Source of the DNA: a virus
Lineage: Duplodnaviria > Heunggongvirae > Uroviricota > Caudoviricetes
Direction: 5' to 3' (one strand)
Length of the DNA: 64,000 nucleotides
Virus record (IMG/VR): IMGVR_UViG_3300028561_000525
Below the pieces are notes generated by a model. It did no database searches, had not been told where the DNA came from, and worked only from the letters and a program-made list of their open reading frames with translations. Positions within the stretch are counted from its first letter, which is position 1, and each line of letters starts with the position of its first letter. The position numbers and the translations under genes are program-made. Below are positions 1 through 64,000 of this stretch, in pieces.

Positions 1-572
1 ATTTTTGCTGAAAATGACGAGAGCAAAGACAGCATGTCTTCAACCAGTTCCGCTTCGTATGACTTGGGTAGAACTTCCTCACACCACTCAACAATGACGC
101 CGTGACTCTCAAACAACTTGACGAAGATTCCAAAATTGAATCGGGCAAGGCGGTCTTTATGTTCTATGACCAAGCGGTTGATCTTGTGCTCAATTGCCAG
201 GTCAAATAGCCGATGAAGTTTGGGGCGATTGTCGTTCATACCAGATAACGTTTCCTCAAATACATAACCAACGCGGTATTGCTTGTTGGCGCAGTATTCA
301 AGCAGGCGCAATTTCTGACGTTCCAAATCACCTTTCTGTTTCTGGTCATGAGACGACACCCGCACGTAGATTGCGGCACAATCATTTGGTGGAGCATCTT
401 CTGAAACGATACCTTGAAGTTGCTCAATATCTTCAATGCGGTATCTCCGATGTCCGCCTTTTGTGCGCTCTGCTTTCAACGCGCCAGAATCATCCCATGC
501 TCGGAGCGTAGAAATTCCAACGCCAAGAAGTTCAGCGGCCTTCGCTATCCCGATTAGTCTCTTGCTCGCCAT
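1..572 (-). CDS. tnpA: IS607-family serine-recombinase transposase TnpA (N-terminal part; C-terminus runs off the window start)
   Basis: Manual minus-strand translation from ATG at 572 gives MASKRLIGIAKAAELLGVGISTLRAWDDSGALKAERTKGGHRRYRIEDIEQL (MerR-like HTH). It continues AAIYVRVSSHDQKQKGDLERQ...RPKLHRLFDLAIEHKINRLVIEHKDRLARF (resolvase/serine-recombinase catalytic domain). It is absent from the ORF track because its stop lies outside the window. Confidence 0.7.
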   Translation of the reverse strand, partial: MASKRLIGIAKAAELLGVGISTLRAWDDSGALKAERTKGGHRRYRIEDIEQLQGIVSEDAPPNDCAAIYVRVSSHDQKQKGDLERQKLRLLEYCANKQYRVGYVFEETLSGMNDNRPKLHRLFDLAIEHKINRLVIEHKDRLARFNFGIFVKLFESHGVIVEWCEEVLPKSYEAELVEDMLSLLSSFSAK

Positions 573-770
573 CCAGTTCCTTCTCGAAAAGTTCTCGCCA
601 ATGGTTGTAGATGCGCTGAAATTCCTCATTGGTGGGAACTTCATCAAGTTCAAACGGGTGTTGGTAAACCCGCCCGTCGTCAAGTTCAAACTCAGTCTTG
701 GTTACTCGTGTGACCATCGCTCGTTTCATCCTTCACCTCCAATTATACTAAAAGATTTTGGTAGTGTCAA

Positions 771-793
771 GTAGATTATAGTAGATTATCTAC
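771..793. repeat. tandem 9-mer GTAGATTAT x2 overlapping the palindrome GTAGATTATCTAC
   Basis: Read directly in the sequence. It sits between tnpA and the glycan gene block. Confidence 0.6.
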
Positions 794-1023
794 TAACTGT
801 TCGAACCCTTTTCCGCCATTCTTTTCAATTTTTTCCTGTCCATATCAACACAGATATAATTTCCTGGCACAATACTCTTGTTTTTTTCTCTGCCTCGAAT
901 AAAACCATCGGCCACTACATAACCATCACCTGATGCACAGTCGAGCCAGATTTTATTCCTTTCGTACATTGAAAACGGAATATGTTCTTTCAGAGAGGGT
1001 GTCTTTCTTTCCCTATAAACCAT
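793..1023 (-). CDS. hypothetical small protein (76 aa)
   Basis: ORF co-oriented with the downstream NeuA-like gene, with an 11-nt overlap. No recognisable motif. Confidence 0.3.
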   Translation of the reverse strand: MVYRERKTPSLKEHIPFSMYERNKIWLDCASGDGYVVADGFIRGREKNKSIVPGNYICVDMDRKKLKRMAEKGSNS

Positions 1024-1684
1024 TTCTCCCCCTCATTATGGCTTCTATCATCCTCAAATCTTCCTGTGTATCAACTTCAAAATGTTTCCAGAACGGGATT
1101 TCCACAAAACCAACATTATTTCCAGCTCTACACTTTGATTGAAGGAACTGTTTTCGGGTTGTTACATACAATCCACCAGTTTCAATATAATATCTGTTCT
1201 CTTCCCTGTCCTGTCTCCTGCCCCTTTTCTTCAACTCATAGTTTATCGGTTGCCTGACCAGACCATCCCAAAACAATATATCGTTTTTCTCCATCCCCAT
1301 AGCCCCGATTGCAGAATCGAAACCGTGAACGAGAATTTTCTCTATACCGTCATTTATATGTTTGGGTTCTATCAGCGGGGATGTGGGTGCAAGGAGAACG
1401 AGAATGTCATATTCGACTTTCTCCGTGAAAAATGCTATCACTTCTTCGATGGAGTTCCTGTCACCGGAAATGATAGGCGGTTGTTCTATGACCTTTGCTC
1501 CGAGTTCCATCGAATACCATAAAATATCAGGGCCGTCCGATGAAACGAAAGTGTCGTGACATATCGAGTTTAGGCTACTCTGGATAATATAGTAGATGAG
1601 TGGTTTTCCATCCAGTAAAGCCAAATTTTTCTTTGGTATTCCTTTTGATCCTTCTCTTGCAGGTATCAAACTCACAATGTACAT
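1013..1684 (-). CDS. CMP-nonulosonic acid synthetase (acylneuraminate cytidylyltransferase, NeuA/CMP-Kdo synthetase family)
   Basis: N-terminal signature SLIPAREGSKGIPKKN, which is the IPARxGSKG(I/V)PxKN motif of NeuA/PseF/LegF cytidylyltransferases. 223 aa. Confidence 0.8.
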   Translation of the reverse strand: MYIVSLIPAREGSKGIPKKNLALLDGKPLIYYIIQSSLNSICHDTFVSSDGPDILWYSMELGAKVIEQPPIISGDRNSIEEVIAFFTEKVEYDILVLLAPTSPLIEPKHINDGIEKILVHGFDSAIGAMGMEKNDILFWDGLVRQPINYELKKRGRRQDREENRYYIETGGLYVTTRKQFLQSKCRAGNNVGFVEIPFWKHFEVDTQEDLRMIEAIMRGRNGL

Positions 1685-2592
1685 TCTTCAACATCCTCCC
1701 GTTTACAATTTAGCCCCAATTTTTTTCCGTTCTCATAGTAGGTATAAGTATTTCCTACCTTCATCAATATTCCTCTTTCCCTTCTGTGTTTTGCGCTCAG
1801 GTACATATCGCCCTTGAGTTTCAAAACCTTATTCTTATACTCTACAGACCTATCTCTCCATACAGTAGAAATACTTGCGGAATGTTTCCTGTAACAATAT
1901 AGTGGTTTTCTCAAATAGAATAATTTTCCGACTTCTTCCAGTTTCAATATCACATCTTTGTCAACGGCTTTCAATAACCTATGGTTCAGCCCCACAGTCA
2001 TATTGTAAAATTCTCTCTTGAAGGTTTTCAAATGGCTGATATCCGCGTCTGTTCCGTTATAGACATTATTTGTAAATCCTCCCAAAAACTGTTCCGTAGG
2101 TGGTTTTGCTTTTATCAAGCTCTTTTGTTGATATCCTCTCGTTGTTATTTCATAGTAGTCAGTATAAATCATTGAAACATTCGGTCTTTCCCTATGGGCA
2201 TCAACAATAATCTGTAGGGCATTTTTGTCATCGAGAAAATCGTCAGAATCCACGATTGCCACCAATTCATTGTTGCCGGCTTCTATCGCCCATTTCAAGG
2301 TTGTTCCGTACCCACTATTTTTTTCTGTCTGGAAGAATGAACATTTTTCCTTTATCTCATATTTCTTTACCAGATTTTTTATCTTTTCTACGGTAGTGTC
2401 TTTTGAACAATCATCCACGAAATAAATGTGCCAAAATGGGTATGTCTGTTCGACAATACTCTTGATGCAATCCTCGACATATTTTGCCACATTGAATGTA
2501 GTCACGGCAATATCAACCGCGGGATAATCAGATAACCATACGCGGGGCTCCTTTCCGTCAGATGTTCTCAGAATGTGGTCTTTTCTGTTCAT
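1672..2592 (-). CDS. family 2 glycosyltransferase
   Basis: DIAVTTFNVAKYVEDCIKSIVEQTYPFWHIYFVDDCSKDTT and LVAIVDSDDFL, which are the GT-A DXD motifs. Confidence 0.75.
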   Translation of the reverse strand: MNRKDHILRTSDGKEPRVWLSDYPAVDIAVTTFNVAKYVEDCIKSIVEQTYPFWHIYFVDDCSKDTTVEKIKNLVKKYEIKEKCSFFQTEKNSGYGTTLKWAIEAGNNELVAIVDSDDFLDDKNALQIIVDAHRERPNVSMIYTDYYEITTRGYQQKSLIKAKPPTEQFLGGFTNNVYNGTDADISHLKTFKREFYNMTVGLNHRLLKAVDKDVILKLEEVGKLFYLRKPLYCYRKHSASISTVWRDRSVEYKNKVLKLKGDMYLSAKHRRERGILMKVGNTYTYYENGKKLGLNCKREDVEECTL

Positions 2593-3527
2593 TTTATACT
2601 TTTAAAAACCTCAAAATATTTTTCTGCGACATACTCCGCTGTCAGTTCCTTGGGCAACTCCACACAATATTTATCTTTTTCGATTGTCTCCATCGCCCCC
2701 AATAGGTTTTCTTCCAGTACCGGAGGCATTACATTGTAAGCGTCCGTATAGGGTTTACAAGGTTCTATGGTGTTTTCATCCCCGTCACATATAATACAAC
2801 CGCCTGTCATAGCACACATTTCAGTCGAGCCACCACAGGCATTGGTCGTTATAACTGGTATTCCCGCCCCGATGGCTTCAACCACGGAGTTTGGGCACGC
2901 GTCCTTTTTTGACAGATGGATTGTAAAGTCCGCCATAGCGTGATGACCCATAAAATCCTTCCTGTCAACGTGCCCGTAGTAATGGATGTTTTGATGTTTT
3001 ACCGGAACATTCTGATGAAGTAGACCAAAAATGTGTAAGTGGGTATGTGGATATTTCTTGTAGTGTTTCAAAAATAACTGGATTGTTTCCTGTAGTCTCT
3101 TGTGTCGCCTCCACTTCGCTGTGACAATGATATTCGTTCCTTCGTGCTCGACAAACTCCCCACACCAATCTTTGTCAATCCCGTTGTAAATGACAAATGG
3201 TTTGGCTTCTTTCTTCCTTGGAGAAAGATACTTCTCACACATACTTCTGGCGAAATGGCTCTGATAAATGACGGCATCTGCTATTCTGTGTGCCTGACTT
3301 ATACCGGAGTTTCTTGAATTGTAGTCCGTATCACTATCGTAATATATCCCATCGAGCCTCAATACAGTCGGAAGTTTTGTGGGTTTGATATGAACGAAGG
3401 CCAGATAAACATCACATCCGGCTGGTATCGGAGAAAGCTCACATCCCATTTTTTTGAGATATGGATGAATCCTGTGAATGATTATGTGATTACTGTCTGT
3501 GTATATTTTCATTTTTTTTCCTTTCAA
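2589..3527 (-). CDS. family 4 (GT-B) glycosyltransferase
   Basis: C-terminal PNSVVEAIGAGIPVITTNACGG, a GT4 EX7E-type motif. 4-nt overlap with the upstream gene. Confidence 0.75.
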   Translation of the reverse strand: MKGKKMKIYTDSNHIIIHRIHPYLKKMGCELSPIPAGCDVYLAFVHIKPTKLPTVLRLDGIYYDSDTDYNSRNSGISQAHRIADAVIYQSHFARSMCEKYLSPRKKEAKPFVIYNGIDKDWCGEFVEHEGTNIIVTAKWRRHKRLQETIQLFLKHYKKYPHTHLHIFGLLHQNVPVKHQNIHYYGHVDRKDFMGHHAMADFTIHLSKKDACPNSVVEAIGAGIPVITTNACGGSTEMCAMTGGCIICDGDENTIEPCKPYTDAYNVMPPVLEENLLGAMETIEKDKYCVELPKELTAEYVAEKYFEVFKSIK

Positions 3528-4248
3528 ACAGTTGTTTTTTAATTTTTAATAATTTTTTCTTTTCCTCTTCTGGAAGTTTTTTATATAGGTTTGAAATACT
3601 ATCATCCCTTACACGATAAATATAAAGATCATATGGGATATATTTTAATAGTCCGACCTCCTCCAATTTTAGTATCAAATCCTTATCTACAGATTTAATT
3701 AAAGTGTCATCCAATCTCTCTGTCATCTCATAATATTTTCTTTTGAAAACTTTGAAGTGACTAATATTTAATTTTGGTTTAATATTTTGCTTTTCACAAT
3801 ATTTTTCATTTGATTTTAATGCCCGACTTTTTACTAAATGCTTGGCTCCATTATACAGCCTATAATAATTACTATATATAAGAGAGGCATCGAGATATTT
3901 TTGATGTTCTCTGACCATTATTTCCAAGGCATCCGGCCTTGACAAATAATCGTCCGAGTCCAAAACCGCCACCAATTCACCTCTTCCCATTTCAATAGCC
4001 GTTTTCAAGGATTTTCCATAACCATAATTTTTATTTAAAACACATAGAAAGTGTCTTTCATCCAAACCAAGAGAAGATATTTTGTTTACCGTATTGTCTG
4101 TCGAACAGTCATCCACAAAATATATTTTCCAGTTTTTATAAGACTGTGACAGGACACTATTCACACATTCCTCGATATATTTCTCCGTATTGTAGGTTGT
4201 AATTGTAATATCTACAATTGGATTATTTGAAAGCATATGGTGTGGCAC
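3490..4248 (-). CDS. family 2 glycosyltransferase
   Basis: ITITTYNTEKYIEECVNSVLSQSY...YFVDDCSTDNT and LVAVLDSDDYL. It is a paralog of the 1672-2592 product. Confidence 0.75.
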   Translation of the reverse strand: MPHHMLSNNPIVDITITTYNTEKYIEECVNSVLSQSYKNWKIYFVDDCSTDNTVNKISSLGLDERHFLCVLNKNYGYGKSLKTAIEMGRGELVAVLDSDDYLSRPDALEIMVREHQKYLDASLIYSNYYRLYNGAKHLVKSRALKSNEKYCEKQNIKPKLNISHFKVFKRKYYEMTERLDDTLIKSVDKDLILKLEEVGLLKYIPYDLYIYRVRDDSISNLYKKLPEEEKKKLLKIKKQLFERKKNENIHRQ

Positions 4249-5173
4249 CGTCCTTTACACTATCCTCATCCCATTTTTTGATTTGGTCTACAATATTTAT
4301 GCCCACATTCTTTCCCCAAAGTTTCAAGAGCTCCTTTGTGACTGGCCCAACTTTCCCATTGCCGATTTTTTCCCCGTTTATAGATGTACAGGGCATAATA
4401 CAGAAAGGAGTTCCCGTGTAGAAAGCTTCATCTGCCATCATTACATCATATAATTCGATATTTTTTTCAAATGTCGATTTCAAAGTTTTTACATAGGCCC
4501 GGCTGATGCCCCTCAAGACATTTCTTCCGTGAGATGTTATCAATCTACCTGACTTTTCGAGGATGAAGAAATTTGCCCCAGTACCTTCTGTAACGAACCC
4601 GTCATCGTCCAGTAAGAGGGCCCAGTTATTTTCTCCCTTGTATTGCGAAACTTCGATATTTGCCATCAAGTAGTGAAGTCTTGACCTATTTTTCACTTTG
4701 GGTTCCAGATATCTTGCCGGGATGGCTCTCTGATTTGGCGTGACAGCATTTACCCCGGTGTCAAACAGTTTCCCCATACCCTGTACCGTCCACCTCAAGG
4801 GGAAATCCGCTATGATGACATTCGGCCCCTTCTCTTCAAGGTCGATACCCCGATAGATTGATAATAATCCCCGTGTGACATTTATCATCAACCGATGTTC
4901 ATCGTCTGGATTGAATTCTCGGTCATTCATCAAGGCAGTCGCCACACAGGCATCAATCAAATCTATCTTTGAATAGGGGATTTCCAGACGAATGTACTTC
5001 GCAGAATCGAGAAGTCTTTGGATATGTTCATCGAGTTTGAAATGTTTTTTCTTGAAAGATCGTGTCATTTCAAATACCATATCGCCAAACATCAGGGCGC
5101 TATCATAGATACTGACACGAGCTTCCCTCTCCGGTATGAATTTACCGTTCCACCACACTACCCTTTCTGACAT
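4223..5173 (-). CDS. class IV (BCAT/D-amino-acid) PLP aminotransferase
   Basis: 316 aa. The N-terminus VWWNGKFIPEREARVSIYDSALMFGDMVFEMTR is typical of fold-type IV aminotransferases. Confidence 0.7.
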   Translation of the reverse strand: MSERVVWWNGKFIPEREARVSIYDSALMFGDMVFEMTRSFKKKHFKLDEHIQRLLDSAKYIRLEIPYSKIDLIDACVATALMNDREFNPDDEHRLMINVTRGLLSIYRGIDLEEKGPNVIIADFPLRWTVQGMGKLFDTGVNAVTPNQRAIPARYLEPKVKNRSRLHYLMANIEVSQYKGENNWALLLDDDGFVTEGTGANFFILEKSGRLITSHGRNVLRGISRAYVKTLKSTFEKNIELYDVMMADEAFYTGTPFCIMPCTSINGEKIGNGKVGPVTKELLKLWGKNVGINIVDQIKKWDEDSVKDGATPYAFK

Positions 5174-5376
5174 AACTTACTCCTTTTCTACATATATTTC
5201 TGGTACAAGAAAACTTCTTTGGTGGGAAGGAAAATAGATCAAAAGCCAAAAATTGCCCGGTTCTATTTCACCCCTTATTCCCACAACTTTTCCTCTCAAA
5301 CCATACATAGGATGGTTACTTCTGTTTACTTTTATTTTGTCGTGCAGTTTTATTCTTTCCACGCTAATATTTATGC

Positions 5377-5417
5377 AAAAAAAGAGGCGGAATTTCTTCC
5401 GCCTCACCATCTTTTTT
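5377..5417. terminator. bidirectional rho-independent terminator
   Basis: Perfect 9-bp stem GAGGCGGAA/TTCCGCCTC (5384-5405) with loop TTTC. It is flanked by A7 on the plus side (U7 for the minus-strand transcript) and by ACCATCTTTTTT. Confidence 0.6.
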
Positions 5418-5432
5418 ACCCTATTTTCGGGT

Positions 5433-5654
5433 TTACTGAATAATTATTCCGGAAACTTTGTCGTATTTTGTTGGTATACCAAAATCCGTTTCTTCCAATA
5501 CTTCCGTTGGTGTTTTCTTTTTTGTTTCTAAAATTTCATCCTCCGCTAATTTGAGTTCATAAAGGTCTTTGTTTTTCCATCTTGGAGCACCGTGTGTCTT
5601 GTGTGGTTTGCAACTCGGGCAACTCCTCAATTTCTTCTTCAGTCTTTTTCTCAA
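5433..5654 (-). CDS. hypothetical basic CxxC-containing protein (73 aa)
   Basis: ORF followed directly by the hairpin-U7 terminator. Contains CPSCKPHKTHGAPRWKNK. Confidence 0.4.
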   Translation of the reverse strand: MRKRLKKKLRSCPSCKPHKTHGAPRWKNKDLYELKLAEDEILETKKKTPTEVLEETDFGIPTKYDKVSGIIIQ

Positions 5655-5664
5655 ATTTACCTCC

Positions 5665-6198
5665 TCATTCTATTTTGAATAGAAAATCTGGAATGTAATT
5701 CATATCCTTCCTTAAATCGGGTACATCAATTTTTCTTCCGAAATGTAAATCCTCCCCCCTCATATTGTTTGTGAGCATTGTATTGTATTCATCTGCCGCG
5801 GCTTTTATCTCATCACAAGTGTGTTCCGGTAACAGGATGGTTATATTTCCACTTGGGCTTCTAGCAGTTGTACATATGGAGATGGTTCTGGTAAATTCGT
5901 GCCAATGGGTTCCCCCATCGTGGAACTGTAAAATAATGTTATTTGATGACTGCCAGGCATCAAATCTCGTTTTTTTGTCTTGTGTATAAGCTGTCAATAA
6001 ATACTGGTCTTGTGTGACATTCACATATAAATTGAAACTAACTTCATCCCTGTTTATTTCTATTTCCCCGTGTCTCATAGGTTCCGGTAGAAGCAGTCTT
6101 ACATTTCCGCTTACTTCCTCAAACATATGTCTATCAAACATAAATTGTGCCGTTGTTTTATATTTGTCTCTTGTTTTATGTATTTCACATACTACCAT
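5665..6198 (-). CDS. hypothetical protein with the C-terminal DFLFKIE tail (LFEI-tail family member)
   Basis: 177 aa ORF with a 14-nt overlap with the dCMP deaminase gene. The C-terminus is ...NYIPDFLFKIE. Confidence 0.5.
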   Translation of the reverse strand: MVVCEIHKTRDKYKTTAQFMFDRHMFEEVSGNVRLLLPEPMRHGEIEINRDEVSFNLYVNVTQDQYLLTAYTQDKKTRFDAWQSSNNIILQFHDGGTHWHEFTRTISICTTARSPSGNITILLPEHTCDEIKAAADEYNTMLTNNMRGEDLHFGRKIDVPDLRKDMNYIPDFLFKIE

Positions 6199-6703
6199 AA
6201 TATTTCCTCACAACTATTCCACTTTGCATTATAAGATATTCCGATGTTTTGTCGTATGTCTCAAGACTTGTGACAACAATTTCGATAATACCTGCGTTGA
6301 TAATTTCCACAAGACAAGGTGTACAGGGTATGGGGCAGTTACAATACATTGTCGCCCCTTTCACGGCTATACCGTGTCGAGCGGCATTGATGAGGGCGTT
6401 TCGTTCCCCGTGGCCGGCGATACAATACTCAAGCCCCTGACCACTTTCATACCCCATCACTTTTCTCGGACACTTCCCCTGTCTCACTTTCTCTGGAAAA
6501 TCATATTCCAGAGAATGATCTTTCCCCCATCTTTCATCACAGGGGGGAACTCCCCTTGGGGGCCCATTGTATCCGGTGGAGATAATGGACTTGTCCAAAA
6601 CGATGATTGCCCCAATTTTTCTTGAAAGACATTGACTGTTTTGTGCGATTGATATGGTCAGACCACGAAAGTAGCTATCCCATCTTATTAGTGATTTGTT
6701 CAT
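6185..6703 (-). CDS. dCMP deaminase (deoxycytidylate deaminase, cytidine/deoxycytidylate deaminase zinc-binding fold)
   Basis: The HAERNALINAARHG...CNCPIPCTPC zinc-binding H(A/C)E and PCxxC motifs. Confidence 0.85.
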   Translation of the reverse strand: MNKSLIRWDSYFRGLTISIAQNSQCLSRKIGAIIVLDKSIISTGYNGPPRGVPPCDERWGKDHSLEYDFPEKVRQGKCPRKVMGYESGQGLEYCIAGHGERNALINAARHGIAVKGATMYCNCPIPCTPCLVEIINAGIIEIVVTSLETYDKTSEYLIMQSGIVVRKYYGSM

Positions 6704-6750
6704 ATGACACCTCTTTACAAATTATATCACACGGGGGAAGGAAAGTAAAC

Positions 6751-6769
6751 GGGGGGAATTGATCCCCCC
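6751..6769. other. GC hairpin GGGGGGA-ATTGA-TCCCCCC between the minus-strand genes
   Basis: 7-bp stem read in the sequence. Weak terminator candidate for 6783-6986(-). Confidence 0.35.
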
Positions 6770-6782
6770 GCCTGTAAGAAAA

Positions 6783-6986
6783 CTACTTCTTACCAAGGAT
6801 TTCTTTGATTTTCTCCACGGCCGCTTTTACCGCCGCCTCATCAACCTTACCGCTGATGAGTTCATCCAGTACAGCCATAACGGCGACAAACTTTACCTTG
6901 TTATTTCTCCATACAAGGAAAAGACCCACGGCCACGGCTACAGCCACAACGGCTACAGCCACGAGAATGTTGAAAGGATTAAACAT
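6783..6986 (-). CDS. small membrane protein (one TM plus an amphipathic tail)
   Basis: MFNPFNILVAVAVVAVAVAVGLFLVW... The antisense 6759-7091(+) His/Gly-repeat ORF is judged spurious. Confidence 0.4.
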   Translation of the reverse strand: MFNPFNILVAVAVVAVAVAVGLFLVWRNNKVKFVAVMAVLDELISGKVDEAAVKAAVEKIKEILGKK

Positions 6987-7109
6987 AAGTTCATACCTCC
7001 GCTTCTTATTTTCGGTGGATCTCCACCAAACGATCTTTCACCTATATTTATGATAAATAATAATGTTATTTACGCAATCCCCCCGCCGTGATATAATATA
7101 GGAGTAGAT

Positions 7110-7274
7110 ATGTTCAAACAAAAATCCGTATATGATCCAGCTGGTTATTATAATATCAAGGTAAAATCCACCGCAAAAATAAACCCCAAAAAGAAAACTG
7201 TGGAAATTTACTTTGGTGAAGATTTGCGCTACCACTTTGAAGTGGATAAGATAGTGGAAATAAAGGAGAAATAA
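7110..7274 (+). CDS. hypothetical small protein (54 aa), first gene of the plus-strand block
   Basis: ATG 7110 preceded by GGAGTAGAT, with TATAAT at 7092-7097. Below the ORF-track size cutoff. Confidence 0.35.
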   Translation: MFKQKSVYDPAGYYNIKVKSTAKINPKKKTVEIYFGEDLRYHFEVDKIVEIKEK

Positions 7275-7275
7275 G

Positions 7276-7494
7276 ATGTTCATAGAATATAAAAACAGTA
7301 TTGTGAATTTATATCAGGTCTGTGAAATGAAAAAGATTGATACAGCCCGTGATAATTACTTTACAATTGTCTTTTATATCCCCAACGACAAGATTTATTG
7401 GTCGTTCAAAACGATGGAAGATCGTGACAAAATGTGGGAAAGAATAAGATTTGCCATAACCGCGTATTTACTTGTAAGAGAAGATGTGATATAA
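7276..7494 (+). CDS. hypothetical protein (72 aa)
   Basis: RBS AAGGAGAAATAAG, 1 nt after the previous stop. Confidence 0.4.
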   Translation: MFIEYKNSIVNLYQVCEMKKIDTARDNYFTIVFYIPNDKIYWSFKTMEDRDKMWERIRFAITAYLLVREDVI

Positions 7495-7495
7495 T

Positions 7496-7687
7496 ATGAA
7501 GAAAATATTATGTTTTTTGTTTCACCGAGGGCATTGGAGAGATTTTCCTATAGCCGGTATGGACGGTAGTGGTAAACAAAACAGATTTATCACTATCGGT
7601 GACCTTGTTGTTTGTCTGAAATGCAACAGGGTAGTTTTTCGGCCATTGAATAGTTTTGGCATTCCAAAGAAAGATAATGTAAAATGA
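7496..7687 (+). CDS. hypothetical protein (63 aa)
   Basis: Tightly coupled to the upstream ORF. Confidence 0.35.
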   Translation: MKKILCFLFHRGHWRDFPIAGMDGSGKQNRFITIGDLVVCLKCNRVVFRPLNSFGIPKKDNVK

Positions 7688-7822
7688 GACTATTTTATCT
7701 TTTAATCAAAAGTATTATTACAACCTTTTGGGGGGGTATGATAATGATTATCTACCTCATATCGGCAATAGGATTAGCCAGTTTTTTGATATATCTATTG
7801 AAATCAGGGAGCTTGAAATGAT

Positions 7823-8071
7823 ATGTTACAAAGGTTAATCGTCAACGAAGTTGAGAAGTGTGAATGTAAAATAAAAGAAGCTTTGAGAGAATTGAGAGAT
7901 AGAGTGGGATTGATACCACACAGTATTGAAATTGAATTATTCTGGAATTCGAAAGAACAAACAAACAGAAGCGGTGTAAGAAACAACGGTGACCCCTTTG
8001 AAGATATTTTACGGGTTCACATAAGCCTGAAGAAAGAAAACAAATCGAGATTTCCTCATAAGGAAGAGTAA
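7823..8071 (+). CDS. hypothetical protein (82 aa)
   Basis: ORF in the dense plus-strand operon. Confidence 0.4.
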   Translation: MLQRLIVNEVEKCECKIKEALRELRDRVGLIPHSIEIELFWNSKEQTNRSGVRNNGDPFEDILRVHISLKKENKSRFPHKEE

Positions 8072-8072
8072 G

Positions 8073-8309
8073 ATGTTTGATGATATAACGGGAAAAGACA
8101 AGAAAATAGATGTTCGACAACCTTACCATCTTGATATCTATTGCCCTATCTGTTCATCTGACAACCTGACATTGATGTCAACAATCAGTTCCACCCATAA
8201 TCCAAATAATCCAACCACAGACCGCATAACCGTGTTTGAATATATTTGTAATTATTGTCTTTCAAGTTTTATTATGGATGTGAGGATTTTTGTCTCGCCC
8301 AAAAAATAG
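8073..8309 (+). CDS. zinc-ribbon protein, MFDDI paralog 1
   Basis: MFDDITGKDKK...CPICSSDNL...CNYC. Starts 2 nt after the previous stop. Confidence 0.45.
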   Translation: MFDDITGKDKKIDVRQPYHLDIYCPICSSDNLTLMSTISSTHNPNNPTTDRITVFEYICNYCLSSFIMDVRIFVSPKK

Positions 8310-8320
8310 GAGAATATAAA

Positions 8321-8563
8321 ATGTTTGATGATATTGTGAATAAAAAGAGTGGGCCGGAAAGACATAGCCTCATTATGAAAATTGTATGCCCAAAGTGCGG
8401 CTGTGATGATATCTTATTGATAAAAGATAGAGCTTATGGTAAGCCCGCAGCAGATGGGAAGGTATACGATGTTTCAACTCTTGTTTTTTGCTCGAATTGC
8501 GACCAAGAGTTTATAGTATTTGTTTCGACTACCCCACTTGAAAATAAGGAAGAGAAAAAATGA
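8321..8563 (+). CDS. zinc-ribbon protein, MFDDI paralog 2
   Basis: Internal ATG of track ORF 8255-8563 with RBS AGGAGAATATAAAATG. MFDDIVNKK...CPKCGCDD...CSNCDQ. Confidence 0.45.
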   Translation: MFDDIVNKKSGPERHSLIMKIVCPKCGCDDILLIKDRAYGKPAADGKVYDVSTLVFCSNCDQEFIVFVSTTPLENKEEKK

Positions 8564-8790
8564 AAGTATCATTTACAAAAAGATTTGAGAAAGACGAGGA
8601 AACGGGAAAGAGATACCCCATAATGATGGCAAATGTGGAGTTTTCTATGGAAGAACTGGATAAATTGAGAGATGGAGATGACAGATTATCCAGAACGATT
8701 TCAAAATCTCTTTTGAGGCTATTCAATGAAATGGAATTTAGCGGTGATGTCACCGAAGATGATGATATAGATATAAACATCCAGAAATAG
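8560..8790 (+). CDS. hypothetical acidic protein (76 aa)
   Basis: ATGA overlap with the upstream gene. Confidence 0.4.
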   Translation: MKVSFTKRFEKDEETGKRYPIMMANVEFSMEELDKLRDGDDRLSRTISKSLLRLFNEMEFSGDVTEDDDIDINIQK

Positions 8791-8797
8791 AGGTAAT

Positions 8798-9025
8798 ATG
8801 AAAGAGAAGGAAAAACTGGAAACTTGTGTTGATGGGTTCTCCAAGGAAATGAAGGAAAAACTGGTAGAAAAGTATGAAGAGGGGTTTGAAGGTTGGGAGA
8901 CAATGCCCAGAGATGAAATCCTGATGAGAATACACTATCACGCCGGCCGTCTACTTCTTGGGTACAATGAAGAAGTAGATGTGGCAAATTTCTGTATGTT
9001 TTTGTGGAGGCAACACAGGAAATGA
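8798..9025 (+). CDS. hypothetical protein (75 aa)
   Basis: RBS GAGGTAATATG. Confidence 0.4.
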   Translation: MKEKEKLETCVDGFSKEMKEKLVEKYEEGFEGWETMPRDEILMRIHYHAGRLLLGYNEEVDVANFCMFLWRQHRK

Positions 9026-9172
9026 TTGTTTGTAAGTGTGGCGGAAGAGTAGAAGTAATAAAACTGGAAAGAGATGGAGAAGCCTACATTCCGGTTTACC
9101 AATGTAAAAAATGTCGAACCACTCTGAAGGCCACAAAAACGAATATAAAAGAAGAAAAAGAGGAGAAGTAAT
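9023..9172 (+). CDS. small CxxC...CxxC zinc-ribbon protein (49 aa)
   Basis: MIVCKCGGRVEVIKLERDGEAYIPVYQCKKCRTTLKA. ATGA overlap. Below the track cutoff. Confidence 0.3.
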
Positions 9173-9270
9173 ATGGAACAGGGAAAAAGTCTGGCCCTCT
9201 GGGCACTATACTGTTTGATTTTTGTGGCTGTTATTGTCGTTGTCGGATATATCTGGAAGCTATTTTCGTA

Positions 9271-9462
9271 ATGAAACTGATTGTGGAACATAAAGGACAA
9301 AAGGTGAGGAAGGAAGTTGATACAGACCTTTCACAGGAGAGGCTTCTGGAAATAATAAGGAATGATGTCTACTGGTCTGTTCAACCTACACCTATCAAGT
9401 GGTTGGCCCTCATCACGAAGGATAAAATCCATCTGAAAATGTGGAGTGATAATAATGTTTGA
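9271..9462 (+). CDS. hypothetical protein (63 aa)
   Basis: ORF in the operon. Confidence 0.35.
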   Translation: MKLIVEHKGQKVRKEVDTDLSQERLLEIIRNDVYWSVQPTPIKWLALITKDKIHLKMWSDNNV

Positions 9463-9841
9463 GGATATACTGAATTACTCGTCAGAAAAAGAAATAGTAT
9501 TTCGTGATTATATTATTGAAGGAGAAATAGTAGACGCAGACCCGAAATATATTTATATTCTGTATCACAACAAGAATGATGGTATAAATTATGTCATAGG
9601 ATATAACGGTGGTATCGGTTATAATTCATCACCAAAATCCAAGAAGGTTCCGTCCATAAAGCCGGGAGACAAGGTAAATATCGTTATCGAAAGAAAAGAA
9701 AACGGACAAGATTGGTTCCAAAATGTTTACAAACGGTGGGAATACTCTTACTGGAAGAGAAGGAAAGAAAAAAATAACCCGATAAAGGAATGGGAAAAAG
9801 CCCTTCGAATGATTTATATTGTTACAGTTGAAACTCGATAG
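9446..9841 (+). CDS. hypothetical protein (131 aa)
   Basis: ORF with a short overlap with the upstream gene. Confidence 0.45.
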   Translation: MIIMFEDILNYSSEKEIVFRDYIIEGEIVDADPKYIYILYHNKNDGINYVIGYNGGIGYNSSPKSKKVPSIKPGDKVNIVIERKENGQDWFQNVYKRWEYSYWKRRKEKNNPIKEWEKALRMIYIVTVETR

Positions 9842-9851
9842 GAGAATGTTT

Positions 9852-10151
9852 ATGCCAAGTGTTTATGATGTGATGATGGAGAAAAAGAAAAAATACAATA
9901 CACTCGATAATACATTTGAAATGTTCCCCGTAGGAACTTCGGTACGAGTAATAACACCTTGCCAGGATTTTCATTTCTTCTATGATGAAACGGGTAAGGT
10001 GATAAGTAATAGTGGTAAATATCTGGGCATTATTGTGGAGTTTGATGAACCGAGGCATTTTACAAATGGACACATCCAAAAGTCATTTGGTTTCCAACCG
10101 GATGATTTGATCGATTTATCTCTGTCAGACGATTTGTTCAAAATATCATAA
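9852..10151 (+). CDS. hypothetical protein with C-terminal LSDDLFKIS (LFEI-tail family)
   Basis: Internal ATG of track ORF 9819-10151, 7 nt after GGAG. Confidence 0.45.
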   Translation: MPSVYDVMMEKKKKYNTLDNTFEMFPVGTSVRVITPCQDFHFFYDETGKVISNSGKYLGIIVEFDEPRHFTNGHIQKSFGFQPDDLIDLSLSDDLFKIS

Positions 10152-10336
10152 AATACGATATTTTTGTCACGAAATCGACCTCTATAACTACTCGTTTTCA
10201 TTGGATTTTTGACTTGGCCCCGTTCTATGAAAACCCCTATATTTTCCGGTGTTTTATTGATTGGCACAGTAGGAAATACAAACCGCCGAAACCCTTGAGA
10301 ACCCTATGTTTCAAGGGTTTGTGTTTATACATATAC

Positions 10337-10368
10337 TTGTTTACTTGTCTGCCGAAATATGGTATAAT
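10337..10368 (+). promoter_or_regulatory. sigma70-type promoter with extended -10 (TGGTATAAT)
   Basis: AAATATGGTATAATA at 10354-10369. This 17-mer-plus-hexamer context recurs at five other sites. Confidence 0.5.
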
Positions 10369-10395
10369 AATACAAATAAAAGTGTGGAGGATATT

Positions 10396-10755
10396 ATGAT
10401 ACTTGACCCCTTGATGCTTCTTGTCACATTTCTTGTTGTCTGGCTTCTCTTTTTGGTTTTTCTCTGTATACGGTGCTGGTGGGTCTACAGGAAATATAGT
10501 ACCTATGGTACGGCCGCACAGGTTTATTTTATCCAGCTGGCCGAAAAAATAAAATCGGCCGATGATATCAAAAATCTTCCTTCGGAAGAAGAACTCGATT
10601 ATGTTTTCCAGAAAGTTTTGTGGAGCTTCAACCGGATGCTCTGGAATATCGGGGTATGGAATATGGAACAGATGGTTTACGATGTCGAGAAATATCGGGA
10701 AGTGATGGAATGGAAAGATTGGCAGGTAAACTGGCATTATGATGAAAATAACTGA
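10396..10755 (+). CDS. membrane protein (N-terminal TM, 119 aa)
   Basis: RBS GGAGGATATTATG. MILDPLMLLVTFLVVWLLFLVFLCI... Confidence 0.45.
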   Translation: MILDPLMLLVTFLVVWLLFLVFLCIRCWWVYRKYSTYGTAAQVYFIQLAEKIKSADDIKNLPSEEELDYVFQKVLWSFNRMLWNIGVWNMEQMVYDVEKYREVMEWKDWQVNWHYDENN

Positions 10756-10883
10756 CAGAAGGGGTTCGTGGACAATTGTTGAGTGGAAGTGCTGTGGAAA
10801 TCTGTGGCAATTGATACTCACACCGAAATTTCCCGACAGGGCGAACTGGAACCCTGTGTGCCCAAATTGTGGAAAGACTATAA

Positions 10884-11093
10884 ATGGAAAAAAGATACCT
10901 GATAAAAGTAGTTAGCTATTCCGAAAGGGGTGCGTGGTATAAAGACAAGATAGGAGAATCTTTTTTTGTAAGAGATTATGCCTACGCTCCCGATGAATAT
11001 TTTGTCCTTCTTCACAGTAGTCACGGTTTTCACAAGAAGGATGTAGAGATTATTCTTGAAAGTACCGTAGATGATAAACTGTTTGAGGTATAA
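10884..11093 (+). CDS. small beta-rich protein, tandem paralog 1 (ends ...VDDKLFEV)
   Basis: KVVSYSERGAWYKDKIGESFFV..., shared with the next paralogs. Confidence 0.5.
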   Translation: MEKRYLIKVVSYSERGAWYKDKIGESFFVRDYAYAPDEYFVLLHSSHGFHKKDVEIILESTVDDKLFEV

Positions 11094-11095
11094 AA

Positions 11096-11305
11096 TTGAA
11101 AGTCAAAATTATAAAGGCGAAAAAAGAGGCCGCTTGGTATGCCGATAAAATCGGTAATGTCTTTGAGGTGAAAGAAGATCCTACCGATCTTCGTTATTAT
11201 GTGAGGGCGGACGGTAGTTATGGCTTTATACGAAAAGAAGATGTTATTCTTATAGGGGAGCTCGCGGACAAATTTGTCCTTGACCCCAAATTATTTGAAA
11301 TATAA
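11096..11305 (+). CDS. tandem paralog 2 (ends ...LDPKLFEI)
   Basis: KIIKAKKEAAWYADKIGNVFEV... Confidence 0.5.
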   Translation: MKVKIIKAKKEAAWYADKIGNVFEVKEDPTDLRYYVRADGSYGFIRKEDVILIGELADKFVLDPKLFEI

Positions 11306-11317
11306 TAGGAGAGGCTT

Positions 11318-11503
11318 ATGAAAAAGAAAGAAAAGAAAGTAAAATATCCCAATACGATGTATGTGGTGAAAGAAGATGATGGTGAAGGATACTATTTTTT
11401 GGCAGATGATGATCCAGATAGTATCGAGGACGGGGAAGTAGCAATTTATCAGCTTGTCGATGTCAAACAGAAGAAAACAACCAGAACTGTATCCTTTCAA
11501 TAG
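11318..11503 (+). CDS. hypothetical acidic protein (61 aa)
   Basis: RBS GGAGAGGCTTATG. Confidence 0.35.
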   Translation: MKKKEKKVKYPNTMYVVKEDDGEGYYFLADDDPDSIEDGEVAIYQLVDVKQKKTTRTVSFQ

Positions 11504-11506
11504 AAA

Positions 11507-11731
11507 GTGATTGAAATGAAAACTGTGAAAACTATCAAACAAGTCCTCCTGGCGGGCCATAATCTTGTGAAAGAGGGGTCAATACTGGATGTTTATGATA
11601 CTCCATACTTCACCAAAGCGGGTGTCAAATACTACGAAATAGTCACATCCGGTAAAAGAAAGTTCATTCTGGCTGAGTTTTGTGTGCCCACGACAAAATA
11701 CTTTCTTGATGAGAGCCTATTTGAGATATGA
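11507..11731 (+). CDS. tandem paralog 3 (ends ...LDESLFEI)
   Basis: Same length class and the same tail. Confidence 0.5.
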   Translation: MIEMKTVKTIKQVLLAGHNLVKEGSILDVYDTPYFTKAGVKYYEIVTSGKRKFILAEFCVPTTKYFLDESLFEI

Positions 11732-11919
11732 AAGGAAAATTACTTATAATTGAAAAGCTCACTCTGGACGGTTATACTTGGAGTATAATTATACGGGATG
11801 ACCTGTATATAAACAACGATGCTACCTTTCCAACTATAAATCATACCAGACGTAATGCAACACAATGGGCAAAGAAATTTGGTGTCAAGATTGTGAAAGA
11901 AGATTGGGCAGTAGATTGA
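11728..11919 (+). CDS. hypothetical protein (63 aa)
   Basis: ATGA overlap. Confidence 0.35.
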   Translation: MKGKLLIIEKLTLDGYTWSIIIRDDLYINNDATFPTINHTRRNATQWAKKFGVKIVKEDWAVD

Positions 11920-11922
11920 GAT

Positions 11923-12147
11923 ATGAGAGTGAAAATTTTTTATCCCGATCTCTGGTATTCTGATTGTATGGGGAAAGTATTCCATGTAAATCCGGAAATC
12001 CTGTTTGATAGATCCGGTGAGGGATGGTATGAGGTTCTTTATAGCGAACAGTCATCACACAAGACATCCAGATTTGTCCGGTGTAATGATTGTGTGCCCT
12101 ATGAAATGTATGATGTCTTTCTGGACAAAGAGTTGTTTGAAATATGA
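11923..12147 (+). CDS. tandem paralog 4 (ends ...LDKELFEI)
   Basis: KIFYPDLWYSDCMGKVFHV... Confidence 0.5.
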   Translation: MRVKIFYPDLWYSDCMGKVFHVNPEILFDRSGEGWYEVLYSEQSSHKTSRFVRCNDCVPYEMYDVFLDKELFEI

Positions 12148-12587
12148 AAACAAAAGAACTTATAAGACAATTGAAAGAAGCAGACCCTTCCGGTAAACTT
12201 GAGTGTGTAGTGGGTAATGTAGACATACACTATGTTGACACAGAGCCGGGATATTATGACGGTTGGTATGAAGTCCTTATCAGGGATGAGAGAGAGGACT
12301 GTTATAATATAATAGGTGCAAGAGTAACAAGGAAAAAAGATAAAGTCCAGATACACACTCTGCCGATTGAATGGGCGTTGATGAATGACCCTGAAATGCA
12401 CATCTATATAGACGATGAAGAAGAAAGATATGTGAAAAGATATGAAAAGTTGAGATTTGAGACAAGAAAAATATACGATGATTTACTACATTTCCTTTGT
12501 GAAAGGATTGTTGTTTATTCAGATTACAGTAGGGGAAAGTGGAAAGTATCACTCCCGTCCAGACGGTCATTGACATACGGGGTATAA
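12144..12587 (+). CDS. hypothetical protein (147 aa)
   Basis: ATGA overlap. Confidence 0.5.
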   Translation: MKTKELIRQLKEADPSGKLECVVGNVDIHYVDTEPGYYDGWYEVLIRDEREDCYNIIGARVTRKKDKVQIHTLPIEWALMNDPEMHIYIDDEEERYVKRYEKLRFETRKIYDDLLHFLCERIVVYSDYSRGKWKVSLPSRRSLTYGV

Positions 12588-12588
12588 G

Positions 12589-13113
12589 ATGGAAGCAGAA
12601 ATTATAACATATAATGGAGAGAACGAGAAAGAAGTAGTTGCTTTCTTTGTGAAGCACGGTAAGAGGATTTTCGACAAACACAAGGAAATTTACCTGAAGA
12701 AGAAGGAAGAAGAAGAGAAAAGGAAAGAAGAAATAAGAAAAAAAGCTGAAGAGGAAATGGAGAAAATCCGGGCCACATTTTCTGAAACCCCAAGTGGGTA
12801 TCTGTTTATGGGAACATCGTCTACCGCCGGCTCCATAGAGTTTTCCGGTACACCGGGCCGTTCACCGTATGAGGGTGATTTCTGTTATTCCTATTATGTT
12901 CAAGAAGAGGTTATACAACCAAAAAATGATTGGAGAATATGGAGAAAGGATTGGAAACCCCCGCAGGAGATAAGGAGAAAATATCTCCGTATTGATTTTT
13001 ACTATGGTGGCTACACCCTGTTTGAGGGTGACAGCCTCCGGGCAGATGAAAATTGTATTTACAAATCAACGATGCCAGATAAGAATATGACCTACAGCAG
13101 GGGGCCGGGATGA
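12589..13113 (+). CDS. hypothetical protein with a K/E-rich coiled segment (174 aa)
   Basis: ...KKKEEEEKRKEEIRKKAEEEMEK... Confidence 0.5.
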   Translation: MEAEIITYNGENEKEVVAFFVKHGKRIFDKHKEIYLKKKEEEEKRKEEIRKKAEEEMEKIRATFSETPSGYLFMGTSSTAGSIEFSGTPGRSPYEGDFCYSYYVQEEVIQPKNDWRIWRKDWKPPQEIRRKYLRIDFYYGGYTLFEGDSLRADENCIYKSTMPDKNMTYSRGPG

Positions 13114-13295
13114 AAAAGAATGAGAAAGTGAAATCAATAGAAGAAAGATGTAGTTGTAAAAAGTTCAAGAAATGGATAAAGATTGAGAATGACGCATGGA
13201 TATTTTTATCTACTCACGATATATGGTATCCCGATGACGGCCCGATAGCCAAATATTGTCCGTTTTGTGGAAAGAAATTGAAGGATCAAATATGA
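13110..13295 (+). CDS. zinc-ribbon protein (61 aa)
   Basis: CSCKKF...CPFCGKK. Confidence 0.4.
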   Translation: MKKNEKVKSIEERCSCKKFKKWIKIENDAWIFLSTHDIWYPDDGPIAKYCPFCGKKLKDQI

Positions 13296-13483
13296 AAGTA
13301 AGAGAATTGGTGGAAGCTTTATCAAAATGTGACCAAGAATGTGAGATTTTCATTTCTGACTATCCCCATTCTGATGTGAGAATAAGTTACAAAATTTACA
13401 GTATAGTTGAAAGGAAATCTGTTTATTCTACTGCTTCATCTATACCAAAAAGTCTGGATATCTGGATAAAAAAAGGAGAATAA
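13292..13483 (+). CDS. hypothetical protein (63 aa)
   Basis: ATGA overlap. Internal start of track ORF 13256-13483. Confidence 0.4.
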   Translation: MKVRELVEALSKCDQECEIFISDYPHSDVRISYKIYSIVERKSVYSTASSIPKSLDIWIKKGE

Positions 13484-13651
13484 TATGAATATGAATGAAT
13501 TTGCAAAAAACATTACATTACTTGAGGGGAAAAAGGTACAAGTCTCCATCGCTCAAGTGAAGGAAATTATCAAACTGACCCTCAAGGCTCTTGCTTTACT
13601 GGAACCAAAAGAAGTCGAGAAAATACTGAAGAAATACAGAAATAAGAAATA

Positions 13652-13846
13652 ATGAAAACACTTCTGAAAAGAGTATGGGCCTTTATTGACCCCGACAGGA
13701 TAGAGATGTACTCTATGCCCGGTGATGGCGCTCATTTCAAGACCAAAAAGGATGCCTTCCGGTTTTTCCTGTTTACATTGTGTCTCATATTCCCTATGGG
13801 ATTGCTGTTATTGTTTTGTTATTTTCTGATAAAGAGGTTTTCCTGA
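13652..13846 (+). CDS. hypothetical protein with a C-terminal TM segment
   Basis: ...FLFTLCLIFPMGLLLLFCYFLIKRFS. Confidence 0.35.
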   Translation: MKTLLKRVWAFIDPDRIEMYSMPGDGAHFKTKKDAFRFFLFTLCLIFPMGLLLLFCYFLIKRFS

Positions 13847-14104
13847 ATGAAAAAGATTGTGTTGTTGATTGTCGTGTTGTTTTTGTGTTCCTGTGGCGAT
13901 AGTGCGCCAGACCTGAAGCCCCAATACAAAGTGGGCGATATTGTCTGTATAAAAATAGACAATAGAAAAGGATTGGTGATGACAGCATCCTGTAGCAGTA
14001 AAGAGTGTTGGTATAAACTCAAATATGTGAGAACTCACGAAAACACGGAAAAATATGATACTGACCTATTTTATGATTACGAGTTGAAAGAGTGTGAAAA
14101 GTAA
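13847..14104 (+). CDS. lipoprotein (85 aa)
   Basis: Signal peptide plus lipobox MKKIVLLIVVLFLCSCGD. Confidence 0.5.
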   Translation: MKKIVLLIVVLFLCSCGDSAPDLKPQYKVGDIVCIKIDNRKGLVMTASCSSKECWYKLKYVRTHENTEKYDTDLFYDYELKECEK

Positions 14105-14535
14105 TGCAGACATTTCTTCCATACAAGAGTTTCAAGAAATCTGCCCGTGTCCTTGACTACAAGAGGCTCGGTAAACAGAGGCTTGAGGCCAAAATCATCA
14201 TTGACATAATAGAGGGTAGGGGTAAAGGTGGATGGAAACATCATCCGGCCGTATTGATGTGGATGGATTATCCCGATGCCCTCAAGGCATATTACAATGT
14301 AATGGTGAAAGAGTGGGTGCACAGAGGCTACAACAATACGATGCCCCTGTATAAAGTGGACACGAAAAAAGTCAGGTGGCCGATATGGTTGGGGCGAAAG
14401 GATTTCCATCATTCACATCAGGTCAACCTTCAATGGAAACATCCTCACCATTACGGTGAATACTGGAACCACAAGAAATATGTGCCCTATGTGTGGCCTG
14501 TAAGAATAAAAACTATAAAGGTGGTAGAACGATGA
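14104..14535 (+). CDS. pyrimidine-dimer DNA glycosylase-like protein (Pyr_excise family, MSMEG-type)
   Basis: MQTFLPYKSFKKSARVLDYKRLGKQRLEAKIII...GWKHHPAVLMWMDYPDALKAYYNVMVKEWVHRGY. This matches the remembered M(R/Q)LWSLHP..LD.K.L...R.EA...L...GYRNHP.L.RF pattern of bacterial/phage PDG-like proteins. Not checked against a database. Confidence 0.4.
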   Translation: MQTFLPYKSFKKSARVLDYKRLGKQRLEAKIIIDIIEGRGKGGWKHHPAVLMWMDYPDALKAYYNVMVKEWVHRGYNNTMPLYKVDTKKVRWPIWLGRKDFHHSHQVNLQWKHPHHYGEYWNHKKYVPYVWPVRIKTIKVVER

Positions 14536-14693
14536 AACTGTTTTTTGTGACATTGGCTGCTATTATACCTTCGTCCATCTGTATTGGTGGTGCTGTGTAT
14601 ATGGCTGTAAATGGTATATCAGGATGGGGATGGTTTCTTTTTGTGGGCATCCTTCTTTTGGGTGTACTCGAATATAGATATACGGAGAAATAA
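14532..14693 (+). CDS. small membrane protein (54 aa)
   Basis: Two predicted TM helices. Overlapping start. Confidence 0.35.
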   Translation: MKLFFVTLAAIIPSSICIGGAVYMAVNGISGWGWFLFVGILLLGVLEYRYTEK

Positions 14694-14694
14694 G

Positions 14695-14886
14695 ATGATA
14701 ACGGAACCGAAAATACCGGAAACAAATAATGTGATTGAATGGATAGTTTGGTATTTCAAGTGGCTCACCTATGTTATCCTGATGATGACTGTTTTACTTG
14801 CTTTATGTTTTCTGACGGTGATAGTTCCGGGCTTCGTACTTGGTACTCTGATAGGATTACCGTTGAGATGGTTGATGTATGGATAA
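14695..14886 (+). CDS. small membrane protein (63 aa)
   Basis: RBS GGAGAAATAAGATG. Hydrophobic core. Confidence 0.35.
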   Translation: MITEPKIPETNNVIEWIVWYFKWLTYVILMMTVLLALCFLTVIVPGFVLGTLIGLPLRWLMYG

Positions 14887-15174
14887 GATAAAAGAATGGT
14901 TTATAGAGATTCTTGCTCTTCTTCTTTTTCCTCTTCTGCCCCTTATGATTTTAATCGGGTTGGATATGGAAGAAGATGATGAGGACGATGTATAATTTAT
15001 AGACGGAGAATAAAATGAAAATAACTTTGAGAGACTTATATGTATTACTTGACTGTGCAAAATTTGTTTTGAGAATACACGGTGAAAACTTGGGGGGATA
15101 CAGCAGGGATGACATCAAGAAAACCGTCGAAAAAATCATAAATGATATGGACATTATCAACTTGGAGATAAAAA

Positions 15175-15579
15175 ATGAATAAGAAATGTATGGGCTGTGG
15201 AATAGACTTGGGTGGAACAGGGGATACGGGTGATTTGTGTGTTTCCTGTAAACCCCTCCGAGCATTTGTCACCCGTGTAGAGTTTGACAAAGTGAAACAC
15301 GAAAGGGATTATCTACAGGAACAGCTCGATAAAATACTGAAGGAGAGAATTACCTTACCGCCAATACTGAGATTTTCCTGTCAGGGATGTTCATTGATTA
15401 AAGAAAATATCGTTTTACAGGAGAAACTTGAGACATTACAACGAAATAGTATCAAGCTCACAAAAATAAGGTACGGTTACTCTTGGTGTATAGAGGCGAG
15501 CCCCGTGGACTACGAGGGATTTACCAACTATGTAAAAGAAATCCTTGATGAGAAAGATAAGGAGAACGAAAATGTATAA
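15175..15579 (+). CDS. N-terminal zinc ribbon plus coiled-coil protein (134 aa)
   Basis: CMGCGIDLGGTGDTGDLCVSCKP. Confidence 0.45.
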   Translation: MNKKCMGCGIDLGGTGDTGDLCVSCKPLRAFVTRVEFDKVKHERDYLQEQLDKILKERITLPPILRFSCQGCSLIKENIVLQEKLETLQRNSIKLTKIRYGYSWCIEASPVDYEGFTNYVKEILDEKDKENENV

Positions 15580-15793
15580 GAGAAAGGGAACAAAAGGAAG
15601 AAAACCCCCGATGAATGTACCACTTTGTCAGAAAAGCCATTCATCCGGTATGGAGATTGTGAAACTTCACAGATACAGGAAACCCCTATTGAAGGGATAC
15701 CAATGTTGTATAGACGAGTATCTGAAAATAGAGGAAAAAGACAGGAAACTGGCGGACAAGATAAGATTGTATGGTGGGGAAGTGAAGAGATGA
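15572..15793 (+). CDS. hypothetical basic protein (74 aa)
   Basis: ATG start with an 8-nt overlap. Its stop overlaps the next ATG (ATGA). Confidence 0.35.
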   Translation: MYKRKGTKGRKPPMNVPLCQKSHSSGMEIVKLHRYRKPLLKGYQCCIDEYLKIEEKDRKLADKIRLYGGEVKR

Positions 15794-16050
15794 GAAGGTA
15801 CAGGGCCACGGTATCCGAATACTGTTCCGGTTACTTCAAGGATTTCTGGTTTTTGAAAAACGCTAAGAACTGGGCGAAATCTCACGCTGGTAATAATCTT
15901 ACGGTTGAGATCGAGGACAGATGGAAAAAGAAAAAACTCATCATCAGGAATTGGTATCCAATTTCCCGAATTTCGGCAATAGGAACATCCATAAGAATAT
16001 CCTTACCAAAAGTCAAGCCGCCGGACAATTATGATGGAGAATGGAAATGA
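15790..16050 (+). CDS. hypothetical protein (86 aa)
   Basis: ATG at 15790 in the ATGA arrangement. The track ORF 15625-16050 begins with TTG, so the first ATG consistent with coupling was chosen. Confidence 0.35.
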   Translation: MRRYRATVSEYCSGYFKDFWFLKNAKNWAKSHAGNNLTVEIEDRWKKKKLIIRNWYPISRISAIGTSIRISLPKVKPPDNYDGEWK

Positions 16051-16370
16051 GTGACCCGAAGTACAAACACATAGGACACATAGAGGACAAACTGGTTGAG
16101 GAGTTATCCGAATTGATAAAGGCGATAATGAAGGCCAGAAGGTTCGGATATTTTGACTATCATCCAAATACACCCGATATTTCCAATCTACAGAAAATAA
16201 TGATGGAGATAGAGGATGTGACGGACAGGATGGAAGAGTATTGGGATTTTCTCTTGGAGAAATACAATGGTGAAAACGAACAAAAGGGTGTCAAAGGTCA
16301 GGATAATAATCGTGACACACGAAAGACAAAAGGTAATCTCATTGAGATTTTCCCCAAGAGAACCACATAA
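16047..16370 (+). CDS. hypothetical protein (107 aa)
   Basis: ATGA overlap. Confidence 0.45.
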   Translation: MSDPKYKHIGHIEDKLVEELSELIKAIMKARRFGYFDYHPNTPDISNLQKIMMEIEDVTDRMEEYWDFLLEKYNGENEQKGVKGQDNNRDTRKTKGNLIEIFPKRTT

Positions 16371-16400
16371 AAAAATACTGAAAGAAGTGGAAACGACATA

Positions 16401-16760
16401 GTGGAAAACTTTTTTGATGTAAGATATCTGAAGATTGAGTGGATTGGTAACCTGAAATTTTATATTTCAGAACAGTCTCACCGTGAGGCGTATTTCGGTC
16501 ACGGTAATAAGGGGGAGTTCTTTCTCTCATCCAACAAGGTATTGTTGTATTCTGCCGCCTTTCCAGAAATATACAGGGATGAGGAAACGGACTTTGGAAG
16601 ATTGGATCTGGTTCTGGCCTGCCGGGGAAGTGACGAGAGGGCCGACCTCAATATCCTGAAACTCCATTCAGAGAAGGAAAAACAGGATTTACTCCAGGCG
16701 GTAAAGGAGTACAATATGAACGGAATGTCATTGGACGAAAAATTGTTCGAAATTCCATAA
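16401..16760 (+). CDS. LFEI-tail family B member (ends ...LDEKLFEIP)
   Basis: GTG start. FFLSSNKVLLYSAAFPEIYRDEETDFG, paralogous to 17538 and 28471. Confidence 0.5.
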   Translation: MENFFDVRYLKIEWIGNLKFYISEQSHREAYFGHGNKGEFFLSSNKVLLYSAAFPEIYRDEETDFGRLDLVLACRGSDERADLNILKLHSEKEKQDLLQAVKEYNMNGMSLDEKLFEIP

Positions 16761-16796
16761 ATATTGTATAGAAACCAATCAGGGGGATCCAACGAT

Positions 16797-17087
16797 ATGA
16801 AAATGAAAAAATACCTTTCGGAAGGGAAAATAGACTACAAGGGTGACGCATTGAAGGATTTACCCTTTTTCCGTTCCCTTACCCACGACGAGAAGGTAAT
16901 AATGATTTTCGCGATAAAGAAAATGGGTGATTATGCCGGTGTCTATCCCGATATGGACACACTACCCTATTTCAACGCGGATTTCGTCCTGTCCTGTGTA
17001 CTTGGCTCCAGAAGGTATCTGAACCCCTCTGGACAGGAGATTGTAGGAAGCCTCATAGACAAATTCGAAGCGGAGGGCATCGTATAA
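16797..17087 (+). CDS. hypothetical protein (96 aa)
   Basis: RBS AGGGGGA. Internal ATG of track ORF 16764-17087. Confidence 0.45.
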   Translation: MKMKKYLSEGKIDYKGDALKDLPFFRSLTHDEKVIMIFAIKKMGDYAGVYPDMDTLPYFNADFVLSCVLGSRRYLNPSGQEIVGSLIDKFEAEGIV

Positions 17088-17515
17088 TGAAACTCAAACA
17101 GTACATAAAAGAGTGGGGGGAGAAAATAATACAGGATCCCTCTGTCAGCGATTTTCTCAAAGTTACAGACAATATAACATGGGGTGACGCTCTGGCCCAA
17201 GCCGTCAAGGAACTCGGCGGTGTCAAGGAAGTCCTCTACCTTGAATATAGTGACGATATGCAGGGTATGATGGATGTTGACCTCGTATTGAGAAACGGAA
17301 AAGTCTTTTCATACAAGTATTATTTCGGTACTTGTTCGGCGTGTGATATGTGGCAGGACAAATTTGGCGATATGGAATACGATGACCAAGTAAAAGCCGT
17401 GACCAAAGCGATGAAAGGCGAGGCTACCATATTCAACAATCTCTCGGACTATAGTAAATGGATACTCATGCTCAAGGGCGGCAGACAAGGCGCCCGAAAG
17501 GTGAGCTGGGAATAA
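17087..17515 (+). CDS. hypothetical protein (142 aa)
   Basis: ATGA overlap. Confidence 0.5.
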   Translation: MKLKQYIKEWGEKIIQDPSVSDFLKVTDNITWGDALAQAVKELGGVKEVLYLEYSDDMQGMMDVDLVLRNGKVFSYKYYFGTCSACDMWQDKFGDMEYDDQVKAVTKAMKGEATIFNNLSDYSKWILMLKGGRQGARKVSWE

Positions 17516-17537
17516 TTCCCAAGAAAAGGTAAACTGT

Positions 17538-17888
17538 ATGGTGAACAAATATATAAGATTGAAATGGTTGACAGACTACTCTTTCGTCATTGAACACCAG
17601 ACAAAGAGGGGAATAAAATTCGGTAAAAAAGATGATTTTTTTCCTTCTTCGAATGGTGTTCTTCTTTATTCTGCCATATTTCCCGCCATCTACAGGAACA
17701 AAGAAACATATTTCGGTTTTTCACCTCTCTGTTTCGCGACTTGGGGAGATGACAAGACACAGGACAATACCGTATTGAAATTGAAGGATGACAAGGAAAA
17801 GAGAATGTTGACGGATGCTATTGACGAATACAACTGGACATTCTGCCCATCAAAATTTATACTGGATGAAAGGCTTTTCAAGGTGTGA
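17538..17888 (+). CDS. LFEI-tail family B member (ends ...LDERLFKV)
   Basis: FFPSSNGVLLYSAIFPAIYRNKETYFG. Confidence 0.5.
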   Translation: MVNKYIRLKWLTDYSFVIEHQTKRGIKFGKKDDFFPSSNGVLLYSAIFPAIYRNKETYFGFSPLCFATWGDDKTQDNTVLKLKDDKEKRMLTDAIDEYNWTFCPSKFILDERLFKV

Positions 17889-17892
17889 TGTT

Positions 17893-18099
17893 ATGAAATA
17901 CTACGGAATAAAAACCCCCGAAAACTACATATGGTGGATTACGGATAGTGAACACAATTCGTGGTTCGCCTTTTTTACCTGGCAGAACAAGGACGGACAA
18001 TACAATCCCCACAGGGCCCCCCTCTATACAGCCATAGAAGCCTACAAGTCCATAGGGTACAGATGTGTGGAACTGGAAGTGAGGGAGAAAACAGAATGA
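17893..18099 (+). CDS. hypothetical protein (68 aa)
   Basis: RBS AAGGTG. Confidence 0.4.
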   Translation: MKYYGIKTPENYIWWITDSEHNSWFAFFTWQNKDGQYNPHRAPLYTAIEAYKSIGYRCVELEVREKTE

Positions 18100-18497
18100 A
18101 ACCCTTCATACTGTATGACGAGAACACGGATATTACGCATGTAACTATGGTCATTTCAGGCCCCTTCGACATAGACGATGACGAGGAAACGATAAGATTT
18201 TTCGATGAGAACATCAACGGCTCCGCAAGGATGATGGCCATTGAAACCGTGTACGGTGTCCACGACATAAGCTACGATGACGGTGATTTCTACGGGTATT
18301 CGTCCTACGAAGTGAAAGAATGGGGCAAACTGAAAAGAGAATGGAGAAAATGGTTCAAGGAGATGGGATTTGAAACAGGTAAATGGAGAAAATACAAAGA
18401 ATATGAAATGTGTTATGATGTGTGCCCTGTGTGGCGGAAACCACAAAGACATAGACTGCCCGATAATAGGAAAAATAGCAAAAAATCTGAAAGATGA
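18096..18497 (+). CDS. hypothetical acidic protein (133 aa)
   Basis: ATGA overlap. The alternative frame 18370-18576 was not chosen. Confidence 0.4.
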   Translation: MKPFILYDENTDITHVTMVISGPFDIDDDEETIRFFDENINGSARMMAIETVYGVHDISYDDGDFYGYSSYEVKEWGKLKREWRKWFKEMGFETGKWRKYKEYEMCYDVCPVWRKPQRHRLPDNRKNSKKSER

Positions 18498-18517
18498 CAT
18501 TGACAGGAAGATTATAG

Positions 18518-18817
18518 ATGAACTGGCACGAAGCGGTAAGGAAAAGTCCACACCACATTGCGATATTGAAATATGAAAAGGAATTTATAATAAGGACATT
18601 TCACCTTTACGGTAACGTCAATGTACTGGACGGCCACATAAGATATTCATCGAAACCCCATTGTACGGTGCAGATAAGGGCAGGTGAACACCTTCTTGAA
18701 GAAAGGGAAGCGGAACCCGAAGAGTGGCAAGGGTTCGACAGATGGGTGCCCTATATGGGAGAATTTCACACAAAAAACAACTTCTACCTACCGGAAGAAC
18801 TCTTTATAGTGGAGTGA
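18518..18817 (+). CDS. LFEI-tail family C member (ends ...LPEELFIVE)
   Basis: Paralog of 19105-19389: W(H/K)EA..KSPH.IAI..Y... Confidence 0.5.
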   Translation: MNWHEAVRKSPHHIAILKYEKEFIIRTFHLYGNVNVLDGHIRYSSKPHCTVQIRAGEHLLEEREAEPEEWQGFDRWVPYMGEFHTKNNFYLPEELFIVE

Positions 18818-18822
18818 GAGAA

Positions 18823-19074
18823 ATGCCAATAGAATTGAACGGTGAAAAATACAGGATATATTCAAACGGTGTGAAATACAGATTACAGAAGTACAGGAAA
18901 GACTGTCTCATAAGGGGATGGACTGACTTGGACTTACCCGACGATTTTCTCCCGATAAACGATTTCAATTCCTATCAGAAAGCGATGAACGCACTCTCCG
19001 AGTATCTCCATCAGGAATCGGGGAGACACGAATGGAAGGATGTAACCGCGCCCACCGAAACTGTAATAGAATAA
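18823..19074 (+). CDS. hypothetical protein (83 aa)
   Basis: RBS GGAGTGAGAG. Confidence 0.4.
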   Translation: MPIELNGEKYRIYSNGVKYRLQKYRKDCLIRGWTDLDLPDDFLPINDFNSYQKAMNALSEYLHQESGRHEWKDVTAPTETVIE

Positions 19075-19104
19075 CAGGGTGCCCCTACGACGGTACACAC
19101 ACAT

Positions 19105-19389
19105 ATGCTCTGGAAAGAAGCCACAGAAAAAAGCCCCCACAATATAGCCATAATGTCCTATTCCGTACAGGATATCAAAAAGACATTTTTCCTCTACTGG
19201 GCACCAAACTCCAATGAGAAACCCCTCTGTATGGTCAGGATAAGGATAAACGGTAAGATACTGGGAGAACCACGGGAAGCCCGAGAAGAAGAGTGGGAAG
19301 GGTACTGCAACTGGAAACCCTATTACCCATTCGAATCGGGATATGTTTTATCGACAAGTCTACCGGACGAACTGTTTACAATAGAATAA
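19105..19389 (+). CDS. LFEI-tail family C member (ends ...LPDELFTIE)
   Basis: Paralog of 18518. Confidence 0.5.
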   Translation: MLWKEATEKSPHNIAIMSYSVQDIKKTFFLYWAPNSNEKPLCMVRIRINGKILGEPREAREEEWEGYCNWKPYYPFESGYVLSTSLPDELFTIE

Positions 19390-19437
19390 TACACATTTTC
19401 CATAAATACAATAAAACACACAAACAGGGGGAAAACA

Positions 19438-19752
19438 ATGAAAATAAAGAGATACCTTACAGAAAGCAAGAATATCTGCAAATCGGGAACCATACTGATG
19501 ATAGATGTGGGGGAATACTCCGACTATTCCGTAATGGGTCTTTTCAAGGTTATAAAGTCCTTTGACCCCCTTGAAGAAAAAGAGAAATTTCTGGAAGAAA
19601 ACCCCGACAACAAGGGAAGATATAATTTCAACGATGACAAGTATATAGGATATCTCGTAAGAAAACAGTATATAAAGGACATAGCCTACAGTAGCCTGTA
19701 TATGGGAAGTGGAGCAACGGGTAACATCCAGTTCTACCCATTTGAGAAATAA
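19438..19752 (+). CDS. hypothetical protein (104 aa)
   Basis: RBS AGGGGGAAAACAATG. Confidence 0.5.
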   Translation: MKIKRYLTESKNICKSGTILMIDVGEYSDYSVMGLFKVIKSFDPLEEKEKFLEENPDNKGRYNFNDDKYIGYLVRKQYIKDIAYSSLYMGSGATGNIQFYPFEK

Positions 19753-19924
19753 AGCCAGGCACCAAGGGCCGGGGTATAATATAATCCCCGGCCACACACA
19801 CGGCGCCCCACGACAATTTTTCCATCCTTCAAGTAACACACAAGAATATTTCACAAGTAGAAAACCACTCTGGCACAATACTATTCCGGTAGAATACCCT
19901 CAAGAGACTTTTCGAACAGAATGT

Positions 19925-20136
19925 TATTGTGTCTCATATAATAATCATTTCTCTTTTTGTGTCTCATATATCGGAAAAAGTGAGACACAAGACCGTCAAA
20001 TATTTGACACTATGACAATATTTTGACACTTTGGGTTTCCGGTGGTTTTTGACCCGAAAAAAAGTGAAAATATTTTACAAGTACCTGAAATCATTGACAT
20101 ATATTTTTATGTGACACCAAAATAATTCTTGACATT
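19925..20136 (+). promoter_or_regulatory. operator and promoter hub: 14-nt direct repeat TTGTGTCTCATATA x2, inverted GTGTCTCA/TGAGACAC, and at least 6 TTGACA(C/T) boxes
   Basis: Repeats at 19927-19940 and 19957-19970. Inverted partner at 19980-19988. TTGACAC at 20004, 20024. TTGACAT at 20094, 20129. Confidence 0.5.
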
Positions 20137-20157
20137 ATAGTCGTAATATGGTAGAAT
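20129..20157 (+). promoter_or_regulatory. consensus sigma70 promoter TTGACA-17-TAGAAT with TGG extension
   Basis: TTGACA 20129-34, TAGAAT 20152-57. Confidence 0.6.
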
Positions 20158-20186
20158 TATTACAGAAAATCAAGAAAGGACATACG

Positions 20187-20543
20187 ATGATAAGAGGTAT
20201 CAAGCCTACCCCCACTACCACGAAGTTCGGTAAAGAACTTGTCTACAATTTCAACACCAATTCAAAACTGGAAATCCAGACTACCGTGAAACGCCCCTTT
20301 GGTGGTGTCCGCAAGAACTGGATGACCGTTTCTCCCAACGTGTTTCGTTCCTACCACGGCAAACGTAAGGTAGACGGTATCACCTTCAAGGGTCTTGTCT
20401 ATTACTGGTTGTCCAACCAGCTGTACCGTTCGCCCTCTACGAAGTCGGTTGTCAACGGTTTCAGGATCACCATTATCCGTAAGCCCCACAACAACAAGCC
20501 TGTTCACCTGACTGTGAAACCCGCCAATTGGAGAATTGGATAA
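20187..20543 (+). CDS. hypothetical basic protein (118 aa), first gene after the strong promoter
   Basis: Internal ATG with AAGGA RBS. The track ORF start at 20148 overlaps the -10. Confidence 0.5.
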   Translation: MIRGIKPTPTTTKFGKELVYNFNTNSKLEIQTTVKRPFGGVRKNWMTVSPNVFRSYHGKRKVDGITFKGLVYYWLSNQLYRSPSTKSVVNGFRITIIRKPHNNKPVHLTVKPANWRIG

Positions 20544-20724
20544 TATGACAAAGAGAAATCTTCTCAAGAGGGAAGTCGAGGCGTTCAAGAACGAACTGGA
20601 AAAAATCACCGAAGCCTACCACGATGACGAATGGCGGAAGGTCGGTTATACTGGTGAGGATGCCTTTTACGCCGCGACATACCGTGCCGAGTTGTTTTTT
20701 GCCCGTATCAAGGAGCTCATATAA
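20536..20724 (+). CDS. hypothetical protein (62 aa)
   Basis: RBS GGAGAATTGGATAATATG. Confidence 0.4.
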   Translation: MDNMTKRNLLKREVEAFKNELEKITEAYHDDEWRKVGYTGEDAFYAATYRAELFFARIKELI

Positions 20725-20993
20725 TGTATCAACTTTTGGAAAGAATCGAAAGAACAAGAAACATCATCTACAACAACGGTGACCTTCCCTGTATGGCCAT
20801 TGTTCATTGTCTTGAGGACTACAGCCAGAAATTGAACGATGCCGGTTATTTGAGAGAAGCCAAGGCCTGTAAGTCTGTGGCTTCTTTACTTTATAACTTT
20901 CCGGTTTACAAGTTTGACCAGATTTACCCTGAAAGTATAAGGTACGGGGCGGTTATCATTCTTGACCGTATACTGGACGATTTGAGGAGCTAA
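20724..20993 (+). CDS. hypothetical protein (89 aa)
   Basis: ATGA-type overlap. Confidence 0.45.
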   Translation: MYQLLERIERTRNIIYNNGDLPCMAIVHCLEDYSQKLNDAGYLREAKACKSVASLLYNFPVYKFDQIYPESIRYGAVIILDRILDDLRS

Positions 20994-21082
20994 TGATACA
21001 ACTGATAATCACTTTCGTTGTCGCCATCGTTATTGAATATTCAATCTTTTATATGGTAATCATCGGTACAAGGAGATAAACA

Positions 21083-21289
21083 ATGCCCAGAGGAAGAAAA
21101 AGTACAGAGGCTTCAAGAGCCCGGTTAGCCCAGAGAATACAGACTGATACCGATATCATCGAGGCCATCAAGAAAGGTCTTGAGTGGGGGTCGAGATGGG
21201 AAAAGCCTTATGACAGAGCCGTTTCCATATGGTCATCCCTCAATTCGGAAGGATTTCAAATCAATCGTAAAAGAAAGGTGAAAATATAA
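21083..21289 (+). CDS. hypothetical basic protein (68 aa)
   Basis: RBS AGGAGATAAACAATG. Confidence 0.4.
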   Translation: MPRGRKSTEASRARLAQRIQTDTDIIEAIKKGLEWGSRWEKPYDRAVSIWSSLNSEGFQINRKRKVKI

Positions 21290-21507
21290 TGGCACGAAAA
21301 GTCAACCCCGATAGTAAACGGTCATTGAGACTTCACAAACAGGTCAGCCACTACTGTAATCAGATCGACATCGTGGCGAAAGCCTTGGCAGACAGACCTC
21401 ACAAGTCGAACACCATCAAGGCCATCAACGCCATCGGCGACTTGAAGGTGAATGGTTATATGATTATCCCCAACCCCAAAGCCAAAAGAAAGGCGGTCAT
21501 TAAATAA
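21289..21507 (+). CDS. hypothetical protein (72 aa)
   Basis: ATGG overlap. Confidence 0.4.
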   Translation: MARKVNPDSKRSLRLHKQVSHYCNQIDIVAKALADRPHKSNTIKAINAIGDLKVNGYMIIPNPKAKRKAVIK

Positions 21508-21636
21508 TGACATTCTACGTTGTGACAGAGATTTTCGGAAAACGGTTTATGTACGGCCCCTACACCAAGGAAATGGCCTTCTTCTACGCCAACCTTATGG
21601 GTGGCTTTGTCTACCAGACTGTGAGGACGAAGTAAT

Positions 21637-21954
21637 ATGTTGAAACTCAAGAAAGACCTGAAATTGAAAAACGGTAGGATCTACTATGTAGGTACTCCGA
21701 TTGAAAAAATCGAGTTCCGCCCTGAGGACTGTAGAAGGGTCACCTATGTGACCATTATGGGTGAGACTTGGAGAATATCAACCGCCCATATGTTTGTCTA
21801 TGTACCGGGCTTTACCAAGCCGCCGAAGCTCAATACTATCGGTAGGTGGGAGTATGACGGTATCGCCAGGACGGTCACCGGAAAGAAAACCGAGCCGGAT
21901 GGACACGGCCCGGATGGTTCACCTTCGTGGTTACTGGTATTGGGTATCATATAA
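21637..21954 (+). CDS. hypothetical protein (105 aa)
   Basis: ORF in the operon. Confidence 0.45.
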   Translation: MLKLKKDLKLKNGRIYYVGTPIEKIEFRPEDCRRVTYVTIMGETWRISTAHMFVYVPGFTKPPKLNTIGRWEYDGIARTVTGKKTEPDGHGPDGSPSWLLVLGII

Positions 21955-21965
21955 GGAGAGAAAAT

Positions 21966-22109
21966 ATGAATACAGTCTGTGACAACTGCAAATACCAAAA
22001 AACAGACGGAAGATGTAAAAAGCCGAAAAGAGCGTGGGATTTGTGTGGAAAAGGAAAATCGTGTTTTGTGACAGATAAACAGAAAGACAAATTGGTCAAG
22101 GAGTAAAAA
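21966..22109 (+). CDS. small zinc-ribbon protein (47 aa)
   Basis: RBS AAGGAGAGAAAATATG. CDNCKY...CKKPK...CGKGKSC. Confidence 0.3.
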
Positions 22110-22331
22110 ATGACACGAAAACAGTTCGAATCCCTGAAAACCGTTGTCAAACGGTCAATTGAGATATCAGAGAAAAATATGAAGGGAACTACCGCCTCCG
22201 TAGTGACCCCTCTTTGTGCAGTGGATGACCCCGAAATGAAGAGGATGTTGTGGTTCCAGTATTTTTGGGGTGAGAGGGATGCGATGCAGAGGATTTTATC
22301 CGTTATAGAGGATATCGAAAATGAACAATAA
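22110..22331 (+). CDS. hypothetical protein (73 aa)
   Basis: ORF in the operon. Confidence 0.4.
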   Translation: MTRKQFESLKTVVKRSIEISEKNMKGTTASVVTPLCAVDDPEMKRMLWFQYFWGERDAMQRILSVIEDIENEQ

Positions 22332-22423
22332 GATGGACGATATTTTCGTTGGTTCAGAAAAGGATAAAGCAGACCTTTTGAAACGACTTCAAGAGGAAAT
22401 AAGGAAAATTGAGGAAAAGGAAA

Positions 22424-22642
22424 ATGAATAAACTTTCTTATTTTTTGAGGATTGACAATCTGGCGAACTATATCGCCAAAAACCTTTCTTTACCGTACCT
22501 TGATGAGGACAAACAACCTATATTGGTTGTCAATTCGTCCGAAGTCGAAAGGGCCGCCTCAGAGTGGGGGTTCCACGATGACGATATGCTTGACATCTTT
22601 CAGGCTGTAGAGGAAAAGGTTCTCATCAACTACAAGGAGTAA
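22424..22642 (+). CDS. hypothetical protein (72 aa)
   Basis: RBS GAGGAAAAGGAAA. Confidence 0.4.
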   Translation: MNKLSYFLRIDNLANYIAKNLSLPYLDEDKQPILVVNSSEVERAASEWGFHDDDMLDIFQAVEEKVLINYKE

Positions 22643-22645
22643 AAA

Positions 22646-22867
22646 ATGTCGAATAAATCACCTGAAATGGAGAGTTTTCTCAACTCTTTATCAAAACACC
22701 TATACGGTAGGGGCCGTACTGGTCACGGTTGTGTGAATTGCGGTTCCTACAAGGTCAATGTAGAGGACTTCCGTGACGCCCTCTCCTATACGGAGTTCGG
22801 TATTTCCCATCTCTGCCAGGAGTGCCAGGACAAAACCTTTAAAACCCTCAAAACGAGAAAGAGGTAA
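22646..22867 (+). CDS. zinc-finger protein (73 aa)
   Basis: GCVNCGSY...HLCQECQD. Confidence 0.45.
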   Translation: MSNKSPEMESFLNSLSKHLYGRGRTGHGCVNCGSYKVNVEDFRDALSYTEFGISHLCQECQDKTFKTLKTRKR

Positions 22868-22868
22868 T

Positions 22869-23099
22869 ATGCCAAGGATAAGAAAGATAACATCAAAAAA
22901 TGTTGTTTTCGCCCAGAACTTTGGTACGCCCAAGGCCACGAAAAATTATTTCAGAAAACACTATTCCAAGGGTGCCACTATAGTGGGGCCGGGAACGTGG
23001 AAACTGAAAAACGGTCACTATGTCCATCTGTGGCTTTTCGGTCTTGAGGAAGTCAAATCGGTAAAGAACGACGTTTGGTACATTTTGAGGAAAAAATAA
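22869..23099 (+). CDS. hypothetical basic protein (76 aa)
   Basis: RBS GAGGTAATATG. Confidence 0.4.
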   Translation: MPRIRKITSKNVVFAQNFGTPKATKNYFRKHYSKGATIVGPGTWKLKNGHYVHLWLFGLEEVKSVKNDVWYILRKK

Positions 23100-23422
23100 T
23101 GGACGATTATATTCATCTTTATATGGTGTACTACAAGAAGGACACCGATTTTTCCCCTGACCACGACCTGACTTTCGAGAAGGTCACAAAAGGGGGAAAA
23201 TATGTGTTTGTAATGACCCAATTGGCGAAGAGCCTTGAAGAGGTCTTTACTCAAATGCAAGGTGAGAGGTGGAGCCCCAATGGCGAGGCCAGAGACTATA
23301 TCCAATCCCTTGACCTTGACCATACATCAATGTCTACAGGGGATGTAATACTGGACGTTTACACAAACAGGATGTACCAATGTGACAATATCGGATGGAA
23401 AGAAGTATATAGAACCCAATAA
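23099..23422 (+). CDS. hypothetical protein (107 aa)
   Basis: ATGG overlap. Confidence 0.45.
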   Translation: MDDYIHLYMVYYKKDTDFSPDHDLTFEKVTKGGKYVFVMTQLAKSLEEVFTQMQGERWSPNGEARDYIQSLDLDHTSMSTGDVILDVYTNRMYQCDNIGWKEVYRTQ

Positions 23423-23451
23423 TAACAACACTTTACAAGGAGATTTAAAAA

Positions 23452-23682
23452 ATGTCAAAAAAGACCAAAATGACGGGTAAGGAAATCCAGAAGCAGGTGG
23501 CGAAGGCCAAGAAAACCCCCCCTAGCACTAGCGCTACAGGGTTATTCAAGTTCTACAAGGACACCAAGAGGTTCCACGCCTACAATGTGAGTGGTAGTCA
23601 CGGTATTACGGGTGTCATCTATACCCCAAGGGGTGAGGATGTTCCTGATACCATTACTCTCAAGTTCGAAAAGAAGAGCTAA
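23452..23682 (+). CDS. small lysine-rich protein (76 aa), probably abundant
   Basis: Strong RBS AAGGAGATTTAAAAAATG. Followed by a long perfect inverted repeat. Confidence 0.5.
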   Translation: MSKKTKMTGKEIQKQVAKAKKTPPSTSATGLFKFYKDTKRFHAYNVSGSHGITGVIYTPRGEDVPDTITLKFEKKS

Positions 23683-23696
23683 GAGAGGACTTAGCA

Positions 23697-23739
23697 CCCC
23701 ATAGGTGGGGGATATACTACACAGTACCCCCCACCTATG
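23697..23739 (+). other. 12/13-bp perfect inverted repeat CATAGGTGGGGG...CCCCCACCTATG with a 15-nt loop
   Basis: Read in the sequence. No U-tract follows it, so it may be a terminator, a processing site or a binding site. Confidence 0.4.
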
Positions 23740-23772
23740 TCAAATCCTTGACACACAAGGGTTTCAGAGGTA

Positions 23773-23801
23773 TTGACACAAACACAAAAATGTGATAAAA
23801 T
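23773..23801 (+). promoter_or_regulatory. sigma70 promoter TTGACA-17-TAAAAT (TGa extension)
   Basis: TTGACA 23773-78, TAAAAT 23796-801. A second TTGACAC box lies about 25 nt upstream. Confidence 0.55.
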
Positions 23802-24039
23802 ATACAAAATGATGGAAAAATGGTACATTTTGTCAATTTTTTGTCATTTTTGTGTTATTTTCACACACATACACAAATTGTCGAAAAAATAATTACCCCT
23901 TACTCCAAAAAAGGGGTAAAATGAGGATCTGTGTTTAGAAATGCACAAGCTTTTTGACAAGGGTAGTTTACGCAATAAAAAATTTTGGCGCTGGGCCAAA
24001 AATAAAGGGTAGATAATGCCTTTTGGAAAGGAAAACAGA

Positions 24040-24228
24040 ATGAAAAAAGTAAAGATTACATTGGCGGACTTGAGGGAGTTGCGTCTGCCACAGACGCGAT
24101 TCGAAGTGAAAGAGCTTGTCAACACCGTGGAGTTTGAGATTGGTCAGGGATTGACCCTTGATGAGGTCAACGACCTTCTGCAGAACAGGCGGGATGTTGA
24201 AGTCAGGATTGTAAAGTACAGGAGATAA
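24040..24228 (+). CDS. hypothetical protein (62 aa)
   Basis: RBS GGAAAGGAAAACAGAATG. Confidence 0.4.
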   Translation: MKKVKITLADLRELRLPQTRFEVKELVNTVEFEIGQGLTLDEVNDLLQNRRDVEVRIVKYRR

Positions 24229-24230
24229 CC

Positions 24231-24422
24231 GTGAAAAACTACTTAGCAGAACCGTCTTTCTGTCCGTTCTGCGGTAACTGGTATGTCGAACAGACCGTAC
24301 CATCTTATCCTTATAATGATATCGCTGAAACGGAAATCAGGCGTATCTGCAGATGTGACAAGTGTGGAAGGAAATGGTTCGATATCTATAAACTTGACCG
24401 TGTACTGGAAGAAGTGGAGTAG
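24231..24422 (+). CDS. zinc-ribbon protein (63 aa)
   Basis: GTG start after AGGAG. CPFCGNW...CRCDKCGRKW. Confidence 0.4.
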   Translation: MKNYLAEPSFCPFCGNWYVEQTVPSYPYNDIAETEIRRICRCDKCGRKWFDIYKLDRVLEEVE

Positions 24423-24426
24423 AAAT

Positions 24427-24654
24427 ATGTTGACAGAAGCGAATGTGACCTACACTTTCAATGAGGAAGTGGCCGAGCAGTATAATATGTATGGACTGTT
24501 CTATACCCGCCACTTTGAGGGCCGTTCCCACAGGGTAACGGAAGAAATGCCTATCTATATTCTGGCTGACAGTATTTCCAGAGCGAAGTCTGGTCTGCTG
24601 GAGCTCTGCAACCTTTGGAACAAGCGCTCGAGAGAGTGGAAGTTTACGGTGTAG
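24427..24654 (+). CDS. hypothetical protein (75 aa)
   Basis: Internal ATG of track ORF 24283-24654. Confidence 0.4.
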   Translation: MLTEANVTYTFNEEVAEQYNMYGLFYTRHFEGRSHRVTEEMPIYILADSISRAKSGLLELCNLWNKRSREWKFTV

Positions 24655-25307
24655 GGGAGATAATACTATGTGGAAAGACTTCAAGAACGGATTTACAAAT
24701 GTTGTCAATTTTGAGTTTATCGGTTTCCTCGCGGGTCTGTCTGTTCTGGCGATAGGTTTTATGCTGGGTATCTACATTATATGGCTTATCCTGAATATAC
24801 AGAGTGTGTCGTAAAACGAAGGGCACAATAGTAGAATAATGATATGGGTGGCGGTGGGTCTGAAAGGAAGATATATGAACTATTATGATTTGTTGGAACA
24901 CTTCGGTCACAAGATTGAGGTGGTTGTATACGGTGACCCGACTAAGCCGGTAAATGTGTCGGTCGAGTGTGAAACCTGCGGTCAGGTGTTGTTCGACTTT
25001 GACAGGCCGGATGAAGATGAGGGGAAGTAGATGAGTGAAAAACTTGAATGGAAGCTGGACAAGCTCCGCCTTTACGCAATCTCTGCAAGGATGATCCTTG
25101 AGGATGAGAAGTATAATTTCACCAATAAACAGAAAATTGAGCTTGCCCTTGTCTGGTTGAATCGAATTGAAGAGGAAAAGTAAAATGAAAACACTTACTG
25201 GTCTTTTGGTTACCTTCATCGGTGGTGTGACAATCGGTGCTCACCCGGCAATCGGGTTGGCATTAGCCCTGATTGGTCTTTACATCATTTTACACAGAGG
25301 ATAAAAT

Positions 25308-25598
25308 ATGGAACACGAAAGAATGAGATTTGAGACATTGACAATCCCTCAATTGAGAACACGGTTGAACAGGATTACAGACCGCGAGAAATTGAGAAGG
25401 TTCATTCGTATGGCAGAGGAATTTGCGACGGGGATGGAAAATATGGGAAGGACACACAGGGCGCAGGAATACAGGGATTTGGGTATCGAAGCGTACCAGA
25501 AACTTTATGGGGCAGATCCCCCACCAGCACGGCTGGCTCGGGAGACAAAATTGGACACATTTGATGACGATTATCTGAAAAGGATAGGTGCAAAATGA
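25308..25598 (+). CDS. hypothetical protein (96 aa)
   Basis: RBS AGAGGATAAAATATG. Confidence 0.45.
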   Translation: MEHERMRFETLTIPQLRTRLNRITDREKLRRFIRMAEEFATGMENMGRTHRAQEYRDLGIEAYQKLYGADPPPARLARETKLDTFDDDYLKRIGAK

Positions 25599-25807
25599 GA
25601 AAATCAAACACATACGAGACAACGGTGACTTGCCCTTATTGTGGAGCGGTCAAGACAATGGTATTCCCTTTTCCTTCAAGGAAAGACCTCTTGAGGGGTA
25701 AGTGGACGGCCTGGGCGAGAACTTCCGATGAGCTTCACAAACACTTCAAGGAATGTGAAATGTACAAGAGACATTTCGGGATAGGTGAATATGCGGACAA
25801 AAAATAA
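25595..25807 (+). CDS. zinc-ribbon protein (70 aa)
   Basis: CPYCGAV...KECEMYKRHF. ATGA overlap. Confidence 0.45.
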   Translation: MRKSNTYETTVTCPYCGAVKTMVFPFPSRKDLLRGKWTAWARTSDELHKHFKECEMYKRHFGIGEYADKK

Positions 25808-26015
25808 AATCTGTACAGATGAAAGATTATTCTTGGGTAAAGTTCGGAATGATATGATTGTCGCAACGGATGACCTTATTTTCTCTCCCGTTACAAGACG
25901 GGGAACAGTCAAATGCCCGAAGTGCCATAGGTGGCTGCCCGTAATTGTCAGGGAATTTGAGGAAGATATTTACGAACTTTATCTACCGCCACACAGAGAA
26001 GAGAAATTGATATAA
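25785..26015 (+). CDS. zinc-ribbon protein (76 aa)
   Basis: CTDERL...CPKCHRW. Confidence 0.4.
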   Translation: MNMRTKNKICTDERLFLGKVRNDMIVATDDLIFSPVTRRGTVKCPKCHRWLPVIVREFEEDIYELYLPPHREEKLI

Positions 26016-26111
26016 AAGGAGAAAAATTATGTTGTTATTTGAAGTCATTGGTATTTCCGTTATTGTTGTGTTGTGCTACCTTGGAATTATCTATATCTTG
26101 GAGCATTTGAG

Positions 26112-26324
26112 ATGAAAAAAGTCTACATCATTGTCAGGAAATTGATCCATCCGGAAACGGGAGATATTATCACCTTCAAACTGGAAAGCCCCGTATATCT
26201 CAATGAAACCACGGCGACGGAAGAAGCCGGGAAATTGAGGGATCATATAATGAGGGTGACAACTGTCAGACCATTGATATACAATGTTTCCTTTGAAATA
26301 TTGGAACTTGATTTACAGGAGTGA
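26112..26324 (+). CDS. hypothetical protein (70 aa)
   Basis: ATGA overlap. Confidence 0.4.
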   Translation: MKKVYIIVRKLIHPETGDIITFKLESPVYLNETTATEEAGKLRDHIMRVTTVRPLIYNVSFEILELDLQE

Positions 26325-26328
26325 TAAA

Positions 26329-26652
26329 ATGATACAACTGAAAATTACCCTTACGGGCAAATCCTTCAAGAAGAACGATAAGTACGAGACTTTCGCGACG
26401 GAGACAATTAATTTCCTTTCTTTGAGGGATGCAAAAGATTTCCTCAAGGCGAAGTATGGTAATGTCAAGAGAGTTCCGATGTACAGGGATATTACTGGCG
26501 CAAAACCCACGAAAGAAAAACCGAATTGGTGCTCGAAGGTAGGATATATCTACTGTTTCCGAAATGCTGATTACTCCCATTCCCCTATCGAAGTCTGGTT
26601 ACAGCAGGATTGGGTTGAGTTCTACGAATTACAGCCGATGGAGTTGAGATAA
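26329..26652 (+). CDS. hypothetical protein (107 aa)
   Basis: RBS CAGGAGTGATAAAATG. Confidence 0.45.
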   Translation: MIQLKITLTGKSFKKNDKYETFATETINFLSLRDAKDFLKAKYGNVKRVPMYRDITGAKPTKEKPNWCSKVGYIYCFRNADYSHSPIEVWLQQDWVEFYELQPMELR

Positions 26653-26779
26653 TGGACGATGAAACGAAGGAAAGATTGGAAGTTCTCTGTAAGTCTCTCG
26701 CGAGACAGAAAACCGAGGAACTTCTCGACAAGAAGATAAGAGACTTGATAAAATCTGAAATAAAGAGAGGTCAAATAAA

Positions 26780-27010
26780 ATGATAAAGAAAATCTGGTGT
26801 ATTCTCTTTCACGGGAAGAATAAGAAATGGATGCAGGGAGTTCTCACATTCAACGGTGACGAGGATGTGGGTTACCCTGTAATTGATATCATAGTGGAAA
26901 TCTGTGAGATATGTGGAACGGTGTCTTGGCGTTCAGAGAAGGTCGCCGACATAATCAGAGACAAAGATGTGTGGAGAGTGCCCGATGAAGCCTTCAAAGA
27001 AAGAGATTAA
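26780..27010 (+). CDS. hypothetical protein (76 aa)
   Basis: ORF in the operon. Confidence 0.4.
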   Translation: MIKKIWCILFHGKNKKWMQGVLTFNGDEDVGYPVIDIIVEICEICGTVSWRSEKVADIIRDKDVWRVPDEAFKERD

Positions 27011-27014
27011 AAAG

Positions 27015-27227
27015 ATGAAAGAGGATAGGGTGAGGGAAATCGAGAGGATGAGGCATTTCCGCAAGAAGAACTTCAAGGTCTGGACAAAACAGGAGCCATA
27101 TTTCCGCTATAAGGACGAGTACGGCCTTTACATTACTCATAACGGATATCAGACAACCCGCATTTCTGTCTTACCGGAAGAGGTTGACCGGATCGTCCGT
27201 GCCCTGAAAGAAATCAAAAAGAAATAG
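27015..27227 (+). CDS. hypothetical basic protein (70 aa)
   Basis: First ATG after the upstream stop. Confidence 0.4.
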   Translation: MKEDRVREIERMRHFRKKNFKVWTKQEPYFRYKDEYGLYITHNGYQTTRISVLPEEVDRIVRALKEIKKK

Positions 27228-27407
27228 GAGAACGATATGGACTTTTTACAATGGTGGTTTGACAAACATTATATATTAGCAACAATTTTTACGCCGGGAT
27301 TTTCCTTCTTATGGGCAATCTGTTATGATTTGGTGGCCCGCGCTTTGTGGTCATTTATTGTCATTTTGATCTATTTATTTCTTCACCTTACCAGTAGGAG
27401 ATAAAAT

Positions 27408-27593
27408 ATGGTAAAACAGATTATCATCAGATATTGTAATGATTGTCCGTACTTTATCAATAATAGTGGTGTTTCTCATTACTTGACAGATTTTTGTGGT
27501 TATAAACTGGAAATGAAACCTATTGAGAAGGGTAAAAAGAAAAGGACAATTCCATCTTGGTGTCCGCTGAAAGATTATAAGAAAGGAAAGTAA
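27408..27593 (+). CDS. CxxCPYF...WCPLKD zinc-ribbon family member 1
   Basis: RYCNDCPYFINNSG...SWCPLKDYKKG. Paralogs at 37269 and 43731. Confidence 0.45.
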   Translation: MVKQIIIRYCNDCPYFINNSGVSHYLTDFCGYKLEMKPIEKGKKKRTIPSWCPLKDYKKGK

Positions 27594-27594
27594 G

Positions 27595-27951
27595 ATGATG
27601 ATGATACGGTTTATTTTGTTGTTGTTGTTTCTTCATTGGGTGACGGATTTTTTTCTTCAATCCGATGCAATGGCTCTACAGAAATCGGAGAATAACAAAG
27701 TTCTTGGAAAACATTGTCTTATATATAGTTTTCCTCTTTCTTTACTGTTTTTGTTTTGGGGTTTGGAAACGGCCGGCATTGCCTTTGGTGCTCTTTTTAT
27801 TTCACACTTCGCAATTGACTATGTGACGGCAAGATTGAACAAGAAGTTCTGGTTGAACAATAAACGACACGAATTTTTCGTGATGATAGGATTTGACCAG
27901 TTTCTCCACTATATGGTTTTGTTGTTACTGGTACTTTATTTATGGAAATAG
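27595..27951 (+). CDS. polytopic membrane protein (118 aa)
   Basis: Three or four hydrophobic helices. Confidence 0.45.
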   Translation: MMMIRFILLLLFLHWVTDFFLQSDAMALQKSENNKVLGKHCLIYSFPLSLLFLFWGLETAGIAFGALFISHFAIDYVTARLNKKFWLNNKRHEFFVMIGFDQFLHYMVLLLLVLYLWK

Positions 27952-28033
27952 ACAATAGAGACATTGGAGCATTGATTACAATGGGAATAGCCGTCGGAAT
28001 AACCGTCGCTCTTTTTCTTTACAAGATTTTGTA

Positions 28034-28474
28034 ATGAATAATTTTTATCAAAGATACATAAGTGAATGTCGAAGGATGGAAAACATTCTGAAAGATGTTA
28101 CCGCAGATTTGTGCCCATCCTGTGATGTTTTATTCCACGATGCCGATGCTATGGGGTGTTGTGGATATTGTGGGCAAATGGATGCCTATCGTGAGCTTTC
28201 AGGAAAATGGTTATCCGATAATCTTTTTTTGAAATTGAAAGAAAGATATAATTGGAATGAGAGATATGGTTTTCTCGATTTGAACAGGGGATGTAAACTT
28301 CCCCGTATATATCGTGCCGATATTTGCCTTACATTTATGTGTGGGGAATTGAGGAAGAGGCTTTCAATTACGGAACAGAAGATGCTCGACAATCTCATTT
28401 CCAGAATATTATATGATAGATATAGTGACCCCGATAACAATATGATGGAAATACTTGACAGGAAATTTGTATGA
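28034..28474 (+). CDS. Cys-rich protein (146 aa), possible YkgJ-like metal-binding domain
   Basis: CPSCDVLFHDADAMGCCGYCG...GCKLP...CLTFMCGE. Confidence 0.5.
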   Translation: MNNFYQRYISECRRMENILKDVTADLCPSCDVLFHDADAMGCCGYCGQMDAYRELSGKWLSDNLFLKLKERYNWNERYGFLDLNRGCKLPRIYRADICLTFMCGELRKRLSITEQKMLDNLISRILYDRYSDPDNNMMEILDRKFV

Positions 28475-28857
28475 AAGAGAAAAGGAAACTCTTGATAGAA
28501 GTGGAAGCCTGGACACTTGATAATAATCGTAACATTGTGCGTATTATCGAGCAGTCTCATAGAAATGAAAGATTTGTTCCGATGAAATCTGGTACAGGCT
28601 TACGCCCCGGCAGCTCCTTTTTATCAAGTAACGGGGTGAAATTGAAATCTGCTGGATGCCCTGAATGGAGAGAGGAAAGTAAAACTCTTTTTGTCAGAGG
28701 TTCACGGCAAGATTACGATACCATAGGTGTTGAAGTATCTCGCGACGATTTGAAACAGATACTTTTTGCCATCAAAGAATATAATATGATGTTCGGTGAT
28801 AAAATCGAAATCCCTGATTTTATTCCAGAATGGGATAGGTTGTTTTTCATCGAATAA
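28471..28857 (+). CDS. LFEI-tail family B member (ends ...WDRLFFIE)
   Basis: GSSFLSSNGVKLKSAG..., paralogous to 16401 and 17538. Confidence 0.5.
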   Translation: MKEKRKLLIEVEAWTLDNNRNIVRIIEQSHRNERFVPMKSGTGLRPGSSFLSSNGVKLKSAGCPEWREESKTLFVRGSRQDYDTIGVEVSRDDLKQILFAIKEYNMMFGDKIEIPDFIPEWDRLFFIE

Positions 28858-28906
28858 TTATTGACCGAAACTTTGTTTTATGATATAATATTGCTTGGAG
28901 TTGAAT

Positions 28907-29170
28907 ATGGCTTTCGTTTGTAAATTATCATCTGAAGGAATATGTATACACACCAATTGCCCTCATTACAATGAGCACGGAAGAATGTATATAGAGGGGC
29001 GAAACGGAGAGCTTGTCGAGGGGCAATATTGCAGTAGGAAAAAATATTGGTGTTATATAGTGGGGAGATTTACCAAGTGTAATCTGGTAAAAACCGATGA
29101 GAAAAATTATTTGGAGCGACTTGGTATATCAACTTCTGGTCGCGGCAGAGGTGGTGGTAGACCGTGGTAA
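28907..29170 (+). CDS. Cys-rich protein ending ...KNYLERLGISTSGRGRGGGRPW
   Basis: RBS GGAG. Paralog of the next gene. Confidence 0.45.
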   Translation: MAFVCKLSSEGICIHTNCPHYNEHGRMYIEGRNGELVEGQYCSRKKYWCYIVGRFTKCNLVKTDEKNYLERLGISTSGRGRGGGRPW

Positions 29171-29364
29171 GAATAAACAGGAAAAGAAGATTGGCAAGAA
29201 AAGTCATTTGTAAATATCACGAAATTTGTGATAGGAGAAATTGTTATCATATCTATCCCCACGATAGATCAAACAAATGTGATTTGACAAGTTGCGGTGT
29301 CTGTGTAATATACAGGGAACCCGATGCAACCAAAAATTATCTTGAGAGGCTCGGTGTTGAATAA
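29164..29364 (+). CDS. Cys-rich protein ending ...KNYLERLGVE
   Basis: Shares the KNYLERLG C-terminal motif. Confidence 0.45.
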   Translation: MVRINRKRRLARKVICKYHEICDRRNCYHIYPHDRSNKCDLTSCGVCVIYREPDATKNYLERLGVE

Positions 29365-29888
29365 TGCCAGAAGCCTGGTTTATATGTGAAAATGCCCGGA
29401 AATGTGGAATAAACTGTTATCACAGTAAGCCACATCTTTGGGATAGTATTCTTTGTGGTAAAAAGTGCCCACATCTCAAAAATTCAAAATGTATTCCAGT
29501 AGGAGAAAGATGTATGACGAATTATTATAACGATGATGATAGAGATAAGTTTCTTGTGGAAGCAATGGACGAGGAGTATATTGACAGGGATGGTAAGTCC
29601 ATCGTGGAAATTGTTGCCACGCTTTATGAGCAGGACTTTGACACTTGGGATGGTTTTGGTCATCTTCTCAATTGGGCAAAAGACGAAGATTGGTGGGAAG
29701 AGTTTATCGGGGAGTATGGTGTGGTCATTTGCAAGGATGAAAATGCTCAACCGGAACACTACTTACCAGTTGATTTGATGGTTCCTGATAAATTTGCGGA
29801 CGCTGTTATGGATTTCTTACAGGAGATGGAAGATACTGAGGAAGATGATAAACAGCCGGATGAAGATGCCTGGAAAACAACTCAATAG
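29364..29888 (+). CDS. protein with a Cys-rich N-terminus and an acidic C-terminus (174 aa)
   Basis: CENARKCGINCYH...CGKKCPHLKNSKC. ATGA-type overlap. Confidence 0.5.
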   Translation: MPEAWFICENARKCGINCYHSKPHLWDSILCGKKCPHLKNSKCIPVGERCMTNYYNDDDRDKFLVEAMDEEYIDRDGKSIVEIVATLYEQDFDTWDGFGHLLNWAKDEDWWEEFIGEYGVVICKDENAQPEHYLPVDLMVPDKFADAVMDFLQEMEDTEEDDKQPDEDAWKTTQ

Positions 29889-29902
29889 AAAGGAAACAAT
29901 AA

Positions 29903-30130
29903 ATGGATAAGATCAGAGAAAATTCTGAACGGATTATCGAGGCCCTCAATAAGATTAGCGAAGAATATCCTGAAGAGAGATATCTCAAAAGTATAATCTT
30001 CACGGCTCTCGCATCCTACAATATTGGTGATTTGACGAATTTTCACGATATCACAAGTGTGTATATGCTTTGGCTCAAAAGAAAAATCGAGAGTGTAGAG
30101 CAGAAAGTGGATAAGAGGAAATTGAACTGA
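29903..30130 (+). CDS. hypothetical protein (75 aa)
   Basis: ORF in the operon. Confidence 0.4.
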   Translation: MDKIRENSERIIEALNKISEEYPEERYLKSIIFTALASYNIGDLTNFHDITSVYMLWLKRKIESVEQKVDKRKLN

Positions 30131-30330
30131 TGAAAAGCAAAAATAGCTGGAGAAATTTTCAAAATCATTGTGATATGAAGATTGACCGGAAGAGGGGGAT
30201 GCGAAACAGGATGAGAAATCTGGAAAAGGAAGAACTCTTGTCTCTGCTCGACAAACATCTCCCTCTTTATTACAACAATTTCAAGCATCTCTCAAAAGGA
30301 GATTTGATAAACTTACTTTGTGAGGAATAA
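30130..30330 (+). CDS. hypothetical basic protein (66 aa)
   Basis: ATGA overlap. Confidence 0.4.
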   Translation: MKSKNSWRNFQNHCDMKIDRKRGMRNRMRNLEKEELLSLLDKHLPLYYNNFKHLSKGDLINLLCEE

Positions 30331-30331
30331 A

Positions 30332-30859
30332 ATGAACCAATTCAAACCAAATTATACACTTCAGGATTTGATTGCCCGCCTGGAAAACCGCAAGTGGTAT
30401 GAGAAGTTATACTACAGAACCTATGGTATTATCCATAGGCTCCCACAGAATACCCGCCATTTTTTCAGATGTATCAAATCTTATTTCATTCGTGGCAAGA
30501 GAGGATGGGCGCCAATGGACACTTGGAGCCTCGATTTCTATCTTGCAAAAACCATCAGGGATAGTGTCTTGTATCTGAAGGACACAACTTGTGGTTATCC
30601 ATCAGACCTTCAATCTATGGACGAATGGAAAGAAATCCTTGGCAAGATCGCGTGGACATTTGATCTTATTATCAAGATTATAGATCTTGATATCTACTAT
30701 TTCGAAGCAGACGGCTTCGAATCCGAGGAAAGATACGAGAAAGCAAAAGAGGCGGTTAATTCATCTTGCCGTGGTCGTGTAGCCACAGAAGAAGAAATAC
30801 AGAAATACAAGGAAGGGTTTGCTCTCTTCCAAAAATACTTTATGTCACTATGGAGCTAA
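30332..30859 (+). CDS. hypothetical protein (175 aa)
   Basis: RBS GAGGAATAAAATG. Confidence 0.5.
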   Translation: MNQFKPNYTLQDLIARLENRKWYEKLYYRTYGIIHRLPQNTRHFFRCIKSYFIRGKRGWAPMDTWSLDFYLAKTIRDSVLYLKDTTCGYPSDLQSMDEWKEILGKIAWTFDLIIKIIDLDIYYFEADGFESEERYEKAKEAVNSSCRGRVATEEEIQKYKEGFALFQKYFMSLWS

Positions 30860-30862
30860 ACT

Positions 30863-31255
30863 ATGAGAAAAATTATCTGGACAATGGTTACGGTTTTGGT
30901 GATGTTCTTGGTCTTTCACGCTTATGCAAATGCACAGGAACATATCCCACAATGGGAGTTAATCGGTAAAAGTGATAAGGGTGAATTGGTATATGTGGAT
31001 ATAAAATCCGCGGTAACTCAAAAAGAACCGAAATATTCCTGTGCCTGGTTTAAATTCGCGGGAGAAAACGGTGATGTTTTAATTCGATTTTATTCCACTT
31101 TCGAAACGAAGGCCGTTTGTTATGATCAGGTCATAATAGGGAATAAGGTGTTATTACCTTTGGATAAACCGTGTTTGATTGTCCAGAAAGATACTATCGG
31201 GGAAGAAATATTTAAGTCGTTGATTATTCTTTACACTATAAAAGAAAGAAAGTAA
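30863..31255 (+). CDS. secreted protein (signal peptide, 130 aa)
   Basis: MRKIIWTMVTVLVMFLVFHAYANAQE. Confidence 0.5.
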   Translation: MRKIIWTMVTVLVMFLVFHAYANAQEHIPQWELIGKSDKGELVYVDIKSAVTQKEPKYSCAWFKFAGENGDVLIRFYSTFETKAVCYDQVIIGNKVLLPLDKPCLIVQKDTIGEEIFKSLIILYTIKERK

Positions 31256-31266
31256 TGGAGGCAAAT

Positions 31267-32151
31267 ATGTCAGATAATTGGTCAGCAAAAAGTCAGAGAG
31301 AGGAAATTCCAAAGTCCTTCTTTGGAAGGTTGTGGTATTTATTGAAACAGAATAAAATAGTATTGGTTGGGGTTTCTACGGCAACCCTTATTATTCTTCT
31401 TTTGATATTACTGATTTTCAATCCTATTGTGATTGTGAGAGCAGGTCAAAGGGGTGTCGTGATGAATTGGGGAGCCGTTCAGTCAAGGGTACTTGGTGAA
31501 GGACTTCATTTTATCGCACCAATATATCAATCGGTTTATAAGGCCGATGTGAGGGTTCAGAAAGCAGAGACACCGGCTGATGCGTCATCCAAGGATTTAC
31601 AGGATGCACATTCAACTATCGCCGTCAACTATCATATTGACCCCGATAGAGCGTGGTGGGTATACCAGAACATCGGGAAGGAATATAAAGAAAGGATTAT
31701 TGACCCACAGGTACAGGAAATCTTCAAGGCGGTTACTGCAAAGTTCACGGCAGTTGAATTGATTACCCTTCGTGAAAAGGTTCGTAACGAGACAAAGAAT
31801 CTTCTCAAGACGAGATTTCTTGAATATGGTTTGATTGTGGATGATATTTCAATCGTCAATTTCAAGTTCTCCGGTGAGTTCACAAAGGCTATCGAAGCCA
31901 AACAGACCGCGGAACAGTTAGCCCTCAAGGCAAAGAATGACCTTGAAAGAATCAAGATTGAGGCAGACCAGAAGGTAGCAAGTGCAAAAGCCGAGGCTGA
32001 GAGTTTGAGATTACAGAAGGAACAAGTCACGGACAAACTGGTTGAGTTGAGGAAAATTGAAGTCCAGAGTAAAGCTATTGACAAATGGGATGGTAAACTT
32101 CCTTACTATACTGGTGGTGGAGTTGTTCCATTCATTGATGTCAAGAAATAA
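31267..32151 (+). CDS. SPFH/band-7 (prohibitin/HflC-like) membrane protein
   Basis: N-terminal TM, then QRGVVMNWGAVQSRVLGEGLHFIAPIYQSVYKADVRVQ...EAKQTAEQLALKAK, which is the SPFH domain. Confidence 0.7.
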   Translation: MSDNWSAKSQREEIPKSFFGRLWYLLKQNKIVLVGVSTATLIILLLILLIFNPIVIVRAGQRGVVMNWGAVQSRVLGEGLHFIAPIYQSVYKADVRVQKAETPADASSKDLQDAHSTIAVNYHIDPDRAWWVYQNIGKEYKERIIDPQVQEIFKAVTAKFTAVELITLREKVRNETKNLLKTRFLEYGLIVDDISIVNFKFSGEFTKAIEAKQTAEQLALKAKNDLERIKIEADQKVASAKAEAESLRLQKEQVTDKLVELRKIEVQSKAIDKWDGKLPYYTGGGVVPFIDVKK

Positions 32152-32234
32152 TAATATAACAGAAACGGGGGTTTTGTGGGATATATCTGCCCCCGTTTCT
32201 GTCTATATACTTGATATTGTTTGTTTTCAGTCTC

Positions 32235-32263
32235 TTGACAAGTTACTTGAAATATGGTAAAAT
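32235..32263 (+). promoter_or_regulatory. sigma70 promoter TTGACA-17-TAAAAT (TGG extension)
   Basis: TTGACA 32235-40, TAAAAT 32258-63. Confidence 0.55.
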
Positions 32264-32310
32264 AATAAAAGGGATTAAAAAGGATAAATACAGGAAAGGA
32301 GTGTAAGTCT

Positions 32311-32535
32311 ATGTTCTCTTTCAACAAATATAATATGAGAACAACGAAACCAAAGGATTTCATCTGTGATGAGAAATTTCTGAAAGCGATGAGAATGGCT
32401 TTGAGGGATTTCGGCTTTACGGTGGATCCACAAATCAAAACAAATGATTTGATGCGCCTGTATCTTCAGGGTCTTGCCCTATATGACGATGCCTTGAGGG
32501 TGAGGGTGACAAACTACAGGGAGAGAATGAAATAA
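32311..32535 (+). CDS. hypothetical protein (74 aa)
   Basis: First ORF after the promoter. Confidence 0.4.
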   Translation: MFSFNKYNMRTTKPKDFICDEKFLKAMRMALRDFGFTVDPQIKTNDLMRLYLQGLALYDDALRVRVTNYRERMK

Positions 32536-33065
32536 TGCACATATCAAAATATTTACATAAACATTATGTTGGATTGGTTCGACATTATGTTGTGTTATTT
32601 CTGAGCTTCTTCCTTCTTTTTTATTTTGTTCACGATTTTTATATTTCACTACCTGTTCCAGTTGAGATAAAAGGAGGCGGGCAGACAGAAAGAATAGAAA
32701 AATTATTGGTGGCAGCCGGTGCACCTGAAAATCGTATTCCCGTACTGGTGGATGCGATAGCAACGGCTTCCAGTTCCACGGGGTTCAATCCGGCCCTACT
32801 GGTGGCCCTGATTAAAACAGAGTCAACATTCAAGAGAGAGGCCATTTCTCCGAAAGGATATAAAGGAGAAATGCAAACACCTTCCGCAACAAGATTTAGC
32901 GAAGTGAATATATTGTACGGTGCCAAAATCTTGGAAGAGAAGATGGGATATGCCAACGGTGACCTTCTTCTGGCTTTGGCCCTGTATAAAGGTGGAAACA
33001 ATCCGATGGCAAAAAGACAGGCCAAAGAGACATTCAATCTCTATAGGCATTTAGCAAAACTGTAA
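32535..33065 (+). CDS. lytic transglycosylase (SLT domain) with an N-terminal TM anchor
   Basis: ALLVALIKTESTFKREAISPKGYKGEMQ...ALALYKGGNN. These are the SLT catalytic Glu-Ser and AYN-like motifs. Confidence 0.65.
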   Translation: MHISKYLHKHYVGLVRHYVVLFLSFFLLFYFVHDFYISLPVPVEIKGGGQTERIEKLLVAAGAPENRIPVLVDAIATASSSTGFNPALLVALIKTESTFKREAISPKGYKGEMQTPSATRFSEVNILYGAKILEEKMGYANGDLLLALALYKGGNNPMAKRQAKETFNLYRHLAKL

Positions 33066-33077
33066 AAGGAGATTTTT

Positions 33078-33281
33078 ATGAGTTTCGAAACTGTGAAAAA
33101 GTTCTATGTGGAGTGGTTACATAGACAAATACTTTTTGTCCTTATGTTGACCTTCATCTTTGGAATGTGTGCCGGTGTATTCGGTGGTAAACTTCTTTAT
33201 GAGTGGCGAATGAAGCAGGCTATCATATTGAAGGGCTTTGTCTATGATAAGGAAGTTTTCGATGTGAAGTTGAGGCCGTAA
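33078..33281 (+). CDS. small membrane protein (67 aa)
   Basis: One TM helix. Confidence 0.35.
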   Translation: MSFETVKKFYVEWLHRQILFVLMLTFIFGMCAGVFGGKLLYEWRMKQAIILKGFVYDKEVFDVKLRP

Positions 33282-33582
33282 TATGTATTCGATTATTGTT
33301 CCTCTTCCTCAAAACTACAATGAAATGTATAACGCACTATGGGGTTGGGTTCCCGATGCCATAGTGCTCTTCATTGTATCATTTATCTTCTATAAGATAA
33401 CAACTTTCATTATAAGGAACAGCTATGATAGATTTCGATGATCCCTGTATCTGGTGTCAAGAATTGGATTGTGATAACTGCCCGTATTATCGTCAGTTGA
33501 CAGAACAGGAAAAAATACAAAACGGCGAGAGTGATCCCGTGATCTTTACGGAAGATTTGTCGAGAAGTGAGGCGGTGAAGTA

Positions 33583-33993
33583 ATGGCTTGGAATAATTAT
33601 GATAGACAATGGGTTGTTGACAGGGAAAATAGTGGTGCGCCCATTCACTTCTATCGGGTGGATGTCAATGTTATGTCACCAGACGGTAAAAAGTATGTAG
33701 GTTTTTTCGCCTATGCAAAAGATAAAATCTATACATCTGTCAAAACCCCCGATGGAAGGGATTATATGGTTGTCACCGCATCCTTCACGGGATTTTCCAC
33801 GGGGCAGAACACTCTTTATATCAGAAATACCCTTACGAAAAAAGAGGGATCTATCGGTTCCTTTGTACCCGAAAAACTTTTTTCTCTCATCGAGACAATA
33901 ATCTTCTCTTATAATGAGAAGGGGGGAATCACAAATCTCAAGGAAACACCAAAAGTAGGTCTGGATGAAAAATTATTTACGATTGAGGATTGA
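33583..33993 (+). CDS. LFEI-tail protein (ends ...GLDEKLFTIED)
   Basis: 136 aa. Confidence 0.5.
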   Translation: MAWNNYDRQWVVDRENSGAPIHFYRVDVNVMSPDGKKYVGFFAYAKDKIYTSVKTPDGRDYMVVTASFTGFSTGQNTLYIRNTLTKKEGSIGSFVPEKLFSLIETIIFSYNEKGGITNLKETPKVGLDEKLFTIED

Positions 33994-33995
33994 TT

Positions 33996-34541
33996 ATGAG
34001 CTGTGTAGTGGGATATGTTGATAACGATGTGATTTATATGGGTGGAGATAGTGCGGCTACGGGTGATGGATCAAGTGACCAGAGATTGAGAAAATCGGAG
34101 AAAGTTTTTCGACTGACAGGGCAAAACGACACGGAAATTGTAGTGGGGTTTTGCGGTTCCTATCGTATAGGTTATTTTTTGAAACATTGCTTCGAGCTTC
34201 CGGCGGCGGGATTGAGACAAGAGCCACAGAGTTATGTCTATCGGTCATTTCTTCCAGACCTTGAAGATCAAATGGTCAGGAACAAGATAAAACTCACGGG
34301 TTCAGAAATCCTTGTGGGGTTTCGTGGAAGATTGTTTCTTATAGAAGAGGATTTTTCACCCACGGAATCTATGGAACATTTTGAGGCCTGTGGTGAAGGT
34401 GGCCCGTATGCTCTTGGTGCTTTATATATCCTATCAAAAGATGATAGATATAAACCGGAAGAGAAAGTTACAATGGCACTTACAGTCTCATCAATGTACT
34501 GTTCGGTAGTCAGGCCTCCATTCAAGATAGTGATGGTGTGA
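33996..34541 (+). CDS. HslV/proteasome-beta-like Ntn peptidase (Ser/Cys at the predicted mature N-terminus)
   Basis: MSCVVGYVDNDVIYMGGDSAATGD...EKVFRL and GEGGPYALGALYIL align with HslV TTIVSVR...IAGDGQAT...KKVRRL and GSGGPYAQAAARAL. Alignment from memory. Confidence 0.5.
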   Translation: MSCVVGYVDNDVIYMGGDSAATGDGSSDQRLRKSEKVFRLTGQNDTEIVVGFCGSYRIGYFLKHCFELPAAGLRQEPQSYVYRSFLPDLEDQMVRNKIKLTGSEILVGFRGRLFLIEEDFSPTESMEHFEACGEGGPYALGALYILSKDDRYKPEEKVTMALTVSSMYCSVVRPPFKIVMV

Positions 34542-34542
34542 T

Positions 34543-34776
34543 ATGGAACTGTCTACAGTAATAGAGTTTACCGCAATGATGTTCGTGTTCATAGGTGTTT
34601 ACCTTGTTTCGTTACCGAATATCAGGGGTATCTATGTGATGATAGTCGCCCAGACGTTCTGGACGATATTTGCTATAATGAAAGGTGCACCATTTCTTTT
34701 GATGCAGAATGTCGTGTTGATGGGATTGAATATCTTTGCGATAAGAAACTGGAAAAGGAAGGGTGTGGGATTATGA
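34543..34776 (+). CDS. 3-TM small membrane protein (77 aa), holin-like candidate
   Basis: Three hydrophobic helices. Confidence 0.4.
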   Translation: MELSTVIEFTAMMFVFIGVYLVSLPNIRGIYVMIVAQTFWTIFAIMKGAPFLLMQNVVLMGLNIFAIRNWKRKGVGL

Positions 34777-34970
34777 TACATTGGATAAAAGAAAGAATAC
34801 TCAGATGGCTCTGCCCGGAATGTCCTGTCCTTCGTGGTAAAGATGTGGAAGCCTTCTTGAAGAGGACGGAAAATCCGGAGCCTTGTGGTCTTGTTCCTAC
34901 TCCCAAATTAGCGGAAGTAAAGAAAATGATATTGGAGAGGTCAAAAGATGATACTGAGAAACTTCGTTGA
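34773..34970 (+). CDS. hypothetical protein with CPECP (65 aa)
   Basis: ATGA overlap. Confidence 0.4.
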   Translation: MIHWIKERILRWLCPECPVLRGKDVEAFLKRTENPEPCGLVPTPKLAEVKKMILERSKDDTEKLR

Positions 34971-35202
34971 TACAGTTATGTTTTATTGGAGAGCGATGAG
35001 CTGGAAAGAAAAGGTGTTTGGTCTTATCTGTTTGGTCTTTCTGGCCCTGTTTGTTCTGGAACTGGTATGGGGGAATTAATCTTTCTGTACATTGTTATCA
35101 GTCTATATTTTGTCATTGAAATTGACAGTTATCTTCACCTGAGAAAACCGGATCACAAGTGTTTGTGTAGAGAAGATAAAGAATATTTGGAAAGGACGAG
35201 AA

Positions 35203-35733
35203 ATGGGAGAAACTAATAAATCACTATTGGATTTTGCATTTAAGGATCTGAATATTTATATCAATCATTTACTGGAAGTAAATAAATGGGAAGGAACAAA
35301 TAGAGAAGTCTTTATGAAGATGGTTCCTAAAAATCGGGGGGTTATCGCGGAAAAATTGATCAAATCTATGTGTAAAAAATTAAAGATTGATTGTGAATTA
35401 CAATCTGATAATAGAAGTGGCTTCGACGCTTTTATTGGTAAAAATAAAATTCGGGTTGAAATAAAGTATGCTGCTGAGGCAAATAACGGGAATTATACAT
35501 TTAATCAAATTCGACCCGAAGAGAATAAGTATCAATTCATTATTTTCTTTTTTCTTTCACCAGAAAATTCGAAATTTTATACAATTAAAAAATCTGAATT
35601 AAAATTCTTGACTCTCAGTAGGCAACATTCTGGTGGTAAGACATACACAATGTCAAATACTAAAAAGAATATGCTCTTCCTCTCAAAAACGGGAACTGGT
35701 TCATTTGTCGAGGCTATAAATAAAATCAGATGA
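35203..35733 (+). CDS. PD-(D/E)xK-like nuclease-fold protein (176 aa)
   Basis: GFDAFIGKNKIRVEIKYA gives D-x(n)-E-x-K. Inference from the motif only. Confidence 0.35.
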   Translation: MGETNKSLLDFAFKDLNIYINHLLEVNKWEGTNREVFMKMVPKNRGVIAEKLIKSMCKKLKIDCELQSDNRSGFDAFIGKNKIRVEIKYAAEANNGNYTFNQIRPEENKYQFIIFFFLSPENSKFYTIKKSELKFLTLSRQHSGGKTYTMSNTKKNMLFLSKTGTGSFVEAINKIR

Positions 35734-36878
35734 AATATTTATTAGTAGAGCCAAAAGTAAAATCAATTGCACCGAATATTGCCTTGATGAAATGGGCAAC
35801 ATGGTGTGAGAGAAATAAACATAAGTACGAATATGTGGTTGGTACAGTTAGACCTAAAATCACTCCTGATAGGATACTTATATCATGTATCTTCACATAT
35901 TATTCACAAAGATACAAAGAAACAATTCGATATTATCAATCTCTTTTTCCGAAGGCAAATATTATTGTTGGGGGAACATTTCCTTCCGTGATGCCTGAAT
36001 GGTTTGAAACAAACTTTCCTTCAAATCCATTCTTTAATTTTGGAAAAGTTGAAATTCATAGAGGTATGAGTGAAAAAATAGAAAAGCTTCCACCTAAATA
36101 TTCTCTTGTGCCGGAAAATAAAAAGATTGTTCTATATGCCTCAAGAGGATGTCCAAATAAATGCGGTTATTGTATGGTTCCAAAGCTGGAAGGAGAAATG
36201 AAATCCTTCAAATCTATAAAACATATTCTCCTTCACGGAAAAGGGGAAATTCCTGATGCAACGGGTGTAGTGTTATATGATAACAATTTTACAGCCCACG
36301 AATATTTTGATAATATTGTAGATGAATTGAAAGAATTTGATTTGCCGGTGGATATTCATGGGCTTCATGTTTCCTGTTTCACAGAACACCACGCGAAGAG
36401 ATTTTCTGAGTTGAAATGGGGGGCTCAGCATGAAAGTGGAACGGCATATTTGAGATTCAGTTTTGATTTTGTCAAATATGAAAGGGATATAAGGCGGGCC
36501 CTTGAATGGGTTGAGAAATATAAAATTAAGGCAGGATTTTTCTGTTATATGCTTTTCAATTGGAGAGACACCCCCCATGATTTTTGGAAGAGAATTATGC
36601 TTGCCCAAAATATGGTTGATGATATCGGAAGGACGATTTTTCTCTTTCCTCAAAGATTTGAGCCATTATATGCATTGGAACGAAATAAGTTTATTGGAAA
36701 ACATTGGACAAAAGAAAAAGTGGTTGGTATAGTAAAATTGTATACTTTTATGCATGGATTTCTCCCACTTACAAAATCAAAAAATTTATTCAGATGGATA
36801 GGTGAGACAGAAGATGAGTTTTGGCATCATGTAAATAACTTTTCTTCTATTAAAAACTACAGATTGGTAAAAAAATAA
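35730..36878 (+). CDS. radical SAM enzyme (382 aa)
   Basis: ASRGCPNKCGYCMVP is the CxxxCxxC radical-SAM cluster motif. ATGA overlap with the nuclease-like gene. Confidence 0.6.
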   Translation: MKYLLVEPKVKSIAPNIALMKWATWCERNKHKYEYVVGTVRPKITPDRILISCIFTYYSQRYKETIRYYQSLFPKANIIVGGTFPSVMPEWFETNFPSNPFFNFGKVEIHRGMSEKIEKLPPKYSLVPENKKIVLYASRGCPNKCGYCMVPKLEGEMKSFKSIKHILLHGKGEIPDATGVVLYDNNFTAHEYFDNIVDELKEFDLPVDIHGLHVSCFTEHHAKRFSELKWGAQHESGTAYLRFSFDFVKYERDIRRALEWVEKYKIKAGFFCYMLFNWRDTPHDFWKRIMLAQNMVDDIGRTIFLFPQRFEPLYALERNKFIGKHWTKEKVVGIVKLYTFMHGFLPLTKSKNLFRWIGETEDEFWHHVNNFSSIKNYRLVKK

Positions 36879-36981
36879 TTATGAACATAATAGATTTTGA
36901 TACATTATTGGGTGTTTTGATAGTAGTATTTCTTTACTACCTTTATACAATTGTAAGAGATAACAGAAAGGGGAAATAGTT

Positions 36982-37269
36982 ATGGACAATAGACCAATGA
37001 CGGGCGAGGAAATCGCAAGGGAAATGAAAACCACAAGGCAGTATGTTTCTCAAACCCTCAAGTCCGGTATGAAGAAAGTGTATTGTGGTATTGCAAGAAC
37101 AAAACCACATTATACACCTTACGAGATTGCACTTGAAATGTTATTGATGTTCGATGTGAGCACCCACGATGCTCCGGCCTTCTTCAATCTCTTCCCACCA
37201 AAGTACAGGGAGAAAATCAAGAAGGATGCGACCAAGAGATTTCCGGGCGTTGCGAGAAGGGGGAAGTAA
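36982..37269 (+). CDS. small HTH DNA-binding protein, sigma-70 region-4-like (paralog of 61582-61941)
   Basis: GEEIAREMKTTRQYVSQTLKSGMKKVYCGI...TPYEIALEM, versus ISEIARQMGITRQAASQTLKRALKKFYFGV...TPFQIALIM in the paralog. Confidence 0.5.
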   Translation: MDNRPMTGEEIAREMKTTRQYVSQTLKSGMKKVYCGIARTKPHYTPYEIALEMLLMFDVSTHDAPAFFNLFPPKYREKIKKDATKRFPGVARRGK

Positions 37270-37493
37270 TGAAAACCTACACCAAGGACATACACAATTG
37301 TAAAGAGTGCCCGAATATCAGGTTTTGGAGTGATAGTGCGGCACACGATGGCCCGTTTGATGACAGATTTCCGTGTTGTATTGCAACACCGGATGTGAAA
37401 CCGGCAATACCAAATGTCAGGGCGGCCTCGTTTTATAAAGCATTGTGGCGGGAAGATTGGGAGAATAATATACCTGATTGGTGTCCACTATAA
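37269..37493 (+). CDS. CxxCP...WCPL zinc-ribbon family member 2
   Basis: CKECPNIRFWSDSA...DWCPL. Confidence 0.45.
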   Translation: MKTYTKDIHNCKECPNIRFWSDSAAHDGPFDDRFPCCIATPDVKPAIPNVRAASFYKALWREDWENNIPDWCPL

Positions 37494-37504
37494 GGAGAAA
37501 TAAT

Positions 37505-37870
37505 ATGCCACTATTGACAAGGGAACGGGAAAAAGAAATCAGGCTCCGATTTATTATTATGATGCTCATATTGGGGGCCTTCCTGTATTTTACTATTGTT
37601 GGTCTGAGCTGGGTTTTTGCAGACACGAAAATCTATGACGAGAATTACAGGACAAGAGGATATGTCAAGGATGGTGCCATCTACGACAAGTACGGTAACC
37701 GGACGGGTTATATAAAGGATGGTGCGGTCTATGACAAGAATTACAAGAGACAATATAACATCAAGGACAACAAGATTTACGACAAAGATTGGAACTACAA
37801 GGGCAAGATAGACGGCGGTAAAGTCTATGACAAGGAATATAAAACAAAGTATCATCTGGATGATAATTAG
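37505..37870 (+). CDS. TM-anchored protein with about 6 tandem YDK repeats
   Basis: IYDENYRTRGYVKDGAIYDKYGNRTGYIKDGAVYDKNYKRQYNIKDNKIYDKDWNYKGKIDGGKVYDKEY. Confidence 0.45.
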   Translation: MPLLTREREKEIRLRFIIMMLILGAFLYFTIVGLSWVFADTKIYDENYRTRGYVKDGAIYDKYGNRTGYIKDGAVYDKNYKRQYNIKDNKIYDKDWNYKGKIDGGKVYDKEYKTKYHLDDN

Positions 37871-38471
37871 CCTGTTCTTTTTCCTTCCGGTTGCGGAGGC
37901 GAGAAATGTCATCATTGATGCGGGTCATACATATATGGAGCCGGGCGTCATCTCCACTACAGGGGAACCGGAGTTGAAATATAATTTGTGGTTCGGTACT
38001 GTTCTTATGTGGAAATTGAACAAGGTTGGTGTGTTTTCTGAAATTGTCTCAAATCTTTCTCTGAAAGACAGGGTAAAGTATTTCAACAATTCCGATGTTG
38101 ATTTGGTGATATCAATTCACCACGATAGTACACAACCACAATATCTTGGTACAAACAAGTATAAAGGATTTTCCCTGTTTATCTATGACCGGAAGAATAT
38201 CCATCTCGCGGAGAGGATAGGTAAGGAACTTGTGAGTTGTGGTTATTCTCCCTCACTTCATCATGCGGAAGATATAGATGGTGAACGAAAGACACTTCTT
38301 TCAGAAGAATACGGTGTATATCAAGCGAATTTTTATATCCTGAAATATACTCGAAAACCGATTGTACTTCTGGAAGTCGGAGTCATTACAAATTCCGAAG
38401 AGGAAATGAAATTGAGAAAAAGTTCCGTAATTGACGGGATGACAAATTGTATTGTGGAGGCTGTAAAATGA
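37827..38471 (+). CDS. N-acetylmuramoyl-L-alanine amidase (Amidase_3) with a signal peptide, candidate endolysin
   Basis: NVIIDAGHTYMEPGV...DLVISIHHDS...LLEVGVITNSEEEMKL. The alternative start at 37857 is equally plausible. Confidence 0.75.
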   Translation: MTRNIKQSIIWMIISLFFFLPVAEARNVIIDAGHTYMEPGVISTTGEPELKYNLWFGTVLMWKLNKVGVFSEIVSNLSLKDRVKYFNNSDVDLVISIHHDSTQPQYLGTNKYKGFSLFIYDRKNIHLAERIGKELVSCGYSPSLHHAEDIDGERKTLLSEEYGVYQANFYILKYTRKPIVLLEVGVITNSEEEMKLRKSSVIDGMTNCIVEAVK

Positions 38472-38692
38472 AAAAACTGTTATTGGCAATTGTTCTGTTT
38501 TCGTTGTTGTTCATTGGTTGTGTACGACAAGAAGAGATGGGCACATCCAAACATAGTTATGACAAATACACTATAGAAATGGTGGCCTATTCCAAAATTC
38601 ACGGGATGGCAATCTATGAAACCACGATAGACGGTGATAGATATCTCATCTTCAGGGCGGGGAATAGTGGTATTGTGGTTATCAAAAAATAG
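38468..38692 (+). CDS. lipoprotein (74 aa), spanin-like candidate
   Basis: MKKLLLAIVLFSLLFIGCV lipobox. ATGA overlap with the amidase gene. Confidence 0.45.
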   Translation: MKKLLLAIVLFSLLFIGCVRQEEMGTSKHSYDKYTIEMVAYSKIHGMAIYETTIDGDRYLIFRAGNSGIVVIKK

Positions 38693-38790
38693 GGTAAAAA
38701 TGGTGTAAAATACCGTAATTTTTGGGTTTTTTGACCTTTTTTACCCTCAAAAATGGTCTATCTTATTGAAATCATTGAGAAACATTTCTA

Positions 38791-38819
38791 TTGACATTAT
38801 ATTCAAATTGTGGTAGAAT
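38791..38819 (+). promoter_or_regulatory. sigma70 promoter TTGACA-17-TAGAAT (TGG extension)
   Basis: TTGACA 38791-96, TAGAAT 38814-19. Confidence 0.55.
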
Positions 38820-38853
38820 TATCATAGAAAAATCGGAAAGGACAGGACAGGAA

Positions 38854-39150
38854 ATGACGAAAATCCCCACCAATCTTCGAAAGAAAATCAACAACAAGAT
38901 TTACGCCCTCACCAAAACACTTCATAACCATATCGTTCTATCCGAAATTGATTTCATTCTCCGTGAACACGGTCTTTTCCTCATTCAAGAGGATGGTACT
39001 CCGTGGTCAGGTTTCCTTCTCGGTGAAAACAGCCATACGACAATCGAGATTGGAAACGAGTTCGGGAAAGTCACCAATTCCGTCTTAGCCATTTCGTGGT
39101 ATCGTTACTCCAACACCGGACGGTATGAAACCGTCGCTTACATTTCCTGA
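38854..39150 (+). CDS. hypothetical protein (98 aa)
   Basis: RBS AGGACAGGAAATG. Confidence 0.45.
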   Translation: MTKIPTNLRKKINNKIYALTKTLHNHIVLSEIDFILREHGLFLIQEDGTPWSGFLLGENSHTTIEIGNEFGKVTNSVLAISWYRYSNTGRYETVAYIS

Positions 39151-39166
39151 TGAAAGGAAAATCAGA

Positions 39167-39343
39167 ATGACCAAAAGAGAAAAGTTCAAGTATGTAGTCG
39201 AAATTCTCGAAGGTGAAATTTTCAACAATACTTTGAAAACGGCGGTCATCGGAAAAACTCTTCTTGAAGAAGGGTTATGTAACAGAGAGAACATTTTGAA
39301 AGTTCAGAAAACATTCAGAAAGAAAGGTATCACGGTAAAGTAA
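39167..39343 (+). CDS. hypothetical protein (58 aa)
   Basis: RBS AAAGGAAAATCAGAATG. Confidence 0.35.
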   Translation: MTKREKFKYVVEILEGEIFNNTLKTAVIGKTLLEEGLCNRENILKVQKTFRKKGITVK

Positions 39344-39547
39344 GTGGAAGTTGTCAGGACATTTGACAAACCATACAAGATGGTTGGAAAACACCGTCAC
39401 AAATGCCGGATTTGTGGTAAGTTGATTTCTGACGGTGAAATGACCACATTCCAACTTGTGAAACAAGAGAAGTTTTATCCTGTAAAGGGTATAATGAGAT
39501 TTAACAAGTGGTTTTATTATCACAAAGACTGTAGGAAAGGAAAATAA
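39344..39547 (+). CDS. zinc-ribbon protein (67 aa)
   Basis: GTG start. HKCRICGK...HKDC. Confidence 0.35.
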   Translation: MEVVRTFDKPYKMVGKHRHKCRICGKLISDGEMTTFQLVKQEKFYPVKGIMRFNKWFYYHKDCRKGK

Positions 39548-39945
39548 TGAGTACGACATTCACAAAAGACACAATCAAGAAACTCCGGTCAGAGATCGAC
39601 AAGGCTCTTTCCCCTCTCGGAAAGAAATACAAGATCGAGTTCAATCTCGGTAACATCTATTTCACCGAAAATCAGTTTCGGGGGAAGTTGACTGGCACTT
39701 CCGATAGGAAAGCGGTCGTTCAAAAGAAGAAGGAAACCGATGAGCATTCCTTCAAGGTTTTCGCCAAGTATTCCGGTCTTGACCCCAACCTTCTCGGTAA
39801 GGTTATCACTCTCGGTACTACACAGTACAAGATTGTGGGTTGGAATAACAGAGCCCGCAAGTCTCCTGTCAAGTTACAGAGGGTGTCGGACGGTAAAGGT
39901 TTCAAGGCTTCGGTTGACTTCATCAAATATTCCCTGAAAGGATAA
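39547..39945 (+). CDS. hypothetical protein (132 aa)
   Basis: ATGA overlap. Confidence 0.5.
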   Translation: MSTTFTKDTIKKLRSEIDKALSPLGKKYKIEFNLGNIYFTENQFRGKLTGTSDRKAVVQKKKETDEHSFKVFAKYSGLDPNLLGKVITLGTTQYKIVGWNNRARKSPVKLQRVSDGKGFKASVDFIKYSLKG

Positions 39946-39949
39946 TACA

Positions 39950-40324
39950 ATGAAAGAGAAAAAACAGTACAACTTCCTTATGAAGGTTCCCAATAACCAT
40001 TTCGGATTGTCTCTTATTGAGGAAATGAAGAAACATCTCAACAAGGACAGCTATCGCCTGAGGTTGCGTGGCACCAATCCTGATTGGGAAAAAGCCAAGA
40101 AGGACGGTATTCCTACCAATGTAAACTATTTTCGGGTTTCAACTCCTCTGAAGTATGCCAAGGAAATCAGGGTTTACATTTGTGCCAAGCTCGGTAATTA
40201 TTACTACGGTGTTGTCGCCCCGATGGGAATAGACTATGTGAAGCTCAGATTTAAAGGTACTGACGATGCCGAGGGTCAGAGCGATGAAATATCTTTTCCC
40301 AATAACAGATGTGAGTTAGGATAA
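39950..40324 (+). CDS. hypothetical protein (124 aa)
   Basis: ORF in the operon. Confidence 0.5.
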   Translation: MKEKKQYNFLMKVPNNHFGLSLIEEMKKHLNKDSYRLRLRGTNPDWEKAKKDGIPTNVNYFRVSTPLKYAKEIRVYICAKLGNYYYGVVAPMGIDYVKLRFKGTDDAEGQSDEISFPNNRCELG

Positions 40325-40328
40325 GAAA

Positions 40329-40538
40329 ATGAAAAAGATGATCTGGAAAGTTTGTAACGGTGAAGCCCACGGAAACCCATACATCGATCATTGTATGGTC
40401 TGTATGCCTTGGTGGGGTTCCTATCCTGTCTGCCCCTATTGTGGTAGAAAAGGATATGGAAGAAGCACCGGAAGAAAAAGAATGAAATGTGCCTTTTGTA
40501 AAAGGTTCGCGGAGTATACTGAAGATACAACCAGATAG
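40329..40538 (+). CDS. zinc-ribbon protein (69 aa)
   Basis: CNGEAHGNPYIDHCMVCMPWWGSYPVCPYCGRKGYG...CAFCKRF. Confidence 0.4.
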   Translation: MKKMIWKVCNGEAHGNPYIDHCMVCMPWWGSYPVCPYCGRKGYGRSTGRKRMKCAFCKRFAEYTEDTTR

Positions 40539-40547
40539 GATTGGAAA

Positions 40548-40751
40548 ATGAAAATCAGGACAATCAAACTGGATCAAAACGATGTTATTCTTGAAATCAG
40601 GGAGAGCTTTCCTGTCAAGACAAGAAAGGATGGCCGTCTGGACGGCCAGACCGAAAGATTTGTCAGACAGCTCATCAAAGACCTTGAGGAAAAGGATAAG
40701 AGTGATAAAATCTTCATCGAAAGAGTTACCGATGAAGGTAAATGGTTTTAG
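40548..40751 (+). CDS. hypothetical protein (67 aa)
   Basis: ORF in the operon. Confidence 0.4.
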   Translation: MKIRTIKLDQNDVILEIRESFPVKTRKDGRLDGQTERFVRQLIKDLEEKDKSDKIFIERVTDEGKWF

Positions 40752-40761
40752 GAGTGGAAAG

Positions 40762-40965
40762 ATGATAATTGTTTCACCAAATGCGGCCTGTATCAGATGC
40801 CTCAGTATCGAATATCTTGCGGTTCACGATGTAGTGAGGGATGATAAGGTCATTGGACATTATTACACTTGTAAAAAGTGTAGGGCTGAAATGGATAAAA
40901 TGAAAGGTGAGCCCGATATCTTCATCTGTTATCCCTTCTCTACTGAAAGGAAAGAAAATGAGTAG
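40762..40965 (+). CDS. zinc-ribbon protein (67 aa)
   Basis: RBS AGGAGTGGAAAGATG. CIRC...CKKCRAE. Confidence 0.4.
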   Translation: MIIVSPNAACIRCLSIEYLAVHDVVRDDKVIGHYYTCKKCRAEMDKMKGEPDIFICYPFSTERKENE

Positions 40966-41155
40966 AATATTTTACGATGACAATTATGGTGTCTATGACA
41001 TTCGGGATCAGGATGACATAGACTTCTACTTTGAGACACAGAGAAACTCCGTCTGGAAAACCTGTGAACGCTGTGGTCGTAGAGTGAAAATTCGCAGGGA
41101 TTACGCCATCTGTAATTCCTGTGCAGACGCAATTGAAAAAGGATTGGATTACTAA
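40958..41155 (+). CDS. zinc-ribbon protein (65 aa)
   Basis: ATGA overlap. CERCGRR...CNSCAD. Confidence 0.4.
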   Translation: MSRIFYDDNYGVYDIRDQDDIDFYFETQRNSVWKTCERCGRRVKIRRDYAICNSCADAIEKGLDY

Positions 41156-41176
41156 AAACAAGGAAAGGAAAATAAA

Positions 41177-41371
41177 ATGGAAAAGAAGTATAGTGTAACA
41201 GTTCAGTTTGATTTGTCAAAGGTGGAATTGAATGACATCTTTGATATTGAGCGGAGACTTGCCAAGCTCGGTATTCACTTTGATACCGGGGCGGGTGGTG
41301 GTTACAGGGATTGGGAATTGGATTGGTCGATTATTGGCCCTATGTCTGTCAAAGTAAGAGAGGAGAAGTAA
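41177..41371 (+). CDS. hypothetical protein (64 aa)
   Basis: RBS AAGGAAAGGAAAATAAAATG. Confidence 0.4.
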   Translation: MEKKYSVTVQFDLSKVELNDIFDIERRLAKLGIHFDTGAGGGYRDWELDWSIIGPMSVKVREEK

Positions 41372-41372
41372 T

Positions 41373-41744
41373 ATGTACAAACATTTTCCAGAGAGAAATT
41401 TCTATCCTGAGCAGAGAGCTCGGGCGTTGGCAATGTTTTTAGATATTTCGGATGGTCGCATCCGTGATATCAATGATCGGACATTCGAATTTGGGGGTCA
41501 TAACTATCTCGTTCTGACCAATGAGGAAGCAGACGAGATGGAAAATCTCTCTCTTGAGAATTACATTGACGATGTGATCTTCCCCACACTTCCGGCAAGT
41601 GTTCATCCCTATTTCGATAGGGAGAAGTGGAAAGATGAGGCCAGGTACGCCGGCCGTGGTCAGTCTCTTGCCGCCTGGGATGGTGAAGAGCACGAAATCA
41701 CGATGGGATGGGATAATGTCACCTATTACATCTACAAGAGTTAG
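41373..41744 (+). CDS. hypothetical acidic protein (123 aa)
   Basis: ATG 1 nt after the previous stop. Confidence 0.5.
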   Translation: MYKHFPERNFYPEQRARALAMFLDISDGRIRDINDRTFEFGGHNYLVLTNEEADEMENLSLENYIDDVIFPTLPASVHPYFDREKWKDEARYAGRGQSLAAWDGEEHEITMGWDNVTYYIYKS

Positions 41745-41754
41745 GAGCTGATAT

Positions 41755-41970
41755 ATGAAGGAAACAACCTATAAGGGATTGGTCGAGGCTATCGAGAAGC
41801 TCGGCGATGTTCAGAAAAAAATCAGGAACTCATTCAATGTCTCTGAAACAAATCAGGACATCAAGGATGCCCGTGAGTATGGTTACATTTCCTCATCCAT
41901 AAAGGATTTGGAACTCATTACGGATGAGTTGAAAACCATCAGGTCACTCTTCTTTTTGAAGGACGAGTAA
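41755..41970 (+). CDS. hypothetical protein (71 aa)
   Basis: RBS AGGAGCTGATATATG. Confidence 0.4.
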   Translation: MKETTYKGLVEAIEKLGDVQKKIRNSFNVSETNQDIKDAREYGYISSSIKDLELITDELKTIRSLFFLKDE

Positions 41971-42129
41971 TATGAGGATAGACAAACCGATAAAACCGCC
42001 TTGTCCTAAGACAAGAAAGACATTGGACACTTATGAGTGCTGGTATAACTGCCACGGTTTCCATAATGGTAAACATTGCAAGTCGTATCAGGAATATTTG
42101 AGAAGGTATAGGGTAAACAAACACAAATA
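41971..42129 (+). CDS. small Cys/His-rich basic protein (52 aa)
   Basis: PCPKTRK...CWYNCHGFHNGKHCKSY. Confidence 0.3.
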
Positions 42130-42139
42130 GGAAAGGAGT

Positions 42140-42442
42140 ATGGTTTTCAACGACAAGATAAAAAAATTACGGGAAAGAGTAAAGAATAGAAACTGGTATG
42201 TTCCAATGGGTATCAAGTTATACTCTGACTGCCAAATAGTTTCTTATCCGCTAGACTTCAAGAGTAAACTGAAACCACTCGCAAATTCTGTAATATTTGG
42301 CGAAGAAAATGGTATTGATGTAAAAGCCGCCAAAAGAGCAGTCGCTATTTGTGAGGAGTTGTGGTCTTTGAGAGAGGAAATAGAGAAATTTGATACCGCT
42401 TGCCGGAAACAAGCGGAGATAAATTTGAAAAGGAAAAAATGA
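42140..42442 (+). CDS. hypothetical protein (100 aa)
   Basis: RBS AAAGGAGTATG. Confidence 0.45.
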   Translation: MVFNDKIKKLRERVKNRNWYVPMGIKLYSDCQIVSYPLDFKSKLKPLANSVIFGEENGIDVKAAKRAVAICEELWSLREEIEKFDTACRKQAEINLKRKK

Positions 42443-42627
42443 AAGAAATAAAACTGGTCATATCAGATGAAGTATATCGTGATTTGAGAACGGCACTACA
42501 GGTAAAGTGGTTGTGCCAAATGTCCGGGCCTGATCTTACATTGGCCATCATAGAAAGACTTCTCAAGTCTTTGGACAATAATGAACCAGTTTGTGAGTTC
42601 ATCTACAAATCGGAAAGGAAAGAGTAA
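42439..42627 (+). CDS. hypothetical protein (62 aa)
   Basis: ATGA overlap. Confidence 0.35.
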   Translation: MKEIKLVISDEVYRDLRTALQVKWLCQMSGPDLTLAIIERLLKSLDNNEPVCEFIYKSERKE

Positions 42628-42628
42628 T

Positions 42629-42799
42629 ATGGATTTGTTTTTGTGGAACTGTATATTGGCCGTGTTGTTTTTCATTGGTAAGGTATTGTTCTTTACCTTT
42701 GTCGTGATGGGGTTTCTTGTAATAGTTGGTGGCCTTCTGGCCTTCATCGGATTCGCGATTACATTCGGTATCCGGTTAGCAATCGGAAAGGAGAAGTAA
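42629..42799 (+). CDS. small membrane protein (56 aa)
   Basis: RBS GGAAAGGAAAGAGTAATATG. Two TM helices. Confidence 0.35.
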   Translation: MDLFLWNCILAVLFFIGKVLFFTFVVMGFLVIVGGLLAFIGFAITFGIRLAIGKEK

Positions 42800-42800
42800 T

Positions 42801-43340
42801 ATGAAGATTTTGGATATGAAAGTTCATTGGTATGAGAACTTTGACAACGAGCCGGAGCTTATGCTCTTGGTGGACAAGTTACCTGACCACGATGATCTCA
42901 GGTATGAGAAGAAAGGCCCCCTGTATTTTGCGGAGAAAGATGGATATGTGTCCTTCTTCGCCTACAGTCAGCCGGGTGACGGGTACGGTGGACGGGTATT
43001 CCCCATTGTCCTTACGGACGGCACCAAGATGGATTTGAAAGGCCCGTGGTCAAGCAGGGCCGGTGCGATGAACCGGGCGGGTTTTGTGCCTTGCCTCGAT
43101 GTGATCATCACCGATGATCCTGAAGTGTGGAAGAAAGGTTATACTTTCTATGCGGCGCATGTCACGAAGAAACTGGTAGATGAATATATCGGTGAGCTTC
43201 TTCCCGATGTGATACTTCTTGAAAGCAAACCTTATGGTGAGGATGATGACATTGTTTATATTCCTTATCTGAAGGATGGTAGGAAGAAGCCCAATCCTCA
43301 AACCTATTGGGGTAAACAGAGAAATAACTGGAAGGAATAA
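42801..43340 (+). CDS. hypothetical protein (179 aa)
   Basis: ATG 2 nt after the previous stop. Confidence 0.5.
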   Translation: MKILDMKVHWYENFDNEPELMLLVDKLPDHDDLRYEKKGPLYFAEKDGYVSFFAYSQPGDGYGGRVFPIVLTDGTKMDLKGPWSSRAGAMNRAGFVPCLDVIITDDPEVWKKGYTFYAAHVTKKLVDEYIGELLPDVILLESKPYGEDDDIVYIPYLKDGRKKPNPQTYWGKQRNNWKE

Positions 43341-43343
43341 AAT

Positions 43344-43715
43344 ATGAAGAGACTGCTCATCATCATATTACTGTTACAGGGTATGTGGACTTTTCCCGTA
43401 GATGCCCAACAATGGGGAATATCTTATGGGTTTGACATATACAGTTGTTCCTATCTCTTGTCAAAGGATGGTCAGAATATGGGCACCATCTCTACAGAGT
43501 ATAAACTATCTCATCGTATTCCGAAAGATGAGAGAATAAAAATGGCTGAAAAATGGTCAGAGGAATATATGTATGGCTATCTGAAACAGGGATATAATGT
43601 AGAATGTCATTGTTTCTGGATAACAGTCAAATCCGCAATGGGTGGCGGTATTGGTACTGGTTATACTGGTGGGTTGGAAAGAGCAGAACAACCAATGAAG
43701 AACATAACAAAATAA
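43344..43715 (+). CDS. secreted protein (signal peptide, 123 aa)
   Basis: MKRLLIIILLLQGMWTFPVDAQQ. Confidence 0.5.
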   Translation: MKRLLIIILLLQGMWTFPVDAQQWGISYGFDIYSCSYLLSKDGQNMGTISTEYKLSHRIPKDERIKMAEKWSEEYMYGYLKQGYNVECHCFWITVKSAMGGGIGTGYTGGLERAEQPMKNITK

Positions 43716-43730
43716 GGAAAGGAATAAAAT

Positions 43731-43928
43731 ATGACAAAGGCTATTTACATAAATCGGTGCATCGAATGTCCTTATTTTGTAGAGGACATTATGAGTGACT
43801 TTTGTGAGTTGCTTGAAGGTAAGGTCATCTATAAGGGATATGAACGAGTTCCACCTATCTGCCCCTTGAAGGATGTTCCCTATACGGATCAGTATTATTA
43901 TACGACAAAAACGGCAAAGGAGAAATAA
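43731..43928 (+). CDS. CxxCPYF...CPLKD zinc-ribbon family member 3
   Basis: INRCIECPYFVEDIMSDFCELLEG...PPICPLKDV. Confidence 0.45.
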   Translation: MTKAIYINRCIECPYFVEDIMSDFCELLEGKVIYKGYERVPPICPLKDVPYTDQYYYTTKTAKEK

Positions 43929-43929
43929 T

Positions 43930-44145
43930 ATGAAACCGCCAAAACTGAAGGCGTTTTATTTTGATGTGACCGTGACCGGAATTGCCCTTGTTTATGCCTA
44001 TTCCCGTAATGAGGCTCTGGACATTCTCAAAGATGCAAGGGTTATGGTTGCCGGAAACAAGATGAGAAATCCTGATATCTCAATCGCTCAGGATGATGGA
44101 TTTATGCTTGTTGCAGATACAGGTGAGGATCATAGAGAGGAGTAG
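43930..44145 (+). CDS. hypothetical protein (71 aa)
   Basis: RBS AAGGAGAAATAATATG. Confidence 0.4.
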   Translation: MKPPKLKAFYFDVTVTGIALVYAYSRNEALDILKDARVMVAGNKMRNPDISIAQDDGFMLVADTGEDHREE

Positions 44146-44148
44146 AAT

Positions 44149-44382
44149 ATGGCAAACAAATTATCACCTTTTCTCGGATTTACAGATAGTGTGCATATCA
44201 GATCGGAGTTGACAAACGATTTTGTCTATGCAAGGTATATTGTCCTTTATGACCATAGGGGCAATGAGTACAGGATGGACAAGAAGTTGATTTTGGATTT
44301 CTTGAATTTCCATTCTGACGAATTGGTAGCAATCAAGAAAAGAAAACATACCCATTTGAAATGGATGAACAATGAGGAGTAA
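44149..44382 (+). CDS. hypothetical protein (77 aa)
   Basis: ORF in the operon. Confidence 0.4.
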   Translation: MANKLSPFLGFTDSVHIRSELTNDFVYARYIVLYDHRGNEYRMDKKLILDFLNFHSDELVAIKKRKHTHLKWMNNEE

Positions 44383-44386
44383 AATT

Positions 44387-44620
44387 ATGAAGAACGAATG
44401 TGGCAAGACGAGAGATGTCAAGGATCCCTATGAAATCTGGATGAACAATCAGGGATGGGAGTGGAGAGTTCTCAAGAAGTATCAGACGCCTGAAAGGGAA
44501 AAACAGAACCCCTATGCTCGCTGGTTCTGTGCTGTGAAGTCTCCGTTTACTTATGGTTCCTACGAATACGGTGACACCTATGTGAAGGATGTCATCACCT
44601 ACGCTTACAGGGTGAAGTAA
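44387..44620 (+). CDS. hypothetical protein (77 aa)
   Basis: RBS GAGGAGTAAAATTATG. Confidence 0.4.
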   Translation: MKNECGKTRDVKDPYEIWMNNQGWEWRVLKKYQTPEREKQNPYARWFCAVKSPFTYGSYEYGDTYVKDVITYAYRVK

Positions 44621-44621
44621 A

Positions 44622-44858
44622 ATGGATAAAGACAAAGTAAAATTGGTCGGTTTTGTCATTGGTATCCTGACTGATGATCTTGACCGTAGTAAACTGGATC
44701 AGCTCAAAGAGGACTTGTTCGATTCTTTCAGAAATCTGATTTCAGTTGAGGAGGCATTTGAAAGTTACATCCTTGAATTTGAGGATGTACTTGATACTGA
44801 CCTTTCGGAATTGATTGATAGGATTGATAGGATCAGAGCAAGATATGTAAAGGAGTAG
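44622..44858 (+). CDS. hypothetical acidic protein (78 aa)
   Basis: ORF in the operon. Confidence 0.4.
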   Translation: MDKDKVKLVGFVIGILTDDLDRSKLDQLKEDLFDSFRNLISVEEAFESYILEFEDVLDTDLSELIDRIDRIRARYVKE

Positions 44859-44861
44859 TCA

Positions 44862-45122
44862 ATGAAAAAATCATTAGCCGAAGAAACGAGTGCATTGATG
44901 GAAGCTATAGATAGACAAACAAATCTTCTCTGTGTGGATAACAAACTCTCGGAGAGAGAGGGATATATTGTTCATTCCGCAATGTTGATTGGTGCTATGC
45001 TTGGAATTGAGTACGAGGCAAAAGCGGCCTTGGAGAGAATGGATGAGGTTTATACACCTTCTTGGAAAACAATGAAAGCAATCCAAAAAAGATTGAAGGA
45101 GAAGAAAAATGGAAAAAGATGA
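44862..45122 (+). CDS. hypothetical protein (86 aa)
   Basis: RBS AAGGAGTAGTCAATG. Confidence 0.45.
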   Translation: MKKSLAEETSALMEAIDRQTNLLCVDNKLSEREGYIVHSAMLIGAMLGIEYEAKAALERMDEVYTPSWKTMKAIQKRLKEKKNGKR

Positions 45123-45227
45123 TGGACTTGGATGCCCCCGTGGCACAATGAATGCTCTATTACCATCCATTGTTCTCTGGGCGATAATAATTATTGTCTT
45201 TCTTCTTTTCGTTATGAGGAATTGATT

Positions 45228-45407
45228 ATGGATAAACTGGAAAAAGAAATGCTCGAGTTGGTTGAGCAACATACCCAATCAATTTTGAAAGAAAACTTTG
45301 ATCCGAAAATACACCTGAAGCTTCGTGGTATCTTACAGAAGGCCATATTGAGGGGCGTATCAATCGGTTTACTATGGGAGAGGAGAGAACAGAATGGTGG
45401 AAAGTAA
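45228..45407 (+). CDS. hypothetical protein (59 aa)
   Basis: Internal ATG of track ORF 45132-45407. Confidence 0.35.
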   Translation: MDKLEKEMLELVEQHTQSILKENFDPKIHLKLRGILQKAILRGVSIGLLWERREQNGGK

Positions 45408-45660
45408 AGCAGATAATAAGTGGAAAGTGGTAATAATGCTCAATGAGGAGCCAAAGCAGGTTGAAGAAATGGTACTGGACAAGCCGGAATTGTGGCGAAG
45501 ATTTGAACAATATGTTCCAGCCATTTCGAAGCCGGGTTTCAAGTATTTGGAACTGGAACTTGGAGAGATGTTTCTTGTAATAAAACCCTACAGGCCTGAA
45601 TACGAGAACAAGAAAAGGAAAAGTGGAAATGAGAAAAGCCGGAAAAAAAGTAAGGTGTAA
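45394..45660 (+). CDS. hypothetical protein (88 aa)
   Basis: Overlapping start. Confidence 0.4.
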   Translation: MVESKADNKWKVVIMLNEEPKQVEEMVLDKPELWRRFEQYVPAISKPGFKYLELELGEMFLVIKPYRPEYENKKRKSGNEKSRKKSKV

Positions 45661-45826
45661 ACATTGCGGAGATATCATACAATCGAAACATCGTTGGGAT
45701 TTTGTCGAATGTAAGTGCGGGAAGATTTTTGTTGACGGTGGTTCTGATTATCTCCGTATCGGGTGGCCCTGTGGGGAGCCGGAAGAACATCTCGAATTTA
45801 TAAAAAATGGTGAGGACAATGAGTAA
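45623..45826 (+). CDS. zinc-ribbon protein (67 aa)
   Basis: CKHCGDI...CKCGKIF. Confidence 0.4.
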   Translation: MEMRKAGKKVRCKHCGDIIQSKHRWDFVECKCGKIFVDGGSDYLRIGWPCGEPEEHLEFIKNGEDNE

Positions 45827-46211
45827 GATGGAAAAGTTCAGATATATCGCGTGGAGAGATCCCAAGGATGATTTTGGTATTGATATCCTTGTGGAAGAGA
45901 GACAACCGGACGGAACTGATTTGGGTTTGCCCCTGAAGCAGATTGTCCGCCACAGTCCTACTGGTATGGAGTGGGGTTACGGTGGTAGTGGCCCGGCTGA
46001 TACCGCCCTTTCTATTCTCACGGATTTCATCAGAAGGTCTGGATTGAGATCAAACAAAAAGGCGGCAACCAAAATGGCTGACGGTTTCTATATGGACTTC
46101 AAGTGGAAGTTTATTGCCCCCGCGGAAAGAGAGGGGTTCCAGATTACCGATACTCAAATCCGCAACTGGTTAAACGAGCGGATCAGACAATTGAATATGG
46201 ATGATGAATAA
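45807..46211 (+). CDS. hypothetical protein (about 128-134 aa)
   Basis: SPTGMEWGYGGSGPADTALSIL motif. Alternative starts at 45819 and 45828. Confidence 0.5.
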   Translation: MVRTMSKMEKFRYIAWRDPKDDFGIDILVEERQPDGTDLGLPLKQIVRHSPTGMEWGYGGSGPADTALSILTDFIRRSGLRSNKKAATKMADGFYMDFKWKFIAPAEREGFQITDTQIRNWLNERIRQLNMDDE

Positions 46212-46341
46212 ACCGTCATATTTGGCTTATAAAGGGATATTCGGGGATGCAGGGGGTTTTATACCGATGGATGGGGTCACCCTTTATAGGTCAAATAAAA
46301 CGGTCATATTGTTCAATGATTTCAAGAGGATAGGATAAAAT

Positions 46342-46644
46342 ATGAAAAGGATAGTGAAATCAAATACTTATACACAAACGATATCCGGTGGTTACAAGGC
46401 CAAGTCTATTGATGACGGTATTCGACACCTGAGGCGCATGGTTCAATTGTATTCTACCGGAGCTGTTCTCTTCGATAAGAGAAAAGAGGCTTTCAATGAG
46501 ATATTACAATACGAAAAGAAAGTCAGAAAATCCCTCTTGAAACTTTCCAGAAAAGAAAGGATAAAACAGGAACAGCATATAGAGACATTCTTTCATCCAG
46601 AGTACAAAAAGCATGTAAAATGGGTGCTGGGGAACAAAAAATAG
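46342..46644 (+). CDS. hypothetical protein (100 aa)
   Basis: RBS AGGATAGGATAAAATATG. Confidence 0.45.
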   Translation: MKRIVKSNTYTQTISGGYKAKSIDDGIRHLRRMVQLYSTGAVLFDKRKEAFNEILQYEKKVRKSLLKLSRKERIKQEQHIETFFHPEYKKHVKWVLGNKK

Positions 46645-46695
46645 GATATTTACATTGATAGGGTATTGTGTTATAATAACATAGAAAGGTTGAAT

Positions 46696-47193
46696 ATGAA
46701 AAAAACTGTGTTTTTACTTGTGTTTTTGATGGTACTCACCGGATGTGCTACCGTCAAAGTCGTGGATGAACGGGGAATGCCGGCTCCAAACTATGAAACG
46801 GTTTTATCTCAACCTTCTTATGATATTCAGACATTCCAGAGTATCATAAGGTCGGTGGAAATATCACCGGAGAGTTATGAACCGGAGTATCTTGACCTTT
46901 TCAAAAAATACAGAGTTCCAAAGGACAAGACAAGAGGTATTTTTATTTCCTTCAGGGTAGTCAATCCGAAGGGTCACAAATATATCTTATTGAAAACAAT
47001 CGAACACAAGACAAATAATGATTTCGACTTTATGAAGGAAACAGTCAAACTTTATACCGGAAATGATAAGGACAAAACGTGGGCTATTAGCTGTCCATTG
47101 GATTACGGAACATACAGAGTTTCCATTGATGTTGCTGATTACGATGGAAACCTGATAGCCACTCACGGTTTGTTTACTTATATAATAAAGTAA
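46696..47193 (+). CDS. lipoprotein (165 aa)
   Basis: MKKTVFLLVFLMVLTGCATVK. Confidence 0.5.
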   Translation: MKKTVFLLVFLMVLTGCATVKVVDERGMPAPNYETVLSQPSYDIQTFQSIIRSVEISPESYEPEYLDLFKKYRVPKDKTRGIFISFRVVNPKGHKYILLKTIEHKTNNDFDFMKETVKLYTGNDKDKTWAISCPLDYGTYRVSIDVADYDGNLIATHGLFTYIIK

Positions 47194-47204
47194 GGGGGTA
47201 TTGA

Positions 47205-47486
47205 ATGAAGAAACTTGTTTTACTGGTAGTTATTGTTTTTCTGCTCCCCAATCTCTTTCCTTTCACGGCGAGCGCACAAATGTCACTCCCTGAGAAAGAG
47301 TATGTCGTGAAGGAAAAAGCTAAGGAACAGGACAAGGCTATCAAAGCGGATGCCCGGAAGAAGAAAATCGTCTACAACCGGGCGATGGAAGAAGAGAAGC
47401 AATCAACAATCAACAATTCTGTAGTTCAGCCGTATTTACCGGCTGAAAGCCAGAACATTCAAATCAAAATCAATAACACAAAATAA
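47205..47486 (+). CDS. secreted protein (93 aa)
   Basis: Signal peptide MKKLVLLVVIVFLLPNLFPFTASA. Confidence 0.45.
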   Translation: MKKLVLLVVIVFLLPNLFPFTASAQMSLPEKEYVVKEKAKEQDKAIKADARKKKIVYNRAMEEEKQSTINNSVVQPYLPAESQNIQIKINNTK

Positions 47487-47502
47487 TGTATAGGAGGCAT
47501 AA

Positions 47503-48669
47503 ATGGTAAAAAGAGTTCTATTAAGTTTAATTTTTGTATTGGCGTTGTCAACGATGGCATTTGCTGATAGTGGTGTTTATGATAATACCACTTGGGGCTC
47601 GCCCGGCGCCGTGTATTCCGATAACAATCACGGTACAATCAATACGGGTGTGATGGGGCCTACGGTTGGTGGTAATGTTACTGGTGGTAGTGCCACAGCA
47701 ACGGCAACAAACACCAATACCAATACTGCTACTGGTGGTGCTGGTGGAGCCGGTGGAAATGTTACTGTTGGTGGTGGTATGTTCAGTAAGACACTATCAC
47801 CGGAAGCAAGTGTTTCCAATTCGGGTAATTCACTCAATTCCAATAAACAGGAAATGAATGGTAACCTCAATGGTAACCTCAATGGTAACTTGAACAATTC
47901 CGGTAATTCCTATAATAGGAATTCCAATCGGAACACCAATGTGAATAACATTGATGTGGATCAGAAACAGCAACAGGGTCAGGCTCAAGGTCAGCAACAG
48001 GGTCAGGCTCAGGAGCTTTCTGGAAATCAATCCGTGGCTAACGTGTCCATTACACAGAATGGTGCCGAGATTCCCCGTAACTTCGCTATTCCGGGCACCG
48101 TGTATTATCCCGGTATGCCTTCAGAGTTCTTGAATGATACTCAGTTCGCAAACGCTCAGCCTGTGAAGTTTATCCTTCAGTTCGGCTGTGTTTACAACAA
48201 GGTTCATCTTGAGAATATGAAGGGTGACGGTTGGGTAAAGACGCTTCAGCTTACCAATCTTTATGGTAATAAGGTTTCTTTCCCTGAAGATACCGCCACA
48301 ATTACATTCCTTACGGAAATTCCGAAGGATCTCAAGTTGAAGAAAATCGGTTCGGTTGTGTCCAAGGCGAGAACTGGTGACACCACTACAGAGCAGGTTC
48401 TTGGTGATATGGGTCTTGAAGCCCTTACAATCAAGGGTGCTAAGTATGTGTTGGTTTCCGGTGAAGGTATTCAGAAGTATACAAAGACTTCTGGATGGGG
48501 TGTTGCTCTTGGATATACACACGCTGGTATTTCCGATAACGGTCAATGGGCCGGAACGGGTACAGCTGGTGTTGGTTATTCATCCGGTAATGCCGGCCGT
48601 CAGGCCAATCCGTTTATTCACGGTGTCGTTCTTACGGACGAGGCAACATTCAACGAGTTGATGAAGTAA
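47503..48669 (+). CDS. secreted low-complexity repeat protein (388 aa), surface or structural candidate
   Basis: Signal peptide MVKRVLLSLIFVLALSTMAFA. Tandem GNLNGNLNGNLN and QQQGQAQGQQQGQAQ repeats. Confidence 0.55.
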   Translation: MVKRVLLSLIFVLALSTMAFADSGVYDNTTWGSPGAVYSDNNHGTINTGVMGPTVGGNVTGGSATATATNTNTNTATGGAGGAGGNVTVGGGMFSKTLSPEASVSNSGNSLNSNKQEMNGNLNGNLNGNLNNSGNSYNRNSNRNTNVNNIDVDQKQQQGQAQGQQQGQAQELSGNQSVANVSITQNGAEIPRNFAIPGTVYYPGMPSEFLNDTQFANAQPVKFILQFGCVYNKVHLENMKGDGWVKTLQLTNLYGNKVSFPEDTATITFLTEIPKDLKLKKIGSVVSKARTGDTTTEQVLGDMGLEALTIKGAKYVLVSGEGIQKYTKTSGWGVALGYTHAGISDNGQWAGTGTAGVGYSSGNAGRQANPFIHGVVLTDEATFNELMK

Positions 48670-48738
48670 TATGACAAATAACGGGGGCCGGGCGCTTAGC
48701 GACTTGCCCCCACAAAACCTTATAAGGAGAAATGTAGT

Positions 48739-49059
48739 ATGAAGAAAATTTTGTTAGCAGTTATTATGGTTCTTTGTTTCACAGTTCCCGCCTTCGCATT
48801 TGGTGATTTCACATCTGTGAATATGTCACAATGCCAGATGAGCATTTGGGGTGGACAGCATCAGAACACATCAGTTTTCACAACTGGTGGTTCCATTATT
48901 GCCGCTGGTGCACTTCAGGCTCAGGGCGGTCTGTATGCCACGGAGAGAGGCAGCTGGTGCAGTTATTCAAGTTCATTTGCCGCTTCTGGACAGCTTCAGG
49001 CACAGGGCGTCGTGATTATTCCGGTGCGTGAAAATCATTATTGTGGTGGCCGTCCATAA
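48739..49059 (+). CDS. secreted protein (106 aa) with QAQG motifs
   Basis: Signal peptide MKKILLAVIMVLCFTVPAFA. Confidence 0.5.
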   Translation: MKKILLAVIMVLCFTVPAFAFGDFTSVNMSQCQMSIWGGQHQNTSVFTTGGSIIAAGALQAQGGLYATERGSWCSYSSSFAASGQLQAQGVVIIPVRENHYCGGRP

Positions 49060-49098
49060 TTAATCCATAAATCCAAGTGGTGATGTGATTCTTTTGAA

Positions 49099-49129
49099 AG
49101 CCGTGGTGAGAACATCGCCACGGCTTTTT
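49099..49129 (+). terminator. rho-independent terminator
   Basis: Stem GCCGTGG/CCACGGC followed by TTTTT. Confidence 0.5.
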
Positions 49130-49130
49130 A

Positions 49131-49159
49131 TTGACATTCTCCTATAAATATGGTATAAT
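49131..49159 (+). promoter_or_regulatory. sigma70 promoter TTGACA-17-TATAAT (TGG extension)
   Basis: TTGACA 49131-36, TATAAT 49154-59. Confidence 0.55.
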
Positions 49160-49181
49160 ATACAAGATGGGGGAATATTCG

Positions 49182-49379
49182 ATGATTGAGACTTATTGGA
49201 ACCTGATAAAAGAGAAAATAATGGCTCTGGACACCAAGGCCAAGGTTCTTATCGCTCTGGTCGTTCTTCTATTGATCAGTATGATATGGACTTCGATGAA
49301 GGTCTTTTTAGCTCTTCTATTTTTTGCCCTTGTGGGATATGGAGCTTATTGGCTTTATGAAAGAGCCAGAAATGAATAA
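49182..49379 (+). CDS. small membrane protein (65 aa)
   Basis: RBS GGGGGAA. The start is downstream of the promoter. Track ORF 49131-49379 would begin inside the -35. Confidence 0.4.
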   Translation: MIETYWNLIKEKIMALDTKAKVLIALVVLLLISMIWTSMKVFLALLFFALVGYGAYWLYERARNE

Positions 49380-49545
49380 GCGGGGAAAAGAAAAAAGAGG
49401 GGCCTCAATACCAGACAATGTTTTGGATGAAATAGCAAATTTGTTTGATGGGATAGGATGTTCAATAGATTACAGAAAAGATAATCCTGAGGCTACGCTG
49501 GAAACAGAGGAACTTCGGCCTCCACCGCTCGAATGTAGGAGATGA
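49372..49545 (+). CDS. hypothetical protein (57 aa)
   Basis: ATGA overlap. Confidence 0.35.
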   Translation: MNKRGKEKRGASIPDNVLDEIANLFDGIGCSIDYRKDNPEATLETEELRPPPLECRR

Positions 49546-50114
49546 AAATCGCTCGGACTACAGAGGGAGCAACCCAAACAGACCGGAGTAGGTGAGCGGT
49601 ATGATGATGGTCGGGTAGGGGCTAAGACAAATGTAGCCATAAAACAGAAGCCGGGGTACGGGGATTATCAATTACAACTGGAAACGGAGTAAGGGCTCGA
49701 CGGATACAGCTATCAGCCAGATGGTGAACTTAGCGCCCGATCAAAGCGGACAATATCAGATATCTTCTGAGGCGCATCAATACCTATTACTGGTGGAAAG
49801 CGAGAGGAGACAGCAATAGAGCCACATCTGAGGCTTCTCCCGAGCGCGCCGGTCAAGGCCGGACATTCCATACTGATGTGGAAGGGTATGGATAGAACCC
49901 GATAGAAGTCAAAATGCCGTCTTTACGTTTCCAGTTCTGAATACAATGGCGGGGGCGCAAGGTCGCAACTACCGCTCATAACGGTGGACAGCAGGGAGCG
50001 TTACCCTGACCCGCTACCAAATAAAAATGTGGCGGTAGGTTCTTGAGTGAGGAATGGTAGGTTGGACGCGACTTTTCTGTTTCTTTTACTGACGCATAAT
50101 CAGGTATAAATCAT
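49546..50114 (+). ncRNA. candidate large structured noncoding RNA; strand and class undetermined
   Basis: About 570 bp with no ORF of 60 aa or more on any strand, in an otherwise coding-saturated genome. It is visibly more GC-rich than the flanks. It contains complementary segments such as CTACCGC...GCGGTAG. It is transcribed from the 49131 promoter, and the tRNA cluster lies about 0.9 kb downstream. Confidence 0.25.
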
Positions 50115-50456
50115 ATGGAACCGATAATCCTGAACCGCCCCCGAATAGAAAATATGGCAGTTATATTTACGGTAATAGTCGCGAAGGAAAATGAGGAAGG
50201 GTTGTTGACCGTTCCCTTGGGATGGTTCTCCACATTTCCTGATGCCTCAAGTGGAATAGTGAATTTCGTAAAACACATTTTTGATGAGGACTTGGAAATG
50301 TGGCCGTATTTCATTATCGAGATGGTTCCAGAGGGGATAAATACCCCTGTATCTGAAGCCAGATGGTATAAATGGTATCCGGAAGAGTTTTCCTATGTTC
50401 CGATAAAGAAACCGGAAAAATATAACGACATTAAAAATTTCTCATTTATGAAATGA
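50115..50456 (+). CDS. hypothetical protein (113 aa)
   Basis: ORF right after the noncoding tract. Confidence 0.45.
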   Translation: MEPIILNRPRIENMAVIFTVIVAKENEEGLLTVPLGWFSTFPDASSGIVNFVKHIFDEDLEMWPYFIIEMVPEGINTPVSEARWYKWYPEEFSYVPIKKPEKYNDIKNFSFMK

Positions 50457-50486
50457 GAGAAATCCAATATTGGAGGGTCAAATTGT

Positions 50487-50972
50487 ATGAGGAATTTCCT
50501 TATCATTGTGATGTGCCTGACACTTGTGGCGTGTTATGCACCCAAAGTAACAAAGGTTCCTGTAGGCCCCTGTCCGGCCTGTAAAGCCGAGCCGGTGCCG
50601 GTGGTCAAAGTTACTCCACCGCCACCCCCACCACCGCCGCCACCCGTGGTGAAGAAGAAGATTGATGTTCTTCCTTTCTATTTTGCCTTTGACAAGGCAA
50701 CATTGGAGAACCAGCAGGAAGCAATCGGTAGAGCCATCGAATACCTGAAAGATGACCCGGCAAAAACCGTGGAGCTTCAGGGTAATTGTGACAATCGGGG
50801 TTCAGAGGCTTACAATATGAAGCTTGGTCAGCGGAGAGCGAATACCGTAAAAGATATCCTTGTGAAGAAGGGTATTGACAGCAAGAGGCTTACAACGAAA
50901 TCATTCGGTGAGTCGAAAGCTACTGGTAATCACGCCAAAGACCGAAGAGTTGACATTGTAGTTATCAAGTAA
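50487..50972 (+). CDS. OmpA/Pal-family peptidoglycan-associated lipoprotein
   Basis: Lipobox LTLVAC. A P11 linker. The OmpA C-terminal domain FAFDKATL...LQGNCDNRGSEAYNMKLGQRRANTVKDIL. Confidence 0.75.
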   Translation: MRNFLIIVMCLTLVACYAPKVTKVPVGPCPACKAEPVPVVKVTPPPPPPPPPPVVKKKIDVLPFYFAFDKATLENQQEAIGRAIEYLKDDPAKTVELQGNCDNRGSEAYNMKLGQRRANTVKDILVKKGIDSKRLTTKSFGESKATGNHAKDRRVDIVVIK

Positions 50973-50997
50973 TTGAACACGGCAAAAAACCGAAAAG

Positions 50998-51026
50998 AGG
51001 GGAGCCGTGAGGTTCCCCTTTTTTTA
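50998..51026 (+). terminator. rho-independent terminator
   Basis: AGGGGAGCC-GTGA-GGTTCCCCT followed by TTTTTTT. Confidence 0.7.
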
Positions 51027-51030
51027 TTTT

Positions 51031-51106
51031 ACCCCCATAGCCTAATGGATCAGGCAACTGCCTTCTAAGCAGTCTTATAGAGGTTCGAATCCTCTTGGGG
51101 GTGCCA
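51031..51106 (+). tRNA. tRNA-Arg (anticodon TCT)
   Basis: Manual fold. Acceptor ACCCCCA/TGGGGGT. D-stem GCCT/AGGC. Anticodon stem ACTGC/GCAGT with loop CTTCTAA. T-arm AGAGG-TTCGAAT-CCTCT. Encoded CCA. 76 nt. Confidence 0.85.
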
Positions 51107-51114
51107 GAAAATAT

Positions 51115-51190
51115 GCCCCTGTAGCCTAATGGATGAGGCAAGAGTTTCCTAAACTCTCTTATGCGGGTTCGAATCCTGTCAGGGGCTCCA
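51115..51190 (+). tRNA. tRNA-Arg (anticodon CCT)
   Basis: Acceptor GCCCCTG/CAGGGGC. Anticodon stem AGAGT/ACTCT with loop TTCCTAA. GGTTCGAATCC T-loop. Encoded CCA. Confidence 0.8.
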
Positions 51191-51200
51191 ATATAAGATT

Positions 51201-52085
51201 ATGAAGAAGAAATATAAACAAGTATTACCGTTCAATGTGAATATGAAGGTGTCTGACCAATTCGGTTTCTCACCTATGTCTGTGCTTGAACCCACAAAGA
51301 AAGGTAAGATGAAATGGAAGCACGCCTACCTTGAAAATGTGGAGTTCAGAAGGTCGGATGACTGTAAATATCTTCCCAATTTGGGATTTTCGGAGTTTCA
51401 CGCCGAATTGGCGGAGTGGATTGTAAAATATTGGTCATTGAAAGGTGATACAATCGTTGATCCATTTTGTGGAAGGGCGACAAGGGCTTTTGTCTCAAGT
51501 AAACTGGGCCGGAATTATTTTGGATATGAAATATCACCGGAGACATACAGAAAGGTTGTTGACCATCTGGAAAAACACAATTCGAAAGCCACCATCTATA
51601 ATGAGGATGGGGTCAGATTGAAAAAAACACCGGATAAATCCGCGGATTTGGTTTTTACTTGCCCACCTTATCACGCATTGGAAAGATACGAGAGTGTGCC
51701 GGGTCAATTATCTGACATCAAATCATATGCGGATTTTCTTATGTCCATATATGATTGTGGCTCGAATGTAATGAGGGTCTTGAAAGAGGGGAGATTTTTT
51801 GTTTGGGTCTGTGCCGATTGGCGGGATGCAAAGGATTTCAGAATATTCCACGCCGATTCACTCCGAATTTTCAAGGAAATCGGATTTATTGTTTGGGATA
51901 TCATTGTAGTGAAGAATATCAGCCCCTTTGGAGCACTACAGGCGGGGAAGGTGGCTGCAAACAGATACACATCGAAAATCCACGAATATATCATCGTCTG
52001 TAGAAGGCCGGGTAAATTTGTGGACGGAGAAATTGAAATCGAGGAAGAGGAAGAGCCTGTTTCCGCCTTCTTTGAAGTAGAATAA
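51201..52085 (+). CDS. DNA N6-adenine/N4-cytosine methyltransferase (amino-MTase)
   Basis: DPFCGRATRAF is an FxGxG SAM-binding motif I. TCPPY is a motif IV (D/S)PPY. 294 aa. Lies between the tRNA genes. Confidence 0.6.
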   Translation: MKKKYKQVLPFNVNMKVSDQFGFSPMSVLEPTKKGKMKWKHAYLENVEFRRSDDCKYLPNLGFSEFHAELAEWIVKYWSLKGDTIVDPFCGRATRAFVSSKLGRNYFGYEISPETYRKVVDHLEKHNSKATIYNEDGVRLKKTPDKSADLVFTCPPYHALERYESVPGQLSDIKSYADFLMSIYDCGSNVMRVLKEGRFFVWVCADWRDAKDFRIFHADSLRIFKEIGFIVWDIIVVKNISPFGALQAGKVAANRYTSKIHEYIIVCRRPGKFVDGEIEIEEEEEPVSAFFEVE

Positions 52086-52165
52086 GCCTCCGTAGCTCAA
52101 CTGGATAGAGCACTTGGCCACGAACCAAGGATAATGTTGGGGTTCGAATCCTCACGGGGGCACCA
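52086..52165 (+). tRNA. tRNA-Arg (anticodon ACG)
   Basis: Acceptor GCCTCCG/CGGGGGC. D-arm GCTC...GAGC. Anticodon stem CTTGG/CCAAG with loop CCACGAA. GGTTCGAATCC. Encoded CCA. An 8-nt variable region, so the exact fold needs tRNAscan-SE. Confidence 0.7.
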
Positions 52166-52188
52166 TTTTTCATAAATATATCAGATGG

Positions 52189-53100
52189 GTGTATTCTATG
52201 AAATTTGAACATTATCTGAATGAAGAAAAATTGGAAGTCCATCCCTTTGAACAGGCCGGACTTGGGAAGTATCCATACAAATATCTCTACGCGAAAAGAG
52301 AGGTTTATGTGGCTTGTCCTGGCGCCCCTGTTCAGCCCGGCGGTAGTTGTGACTATTGCTCCACGGGTATCTATTATCAATTCTGGCTTGAAAGTGCTGA
52401 CGGAAAAAAATTCAAGGTCGGTTCCGAATGTATAATGAAGGCCAACCGAAAGAGCCGCACGGGTGCCACACCGGAAGAGCGAAAATCAGAATACATTCTC
52501 AAAAAAGCCGTCACAGATTACAAGAGGAATGTTGTCAAGGATGCCCAGAAGGAGAGGGTCAGGCTGGCCCTTGAATTTCTGGACAACAATGAAGATTTTC
52601 GGGAAGTTCTCAATGCCATCCCAAGGCCCGGATGGAAGGGAGAACAATCAATGTTCGATTATATTGAATGGATGAGGCGAAATTCGGGTCTTGCCGGTAA
52701 TATGAAGATCACAAAATACATCGAAGGTCTACAGAAAAAAGGATGGAAACATCTACCGAAAAGGCCTTTGGTTTCCAAACCGGAACCAAGATCCAAATGG
52801 GCCGGCACGGTTGATCAAAAACCCTACAAGGGTATCCCCGGCCATTATGATGATAAGAACATTCCAAAAGAATTGATAATGGGAATGTATGAGAGACAAA
52901 AAAGAAATGCAATCGAGGCTGTATTACAGGATATAAAATTTAGATCATTTTTGAAAACTTTACCTCACCCCAAGGGATTTAAAAACAAATCGTATCTTGA
53001 TTTCGCGCTGTGGTTGATTTCCAATCAATATCTCTCGCCAAGACACGTTGGTGAGCTGGAAGATTATTGGGAAGAGGCATATAGAACAAAAATAAAGTAA
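52189..53100 (+). CDS. hypothetical protein (303 aa)
   Basis: Long ORF. CPGAPVQPGGSCDYC motif. Confidence 0.5.
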   Translation: MYSMKFEHYLNEEKLEVHPFEQAGLGKYPYKYLYAKREVYVACPGAPVQPGGSCDYCSTGIYYQFWLESADGKKFKVGSECIMKANRKSRTGATPEERKSEYILKKAVTDYKRNVVKDAQKERVRLALEFLDNNEDFREVLNAIPRPGWKGEQSMFDYIEWMRRNSGLAGNMKITKYIEGLQKKGWKHLPKRPLVSKPEPRSKWAGTVDQKPYKGIPGHYDDKNIPKELIMGMYERQKRNAIEAVLQDIKFRSFLKTLPHPKGFKNKSYLDFALWLISNQYLSPRHVGELEDYWEEAYRTKIK

Positions 53101-53123
53101 TAAATATATTTGGGAAGGTTGAT

Positions 53124-53801
53124 ATGAAACTACAACAATACATAAGAGAAGTCAGCGCTGGGGAAAAATACTCGAAAGAAATGGCCAAAAAGTACAGGGG
53201 TGTTCCTATGGAAGAAATACCCATTGAGGATTTATGGATTGCTATGCAAAGAGGAAATTTGAAATTGGCTGACAATATCAAAACTTTCAACCTTCCCGCC
53301 GGTGGTTCCTGCCCGAATATGGCAGAATGTTATAAAAAATGTTATGCTAAAAAGGCGCAGAGGCGCCCAACGGTTCGTATATCCAGAGAGAGAAACTTCA
53401 GGCTTGCTAAAGAGAATACCGGGCTGCTGAAGAAGAGAATACTTCAACATCTTGAAAGGGGAGATGTTGTCAGGATCCACGAAAGCGGTGACTTTTTCAG
53501 TCAGGAATATCTGGATATGTGGTGTGAAATTGCGAAAGAAAGACCGGATGTAATGTTTTATACATACTCCAAAACAGAACATCTTTGGGATTGGTCTGAA
53601 ATAAAAAGACTTCCAAATTTCAATCTTGTAAGTTCGATTATCGCCGGCAAAGTTAATTTTGGGCCGGAAAAAGAAATAAAAATCAGGGCACAGGAGCTCG
53701 GTGTTCCAATTTGCCCCTGTAGGCCCGGAAATAAAGTGAGATGTGGTATAGATTGTACGCTGTGCTGGACACAACCACAAGTATTATTTGTAGAACATTA
53801 G
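53124..53801 (+). CDS. hypothetical Cys-cluster protein (225 aa)
   Basis: GGSCPNMAECYKKCY and a C-terminal CPCRPGNKVRCGIDCTLC. Confidence 0.5.
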   Translation: MKLQQYIREVSAGEKYSKEMAKKYRGVPMEEIPIEDLWIAMQRGNLKLADNIKTFNLPAGGSCPNMAECYKKCYAKKAQRRPTVRISRERNFRLAKENTGLLKKRILQHLERGDVVRIHESGDFFSQEYLDMWCEIAKERPDVMFYTYSKTEHLWDWSEIKRLPNFNLVSSIIAGKVNFGPEKEIKIRAQELGVPICPCRPGNKVRCGIDCTLCWTQPQVLFVEH

Positions 53802-53811
53802 GAGGTGTATA

Positions 53812-54078
53812 ATGGCTAATTTAGAAAAAATCGAGATGCTCTTGGAAAAAATATTAGGAAAACTTGAAAAATCCGAGAAGAAAAAAGAAGAGGAAGAAAA
53901 CGGCGAGGGGTTTGCTTATTATGATGCTCCTGGCCTTGGCCTTGGCCCTTGTGGAAGAGGGTTACGCAGAGGCCTCGGTCTTGGGCCCGGAAGGTTTAGA
54001 ACTTCTGGTAGAGGCCTTGGTCGTGGTGGCCGAGGGCGCCTCAGAATGAGAAGATTTTTTCAGAGCGACGCAGAATAA
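53812..54078 (+). CDS. small protein with an RGG/GLG-rich basic C-terminal half (88 aa)
   Basis: ...PGLGLGPCGRGLRRGLGLGPGRFRTSGRGLGRGGRGRLRMRRFF. Confidence 0.4.
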   Translation: MANLEKIEMLLEKILGKLEKSEKKKEEEENGEGFAYYDAPGLGLGPCGRGLRRGLGLGPGRFRTSGRGLGRGGRGRLRMRRFFQSDAE

Positions 54079-54094
54079 TAGTGAGAGATATTTA

Positions 54095-54565
54095 ATGAAG
54101 TGGTATCAAATTCGAATTCGTGTTGTATTATTGAGTGTGATCATAGGCTATTTTTTGACTAATCCTCTTACACTTCTATTTGATTACGACAAAGAGATGA
54201 CATTAAACTTTGACCCGCCCTGTGTCATTGTCTATAAGGAAAACATACCAAAGGATATCCTTTCCTATTCAAAGGGAATGCTGGTTTATATCAGGCCCGC
54301 TGATAGATACGATGTTCCAAGTCTCAAGCACGAATTTGTCCATATCAGACAATTTTGGTCTACTCTTGGATTGATGCCAATCCTATATCTTAATTCTGAT
54401 AGGTTCCGTCTATTATTTGAGCTTGAAGCATTCAGGGAACAATTAAAATATGAACCTAACAGGGAGGCGGCGAGAAGAGAGGCGGCCTTTTTGCTTGCTT
54501 ACAAATATAAACTTGAAAAATTAATTGATTATCAGGTTGCTTATTGCTTACTTGGAGATAAATAA
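54095..54565 (+). CDS. membrane-anchored hypothetical protein (156 aa)
   Basis: N-terminal TM helix. Confidence 0.45.
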   Translation: MKWYQIRIRVVLLSVIIGYFLTNPLTLLFDYDKEMTLNFDPPCVIVYKENIPKDILSYSKGMLVYIRPADRYDVPSLKHEFVHIRQFWSTLGLMPILYLNSDRFRLLFELEAFREQLKYEPNREAARREAAFLLAYKYKLEKLIDYQVAYCLLGDK

Positions 54566-54569
54566 TTAT

Positions 54570-54839
54570 ATGCCGATATATGATTTTGAGTGTAAAAAAT
54601 GTAATAAACGGGTGGAGATCTACGAGAGTGTAGCCAAATCCGAAGAGGAGCACAAATGTAATTGTGGTGGTATTATGATAAAAGTAATGCCAACCAAAAT
54701 GACATTTGAATTATTGTACGATCCCAAAAAAGACCTTGTATCGTGGGGTAATGAGGGATATGCTAGAACACAAAGGTACAGGGAATATGACAAACAGGCC
54801 AAGAGAAATATATTCCCTGTTTCGGGGAGTAAAAAATGA
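54570..54839 (+). CDS. FmdB-family zinc-ribbon protein
   Basis: MPIYDFECKKCNKRVEI...HKCNCGG, the FmdB CxxC...CxCG signature. Confidence 0.5.
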   Translation: MPIYDFECKKCNKRVEIYESVAKSEEEHKCNCGGIMIKVMPTKMTFELLYDPKKDLVSWGNEGYARTQRYREYDKQAKRNIFPVSGSKK

Positions 54840-55927
54840 ACCTTGTTGTGATTTTACCGACCAGACAAAATAAATCACTTATAGAAAAGATACAGAAGAA
54901 ACTTGGTGAAAAAGATAGACTTGTTGCCGTTGATTTTCCAAAGCTTTTCACAAGAAAATTGGATGAAATTATCTGGAAAGACATTAATACTCCTGATTGC
55001 TGTATTCTTTTTATCAGCCCAAGTGTATCGGATATAACGGATGATTTTATAGAGGTTTTTAAATCCTTCGCCGGTGAAACAGAAAATATTCTGATACGCT
55101 CCCCCCTTGAAGAATTCGATGATTTTTATTTTACAAGTGACATTAATTTATTGAGGCCTACGGACTGTTTTCTTATTCAGAAAAGTTTATATAAGAGGCA
55201 ATTTGGCGATATATCCCCACACTCAGATTATATGGCTATCTTGAAAGAAATGGTCAGAAGTATTGGTCGTGGAAGTTTTTACACTCCCCTGAGAGATCAA
55301 AAAAAGTTAGTGGAGCTTTTCAAATTGGAAGAGGAAGATAGAAGAAGAGATGAGGAAAAGAAAAAAGATGCTCTTATGCAAAAATTGACAACGATAAAAG
55401 AGCGAAGAAAACAGAGAGAACAGGAAAGGAATAACAGGATACTTGATTTGGAGAAACTCCGAGAGGAAATTTCGAGGCTTGAAGAGGAATTATCCAGACA
55501 GGAAGAAGAATTATCCAGACAGGAAGCGGAGTTCCTGAATTCTGAAAACATATACATCACCGAGATTCAGAAAAAAGAAAATGAATTGAAAAGTGTCCGG
55601 CTCAGAATTGCCGATAAAGAAATCTTTCTGAAGAGGATTCAAGATACAGAAAGCAGCAAGGCATATATAGAAAAAATTTCCAACGAAATAGAAGAATATA
55701 AGAAAAGGGAGCAGGAGCTCATAAATACCCCTGTCTCACCACCTGAAAATATAAAAGATAATCTCAGAAAAATCTCCCTCAAAAAAAGGATTTCTCACCA
55801 GAAAGAAAAGAAGAGGGTTAGAAAGCAATGGATGGAAGAGGACAAGGATACAAGGCGGCTGGTCTTGTCGAAAGAGCCATCCACCACAGAAAAAATAACG
55901 AAGATCAAAAAGATTGATTGGGATTGA
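54836..55927 (+). CDS. coiled-coil protein (363 aa)
   Basis: Long K/E/R-rich heptad region with a duplicated EELSRQE 21-nt repeat. Confidence 0.5.
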   Translation: MNLVVILPTRQNKSLIEKIQKKLGEKDRLVAVDFPKLFTRKLDEIIWKDINTPDCCILFISPSVSDITDDFIEVFKSFAGETENILIRSPLEEFDDFYFTSDINLLRPTDCFLIQKSLYKRQFGDISPHSDYMAILKEMVRSIGRGSFYTPLRDQKKLVELFKLEEEDRRRDEEKKKDALMQKLTTIKERRKQREQERNNRILDLEKLREEISRLEEELSRQEEELSRQEAEFLNSENIYITEIQKKENELKSVRLRIADKEIFLKRIQDTESSKAYIEKISNEIEEYKKREQELINTPVSPPENIKDNLRKISLKKRISHQKEKKRVRKQWMEEDKDTRRLVLSKEPSTTEKITKIKKIDWD

Positions 55928-55928
55928 T

Positions 55929-56660
55929 ATGAGATTTGTGATTATCAGCTGTGGTTACAATGCGGAGAAATATGTTTCTGGCCATATGAAAAGTATCCAG
56001 AGCCAGCTCTATAAGAACTATGTTCATATTATTGTGGATGATGCTTCCACAGACGGAACATATAATGAAATAGAGAAATATAAAGATTCAAGAACCGTAG
56101 TTTACAGAAACAAGGAAAACCAAAAATGGATTAGGAACGCCCTCCAATATCTCCCCGAAAATATAAAGTCTGAAGAAGATGTAATTGTTATTGTTGATTT
56201 GGATGATTCTCTTGCCCATAATACCGTACTCAATAAAGTAGAAAAGGCTTATCGTAAACATAATTGTTGGATGGCCTACAGTTTATTCAGATATTCCAAT
56301 GGTACAACTTCTGCATGGATTCCTAAGTATACAAGAGAGGTATTTGAAAAGAAACTGTTCAGGAAATATATCTGGTCTTTTGGTCATATGAGAACATTCA
56401 AGGCCTTTCTCTGGTTCAATCTCAAAGATGAGGATTTGAAAGACAGGGAAGGAAATTATTTAAAATATGCGTATGACCAAGTGATTTTGATGCCTATGTT
56501 GGAAATGTCCTCACCCGATAAAATTCACTTTATTGACGAAGTGTTGTATAATTATAATGACGATAATATGTTACAAGTGGAAAAGATAAACAAAGAGATT
56601 CAGAGAAATACATCGAGATATATCAGGAGCAAACCGCCCTATGAATCCCTTATACGATAA
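55929..56660 (+). CDS. family 2 glycosyltransferase
   Basis: IIVDDASTDGTYNEI and VIVIVDLDD (DXD). Internal ATG of track ORF 55914. Confidence 0.65.
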   Translation: MRFVIISCGYNAEKYVSGHMKSIQSQLYKNYVHIIVDDASTDGTYNEIEKYKDSRTVVYRNKENQKWIRNALQYLPENIKSEEDVIVIVDLDDSLAHNTVLNKVEKAYRKHNCWMAYSLFRYSNGTTSAWIPKYTREVFEKKLFRKYIWSFGHMRTFKAFLWFNLKDEDLKDREGNYLKYAYDQVILMPMLEMSSPDKIHFIDEVLYNYNDDNMLQVEKINKEIQRNTSRYIRSKPPYESLIR

Positions 56661-57117
56661 GGTCATAAAAGGTCGTGAATGGAAAACAAAAAGAGGGAAA
56701 TATACATACGATGAGGTGAAAAACATAATAGAAACAGAGGGTTATACTCTTTGTGACGATTGTTACACCAATAGTCGCACGAAATTGACTGTAATATGTC
56801 CGAAAGGACATAAAAGGGAAATGAGATTTGACAATTGGCTCGCCGGACACAGATGTGCAACTTGTGGAAATCACAGGGAAATCTCCTCGAAATGGTCAAT
56901 TGCAAGGAAAGATATGGAAAAAAGGGGGTATAAGGTTCTAGCGGAACCGGAGAAAAGCACCGCAAAAGCAAAGCTAATGTGTCCTAATGGTCATATTTTC
57001 GAGGTTTCGATGTACAATTGGCTCCGTGGCAGCCGTTGCCCGCGATGCCCACGGTCACATCGCTATTATAATGAAAGGGGGTTTTTAAATCTCTCCAAAA
57101 ACTATAGAAAAAGATAA
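56641..57117 (+). CDS. tandem treble-clef zinc-ribbon protein (158 aa)
   Basis: Internal duplication GH...NWL.G.RC..C occurs twice. Confidence 0.45.
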   Translation: MNPLYDKVIKGREWKTKRGKYTYDEVKNIIETEGYTLCDDCYTNSRTKLTVICPKGHKREMRFDNWLAGHRCATCGNHREISSKWSIARKDMEKRGYKVLAEPEKSTAKAKLMCPNGHIFEVSMYNWLRGSRCPRCPRSHRYYNERGFLNLSKNYRKR

Positions 57118-57124
57118 ATAGTAT

Positions 57125-57445
57125 ATGAAAACAAAAGTTGTTCATTATAAGAAAGAGAAATATGATGTGAAAATTATGAGGCCCTCAAAATGGGGCAACC
57201 CGTTCATAATCGGTAAAGACGGCAACCGGGCTGAGTGCATAAGAAAATACAAAGTATGGATTATGTCTCAGCCTTCTTTATTGGAAGATTTACGAGAGCT
57301 GGAAGGAAAGGTTTTGGGTTGTTGTTGTAAGCCCAAATCCTGTCACGGCGATGTTTTAGTAGAACTTTTGGAAAAGAGGACTGACAATGAAATATTTGAG
57401 ATATTTGAAATATCTTCTGAAACACAAATTCTTCGTAATGATTGA
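57125..57445 (+). CDS. DUF4326-family protein
   Basis: SKWGNPF...LGCCCKPKSCHGDVL, recalled as the DUF4326 signature. Confidence 0.5.
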   Translation: MKTKVVHYKKEKYDVKIMRPSKWGNPFIIGKDGNRAECIRKYKVWIMSQPSLLEDLRELEGKVLGCCCKPKSCHGDVLVELLEKRTDNEIFEIFEISSETQILRND

Positions 57446-57881
57446 ATGTTTCAAAGAGGGAATGATAATAGAAGGAATAATGCATGATTTCTCTAAATTT
57501 TCCCCTCTTGAATTTCAAGCATACGCGAACCATTTTTGCGGTGAGAACAGAAATGTATATAAATATGTTTCCCGTAATGGGTATTCGAAGGACGATGATC
57601 CGATAAAGGATGTGGAATTTGATAAAGCGTGGGTTCATCATATACACCACAATCCGCACCATTGGCAACATTGGGTAATACCGGAGAACGGTTCAAAGGA
57701 AGTTATACTGGAAATGCCAAGAAAATATATGGTAGAAATGGTCTGTGATTGGGTTGCGGCCGGGAAAGCACAGGGAAGATATAGACACCAACTAAAAGAT
57801 TGGTATGATGAACACAAAGAAGATATTATTCTTGCGCCATATACAAGAAAGTGGGTAGAAAATAAAATTAAAAACTTTTAG
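57438..57881 (+). CDS. His-rich hypothetical protein (147 aa)
   Basis: ATGATTGA overlap. HHIHHNPHHWQHW cluster. Confidence 0.45.
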   Translation: MIECFKEGMIIEGIMHDFSKFSPLEFQAYANHFCGENRNVYKYVSRNGYSKDDDPIKDVEFDKAWVHHIHHNPHHWQHWVIPENGSKEVILEMPRKYMVEMVCDWVAAGKAQGRYRHQLKDWYDEHKEDIILAPYTRKWVENKIKNF

Positions 57882-58690
57882 ACAAATTGCTGGATGGTAT
57901 TGAAGATATCTTTTGGTGTGATTTCATCTGTAGTGGGGAGAAGAAAACATTTCTCATTTCCGAGATTATAAATTCCCGATTTCGAAAATCTCCCGATGCT
58001 TTCTCCCCACGAAAATACCGGAACTTTTTGCTGATTACATAACAATGTCCAATGCCCGGCCGGGCAAATTACTATTCGGGCCTCCATTATATATTTTAGA
58101 ATATACTTATACCCATTTTCAAAATAATCAACTCTTCTTGTAACTACATTTTCACTTTCCAGATATGTCTTTAAATCACCAATTACCCCAATGTCATATT
58201 TTTTCTTCAGATAGCCGTATATGCCCGCCAGTCTTTCTTCATCTTCTTTGGCATCTGGAATATAAAGTATTGGGTATGTACGCTTAATTTTAATATTCGG
58301 TGTTTCTATTTTCGAAAAAAATTTATTGTAGAAGGGATAATCTGAATTTTTGGTATATGGTAGATTGACGATGGCGATATCTCTCTTATTTGAATTTGCC
58401 ATCCTAATAACATCTTCCTTGAATATTTTGGTTATCAGAGAGTAGTCCTTTGGTGGTAAATTTTTGTGTAATGTTCCCTCCTGAGATAGTTCATTTCTCG
58501 TCAGATGCTGGTATATGGGTAAAATTTTTCGGCTGTCTATCCATTGATAAAGAAATGATCGATTGAAATGAGTTGAAAGGTAGACATCTTTGGGATTAAA
58601 AGATTTATATACCCATTGAACAAATGGACGAAAGTTGAGAATTTCCTGTTCCCAATCTCCTATAAAGGGGCCACACGCTAAAACTACCAT
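57878..58690 (-). CDS. glycosyltransferase-like protein (GT-B-like, 270 aa)
   Basis: ACGPFIGDWEQEI...ICPAGHWTLLCNQQKVPV. Weak inference only. Confidence 0.4.
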   Translation of the reverse strand: MVVLACGPFIGDWEQEILNFRPFVQWVYKSFNPKDVYLSTHFNRSFLYQWIDSRKILPIYQHLTRNELSQEGTLHKNLPPKDYSLITKIFKEDVIRMANSNKRDIAIVNLPYTKNSDYPFYNKFFSKIETPNIKIKRTYPILYIPDAKEDEERLAGIYGYLKKKYDIGVIGDLKTYLESENVVTRRVDYFENGYKYILKYIMEARIVICPAGHWTLLCNQQKVPVFSWGESIGRFSKSGIYNLGNEKCFLLPTTDEITPKDIFNTIQQFV

Positions 58691-59145
58691 CAGATTACAA
58701 TAACATTACCTTCCCACGGCTCAAGTTTTGATTTACATTTTTCGAAATCACCTTTTGAGAGTTTGATAACCTCAATATTTCTCAAAATGTCCTGTAACAT
58801 CACATCAAATACAAAAGATTTTTCCTGTTCCGTGAGTGCTGTAGTATCCAGAAGAACTTTGTTGTTCTTTCTAAAGAAGGATATAAGGCCCAGACCCACA
58901 GTATTCTGTACATAATATTTTTTGGCTGTTTCCTTGAGAAGGGCATTATATATTCTAATATTGTCTGATATGACAAATCTGTTTGTCTTTGAATATAGCG
59001 TCAATACTGCTTCTATCTTTTCTCTTGTGGGGTCTTGGAAAGAGAGTTCAATCAAGTGGACGCGAGGAATTTTCAACATATTTTCATCCCGCAGATTTTC
59101 CTCATTGATAGTAATGTAATCCGTTCCCACAGCTGTTAGTTTCAT
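58690..59145 (-). CDS. hypothetical protein (151 aa)
   Basis: Overlapping stop/start with neighbouring genes. Confidence 0.45.
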   Translation of the reverse strand: MKLTAVGTDYITINEENLRDENMLKIPRVHLIELSFQDPTREKIEAVLTLYSKTNRFVISDNIRIYNALLKETAKKYYVQNTVGLGLISFFRKNNKVLLDTTALTEQEKSFVFDVMLQDILRNIEVIKLSKGDFEKCKSKLEPWEGNVIVI

Positions 59146-59163
59146 ATTGTTATCCTCCGAAAA

Positions 59164-60393
59164 TTAAAACTTCCCAAGTGTATTTATATAATTAGACCCC
59201 TCTGCATAAAATAAATGTCTGTTTCCCCCGTGTTTATGTGATGTTCTGATAAGTTTTATGTTCTTGAAACCTGAGGCAAGCAGGTATTTTCCAATATCAT
59301 CCGATGTTTTAAACTCGCTTATATTGAACATTGCGTTTCCATCAATTCCTGATGTCTGAAAGAACATATTCTTGGTTTTCTCTGATAGTTTCCTCATCAA
59401 ATGTTGTGTCCTGATTGGGCCGATTTGCTTGTAAATCCACATATGAGTGTTCAAAAAAATCGTGATATCAAAATTTTCATTCGGTATTGTGTTCTCATCG
59501 AGATAATAATTCAGGAAAGATATATTTCGTATATCTTTCAATAGTCTTATCGCCTCTGTTACCCTATATGTGAAAATATCACCCTCGATACCGATGATTG
59601 ACTTCGCAATTTCAGCCAATTTGAATGCAAAATATCCTTGAGACGAACCAATATCAAGAATATTACTTCCTTTCAGGTCAATAATGCTTGAATTGAACAC
59701 TATTTCCTTATATTCATCTATCGCGGTTGTTTTGTGAACGGGTATTTCGGAAAATTCTTCGAAGGGGCTTGGATGATAAAACCATCCCCTGTTTACGCTA
59801 CTCCCATCCTTATATCCTTCTGACGCAATATCCCCAATCATCTTTTGGATTGCCAATGTCATCATCTTGTTTATACTCTTATCATCCTCTATATAATAAC
59901 TTGGGCCTTCGATGCCACGGGGTTTATCCAAGGCCGTATTCAATTGGGGGGGCGGAACAATGCCAGAAGGCTCTCGAAGTTCTTCAGCCCAGTTGAAATC
60001 TATTAATTTGAACTTTTGGGTTTCTTTTTTGTAGAGGATATTGGTCGGATTGATGTCTCTGTGAATTATTTTAAATCTTTTGAGTTCGGAGCGCAGGTCG
60101 TATAACCATTTTACCAGTTCAAATAAATCAATATCTTTATTTTCTGTAAATGGTATTTCTCTGTTCTCAGGTTCCAGAGGCTCCCCACAATTTTCCAATG
60201 TTATAGTTTCACCGTCATAATCCAGCACGCTTACAAACAATGGGGATGTATATTTTGTCAGGAAATAGTATTCTCCTTTCCTCTTGTGGCTTTTATTCCA
60301 ATCCTTCCACTTCTGGTTGTAAAACTTTTTTACATATTCTGGATGTATTTCTACCCTGTAGCTTTCACTTCTCCCCGTTTTTATCTGGCTCAT
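59164..60393 (-). CDS. bifunctional protein-kinase-like domain plus class I SAM-dependent methyltransferase
   Basis: HRDINPTNILYKK...LIDFNWA is an ePK-like catalytic loop plus DFG-like motif. C-terminal ILDIGSSQGYFAFKLA is MTase motif I. 409 aa. Confidence 0.6.
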   Translation of the reverse strand: MSQIKTGRSESYRVEIHPEYVKKFYNQKWKDWNKSHKRKGEYYFLTKYTSPLFVSVLDYDGETITLENCGEPLEPENREIPFTENKDIDLFELVKWLYDLRSELKRFKIIHRDINPTNILYKKETQKFKLIDFNWAEELREPSGIVPPPQLNTALDKPRGIEGPSYYIEDDKSINKMMTLAIQKMIGDIASEGYKDGSSVNRGWFYHPSPFEEFSEIPVHKTTAIDEYKEIVFNSSIIDLKGSNILDIGSSQGYFAFKLAEIAKSIIGIEGDIFTYRVTEAIRLLKDIRNISFLNYYLDENTIPNENFDITIFLNTHMWIYKQIGPIRTQHLMRKLSEKTKNMFFQTSGIDGNAMFNISEFKTSDDIGKYLLASGFKNIKLIRTSHKHGGNRHLFYAEGSNYINTLGKF

Positions 60394-61415
60394 TTCAACC
60401 CCAGTTTTACTTTACAAGCAAACTTATCATAACTATTATCCACAACAAACTGATATATATTTTTTATATTTGTCTTGGACACAAGCTGGTTCAAATCTTT
60501 TATATGGGAATATTTCTTTGGCATTATGAAAAATTTGAGGGGATTTGAATAATCCTGATTGAGTAATCCCTCGCCTTTCTTCTTTCCCATAAGTTTTTCA
60601 TATCCCGTTTCATCATTATCCAGAACAACAATGATGCCCTTATCTGTCATAGAGCCAACTTTCTTTACGAAGTATTCGTCAATGTCTGCGCCAAGAACCG
60701 ATGTTCCCTGATCCCCAATCATCATAGCATCTAGCAGACCTTCCGTGACGATAACATATTTGTCTCTCTGGAACTTTTCCTCATTCATAATGATACCACT
60801 CTTTTCCACTATCGGGTTGAGATATTTTGGCTCTATATTGACAAGGGCCCGGCCTTGGAAATAAACAATATGTCCGTCCTTGTAAATCGGTATAATTGCT
60901 CTCCCCTTATATCTTCCACTTGTTGCCACAAATATCTTGAAATTTTTCGGTATCTTTCTTTCCTCTATGAATTTCTTGAGAAGTTTTTGGTATTGGGGTT
61001 CAATTGTTCCTCTCGCCTCTGTATCAATACCTATACATTCATCCAGAATATTATCCATACTCCTGATATGGTATTCTTTCTTACCATTACCATTACCGTT
61101 TGGTTTTTCTGTCAGGGCTTTCTTTATTTGTTCGGGGTCATATTTGTATATCTCTTTCTTGGCTTCCGCGATGGACATACCCATAATAATAGAATACAAC
61201 TTGACGAATGATCCCTTTGCCCCACAATTGAAACAATGGTAGCCGGGCTCTCCATTATGATAGTCAAGATGAAATCTCTTTTTACTCGGGCTTATTTTTG
61301 AATCCCCGCAGAGCACGCATCTCGCGTGGAAATGGGTTCCGTTCTTGGATGTGGTTACTTTGGGGAAATGCTGAAATACAAATTCTCTCACAAATTGTAG
61401 TGATAACATATTCAA
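60390..61415 (-). CDS. DNA primase (zinc-binding domain plus TOPRIM, DnaG/T7-gp4-like)
   Basis: CVLCGDSK...HCFNCGAKG zinc ribbon. TOPRIM IVTEGLLDAMMIG...VVLDNDETG. Confidence 0.7.
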   Translation of the reverse strand: MNMLSLQFVREFVFQHFPKVTTSKNGTHFHARCVLCGDSKISPSKKRFHLDYHNGEPGYHCFNCGAKGSFVKLYSIIMGMSIAEAKKEIYKYDPEQIKKALTEKPNGNGNGKKEYHIRSMDNILDECIGIDTEARGTIEPQYQKLLKKFIEERKIPKNFKIFVATSGRYKGRAIIPIYKDGHIVYFQGRALVNIEPKYLNPIVEKSGIIMNEEKFQRDKYVIVTEGLLDAMMIGDQGTSVLGADIDEYFVKKVGSMTDKGIIVVLDNDETGYEKLMGKKKGEGLLNQDYSNPLKFFIMPKKYSHIKDLNQLVSKTNIKNIYQFVVDNSYDKFACKVKLGLK

Positions 61416-61581
61416 TCCATACTTTCAAAATCTTCACATTCAAATTTGATGGGTGTATACAGTAAAATCTTTTTCACATTCGTTTCTTTGAAGTGGCCAT
61501 TTTTACAATATACTGTACTCTTCTTGATTTTACAGTAAAAACAGTTTATACACGCTGGATAAATGTTTTGTTCTGTTTCGT

Positions 61582-61941
61582 TCATTCTTCAATCAATGCG
61601 TTTGGCATTCTTTTCATTGCATCGCTCCAGATGAGATATCTTATATCTTTCGGGAGCAAATGGATGAGGCTTCTCATTTCCTTTATTGAATGATCTTGGT
61701 TCAACATTTTTGCCATTATAAGGGCGATTTGAAAAGGTGTCCAAGTTTCATCAAGTTTTTGAACCCCAAAATAAAATTTTTTGAGGGCTCTTTTGAGTGT
61801 TTGAGAAGCGGCTTGCCGTGTTATTCCCATTTGTCTTGCAATCTCTGAAATTTTCTCGTCGTGATAAGGTAAAACGGGTTTAAAATCTTCTTTTACCGTT
61901 TTCCGTGTCAGGTTCCGCTTCATATATTTAGCTCCACACAA
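61582..61941 (-). CDS. small HTH DNA-binding protein, sigma-70 region-4-like (paralog of 36982-37269)
   Basis: See the paralog alignment under 36982. Confidence 0.5.
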   Translation of the reverse strand: MCGAKYMKRNLTRKTVKEDFKPVLPYHDEKISEIARQMGITRQAASQTLKRALKKFYFGVQKLDETWTPFQIALIMAKMLNQDHSIKEMRSLIHLLPKDIRYLIWSDAMKRMPNALIEE

Positions 61942-61988
61942 GTTATTTTACCTATTATTATAGCCTATTTATAAGATTTGTAAACAGT

Positions 61989-64000
61989 TTATGCGCACGC
62001 AGATTCACTACAATTCAAGCAGGTTTTACATCCTTCAACCAAAATAACGGAATATGTACCACATTTGGTACAGAATAGCCTATCATCCAGATGGGCATCT
62101 TTTTCTTCCTTACCATCGTTGAGGTAATATCTTTCCAGTAATTTCGCTAACGCATCCGGAATACTCAAAATCTGGACGGGTTTATTGTCTGTTTCTTCAA
62201 ATCTTGTCCACGTTGCTCTTTCAGAATAAATTCCTTTCATAGTCTTTATAACAGAATCCAATGGAACCCCGTGTTGTAAAGCAATGGATATCACTCTTCC
62301 AAGGGCTTCACCGAAAACATTGAACAGTTGCCCGGATTTCCCCATTGACATAAAGATTTCAATGGGTCTGTTATTGTGGGATGTAATTGTCACATATAGT
62401 TTTCCGTTTCCGGTTTCGATGGTGTAGACCTGACCGGGCAATTTGGACGGTCTTTTGAAATTGGATTGAACTTCTATGCCACCCTTACTGAAGGTAATCG
62501 GTTGGGATTGTCTGCAACCATCCCTGTAGATTGTAATGCCCTTCAGACCCTCATTATACGCGTATTTGTATAGTTCTGATATTTCTTCTTTGGTCGTAGT
62601 ATTCGGAAGGTTTACCGTGCTGGATATTCCGGATGAGCAATGTCTCTGTAATCCCGCCTGCATATCTATACGGTCTTTATACTTTATATCGTGGGCGGTG
62701 ACAAATACATCCCTCACTTTCTTTGGGATACCGTGTAATCCTTTCAACGAGCCACCGTTTGCGGATATTTTCTCCATCAATGTTTCGTTGTACCATTCTT
62801 CTTTTTCAAACCTTTTTTTGAATACGGGATTTATGATGTTGATTTTTTCTCCGGTTTCAACGAGGGTTTTCTGAAAGACAAGTCCAAAAGATGGTTCAAT
62901 TCCGTAGGAAGCATCTGCTGTGAGTGCGGTTGTTCCGGTTGGGGGGCAAGTAGTAAACTGGACATTTCTCAATCCGTGTTTTTTCACTTTCGCCATTACC
63001 TTTTCATTTCCGCCTATGTGGTCTGACACAATTCTCTCCACATCCTCTTTTACGAGGTCGTAGTTTTCGAACTTGCCCTTTTTGGCTGCCAGCTCCACAC
63101 TCTTTTCTACACAGGCGGTTGTTATTGTTTTCATTATGTCGGCAGCAAATTGTATTCCTTCGTTACTATCATATTTTATGTCGAGTTCAAACATTGCATC
63201 TGACAGACCCATTATACCTATACCTACAGGACGATATTTCAATACATTGACCCTGAATCTTTCATCGGGGAATGACATTTTATCAATGATATTATCCATC
63301 AACCCCATTACATCATAAGATACCTTATATAGGGCGTCAAAATCAAATTTTCCGTCTTTACAGAATTTTGCTACATTGATGGAACTCAGGTTACAGGAAG
63401 TGAAGGGCCAAAGTGGTTGTTCACCACAGGGATTTGTACTTTCCACAAGAGTAATTTTTCGGAGTGGGTTGTCCTCATTTATAGTGTCAATAAACAATAC
63501 GCCCGGCTCAGCACTTTTCCACGCCATTTCTGCCAGTTTATCCCACACTTCTGATGGAATGACTTCTCCCGTCATTATCCCATCTGCCGGGCTTACCAAT
63601 TGATACGGTGTATTCTGTTCCAGCGATTTCATAAAACCGTCTGTAATAGAAACAGAGATGTTCATATTGCTGAGCCGTCCGTCAATTTCTTTACAGGTAA
63701 TGAACTCCATAATGTCGGGGTGCCAAACCGGCATACAACATAATATAGCTGCTCGTCTTGCTCTGCCTCCACTTTTTGTTGTTTCACCTACAGCATCATA
63801 AAGTTTCATAAAGCTGATGGGCCCGGATGATTTACCTGTTGGTGGGGCATCCGGTTTTCCTTCATAGATGTGGGCATCTCTTGCTCTCAAATTTCCTATT
63901 GGAATACCGATGCCAGCACCGTGTTGGAAAATTCTCCTTGCAACATTTGCAATGTCATAGATACTGTTCATCGTATCTTCCAGACCCACAACCCAACAAG
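61989..64000 (-). CDS. nrdJ: class II (B12-dependent) ribonucleotide reductase; N-terminus probably beyond the window end
   Basis: NPCGEQPLWPFTSCNLSSINV active-site Cys motifs. C-terminal CTKCG...CKTCLNC zinc ribbon. Confidence 0.8.
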   Translation of the reverse strand, partial: CWVVGLEDTMNSIYDIANVARRIFQHGAGIGIPIGNLRARDAHIYEGKPDAPPTGKSSGPISFMKLYDAVGETTKSGGRARRAAILCCMPVWHPDIMEFITCKEIDGRLSNMNISVSITDGFMKSLEQNTPYQLVSPADGIMTGEVIPSEVWDKLAEMAWKSAEPGVLFIDTINEDNPLRKITLVESTNPCGEQPLWPFTSCNLSSINVAKFCKDGKFDFDALYKVSYDVMGLMDNIIDKMSFPDERFRVNVLKYRPVGIGIMGLSDAMFELDIKYDSNEGIQFAADIMKTITTACVEKSVELAAKKGKFENYDLVKEDVERIVSDHIGGNEKVMAKVKKHGLRNVQFTTCPPTGTTALTADASYGIEPSFGLVFQKTLVETGEKINIINPVFKKRFEKEEWYNETLMEKISANGGSLKGLHGIPKKVRDVFVTAHDIKYKDRIDMQAGLQRHCSSGISSTVNLPNTTTKEEISELYKYAYNEGLKGITIYRDGCRQSQPITFSKGGIEVQSNFKRPSKLPGQVYTIETGNGKLYVTITSHNNRPIEIFMSMGKSGQLFNVFGEALGRVISIALQHGVPLDSVIKTMKGIYSERATWTRFEETDNKPVQILSIPDALAKLLERYYLNDGKEEKDAHLDDRLFCTKCGTYSVILVEGCKTCLNCSESACA

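Follow-up and report, generated by a model that had tools for sequence, protein, structure and literature searches.

The locus described here raises the question of why a dozen small proteins in a large T4-like phage, most with unrelated bodies, should share a single C-terminal peptide. In the window, by which we mean the whole stretch of 64,000 nucleotides that was analyzed, 12 open reading frames (ORFs) between positions 5665 and 33993 end in a hydrophobic residue, then D, P, or S, two variable residues, L, F, one variable residue, and I or V, followed by zero to two further residues. The initial annotation had drawn attention to this tail; all twelve ORFs are present with the coordinates and endings that it gave, and two start codons were slightly corrected. 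The carriers, with the families to which we assign them, are as follows.

5665..6198, minus strand: 177-aa protein, distant member of family B, tail IPDFLFKIE at 5668-5694
9852..10151, plus strand: 99-aa protein, family D, tail LSDDLFKIS at 10122-10148
10884..11093, plus strand: 69-aa protein, family A (SH3-like barrel), tail VDDKLFEV at 11067-11090
11096..11305, plus strand: 69-aa protein, family A (SH3-like barrel), tail LDPKLFEI at 11279-11302
11507..11731, plus strand: 71-74-aa protein, family A (divergent), tail LDESLFEI at 11705-11728
11923..12147, plus strand: 74-aa protein, family A (divergent), tail LDKELFEI at 12121-12144
16401..16760, plus strand: 119-aa protein, family B, tail LDEKLFEIP at 16731-16757
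17538..17888, plus strand: 116-aa protein, family B, tail LDERLFKV at 17862-17885
18518..18817, plus strand: 99-aa protein, family C, tail LPEELFIVE at 18788-18814
19105..19389, plus strand: 94-aa protein, family C, tail LPDELFTIE at 19360-19386
28471..28857, plus strand: 128-aa protein, family B, tail EWDRLFFIE at 28828-28854
33583..33993, plus strand: 136-aa protein, a subfamily of its own, tail LDEKLFTIED at 33961-33990

Public assemblies of this phage annotate ten of the twelve as genes, and 11507-11731 and 19105-19389, which they do not call, exactly fill gaps in the gene calls. The first plus-strand carrier could start at 9819 or 9852, of which public gene calls take 9852, and the true start of 11507-11731 is probably the ATG at 11516. 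Upstream of the replication module, between the genes for dCMP deaminase (adjoined by 5665-6198) and denV, the carriers sit amid small genes in a neighborhood that looks like an early region and not a virion module. No DNA-metabolism function is recognizable in any of the twelve. A promoter-like TTGACC-N17-TATAAT lies downstream of 28857.

The tail is far more frequent than composition predicts. The expression LF-x-[IV]-(0-2 aa)-end, run on the 2,616 six-frame ORFs of the window, matches the twelve carriers and three junk ORFs. Among the 168 likely genes (~18,900 residues), the three C-terminal registers contain LFx[IV] 12 times and all other positions together 8 times. Shuffling residues within each protein, the permutation test that the initial annotation had called for, gives a mean of 0.35 expected matches and sampling of random internal 6-mers gives 0.28, so that about 0.3 are expected against 12 observed; the Poisson probability of at least 12 is about 5e-15 to 4e-16. 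Paralogy shrinks the twelve carriers to about 4-6 families as independent events, which is still far above 0.3. On a position matrix built from the tails, the carriers score 18.8-25.2 (scores that include self-training), and the next best site anywhere, an internal one, scores 10.5; the least typical of the twelve tails is EWDRLFFIE of 28471-28857. In 80 other phage loci (1.09 Mb), 1 of 2,098 ORFs matches the expression and none reaches a matrix score of 8.

All six leucine codons (TTG, CTG, TTA, CTA, CTT, and CTC) and both phenylalanine codons (TTT and TTC) are used in the LF pair, and the DNA 3' of the carriers' stop codons shows no conservation. Conservation is therefore at the level of protein rather than DNA, and selection on the tail acts on the peptide. 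Peptide-level conservation at the very end of ORFs would also suit a tail that acts inside the ribosome, as a nascent peptide modulating termination or re-initiation between tightly packed small genes. A 4-nt overlap with the start of the next gene is seen in many carriers (11731/11728, 12147/12144, and 33993/33990), and locus L129 of another phage has many TTATGA junctions. However, 4-nt overlaps are also common among non-carriers, and long spacers follow several carriers (10151 to 10306, 19389 to 19438, and behind 28857). Known arrest peptides, moreover, require a fixed register, whereas LF here stands anywhere from 2 to 4 residues before the carboxyl end. We consider this explanation very improbable.

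The initial annotation had counted at least four families among the carriers, and this proved about right. Family A has four members, family C two, and family D one; family B has three, to which 5665-6198 is weakly linked and 33583-33993 perhaps belongs. With the tails removed, families A, B, and C show no kinship by profile-profile comparison (hhalign probabilities of 0.1-0.2%), and AlphaFold2 models give family A as an SH3-like barrel, supported by Foldseek, and family B as a different alpha/beta domain. For 11096-11305, which matches phrog_17910 and phrog_9181, residues 1-52 are modeled with pLDDT ~90 and have SH3 domains as best Foldseek matches, and the tail region (pLDDT 55-66) is modeled as short helices. 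The model of 16401-16760 (mean pLDDT 65) has a beta-rich N-terminal part, a helix at 91-107, and the tail as a short helix at 111-116. In both models the tail is thus given as low-confidence short helices behind well-folded cores, and the linker before it ranges from ~4 to ~35 residues within family B, in which 17538-17888 and 16401 are 46% identical.

Homologues in public and metagenomic phage sequences show the tail to be kept while the bodies diverge: relatives at 49-68% identity retain it. Family D homologues at 95-61% identity end in DLFEIE, KLFEME, or ELFEL, P0019-P0021 (68-61% identical) being among those that retain the tail. P0005 and P0006, homologues of 33583-33993 (49% identity), retain VGLD(E/D)KLFT(I/V), with VGLDDKLFTV in P0006, and P0031, a distant homologue of 18518-18817, ends in LADELFEIR. 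Matches were found to 11507-11731 (P0008, 71 aa, from ATG 11516), 11923-12147 (P0009), 19105-19389 (P0029), and 28471-28857 (P0002). At greater distance the tail parts from the body. In the family A homologues P0013-P0017, from metagenomic phages, the chain stops directly past the barrel or continues differently, and distant family D homologues in other metagenomic phages have no tail, other tails, or RF(R/M)xxDL. On the same family D body, one lineage has LF(K/E)I and a different one RFRILDL.

These observations bear on whether a single ancestral gene could have given rise to all carriers, its body having changed past recognition around a structurally essential last helix. Small phage proteins do diverge rapidly, and inheritance within family B may well hold: its five members share an "EYN" helix followed by the tail, as seen in 5665-6198 and 28471, with bodies weakly similar (E 4e-4). 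Kinship of 33583-33993 with family B is possible from sequence comparison, in which hhalign gives a probability of 4.5% against the family core. In P0007, a distant homologue, a tail-like FEQSLLNL occupies the corresponding position and precedes another domain. Against a single origin are the missing profile similarity of families A, B, and C, the family A and D bodies that elsewhere have no tail or other tails, the lineage-dependent tail of the one family D body, and the mutually unrelated carrier sets of other phages (13 in L129, 11 in L147, and 40 clusters in huge phages). The predicted structures already point to folds that differ and to a tail that does not pack against the core. We therefore give common descent hardly any credence. 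Since the bodies are unrelated and their homologues lack the tail or carry another, the tail is a portable peptide module, as the initial annotation had argued, and it is likely a docking or recognition tag that works at the level of the peptide.

The same tail recurs in other phages; the initial annotation had suggested a search of related phages. The related phage L126 has it on 7 small proteins, three of them new bodies; the L126 counterpart of 5665-6198 (561-1271) also lies beside a deaminase gene and ends in ILTDDMFKVE. L147 has the tail, as LF(E/K)(I/L/V), on 11 small proteins with bodies unrelated to each other and to the proteins of the window, and the 12 kb of L147 compared shows no detectable kinship with the window phage. 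Contigs of huge phages (300-550 kb) have a different tail, (E/D)PIxxRF(E/D)ILDL-COOH, on 58 of the 228 ORFs in the 118 kb of loci examined, about a quarter. We know of no earlier description of these tails. They resemble the tails of the window in forming arrays of small unrelated proteins (40 mutually unrelated clusters) with one lineage-specific C-terminal peptide and synonymous codon variation, and the family D body connects the two systems. They differ in sequence, in far more numerous carriers, and in strict anchoring at the carboxyl end, with R at -7 and D at -2 in 58 of 58.

The closest known parallel is in phage T4, in which gp43, gp33, gp55, and ligase dock on the sliding clamp gp45 through an interchangeable C-terminal LDFL(F/Y/L) (PMC2988020, PMC6212786, PMC7892883). 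The T4 sequences are EKASLDFLFG, PSLDFLYE(+3), NTLDFLL, and, for ligase, EGLDFLFD (PMC6212786; PMC7892883, Suppl. Table 2). A motif scan of 150 kb of the T4 genome recovered exactly these four proteins, with C-terminal motifs 0, 1, and 4 residues from the end, which matches the loose register of the window tails. Both peptides are short, hydrophobic-acidic, and at or near the C terminus, with an L-D...L-F signature; both are interchangeable between unrelated proteins and follow divergent flexible linkers. LDFLF binds gp45 as an amphipathic alpha-helix (PMC6212786), compared to the low-confidence short helix predicted here. The window tail differs in one extra residue (L-D-x-x-L-F instead of L-D-F-L-F), in an additional conserved I or V two residues past F, and in twelve or more carriers instead of three or four. 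The T4 carriers are polymerase, sigma factor, co-activator, and ligase, while those of the window are small proteins without assigned function.

A strain that is 96% identical to the window over ~13.5 kb has replication genes ~12-15 kb past the window's right end, and the window phage resembles T4 in these also.

~12-15 kb beyond the right end, in that strain: gp44-type clamp loader (phrog_168, E 2.6e-65; PF21328)
L020:4256-5011, directly downstream of the clamp loader: probable gp45-type clamp (phrog_223, E 5e-8)
~12-15 kb beyond the right end, in that strain: gp32-type SSB (PF08804, E 2.9e-17)

The clamp loader has about 34% identity to those in 2,362 T4-like phage records. The clamp is identified as probable from one PHROG match and synteny; searches of PDB sequences with phmmer and hmmsearch gave nothing, nor did an hhalign comparison with T4 gp45. 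The gp32-like SSB has a different conserved C-terminal tail, DLLKELDEL.

Our tentative reading is that the tail may be this lineage's version of the T4 sliding-clamp-binding motif. It would be a short linear motif at the extreme C terminus, a roughly eight-residue amphipathic mini-helix on a variable linker (hydrophobic residue, helix-capping D, P, or S, two variable residues, L, F, a variable residue, I or V), acquired independently by many small, probably early proteins that are unrelated to one another. We infer that it would tether each carrier to one common receptor; our preferred guess for that receptor, one step further, is the phage's own gp45-type clamp. The carriers would then travel with clamps loaded on phage DNA during its replication, and their bodies, SH3-like barrels or alpha/beta domains, might contribute DNA binding, protein binding, a regulatory role, or counter-defence, for instance. 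Taken whole, with the clamp as putative partner, this account is possible but somewhat short of probable. The primase, RNase H, SSB, clamp loader, and RNR of the window phage do not have the motif, and several contig walks found no homologue of DNA polymerase, gp55, or gp33. The tail of L147, which shows no detectable kinship with this phage in the 12 kb compared, would be explained no less well by a host-encoded or otherwise universal receptor than by a phage clamp, and the huge-phage tail occurs on a scale more in keeping with a general address or turnover tag than with an accessory of the replisome.

It is thus worth weighing whether the tail docks on another conserved hub, in the host (beta clamp, RNA polymerase, SSB-interacting enzymes, or a chaperone) or among non-clamp phage proteins, or whether it sorts its carriers into the capsid, into a phage-made compartment, or out of the cell. 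The same LF(E/K)(I/L/V) on unrelated bodies in L147, whose compared region has no detectable similarity to the window phage, favors a receptor common to phages, such as a host protein, and the exact anchoring and two invariant residues of the huge-phage tail are as for a receptor that reads a free C terminus. The initial annotation had likened the tail to SSB DDDIPF and to bacterial QLxLF peptides, a likeness that fails at the defining residues. In the bacterial beta-clamp-binding motif QL(S/D)LF, the LF dipeptide is the hydrophobic anchor, as it could be here; like the eukaryotic and archaeal PIP box, Qxx(L/I/M)xx(F/Y)(F/Y), the motif is portable, often C-terminal, and brings many unrelated clients to one ring-shaped hub. 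However, the window tail has no glutamine at position 1 and an acidic residue or proline instead of leucine at position 2, and its spacing is incompatible with the PIP box. SSB (DDDIPF-COOH) and T7 gp2.5 and gp4 (acidic tails with a final Phe) also use an acidic-hydrophobic extreme C terminus as docking handle, and SSB DFDDDIPF begins much like L147 tails such as NFDEDLFEI. The window tail is without the terminal Phe carboxylate, and the logic is reversed: one tailed hub with many readers in SSB, many tailed proteins here. As for sorting, the carrier number is comparable, but T4 capsid-targeting sequences are N-terminal, whereas this tail is C-terminal, and the carriers sit in the apparent early region between dCMP deaminase and denV. 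No candidate receptor was identified, and we regard another hub or a sorting signal as rather unlikely.

The downstream neighbor of the last carrier, whose stop codon overlaps the start of the neighbor's gene, suggests a further reading.

33996-34541: HslV-family peptidase gene (phrog_1040, E 4e-14; PDB 1m4y HslV, E 2e-4; NCBIfam HslV, E 8e-4, below the model's cutoff)

The tail might mark an early cohort for timed removal, or deliver carriers to a compartmental protease or activate it; candidates are the HslV-like peptidase encoded by the phage and AAA+ proteases of the host. The two genes also stand together in a diverged contig (L017), where the peptidase is 83% identical and the carrier, which retains its tail, 49%; only 1 of the 12 carriers adjoins the peptidase gene, however. 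Dozens of unrelated small carriers would suit a turnover signal, and C-terminal hydrophobic peptides such as the ssrA tag are the classical bacterial degrons, but the window tail does not resemble ...LAA. HslU offers a precedent, since its C-terminal tails switch on HslV by placing a short helix in a pocket (PMC6429459). The HslU tail, EDLSRFIL-COOH, is likewise a short C-terminal helix, and in the five carriers with I or V as last residue its D, F, and terminal aliphatic residue recur with the same spacing. It is nevertheless matched at only 3 of 7 positions: the window tail misses L at -6, K/R at -4, and I/L at -2, which are essential in HslU (PMC6429459, Table 1), and its distance to the carboxyl end varies by 0-2 residues. 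A protease tag therefore appears distinctly unlikely.

The initial annotation had seen in the common tail a new organisational principle. The principle is not wholly new, because T4 already equips several gp45 partners (gp43, gp33, gp55, and ligase) with LDFL(F/Y/L), a hydrophobic-acidic C-terminal motif that is interchangeable among them. Novelty lies in the scale, in the kind of carrier, a dozen or more small proteins without assigned function, and in the recurrence of the arrangement, with other tails, in other phages.

Twelve ORFs between 5665 and 33993, referred to here as carriers and by their start coordinates, end in the C-terminal residues that the initial annotation had listed for them, without exception. 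Aligned on the Leu-Phe pair, these ends reduce to an eight-residue unit of the form hydrophobic, (D/P/S), x, x, L, F, x, (I/V), with up to two more residues behind it. Across 168 likely genes, the last three registers contain 12 occurrences of LFx(I/V) and the remaining ~18,900 residues contain 8, compared to 0.35 terminal hits expected from within-protein shuffling and 0.28 from internal-window sampling (Poisson P for 12 or more, ~1e-15). A position matrix gives the twelve tails self-trained scores of 18.8 to 25.2 bits; the next best site in the window, which is internal, scores 10.5 bits. As an outside control, we took 2,098 ORFs at 80 other phage loci, which had been retrieved via their denV homologues; one matched the regular expression, and none scored 8 bits or more. 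A permutation test showing the tail to be no more frequent than composition predicts had been named as the result that would speak against it; both permutation schemes and the outside control go against this, and chance or composition is ruled out as its origin. The twelve carriers are not independent, because of paralogy, but even 4 to 6 independent acquisitions would be far over the 0.3 expected.

The conservation lies in the peptide rather than in the DNA, since the Leu of the LF pair is encoded by all six Leu codons and the Phe by both Phe codons, and nothing is conserved past the stop codon. This codon usage and the lack of conservation after the stop also rule out a promoter, terminator, or repeat lying across the gene ends. 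A role for the tail as a nascent peptide in the ribosome is unlikely, because the tail register varies and long spacers follow several carriers. The tail is probably a docking or recognition tag that acts at the peptide level.

Several other sites resemble the tail or adjoin it. Carrier 33583-33993 has an internal copy, FVPEKLFSL, at residues 94 to 102 (~33862-33888), the start of its last conserved helix; it is kept in homologues as ILPEKLFSL and ILPENLFNI, is the 10.5-bit internal site just mentioned, and might imitate the tail within the molecule. Two ends are loosely similar to the tail, with scores under the matrix threshold: the acidic-hydrophobic EEEEEPVSAFFEVE of the plus-strand DNA methylase 51201-52085 and YVAEKYFEVFKSIK of the minus-strand glycosyltransferase 2589-3527. 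Directly past the stop of carrier 28471-28857 there is a near-consensus sigma-70-type promoter, TTGACC-N17-TATAAT, at 28858-28895.

With the tails removed, BLAST sorts the carriers into at least four families.

Carrier families from BLAST without the tails
Family A: 10884 and 11096, with 11507 and 11923 joined more weakly
Family B: 16401, 17538, and 28471, to which 5665 and perhaps 33583 are weakly linked
Family C: 18518 and 19105
Family D: 9852

Profile-profile comparisons without the tails gave probabilities of 0.2% for A versus B, 0.1% for A versus C, and 0.1% for B versus C, and 4.5% for the family B core versus the 33583 subfamily. The AlphaFold2 model of family A is a small barrel (residues 1 to 52, pLDDT ~90) whose best structural matches are SH3 domains, with the tail region as short helices at pLDDT 55 to 66. 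Family B is modeled, at low confidence, as an alpha/beta domain unlike family A, with the tail as a short helix after a long one; Foldseek found no meaningful match for this model (pLDDT 65). Searches of the carriers against Pfam, PHROGs, and NCBIfam returned no function, and the sole family matches were two PHROGs of unknown function, both to family A.

The bodies also occur without this tail. The family A barrel is found outside this phage (five public homologues, P0013 to P0017) either with no extension or with unrelated ones. Relatives of the family D body at 95 to 61% identity have the tail (DLFKIS, DLFEIE, KLFEME, and ELFEL), and elsewhere the same body occurs in forms without a tail and in forms with other C termini, including the different conserved end ERSERF(R/M)(I/L)(L/M)DL of homologues P0025 and P0026. 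The tail is retained where bodies have diverged to 49 to 68% identity, and in family B the linker from the last conserved helix to the tail ranges from ~4 to ~35 residues. Because the bodies are unrelated, some homologues lack the tail, the tail is kept under divergence, and the linker varies, the tail behaves as a short linear motif on a flexible linker. The proposal in the initial annotation that it is a portable module is supported by the unrelated bodies and by their tailless or otherwise tailed forms elsewhere.

The window has a G+C content of 37 to 46%, with genes on the minus strand to ~7 kb and again from ~57.9 kb and mostly small genes on the plus strand in between. No nucleotide relatives were matched among GenBank phages; the same phage is present in many ENA, JGI, and Logan assemblies, in contigs of up to 143 kb (for example, in ENA ERZ27249274/ERZ27249275 and JGI 3300036953). 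Contig names hint at activated sludge. Replication genes were read in a strain contig (L013) that is 96% identical to the window over ~13.5 kb and joins IMG/VR contig L018/L020 at 100% identity; on the latter, genes for a clamp loader, a probable clamp, and an SSB lie ~12 to 15 kb past the right end of the window.

Gene content of the window and of the joined contigs to its right
Left end of the window: glycosyltransferases and a class IV aminotransferase
6185-6703: dCMP deaminase
14104-14535: denV-type pyrimidine-dimer excision enzyme
33996-34541, plus strand: HslV-family (proteasome-like Ntn) peptidase (phrog_1040, E 4e-14; PDB HslV 1m4y, E 2e-4)
In the window: Band 7 protein, lytic transglycosylase, amidase, radical SAM enzyme
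In the window: DNA methylase, GP88-family protein, kinase-methyltransferase fusion
60390-61409: DnaG-type primase
61989-63989, minus strand: ribonucleotide reductase, its ORF running off the window
Outside the window: gp44-type clamp loader, a firm assignment (phrog_168, E 2.6e-65; PF21328, Gp44_lid; RFC models)
Outside the window: probable gp45-type clamp (phrog_223, E 5e-8), found behind the loader across six related contigs
L020:8324-9274: gp32-type SSB (PF08804, E 2.9e-17)

Walking the contigs rightwards, we met ribonucleotide reductase, RNase H, SSB, the probable clamp, and the loader, and then, beyond the loader, many tRNA-like sequences in a long array (L020:1-2600, L021:5000-9500, and L029:8900-17800). 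HNH endonucleases lie among them, as do, in relative L039, IS200/IS605-type transposase genes; all of this content was judged from translated ORFs alone. Directly upstream of the RNase H gene, at L013:5037-5771, are three tandem ~80-residue paralogues (MSKVRQYLTE..., MTKVRKILTE..., and MTKIRKVLTE...) with no PHROG match. The reductase has HLDDRLFCT ~25 residues before its C terminus, just ahead of a Cys-rich end, a weak, nonterminal match to the tail matrix (9.4 bits). It is 739 residues long in L013 but 1,117 in relative L019, a difference that points to an insertion, for example an intein, in the latter. Another paralogue pair, 36982-37269 (plus strand) and 61582-61941 (minus strand), lies 25 kb apart with 43% identity over 82 residues. 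Leftwards, the walk ended in a sugar and nonulosonic-acid biosynthesis cluster that continues the glycosyltransferase genes at the left end of the window; in a strain variant, it lies left of window position 1 as follows.

L040:10662-18111: NeuB, DegT-type aminotransferase, hexapeptide transferase, SPASM protein, and several methyltransferases

This left flank depends on the strain, with a resolvase in L041 where L040 has the sugar cluster.

The arrangement recurs in other phages. A 46.8-kb contig of a related phage (L126, Logan SRR23086390) has the layout of the window, with a minus-strand deaminase gene, denV, and small genes arrayed on the plus strand; at least seven genes of the contig end in the tail (ILTDDMFKVE, IPNKLFEME, LPERLFEV, IDDSFFKV, LIDEGLFEI, ILDEVLFEI, and LREDLFEI), three of these seven on bodies unlike any carrier in the window. 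In a second contig of 51 kb, with no detectable kinship to the window (L147, IMGVR_UViG_3300037245_000802), eleven small plus-strand ORFs within 8 kb (4338-11910) have mutually unrelated bodies and end in a tail of the same type, (F/L)(D/E)(D/E)xLF(E/K/T/R)(I/L/V). The contig that carries P0025 (L129, JGI 3300041075 Ga0452204_001953, 47 kb) has another tail: 13 of its 43 called genes, in the region 10001-18477, end in xRF(E/D)ILDL-COOH, with varying codons, no internal occurrence of the motif, and no pairwise similarity among the thirteen bodies. No extension of this phage was found in IMG/VR, and a DNA pattern for its type of tail matched only four IMG/VR contigs, of which three belong to huge phages (298, 351, and 548 kb). 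Across the 118 kb retrieved from the huge-phage loci (L131 to L142), 58 of 228 ORFs, a fraction inflated because the loci were picked for having the tail, end in (E/D)PIx(S/D/N)RF(E/D)ILDL-COOH, with R at -7 and D at -2 invariant; these carriers form 40 mutually unrelated sequence clusters and have a median length of 99 residues.

Because L126, L147, L129, and the huge phages show the same arrangement, the window is an example of a practice more widespread among large phages, in which a lineage-specific peptide at the extreme C terminus is shared by a cohort of unrelated small proteins. In the literature searched, by tail strings and by concept, we found no description of such cohorts of phage proteins. 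We give about even odds to a broader reading, that large phages use lineage-specific "address tags" on dozens of unrelated small early proteins, one receptor recognizing the whole cohort, be it a clamp, a protease, a host hub, or the gate of a compartment. The tag would then be LF(E/K)(I/V) in this T4-like phage, L126, and L147 and (E/D)PIxxRFEILDL-COOH in the 300- to 550-kb phages, and it could be exchanged as genes pass from one lineage to another, of which the family D body is an example.

Two of the known C-terminal tails with which the initial annotation had compared the window tails do not fit them. The bacterial beta-clamp motif QL(S/D)LF opens with Gln and Leu as its first two residues, ahead of x-L-F. 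None of the twelve tails has the Gln and position 2 is D, E, P, or K, so that the likeness is confined to the LF pair. In the SSB tail DDDIPF-COOH, (I/L)-P-F comes after a stretch of acidic residues and Phe closes the protein, whereas the window tails have I, V, E, S, P, or D as their last residue, never F, and no I-P-F element.

The clamp-binding motifs of phage T4 are closer. They are interchangeable and sit on divergent linkers (PMC2988020), as EKASLDFLFG in gp43, PSLDFLYE(+3) in gp55, NTLDFLL in gp33, and an internal EGLDFLFD in ligase, and LDFLF takes the form of an amphipathic helix when bound (PMC6212786; PMC7892883, Suppl. Table 2). For the T4 ligase peptide, the Kd on gp45 is ~10 uM (PMC6212786). 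Our scan of 150 kb of T4 recovered exactly these four proteins, with the C-terminal motifs 0, 1, and 4 residues from the end. Like them, the window tail is a short hydrophobic-acidic stretch at or near the C terminus, on unrelated proteins and behind a variable linker. The exact L-D-F-L-(F/Y/L) is absent, however, as the tail has one more residue between D and LF, and only carrier 5665-6198 (PDFLF) fits four of the five motif positions. RB69 also departs from LDFLF (PMC6212786), and the exact sequence is therefore lineage specific. The strain of the window phage has a gp44-type loader, a firm call, and a probable gp45-type clamp (candidate gene L020:4256-5011). Judged by its loader, which is ~34% identical to those in 2,362 T4-like phage records, the phage is a distant member of the T4-like world.

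Our preferred receptor is thus the phage's own gp45-type clamp, onto which the tail would dock the carriers, because the L-D...L-F signature, helical propensity, loose register, and portability are common to the tail and the T4 motif; we regard this as a tentative choice, somewhat short of an even chance. It is held loosely because homologues of DNA polymerase, gp55, and gp33 were not found in ~100 kb of this phage and its relatives, because the RNase H, primase, SSB, and loader found here lack the tail motif, and because the spacing is one residue off LDFLF. The clamp call, moreover, is one PHROG match plus synteny; searches of PDB sequences and an hhalign comparison with T4 gp45 gave it no backing. 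A more general address or turnover tag would also account at least equally well for the occurrence of the tail in L147 and for the size of the huge-phage cohorts. Docking on another hub, or a sorting signal, is rather less probable than the clamp. The organizational principle that the initial annotation had called new, one tag marking a set of early proteins for a common partner, is not wholly so, given the T4 clamp-motif precedent. Separately, the gp32-like SSB of this phage group has a conserved end of its own, (D/E)LL(K/R)ELDEL-COOH (L020:8324-9274, L023:8560-9558, and L029:1136-2101 on the minus strand), which is distinct from the LFEI tail and recalls DLDDLLNDL of T4 gp32.

That the tail is a protease tag seems improbable to us. 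The idea draws on the HslV-family peptidase gene 33996-34541, which overlaps the stop codon of carrier 33583-33993 in a gene pair retained in diverged contig L017. The nucleophile of this peptidase is likely, from its sequence, to be Ser after Met removal (MSCVVG...); there is no HslU partner within the window, and homologues occur in ~23 GenBank phages, mostly large. An ssrA-like degron has a nonpolar ...(A/L)AA-COOH end, whereas no window tail ends in AA; a degron of some other class is conceivable. The HslU tail is (D/N)-(L/I)-x-(K/R)-(F/Y)-(I/L)-(L/I)-COOH, and all but one of its last six residues are essential (PMC6429459). Against the HslV-activating EDLSRFIL, the window tail agrees at no more than three of seven positions (D at -7, F at -3, and an aliphatic end at -1), this in just the five carriers ending in I or V, and it misses essential residues, so that none of the window tails fits the HslU pattern (compare PMC6429459, Table 1). 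We downgraded the idea of an HslU mimic after this comparison with published peptides.

A shared, transferable C-terminal tag gives small early proteins a common handle, and a single peptide pull-down could reveal its receptor. To our knowledge, the small early genes of large phages mostly lack both homologues and an assigned function; once the receptor is known, a dozen proteins here and dozens more in the huge phages would gain a cellular address. As a simple sequence signature, the tag can be searched for in metagenomes and may serve as a portable targeting peptide. Should a protease or a compartment gate prove to be the receptor, the tag would represent a new viral program of timed turnover or sorting. 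If the receptor is the phage sliding clamp, the cohort would be a counterpart, in bacterial viruses, of the PCNA/PIP-box network; it would greatly outnumber the three or four T4 clients known so far and would suggest that phages tether regulators or counter-defense factors to their own replicating DNA.

Follow-up and report, generated by a model that had tools for sequence, protein, structure and literature searches.

A composite non-coding RNA locus in a phage genome with a candidate mini RNase P RNA reduced to the catalytic domain

Organization of the ORF-free tract

In the window, i.e. the whole 64-kb stretch of phage DNA analysed here, positions 49546-50110 form the largest part outside ORFs of at least 60 aa (565 nt; the runner-up has 301 nt). 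The original prediction, according to which no such ORF is present on any strand at 49546-50114, was borne out, as were the higher GC content (0.50-0.51 at 49450-50050 in comparison to 0.38-0.46 outside), the upstream consensus promoter and the proximity of three tRNA genes, all of which encode tRNA-Arg (Table 1). The promoter region is kept in relatives, with window positions 49077-49176 matching positions 550-653 of the sister lineage L019. A recoded gene was dropped as an explanation, given that no single stop-codon reassignment yields an open frame across the tract. Both proposed limits of the tract had to be shifted: on the left, the putative RNase P RNA begins 66 nt earlier, and the right edge is probably 50153 instead of 50114, because the downstream gene of the relatives begins at an ATG matching position 50154.

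Instead of one RNA, the tract forms a composite non-coding RNA locus located within the operon starting at the 49131 promoter. The interpretation as structured non-coding RNA, transcribed in sense direction from a strong promoter and tied to tRNA biology, is upheld as a reading. The folding energy of the whole tract did not live up to the expectation (z = -0.93 on the + strand and 0.02 on the - strand), and we attribute this modest value to the mosaic nature of the tract. A BLAST search with the tract against GenBank phages and plasmids gave no match, and the 12 exact matches of the 16-mer AACAGAAGCCGGGGTA in IMG/VR were all due to chance.

Table 1. Features of the RNA locus and its surroundings (window coordinates)
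Feature	Position	Strand	Remarks
Sigma-70 promoter, TTGACA-17-TATAAT with extended TG	49131..49159	+	12/12 matches; read as driving the operon with the RNA locus
Small ORF, 62 aa	49357..49545	+	conserved part ends ...ANLFDGIGCSIDYRKD
Predicted mini RNase P RNA, catalytic domain only, 190 nt	49480..49669	+	Rfam end-to-end alignment
P1	49480-87/49662-69	+	
P2	49491-96/49633-38	+	6 bp
P3 hairpin	49498-49507	+	
P4 pseudoknot	49512-19/49650-57	+	8 bp, ACUUCGGC/GCCGGGGU
P5	49520-23/49566-69	+	4 bp
P6 pseudoknot	49524-29/49595-49600	+	ACCGCU/AGCGGU; segment 3' of P5 with P16/17 loop
L15 loop GGGUA	49613-17	+	within P15/P16
Lineage-specific insert, 273 nt	49674..49946	+	predicted closed multi-helix domain
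5' arm of perfect 11-bp inverted repeat I2	49676..49686	+	AACTGGAAACG; closes insert
3' arm of perfect 11-bp inverted repeat I2	49926..49936	+	CGTTTCCAGTT
tRNA-like element, anticodon CAU	49948..50019	+	predicted cloverleaf fold; encoded CCA
Lineage-specific spacer (insertion 2), ~120 nt	50028..50153	+	absent in L019 and L014 lineages
Downstream protein gene	50154..50456	+	100 aa in relatives; 113 aa if start 50115
tRNA-Arg(UCU)	51031..51106	+	encoded CCA; candidate substrate
tRNA-Arg(CCU)	51115..51190	+	encoded CCA; candidate substrate
tRNA-Arg(ACG)	52086..52165	+	encoded CCA; candidate substrate

The small ORF shows a synonymous substitution pattern in three lineages up to the residues DYRKD, beyond which a 10-nt indel in P3 shifts the reading frame. 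Its last 66 nt are not conserved as protein and overlap P1, P2 and P3, and the 5' third of the RNA thereby lies within a translated ORF. The downstream protein gene served as an anchor for finding relatives; searches of IMG/VR with its 113-aa product and with the methylase retrieved none. The spacer ahead of this gene holds a second copy of GATAATCCTGA (position 50124, repeat D2) as well as the alternative upstream ATG, and has a folding z of 0.05.

The predicted cloverleaf of the tRNA-like element consists of an acceptor stem of 6-7 bp, a 4-bp D stem, the anticodon loop CUCAUAA, the T arm CAGGG-AGCGUUA-CCCUG and a discriminator A. With a D loop of 3 nt (AAG) and the T loop AGCGUUA, it deviates from the canonical G18 G19 and UUCRANY. 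Among four distinct sequences, covariation is seen in the D stem (GCGC/CCAC/GAUC) and in the anticodon stem, in agreement with a cloverleaf. ARAGORN in bacterial mode left the element uncalled even at 70% thresholds, and the Rfam tRNA model did not match it at E<=10; the -mt mode called mtRNA-Met(cat) at 49945-50019. The element is 100% identical between the window lineage and the L019 lineage and is under very strong purifying selection. It represents a diverged tRNA-Met paralog, the canonical phage tRNA-Met being present in sister lineages, and probably retains a role as a tRNA or a processing signal.

The 273-nt insert is missing in the L019 lineage, in which both flanks are contiguous, and this comparison fixes its boundaries unambiguously. 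Its MFE z amounts to -3.2 on the + strand and -1.46 on the - strand. No Rfam match at E<=10 was obtained for positions 49665-50160, and homologs of the insert were found neither in the window nor in the fetched loci, IMG/VR, GTDB genomes, GenBank phages or plasmids. An nhmmer search with the insert and the spacer returned nothing from the remaining window or any of the fetched loci, and the seven matches of an inverted-repeat-anchored insert pattern in GTDB genomes and IMG/VR were all chance hits. Presence in one lineage only, sharp boundaries and perfect 11-bp terminal inverted repeats would suit a selfish or mobile sequence, be it MITE-like or derived from a degenerate intron or intervening sequence, without any role in the RNase P/tRNA system. 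Such an origin of the insert is unlikely in our view, given the lack of another copy in the sequence collections named above and of a target-site duplication, and the sense strand, which folds clearly better than the antisense strand. The rejection of a group I/II intron in the original prediction is upheld: the insert ends with ...AUACAA and thus lacks the terminal G expected of group I introns, and none of the Rfam intron models matched. Likewise, retron msr/msd, omega RNA, bridge RNA and MITE were dropped because no adjacent RT, TnpB or IS110, no target-site duplication and no second copy were found. A 15-nt repeat (CTGGAAACAGAGGAA / CTGGAAACGGAGTAA) hinted that the insert might be a displaced S-domain or another, degenerate RNase P RNA, for which neither our model R1 nor Rfam found anything.

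A candidate mini RNase P RNA and its relatives in large phages

A loose resemblance of GGGUAGGGGCUA...ACAGAAGCCGGGGUA to RNase P RNA had already been noted from the letters of the tract, and was set aside because the 5' core seemed to be missing. This core is found at 49480-49545, upstream of the position at which the tract had been thought to start, and the segment in question (49614-49658), labelled as 3', lies close to the tract's 5' end. The resemblance turned out to be true homology: positions 49480-49669 almost certainly represent an RNase P RNA homolog, as they align end to end with Rfam RNaseP_arch (RF00373) at 51.0 bits (E 4.4e-13), while random genomes reach at most ~14 bits with this model (PMC3579882). 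At the gathering threshold, Rfam reported only the three tRNAs in the whole window; the relaxed search (E<=10) brought up RNaseP_arch and none of GOLLD, ROOL and HEARO.

The predicted RNA comprises P1-P6, P15/16, CR-I, CR-IV, CR-V and the GGU of L15, but lacks P18 and the S-domain (P8-P14, CR-II/CR-III), ~117-140 model positions being deleted in every Rfam alignment. In place of the S-domain stands a stub hairpin of ~29 nt, P7, which is conserved among the phage RNAs with a GGAG/CGC internal loop. The motifs CR-I GAGGAA, CR-IV AGAnnAAUG (AGnnnnAU), CR-V AACAGAA (ACAGAA), J5/15 CAA and L15 GGGUA are kept; CR-I, CR-IV and CR-V are invariant alignment columns that match the Rfam consensus, and CR-I deviates after GAGGAA with CUUC in place of AGUC. 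The L15 internal loop AAACA/GGGUA is flanked by P15 (CCC/GGG) and P16, and its GGU corresponds to the site that binds the RCCA end of the tRNA (PMC11143913). The predicted fold derives from the bacterial/archaeal type A architecture. Deletion of P18 in the E. coli RNA lowers the rate more than 3000-fold, and in known enzymes the catalytic metal ion is positioned by the bulged uridine of P4, U69 in E. coli (PMC11143913). The window and L019 have a P4 5' strand of 8 nt instead of 9, resulting in tandem U-G pairs without the bulged U. The canonical P4 with the bulge is present in 10 of the 12 tabulated members and in both GenBank members, and is missing only in the branch of the window and L019, which comprises just two distinct sequences. 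Examples of RNAs with the canonical P4 are those at 5319-5509 of L086 and at 1395-1588 of L089.

Further members score in the same range. The RNA of L019 reached 48.3 bits and that of L059 63.8 bits with RNaseP_bact_a (RF00010; E 3e-18). These values are below the gathering thresholds (51.0 and 48.3 versus 84 for RF00373; 63.8 versus 100 for RF00010), and neither the window nor any of 12 relatives gave an RNase P match at the gathering threshold. A search with model R1 yielded ten IMG/VR contigs (5.8-527 kb) with 23-131 bits and two huge-phage genomes in GenBank with 53 and 79 bits, the records of both being without annotation. Anaerobic-digester and activated-sludge samples are among the sources of these phages (e.g. 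JGI 3300009655 and 3300009664; ENA ERZ27257479). Two pattern-based attempts were fruitless: a window-specific two-anchor pattern gave no match in GTDB genomes, and the 22 matches of a looser version in IMG/VR were all located within coding sequence and unrelated. Retrieval based on OmpA (P0006, P0007, P0009, P0010) led to lineages without the whole RNA locus or to a recombinant identical in the tract.

The comparison of these sequences argues for conservation of the fold. Between the window and L019, 99.1% of cells are paired, with four double compensatory changes and a clean indel in the P3 hairpin, in comparison to 29-52% paired cells and no compensatory change in slid controls. In the alignment of 12 sequences, 96.8% of cells are paired and both partners vary in 34 of 42 pairs, a result reached by none of 500 shuffles. 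The hand-built pairing table including the pseudoknots P4 and P6 contains 401 cells, six of them non-standard, or 395 without the P2 row of L084, which had been taken from a doubtful strand. A circular permutation of this member was withdrawn, since direct reading showed a normal P2 (ACUAUC/GACGGU, one A-C mismatch). RNAalifold recovered P4, P7, P15 and P16 from a structure-blind MAFFT alignment. Both pseudoknots covary: P4 shows two to four pair types at seven of eight positions without mismatch across the 12 sequences, and P6 changes from C-G to U-A at two positions (seven sequences), while the L082/L084/L085 subgroup has a longer P5 instead of P6. The middle pair of P15 covaries as well (C-G, A-U, G-C). 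All 12 tabulated sequences share CGGGUAG; the two GenBank members deviate slightly, with UGGUAG in L092 and CGGGUU in L091. The mean column identity of the RNA is 91%, compared to ~77-80% in the flanking CDS.

Based on these data, the mini RNase P RNA very probably belongs to a family carried by large phages. We found no description of this family in the literature, and full-text literature searching returned no report of a virus-encoded RNase P RNA; in a comprehensive RNase P review from 2024, phages come up solely as providers of tRNA substrates.

Predicted function and competing interpretations

The members of the family are usually situated within or beside tRNA arrays on the same strand, with arrays of 6-13 tRNAs in L059, L084 and L089. 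A tRNA begins 4 nt past the mini RNase P RNA in L088 and 14 nt past it in L084, and in L086 a tRNA ends 2 nt ahead of it. Given that a tRNA or tRNA-like element starts 4-14 nt after P1 in relatives, RNase P cleavage at its 5' end would form the 3' end of the ribozyme itself, and the RNA would be freed from the polycistronic transcript by tRNA-processing cleavages. It would then remove the 5' leaders of phage pre-tRNAs, probably with the host RnpA protein as partner; no ORF with an RNR motif that could represent a phage rnpA was detected in the window or in the fetched loci, which cover small parts of the genomes. The substrate may be read via the acceptor stem and pairing of RCCA with the GGU of L15 rather than via the T-loop/D-loop elbow. 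CCA is encoded in all three tRNA-Arg genes and in the tRNA-like element, and recognition without the elbow would suit the latter because its elbow is non-canonical.

The most probable function of the mini RNase P RNA would be the 5' processing of phage tRNAs together with the host protein subunit, and we lean slightly towards a working tRNA 5' endonuclease during infection. The locus as a whole is probably best explained as a composite in which a phage mini RNase P RNA processes tRNAs. Activity in the branch of the window is uncertain because the catalytic bulged U of P4 is missing; this branch may therefore be weakly active or inactive. Furthermore, the overlap of its 5' third with a translated ORF speaks against ready processing, the 273-nt insert parts the RNase P RNA from the tRNA-like element in the window, and the processing path proposed for the relatives is thus not directly applicable there. 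The RNase P RNA is missing in the sister lineages L014 and L033, which retain the tRNA-like element; this independence counts against a need of the element for the RNA.

A non-catalytic mimic of RNase P, in which the fold is kept and the chemistry lost, is an alternative for the RNA itself that we regard as distinctly unlikely. As a decoy or scaffold, it might titrate host RnpA or bind pre-tRNAs or the tRNA-like element and thereby shift tRNA maturation toward the phage, or it might only serve the operon mRNA as a structured module for processing or stability. Such a role would be in line with an RNA that is embedded in an mRNA, overlaps an ORF, lacks P18 and in the window branch has specifically lost the bulged U while its helices are kept by compensatory changes. 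However, CR-I, CR-IV, CR-V, J5/15 and the GGU of L15 are all unchanged, which argues against a pure protein decoy, since a decoy would not need these motifs, and the catalytic P4 is canonical in nearly all relatives. Tandem G-U pairs can also bind metal ions, and those in P4 of the window branch may do so.

At the other extreme, the insert, the mini RNase P RNA located 4 nt apart and the elbow-less tRNA-like element might form one co-evolved system in this lineage, with a new two-domain ribozyme dedicated to a non-canonical substrate instead of general tRNA processing. The insert would then be a newly gained accessory domain, either taking the place of the lost specificity domain or otherwise retargeting the ribozyme, and the tandem U-G pairs in P4 would reflect a changed active site or substrate. 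We consider this combination quite improbable.

Truncation in comparison to cellular RNase P RNAs, scores under the Rfam gathering thresholds and the missing P4 bulge would also be expected of a decaying host rnpB fragment, i.e. a functionless pseudogene. This explanation is strongly disfavoured and has very little probability left, as the same deletion architecture is shared by at least 14 divergent RNAs of unrelated large phages, every helix showing compensatory changes, substitutions in the window branch avoid or compensate paired positions, and the RNA changes at a slower pace than the CDS next to it. Very improbable, too, is the single ornate RNA of GOLLD/ROOL/HEARO type spanning the whole ~570-nt tract that the original prediction had proposed: an ORF-free, GC-richer tract near tRNAs with an insert that folds better than shuffled sequence would fit, but no Rfam family of this kind matched even at E<=10, the whole-tract z is low, and the relatives split the tract into four independent pieces, as L019 is devoid of the insert and the spacer, and L014 and L033 of the RNase P RNA, a presence/absence pattern by which a single RNA appears already contradicted.

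RNase P RNA counts as a hallmark of cellular life. If the phage RNA is active, large phages would carry their own tRNA-maturing ribozyme in addition to tRNA arrays, thus extending the known takeover of translation by phages. The members, with 190-220 nt, would represent natural bacterial-type RNase P RNAs without S-domain or P18 and, to our knowledge, no bacterial RNase P RNA as small as these is known. They would open to direct testing the in vivo capabilities of the catalytic domain and the choice of substrates when the tRNA elbow is not read. The family also points to an annotation gap: the Rfam gathering thresholds miss every member tested and both GenBank records are bare, and a dedicated model would change the annotation of tRNA-rich phage genomes. 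The window branch is peculiar in having lost the catalytic bulged U and in carrying an appended structured domain of 273 nt.

Comparison with known systems

The phage RNA shares with type A RNase P RNAs (RF00010, RF00373) the order and topology of P1, P2, P3, P4, P5, P6, P7 and P15-P16, the motifs CR-I, CR-IV and CR-V, the 3-nt J5/15 CAA and the GGU of L15 that pairs with the tRNA 3' RCCA. It differs in being phage-encoded, in the absence of P8-P14, CR-II/III and P18 and in its size (190 nt in the window versus ~350-400 nt), and in the window branch by a P4 without the bulged U.

Type T RNase P RNAs are likewise natural RNAs that have lost most of the S-domain and kept a type A-like catalytic domain, and they are similar in size to the phage mini RNA. 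They are characterized by a 3-bp P2, a P5/P15 linker of 2 nt, a shortened P15 and a truncated P10 (PMC3579882). In contrast, the phage RNA has a P2 of 6 bp, the 3-nt linker CAA, a 4-bp P5, a P6, a GC content of ~50% instead of 61-78% and the genetic context of a bacterial phage. Of these traits, only the loss of the S-domain is common to both, and this loss was most likely independent and convergent. Engineered bacterial RNAs consisting of the C-domain only (Eco CP RPR) cleave pre-tRNA with or without protein at weaker substrate binding (PMC5839562, PMC11143913). Their domain content is the same as that of the phage RNA; they are, however, laboratory constructs in which P18 and the bulged U69 are retained, whereas the phage RNAs are natural, lack P18 and possess a conserved P7 stub.

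The position of a tRNA or tRNA-like element directly 3' of another RNA, as in L019, L088 and L084 with spacers of 4-14 nt, resembles tRNA punctuation and the MALAT1-mascRNA pair. Here, the upstream RNA is itself a putative RNase P RNA, the arrangement is deduced from gene order only, and the 273-nt insert intervenes in the window. The tRNA-like element has in common with the "bizarre" tRNAs of metazoan mitochondrial type the D loop shrunken to 3 nt, the T loop without T54-Psi55-C56...A58 and the detection by ARAGORN solely in mitochondrial mode, but differs from them by its 7-nt T loop, 5-bp T stem and encoded CCA, and as a phage-encoded paralog of a canonical phage tRNA-Met. GOLLD and ROOL RNAs, finally, are also associated with phages, often near tRNAs and ORF-free; in contrast to them, the tract described here matches neither in sequence nor in structure and is a mosaic of separable elements.

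Composition of the ORF-free tract

The anomaly of the tract at 49546-50114 is real. It holds no ORF of at least 60 aa on either strand, its GC content is 0.50-0.51 in comparison to 0.38-0.46 on both sides, and 49546-50110 (565 nt) is the longest stretch of the window uncovered by such ORFs, followed by one of 301 nt, in which Rfam at the gathering threshold gave no match; the region of the tRNA-Arg pair reaches 228 nt. No reading frame opened through the tract when single stop-codon reassignments were each tried. The perfect sigma-70 promoter and the three tRNA genes, all tRNA-Arg, were also found as described. Upstream of the locus, a 388-aa secreted protein with long low-complexity N/Q/G/T-rich runs (NGNLNGNLNGNL, QQQGQAQGQQQGQAQ) had no Pfam match. 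The original prediction of one large structured RNA was not borne out by the folding energy of the whole tract, which was unremarkable (z = -0.93 on the plus and 0.02 on the minus strand) and gave a first hint that the tract is not a single unit.

While Rfam at gathering thresholds returned only three tRNAs in the whole window, a search of 49100-50400 in E-value mode gave a single match, the archaeal RNase P model RF00373 (51 bits, E 4.4e-13), spanning model positions 1 to 288 with approximately 117 positions of the specificity domain (S-domain) deleted. A resemblance to RNase P in the 3' half (GGGUAGGGGCUA...ACAGAAGCCGGGGUA) had been noticed correctly, but the 5' core, held to be missing, is present and starts 66 nt before the tract, within the 3' end of a small ORF.

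Relatives were collected via the downstream protein (two homolog clusters), one metagenome pattern scan and OmpA-based look-ups, resulting in four lineages, and the distribution of the pieces was read from BLAST and MAFFT comparisons. The three contigs of the window lineage show zero differences to the window throughout 49371-50456. One of them, L051, is then only about 75% identical in the OmpA-like gene (compared over 50457-50699), a sharp recombination breakpoint right after the 100-aa gene.

Positions of the features discussed and occurrence of the pieces of the locus in the four lineages (window lineage: L013, L032, L051)
Feature	Locus	Position	Occurrence
RNase P-like RNA	window	49480-49669 (+)	present in window and L019 lineages; absent in L014 and L033 lineages
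273-nt insert	window	49674-49946	present in window lineage; absent in L019, L014 and L033 lineages
tRNA-like element	window	49948-50019	window lineage; L019 100% identical over 72 nt; L014 ~87%; L033 ~84%
Spacer	window	50028-50153	present in window lineage; absent in L019, L014 and L033 lineages
Second-longest stretch without ORF of at least 60 aa	window	33282-33582	
388-aa secreted protein	window	47503-48669	
Sigma-70 promoter	window	49131-49159	
Small ORF	window	49357-49545	
GATAATCCTGA, two copies	window	49480-49490 and 50124-50134	
tRNA-Arg genes	window	51031, 51115, 52086	
~150-nt RNA	L033	~425-280 (reverse strand)	
tRNA-Met-like sequence	L014	~5761-5837	
Members with extra segments	L082; L090; L083	3192-3528; 10741-11041 (-); 753-996 (-)	
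Suppressor-type tRNA	L089	4924-4996	
tRNA-Sec-like match	L084	835-921	
T-arm-like sequence	L088	~7440-7476	

A phage family of mini RNase P RNAs

The secondary structure, derived from the Rfam alignment and direct reading, comprises P1 (8 bp), P2 (6 bp), P3, the P4 pseudoknot (ACUUCGGC/GCCGGGGU), P5 (4 bp), J5/15 (CAA), P15 (3 bp), the internal loop L15 (AAACA/GGGUA), P16 (5 bp) and a P6 pseudoknot (ACCGCU/AGCGGU) of the segment after P5 with the P16 loop, while CR-IV (AGACAAAUG) and then CR-V (AACAGAA) lie 3' of the P15/P16 region. A P7 stub forming a hairpin of some 29 nt takes the place of the S-domain, and P18 is absent. P3 differs by a clean hairpin indel: CUG-GAAA-CAG in the window against CUACCACC-UUCC-GGUGGUAG in L019. 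Between these two sequences, 99.1% of cells are paired. Four pairs carry double compensatory changes (two in P16, one each in P5 and the stub), two carry wobble changes, and the edge of P6 has a single mismatch; slid controls were 29-52% paired with zero compensatory changes.

One IMG/VR contig, L059, was matched by a generic pattern of canonical CR-I and CR-V with 100-130 nt between them. The RNA of this contig aligns end to end with the Rfam bacterial class A model (63.8 bits, E 2.6e-18; S-domain and P18 deleted) and has six tRNA-Leu genes just upstream. A second pattern from the motifs common to L059 and the window, GCAACNCAAACAG...GGGTAG...AACAGAA, matched ten IMG/VR contigs, the lengths of which range from 5.8 to 527 kb. 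The covariance model R1, built from the window and L019 only, recovers all ten with 23-131 bits and found neither a second match in the window nor any in the lineages without the RNase P RNA. A BLAST search of GenBank phages with one member as query added two huge-phage genomes that carry no annotation, both confirmed by R1: LR745206.1 (635 kb) with 53 bits and LR756511.1 (595 kb) with 79 bits. Rfam at gathering thresholds gave 51 tRNA-type matches and no RNase P in 12 relative loci.

In the alignment of 12 sequences, which was fitted to the model and thus favours the structure, 96.8% of cells pair and both partners vary in 34 of the 42 pairs; 0 of 500 shuffles equalled it, and slid controls reached 30-56%. 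Two checks offset this dependence. A hand-built table of helix strands including both pseudoknots holds 401 cells (395 without the P2 row of L084, for which a doubtful strand was used), with only 6 non-standard, all at P6 ends; individual positions of P2, P4 and P5 show as many as four pair types. RNAalifold on a plain MAFFT alignment independently recovered P4, P7, the inner stub hairpin, P15 and P16, with 16 of 29 pairs compensated. These data demonstrate homology to the RNase P catalytic domain (C-domain), structural conservation and membership in a family, and we have little doubt that 49480-49669 is an RNase P RNA homolog.

Three members carry extra segments of about 60-170 nt between the P5 strands, mostly in the P7 stub, which marks the position of the lost S-domain as an insertion hot spot. 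In contrast, the extra domain of the window follows P1.

The tRNA context, insert and spacer

The RNase P RNA often lies next to tRNAs: tRNA-Ile begins 4 nt 3' of it in L088 and ends 2 nt 5' of it in L086, in L084 tRNA-Thr begins 14 nt 3' and tRNA-Leu ends 56 nt 5', and L059, L084, L088 and L089 hold 8-13 tRNAs within 5-11 kb, with almost all in the same orientation. As both GenBank members lack any tRNA within 2.5 kb, the link is frequent but not obligatory. Immediately 5' of the L088 RNA, a T-arm-like GAGTTCGATTCTC with an acceptor-like end is uncalled by ARAGORN, so tRNA-like structures may flank this RNA both 5' and 3'. In some carriers, stop-codon recoding is hinted at by a suppressor-type tRNA (anticodon CUA; tRNA-Pyl in ARAGORN) and the tRNA-Sec-like match (48.5 bits).

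In the L019 lineage, the RNase P-like RNA is followed by CAATT and then directly by the tRNA-like element, which begins 5 nt 3' of it. Conservation of the tRNA-like element far exceeds that of its surroundings, as identity between lineages is only 77-81% in the flanking genes. It folds into a cloverleaf whose 4-bp D stem carries a 3-nt loop (AAG); the anticodon loop (CUCAUAA) and the T arm, with its unusual loop AGCGUUA, are invariant, the discriminator is A and CCA is encoded. Among four distinct sequences, covariation is seen in the anticodon stem and in the D stem (GCGC, CCAC and GAUC, each with its matching partner). ARAGORN missed it in bacterial mode even at 70% thresholds, as did the Rfam tRNA model at E<=10, and mitochondrial mode called Met(cat) at 49945-50019. 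A 3' end in common with the canonical tRNA-Met upstream in the L019 lineage indicates a diverged paralog. At the equivalent place, upstream of the small ORF, L014 has a tRNA-Met-like sequence (CAU) with an anticodon-stem A-A mismatch by eye, uncalled by ARAGORN, and the window has none. It is suggestive that an RNase P RNA without the elbow-reading domain lies beside a tRNA-like element without a canonical elbow; however, the L014 and L033 lineages keep the element without the ribozyme.

In L033, an activated-sludge relative, a hairpin-closed RNA (AGUGGGGUG...CACCCCACU) with a T-arm-like GGCGGUUCAAAUCCGUC fills the RNase P RNA slot and was recognised by neither ARAGORN nor Rfam (E<=1). Another phage relative (L015, contig DAOTQL010000010.1 of NCBI GCA_035452365.1) was deposited within a MAG labelled 'Bacteroidales bacterium'. 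Such a host is doubtful in view of the consensus sigma-70 promoters of the group (window: TTGACA-17-TATAAT; L033: TTTACA-17-TATACT), and this placement is probably a binning artefact.

The insert, represented by a single sequence, has a perfect 11-bp inverted repeat as its closing stem and folds better in sense (z = -3.2) than in antisense (-1.46). Rfam gave no match for it and the collections searched contained no homolog; a target-site duplication and a terminal G are both missing. In the spacer, folding gives no sign of excess structure (z = 0.05). The 11-nt direct repeat GATAATCCTGA (14/16 over 16 nt) forms the P1 5' strand and recurs in the spacer, inside a possible N-terminal extension of the downstream protein (113-aa ORF); relatives begin this protein at their counterpart of the ATG at 50154. 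Either copy could serve as a pairing partner of the P1 3' strand.

Possible activity and comparison with known RNase P RNAs

We consider it slightly better than an even chance that the window RNA is an active tRNA 5' endonuclease. Isolated C-domains of RNase P are active (PMC11143913). Against activity in the window branch we counted the missing P18 (PMC11143913) and the missing P4 bulged U, which positions the catalytic metal (PMC11143913) and is absent in this branch alone among the family; a non-catalytic mimic of RNase P RNA seems unlikely to us. An active RNA would be released by tRNA-processing cuts from a tRNA-containing or mRNA precursor, would be partnered by host RnpA (no rnpA-like ORF was seen within the window and the retrieved parts of the relatives' loci), and might trim phage pre-tRNAs via the acceptor stem and RCCA-GGU pairing. 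CCA is encoded in all four candidate substrates of the window.

No report of a phage-encoded RNase P RNA was found in the literature searched, including a 2024 review (PMC11143913); the finding is of high interest to specialists in RNase P and phage translation. Among the closest families, type A shares the core of the phage RNA, which differs by lacking the S-domain and P18. Archaeal type T exhibits the same kind of reduction but is defined by a P2 of 3 bp and a P5/P15 linker of 2 nt (PMC3579882), traits that the phage RNA does not show; the shared reduction therefore looks convergent.
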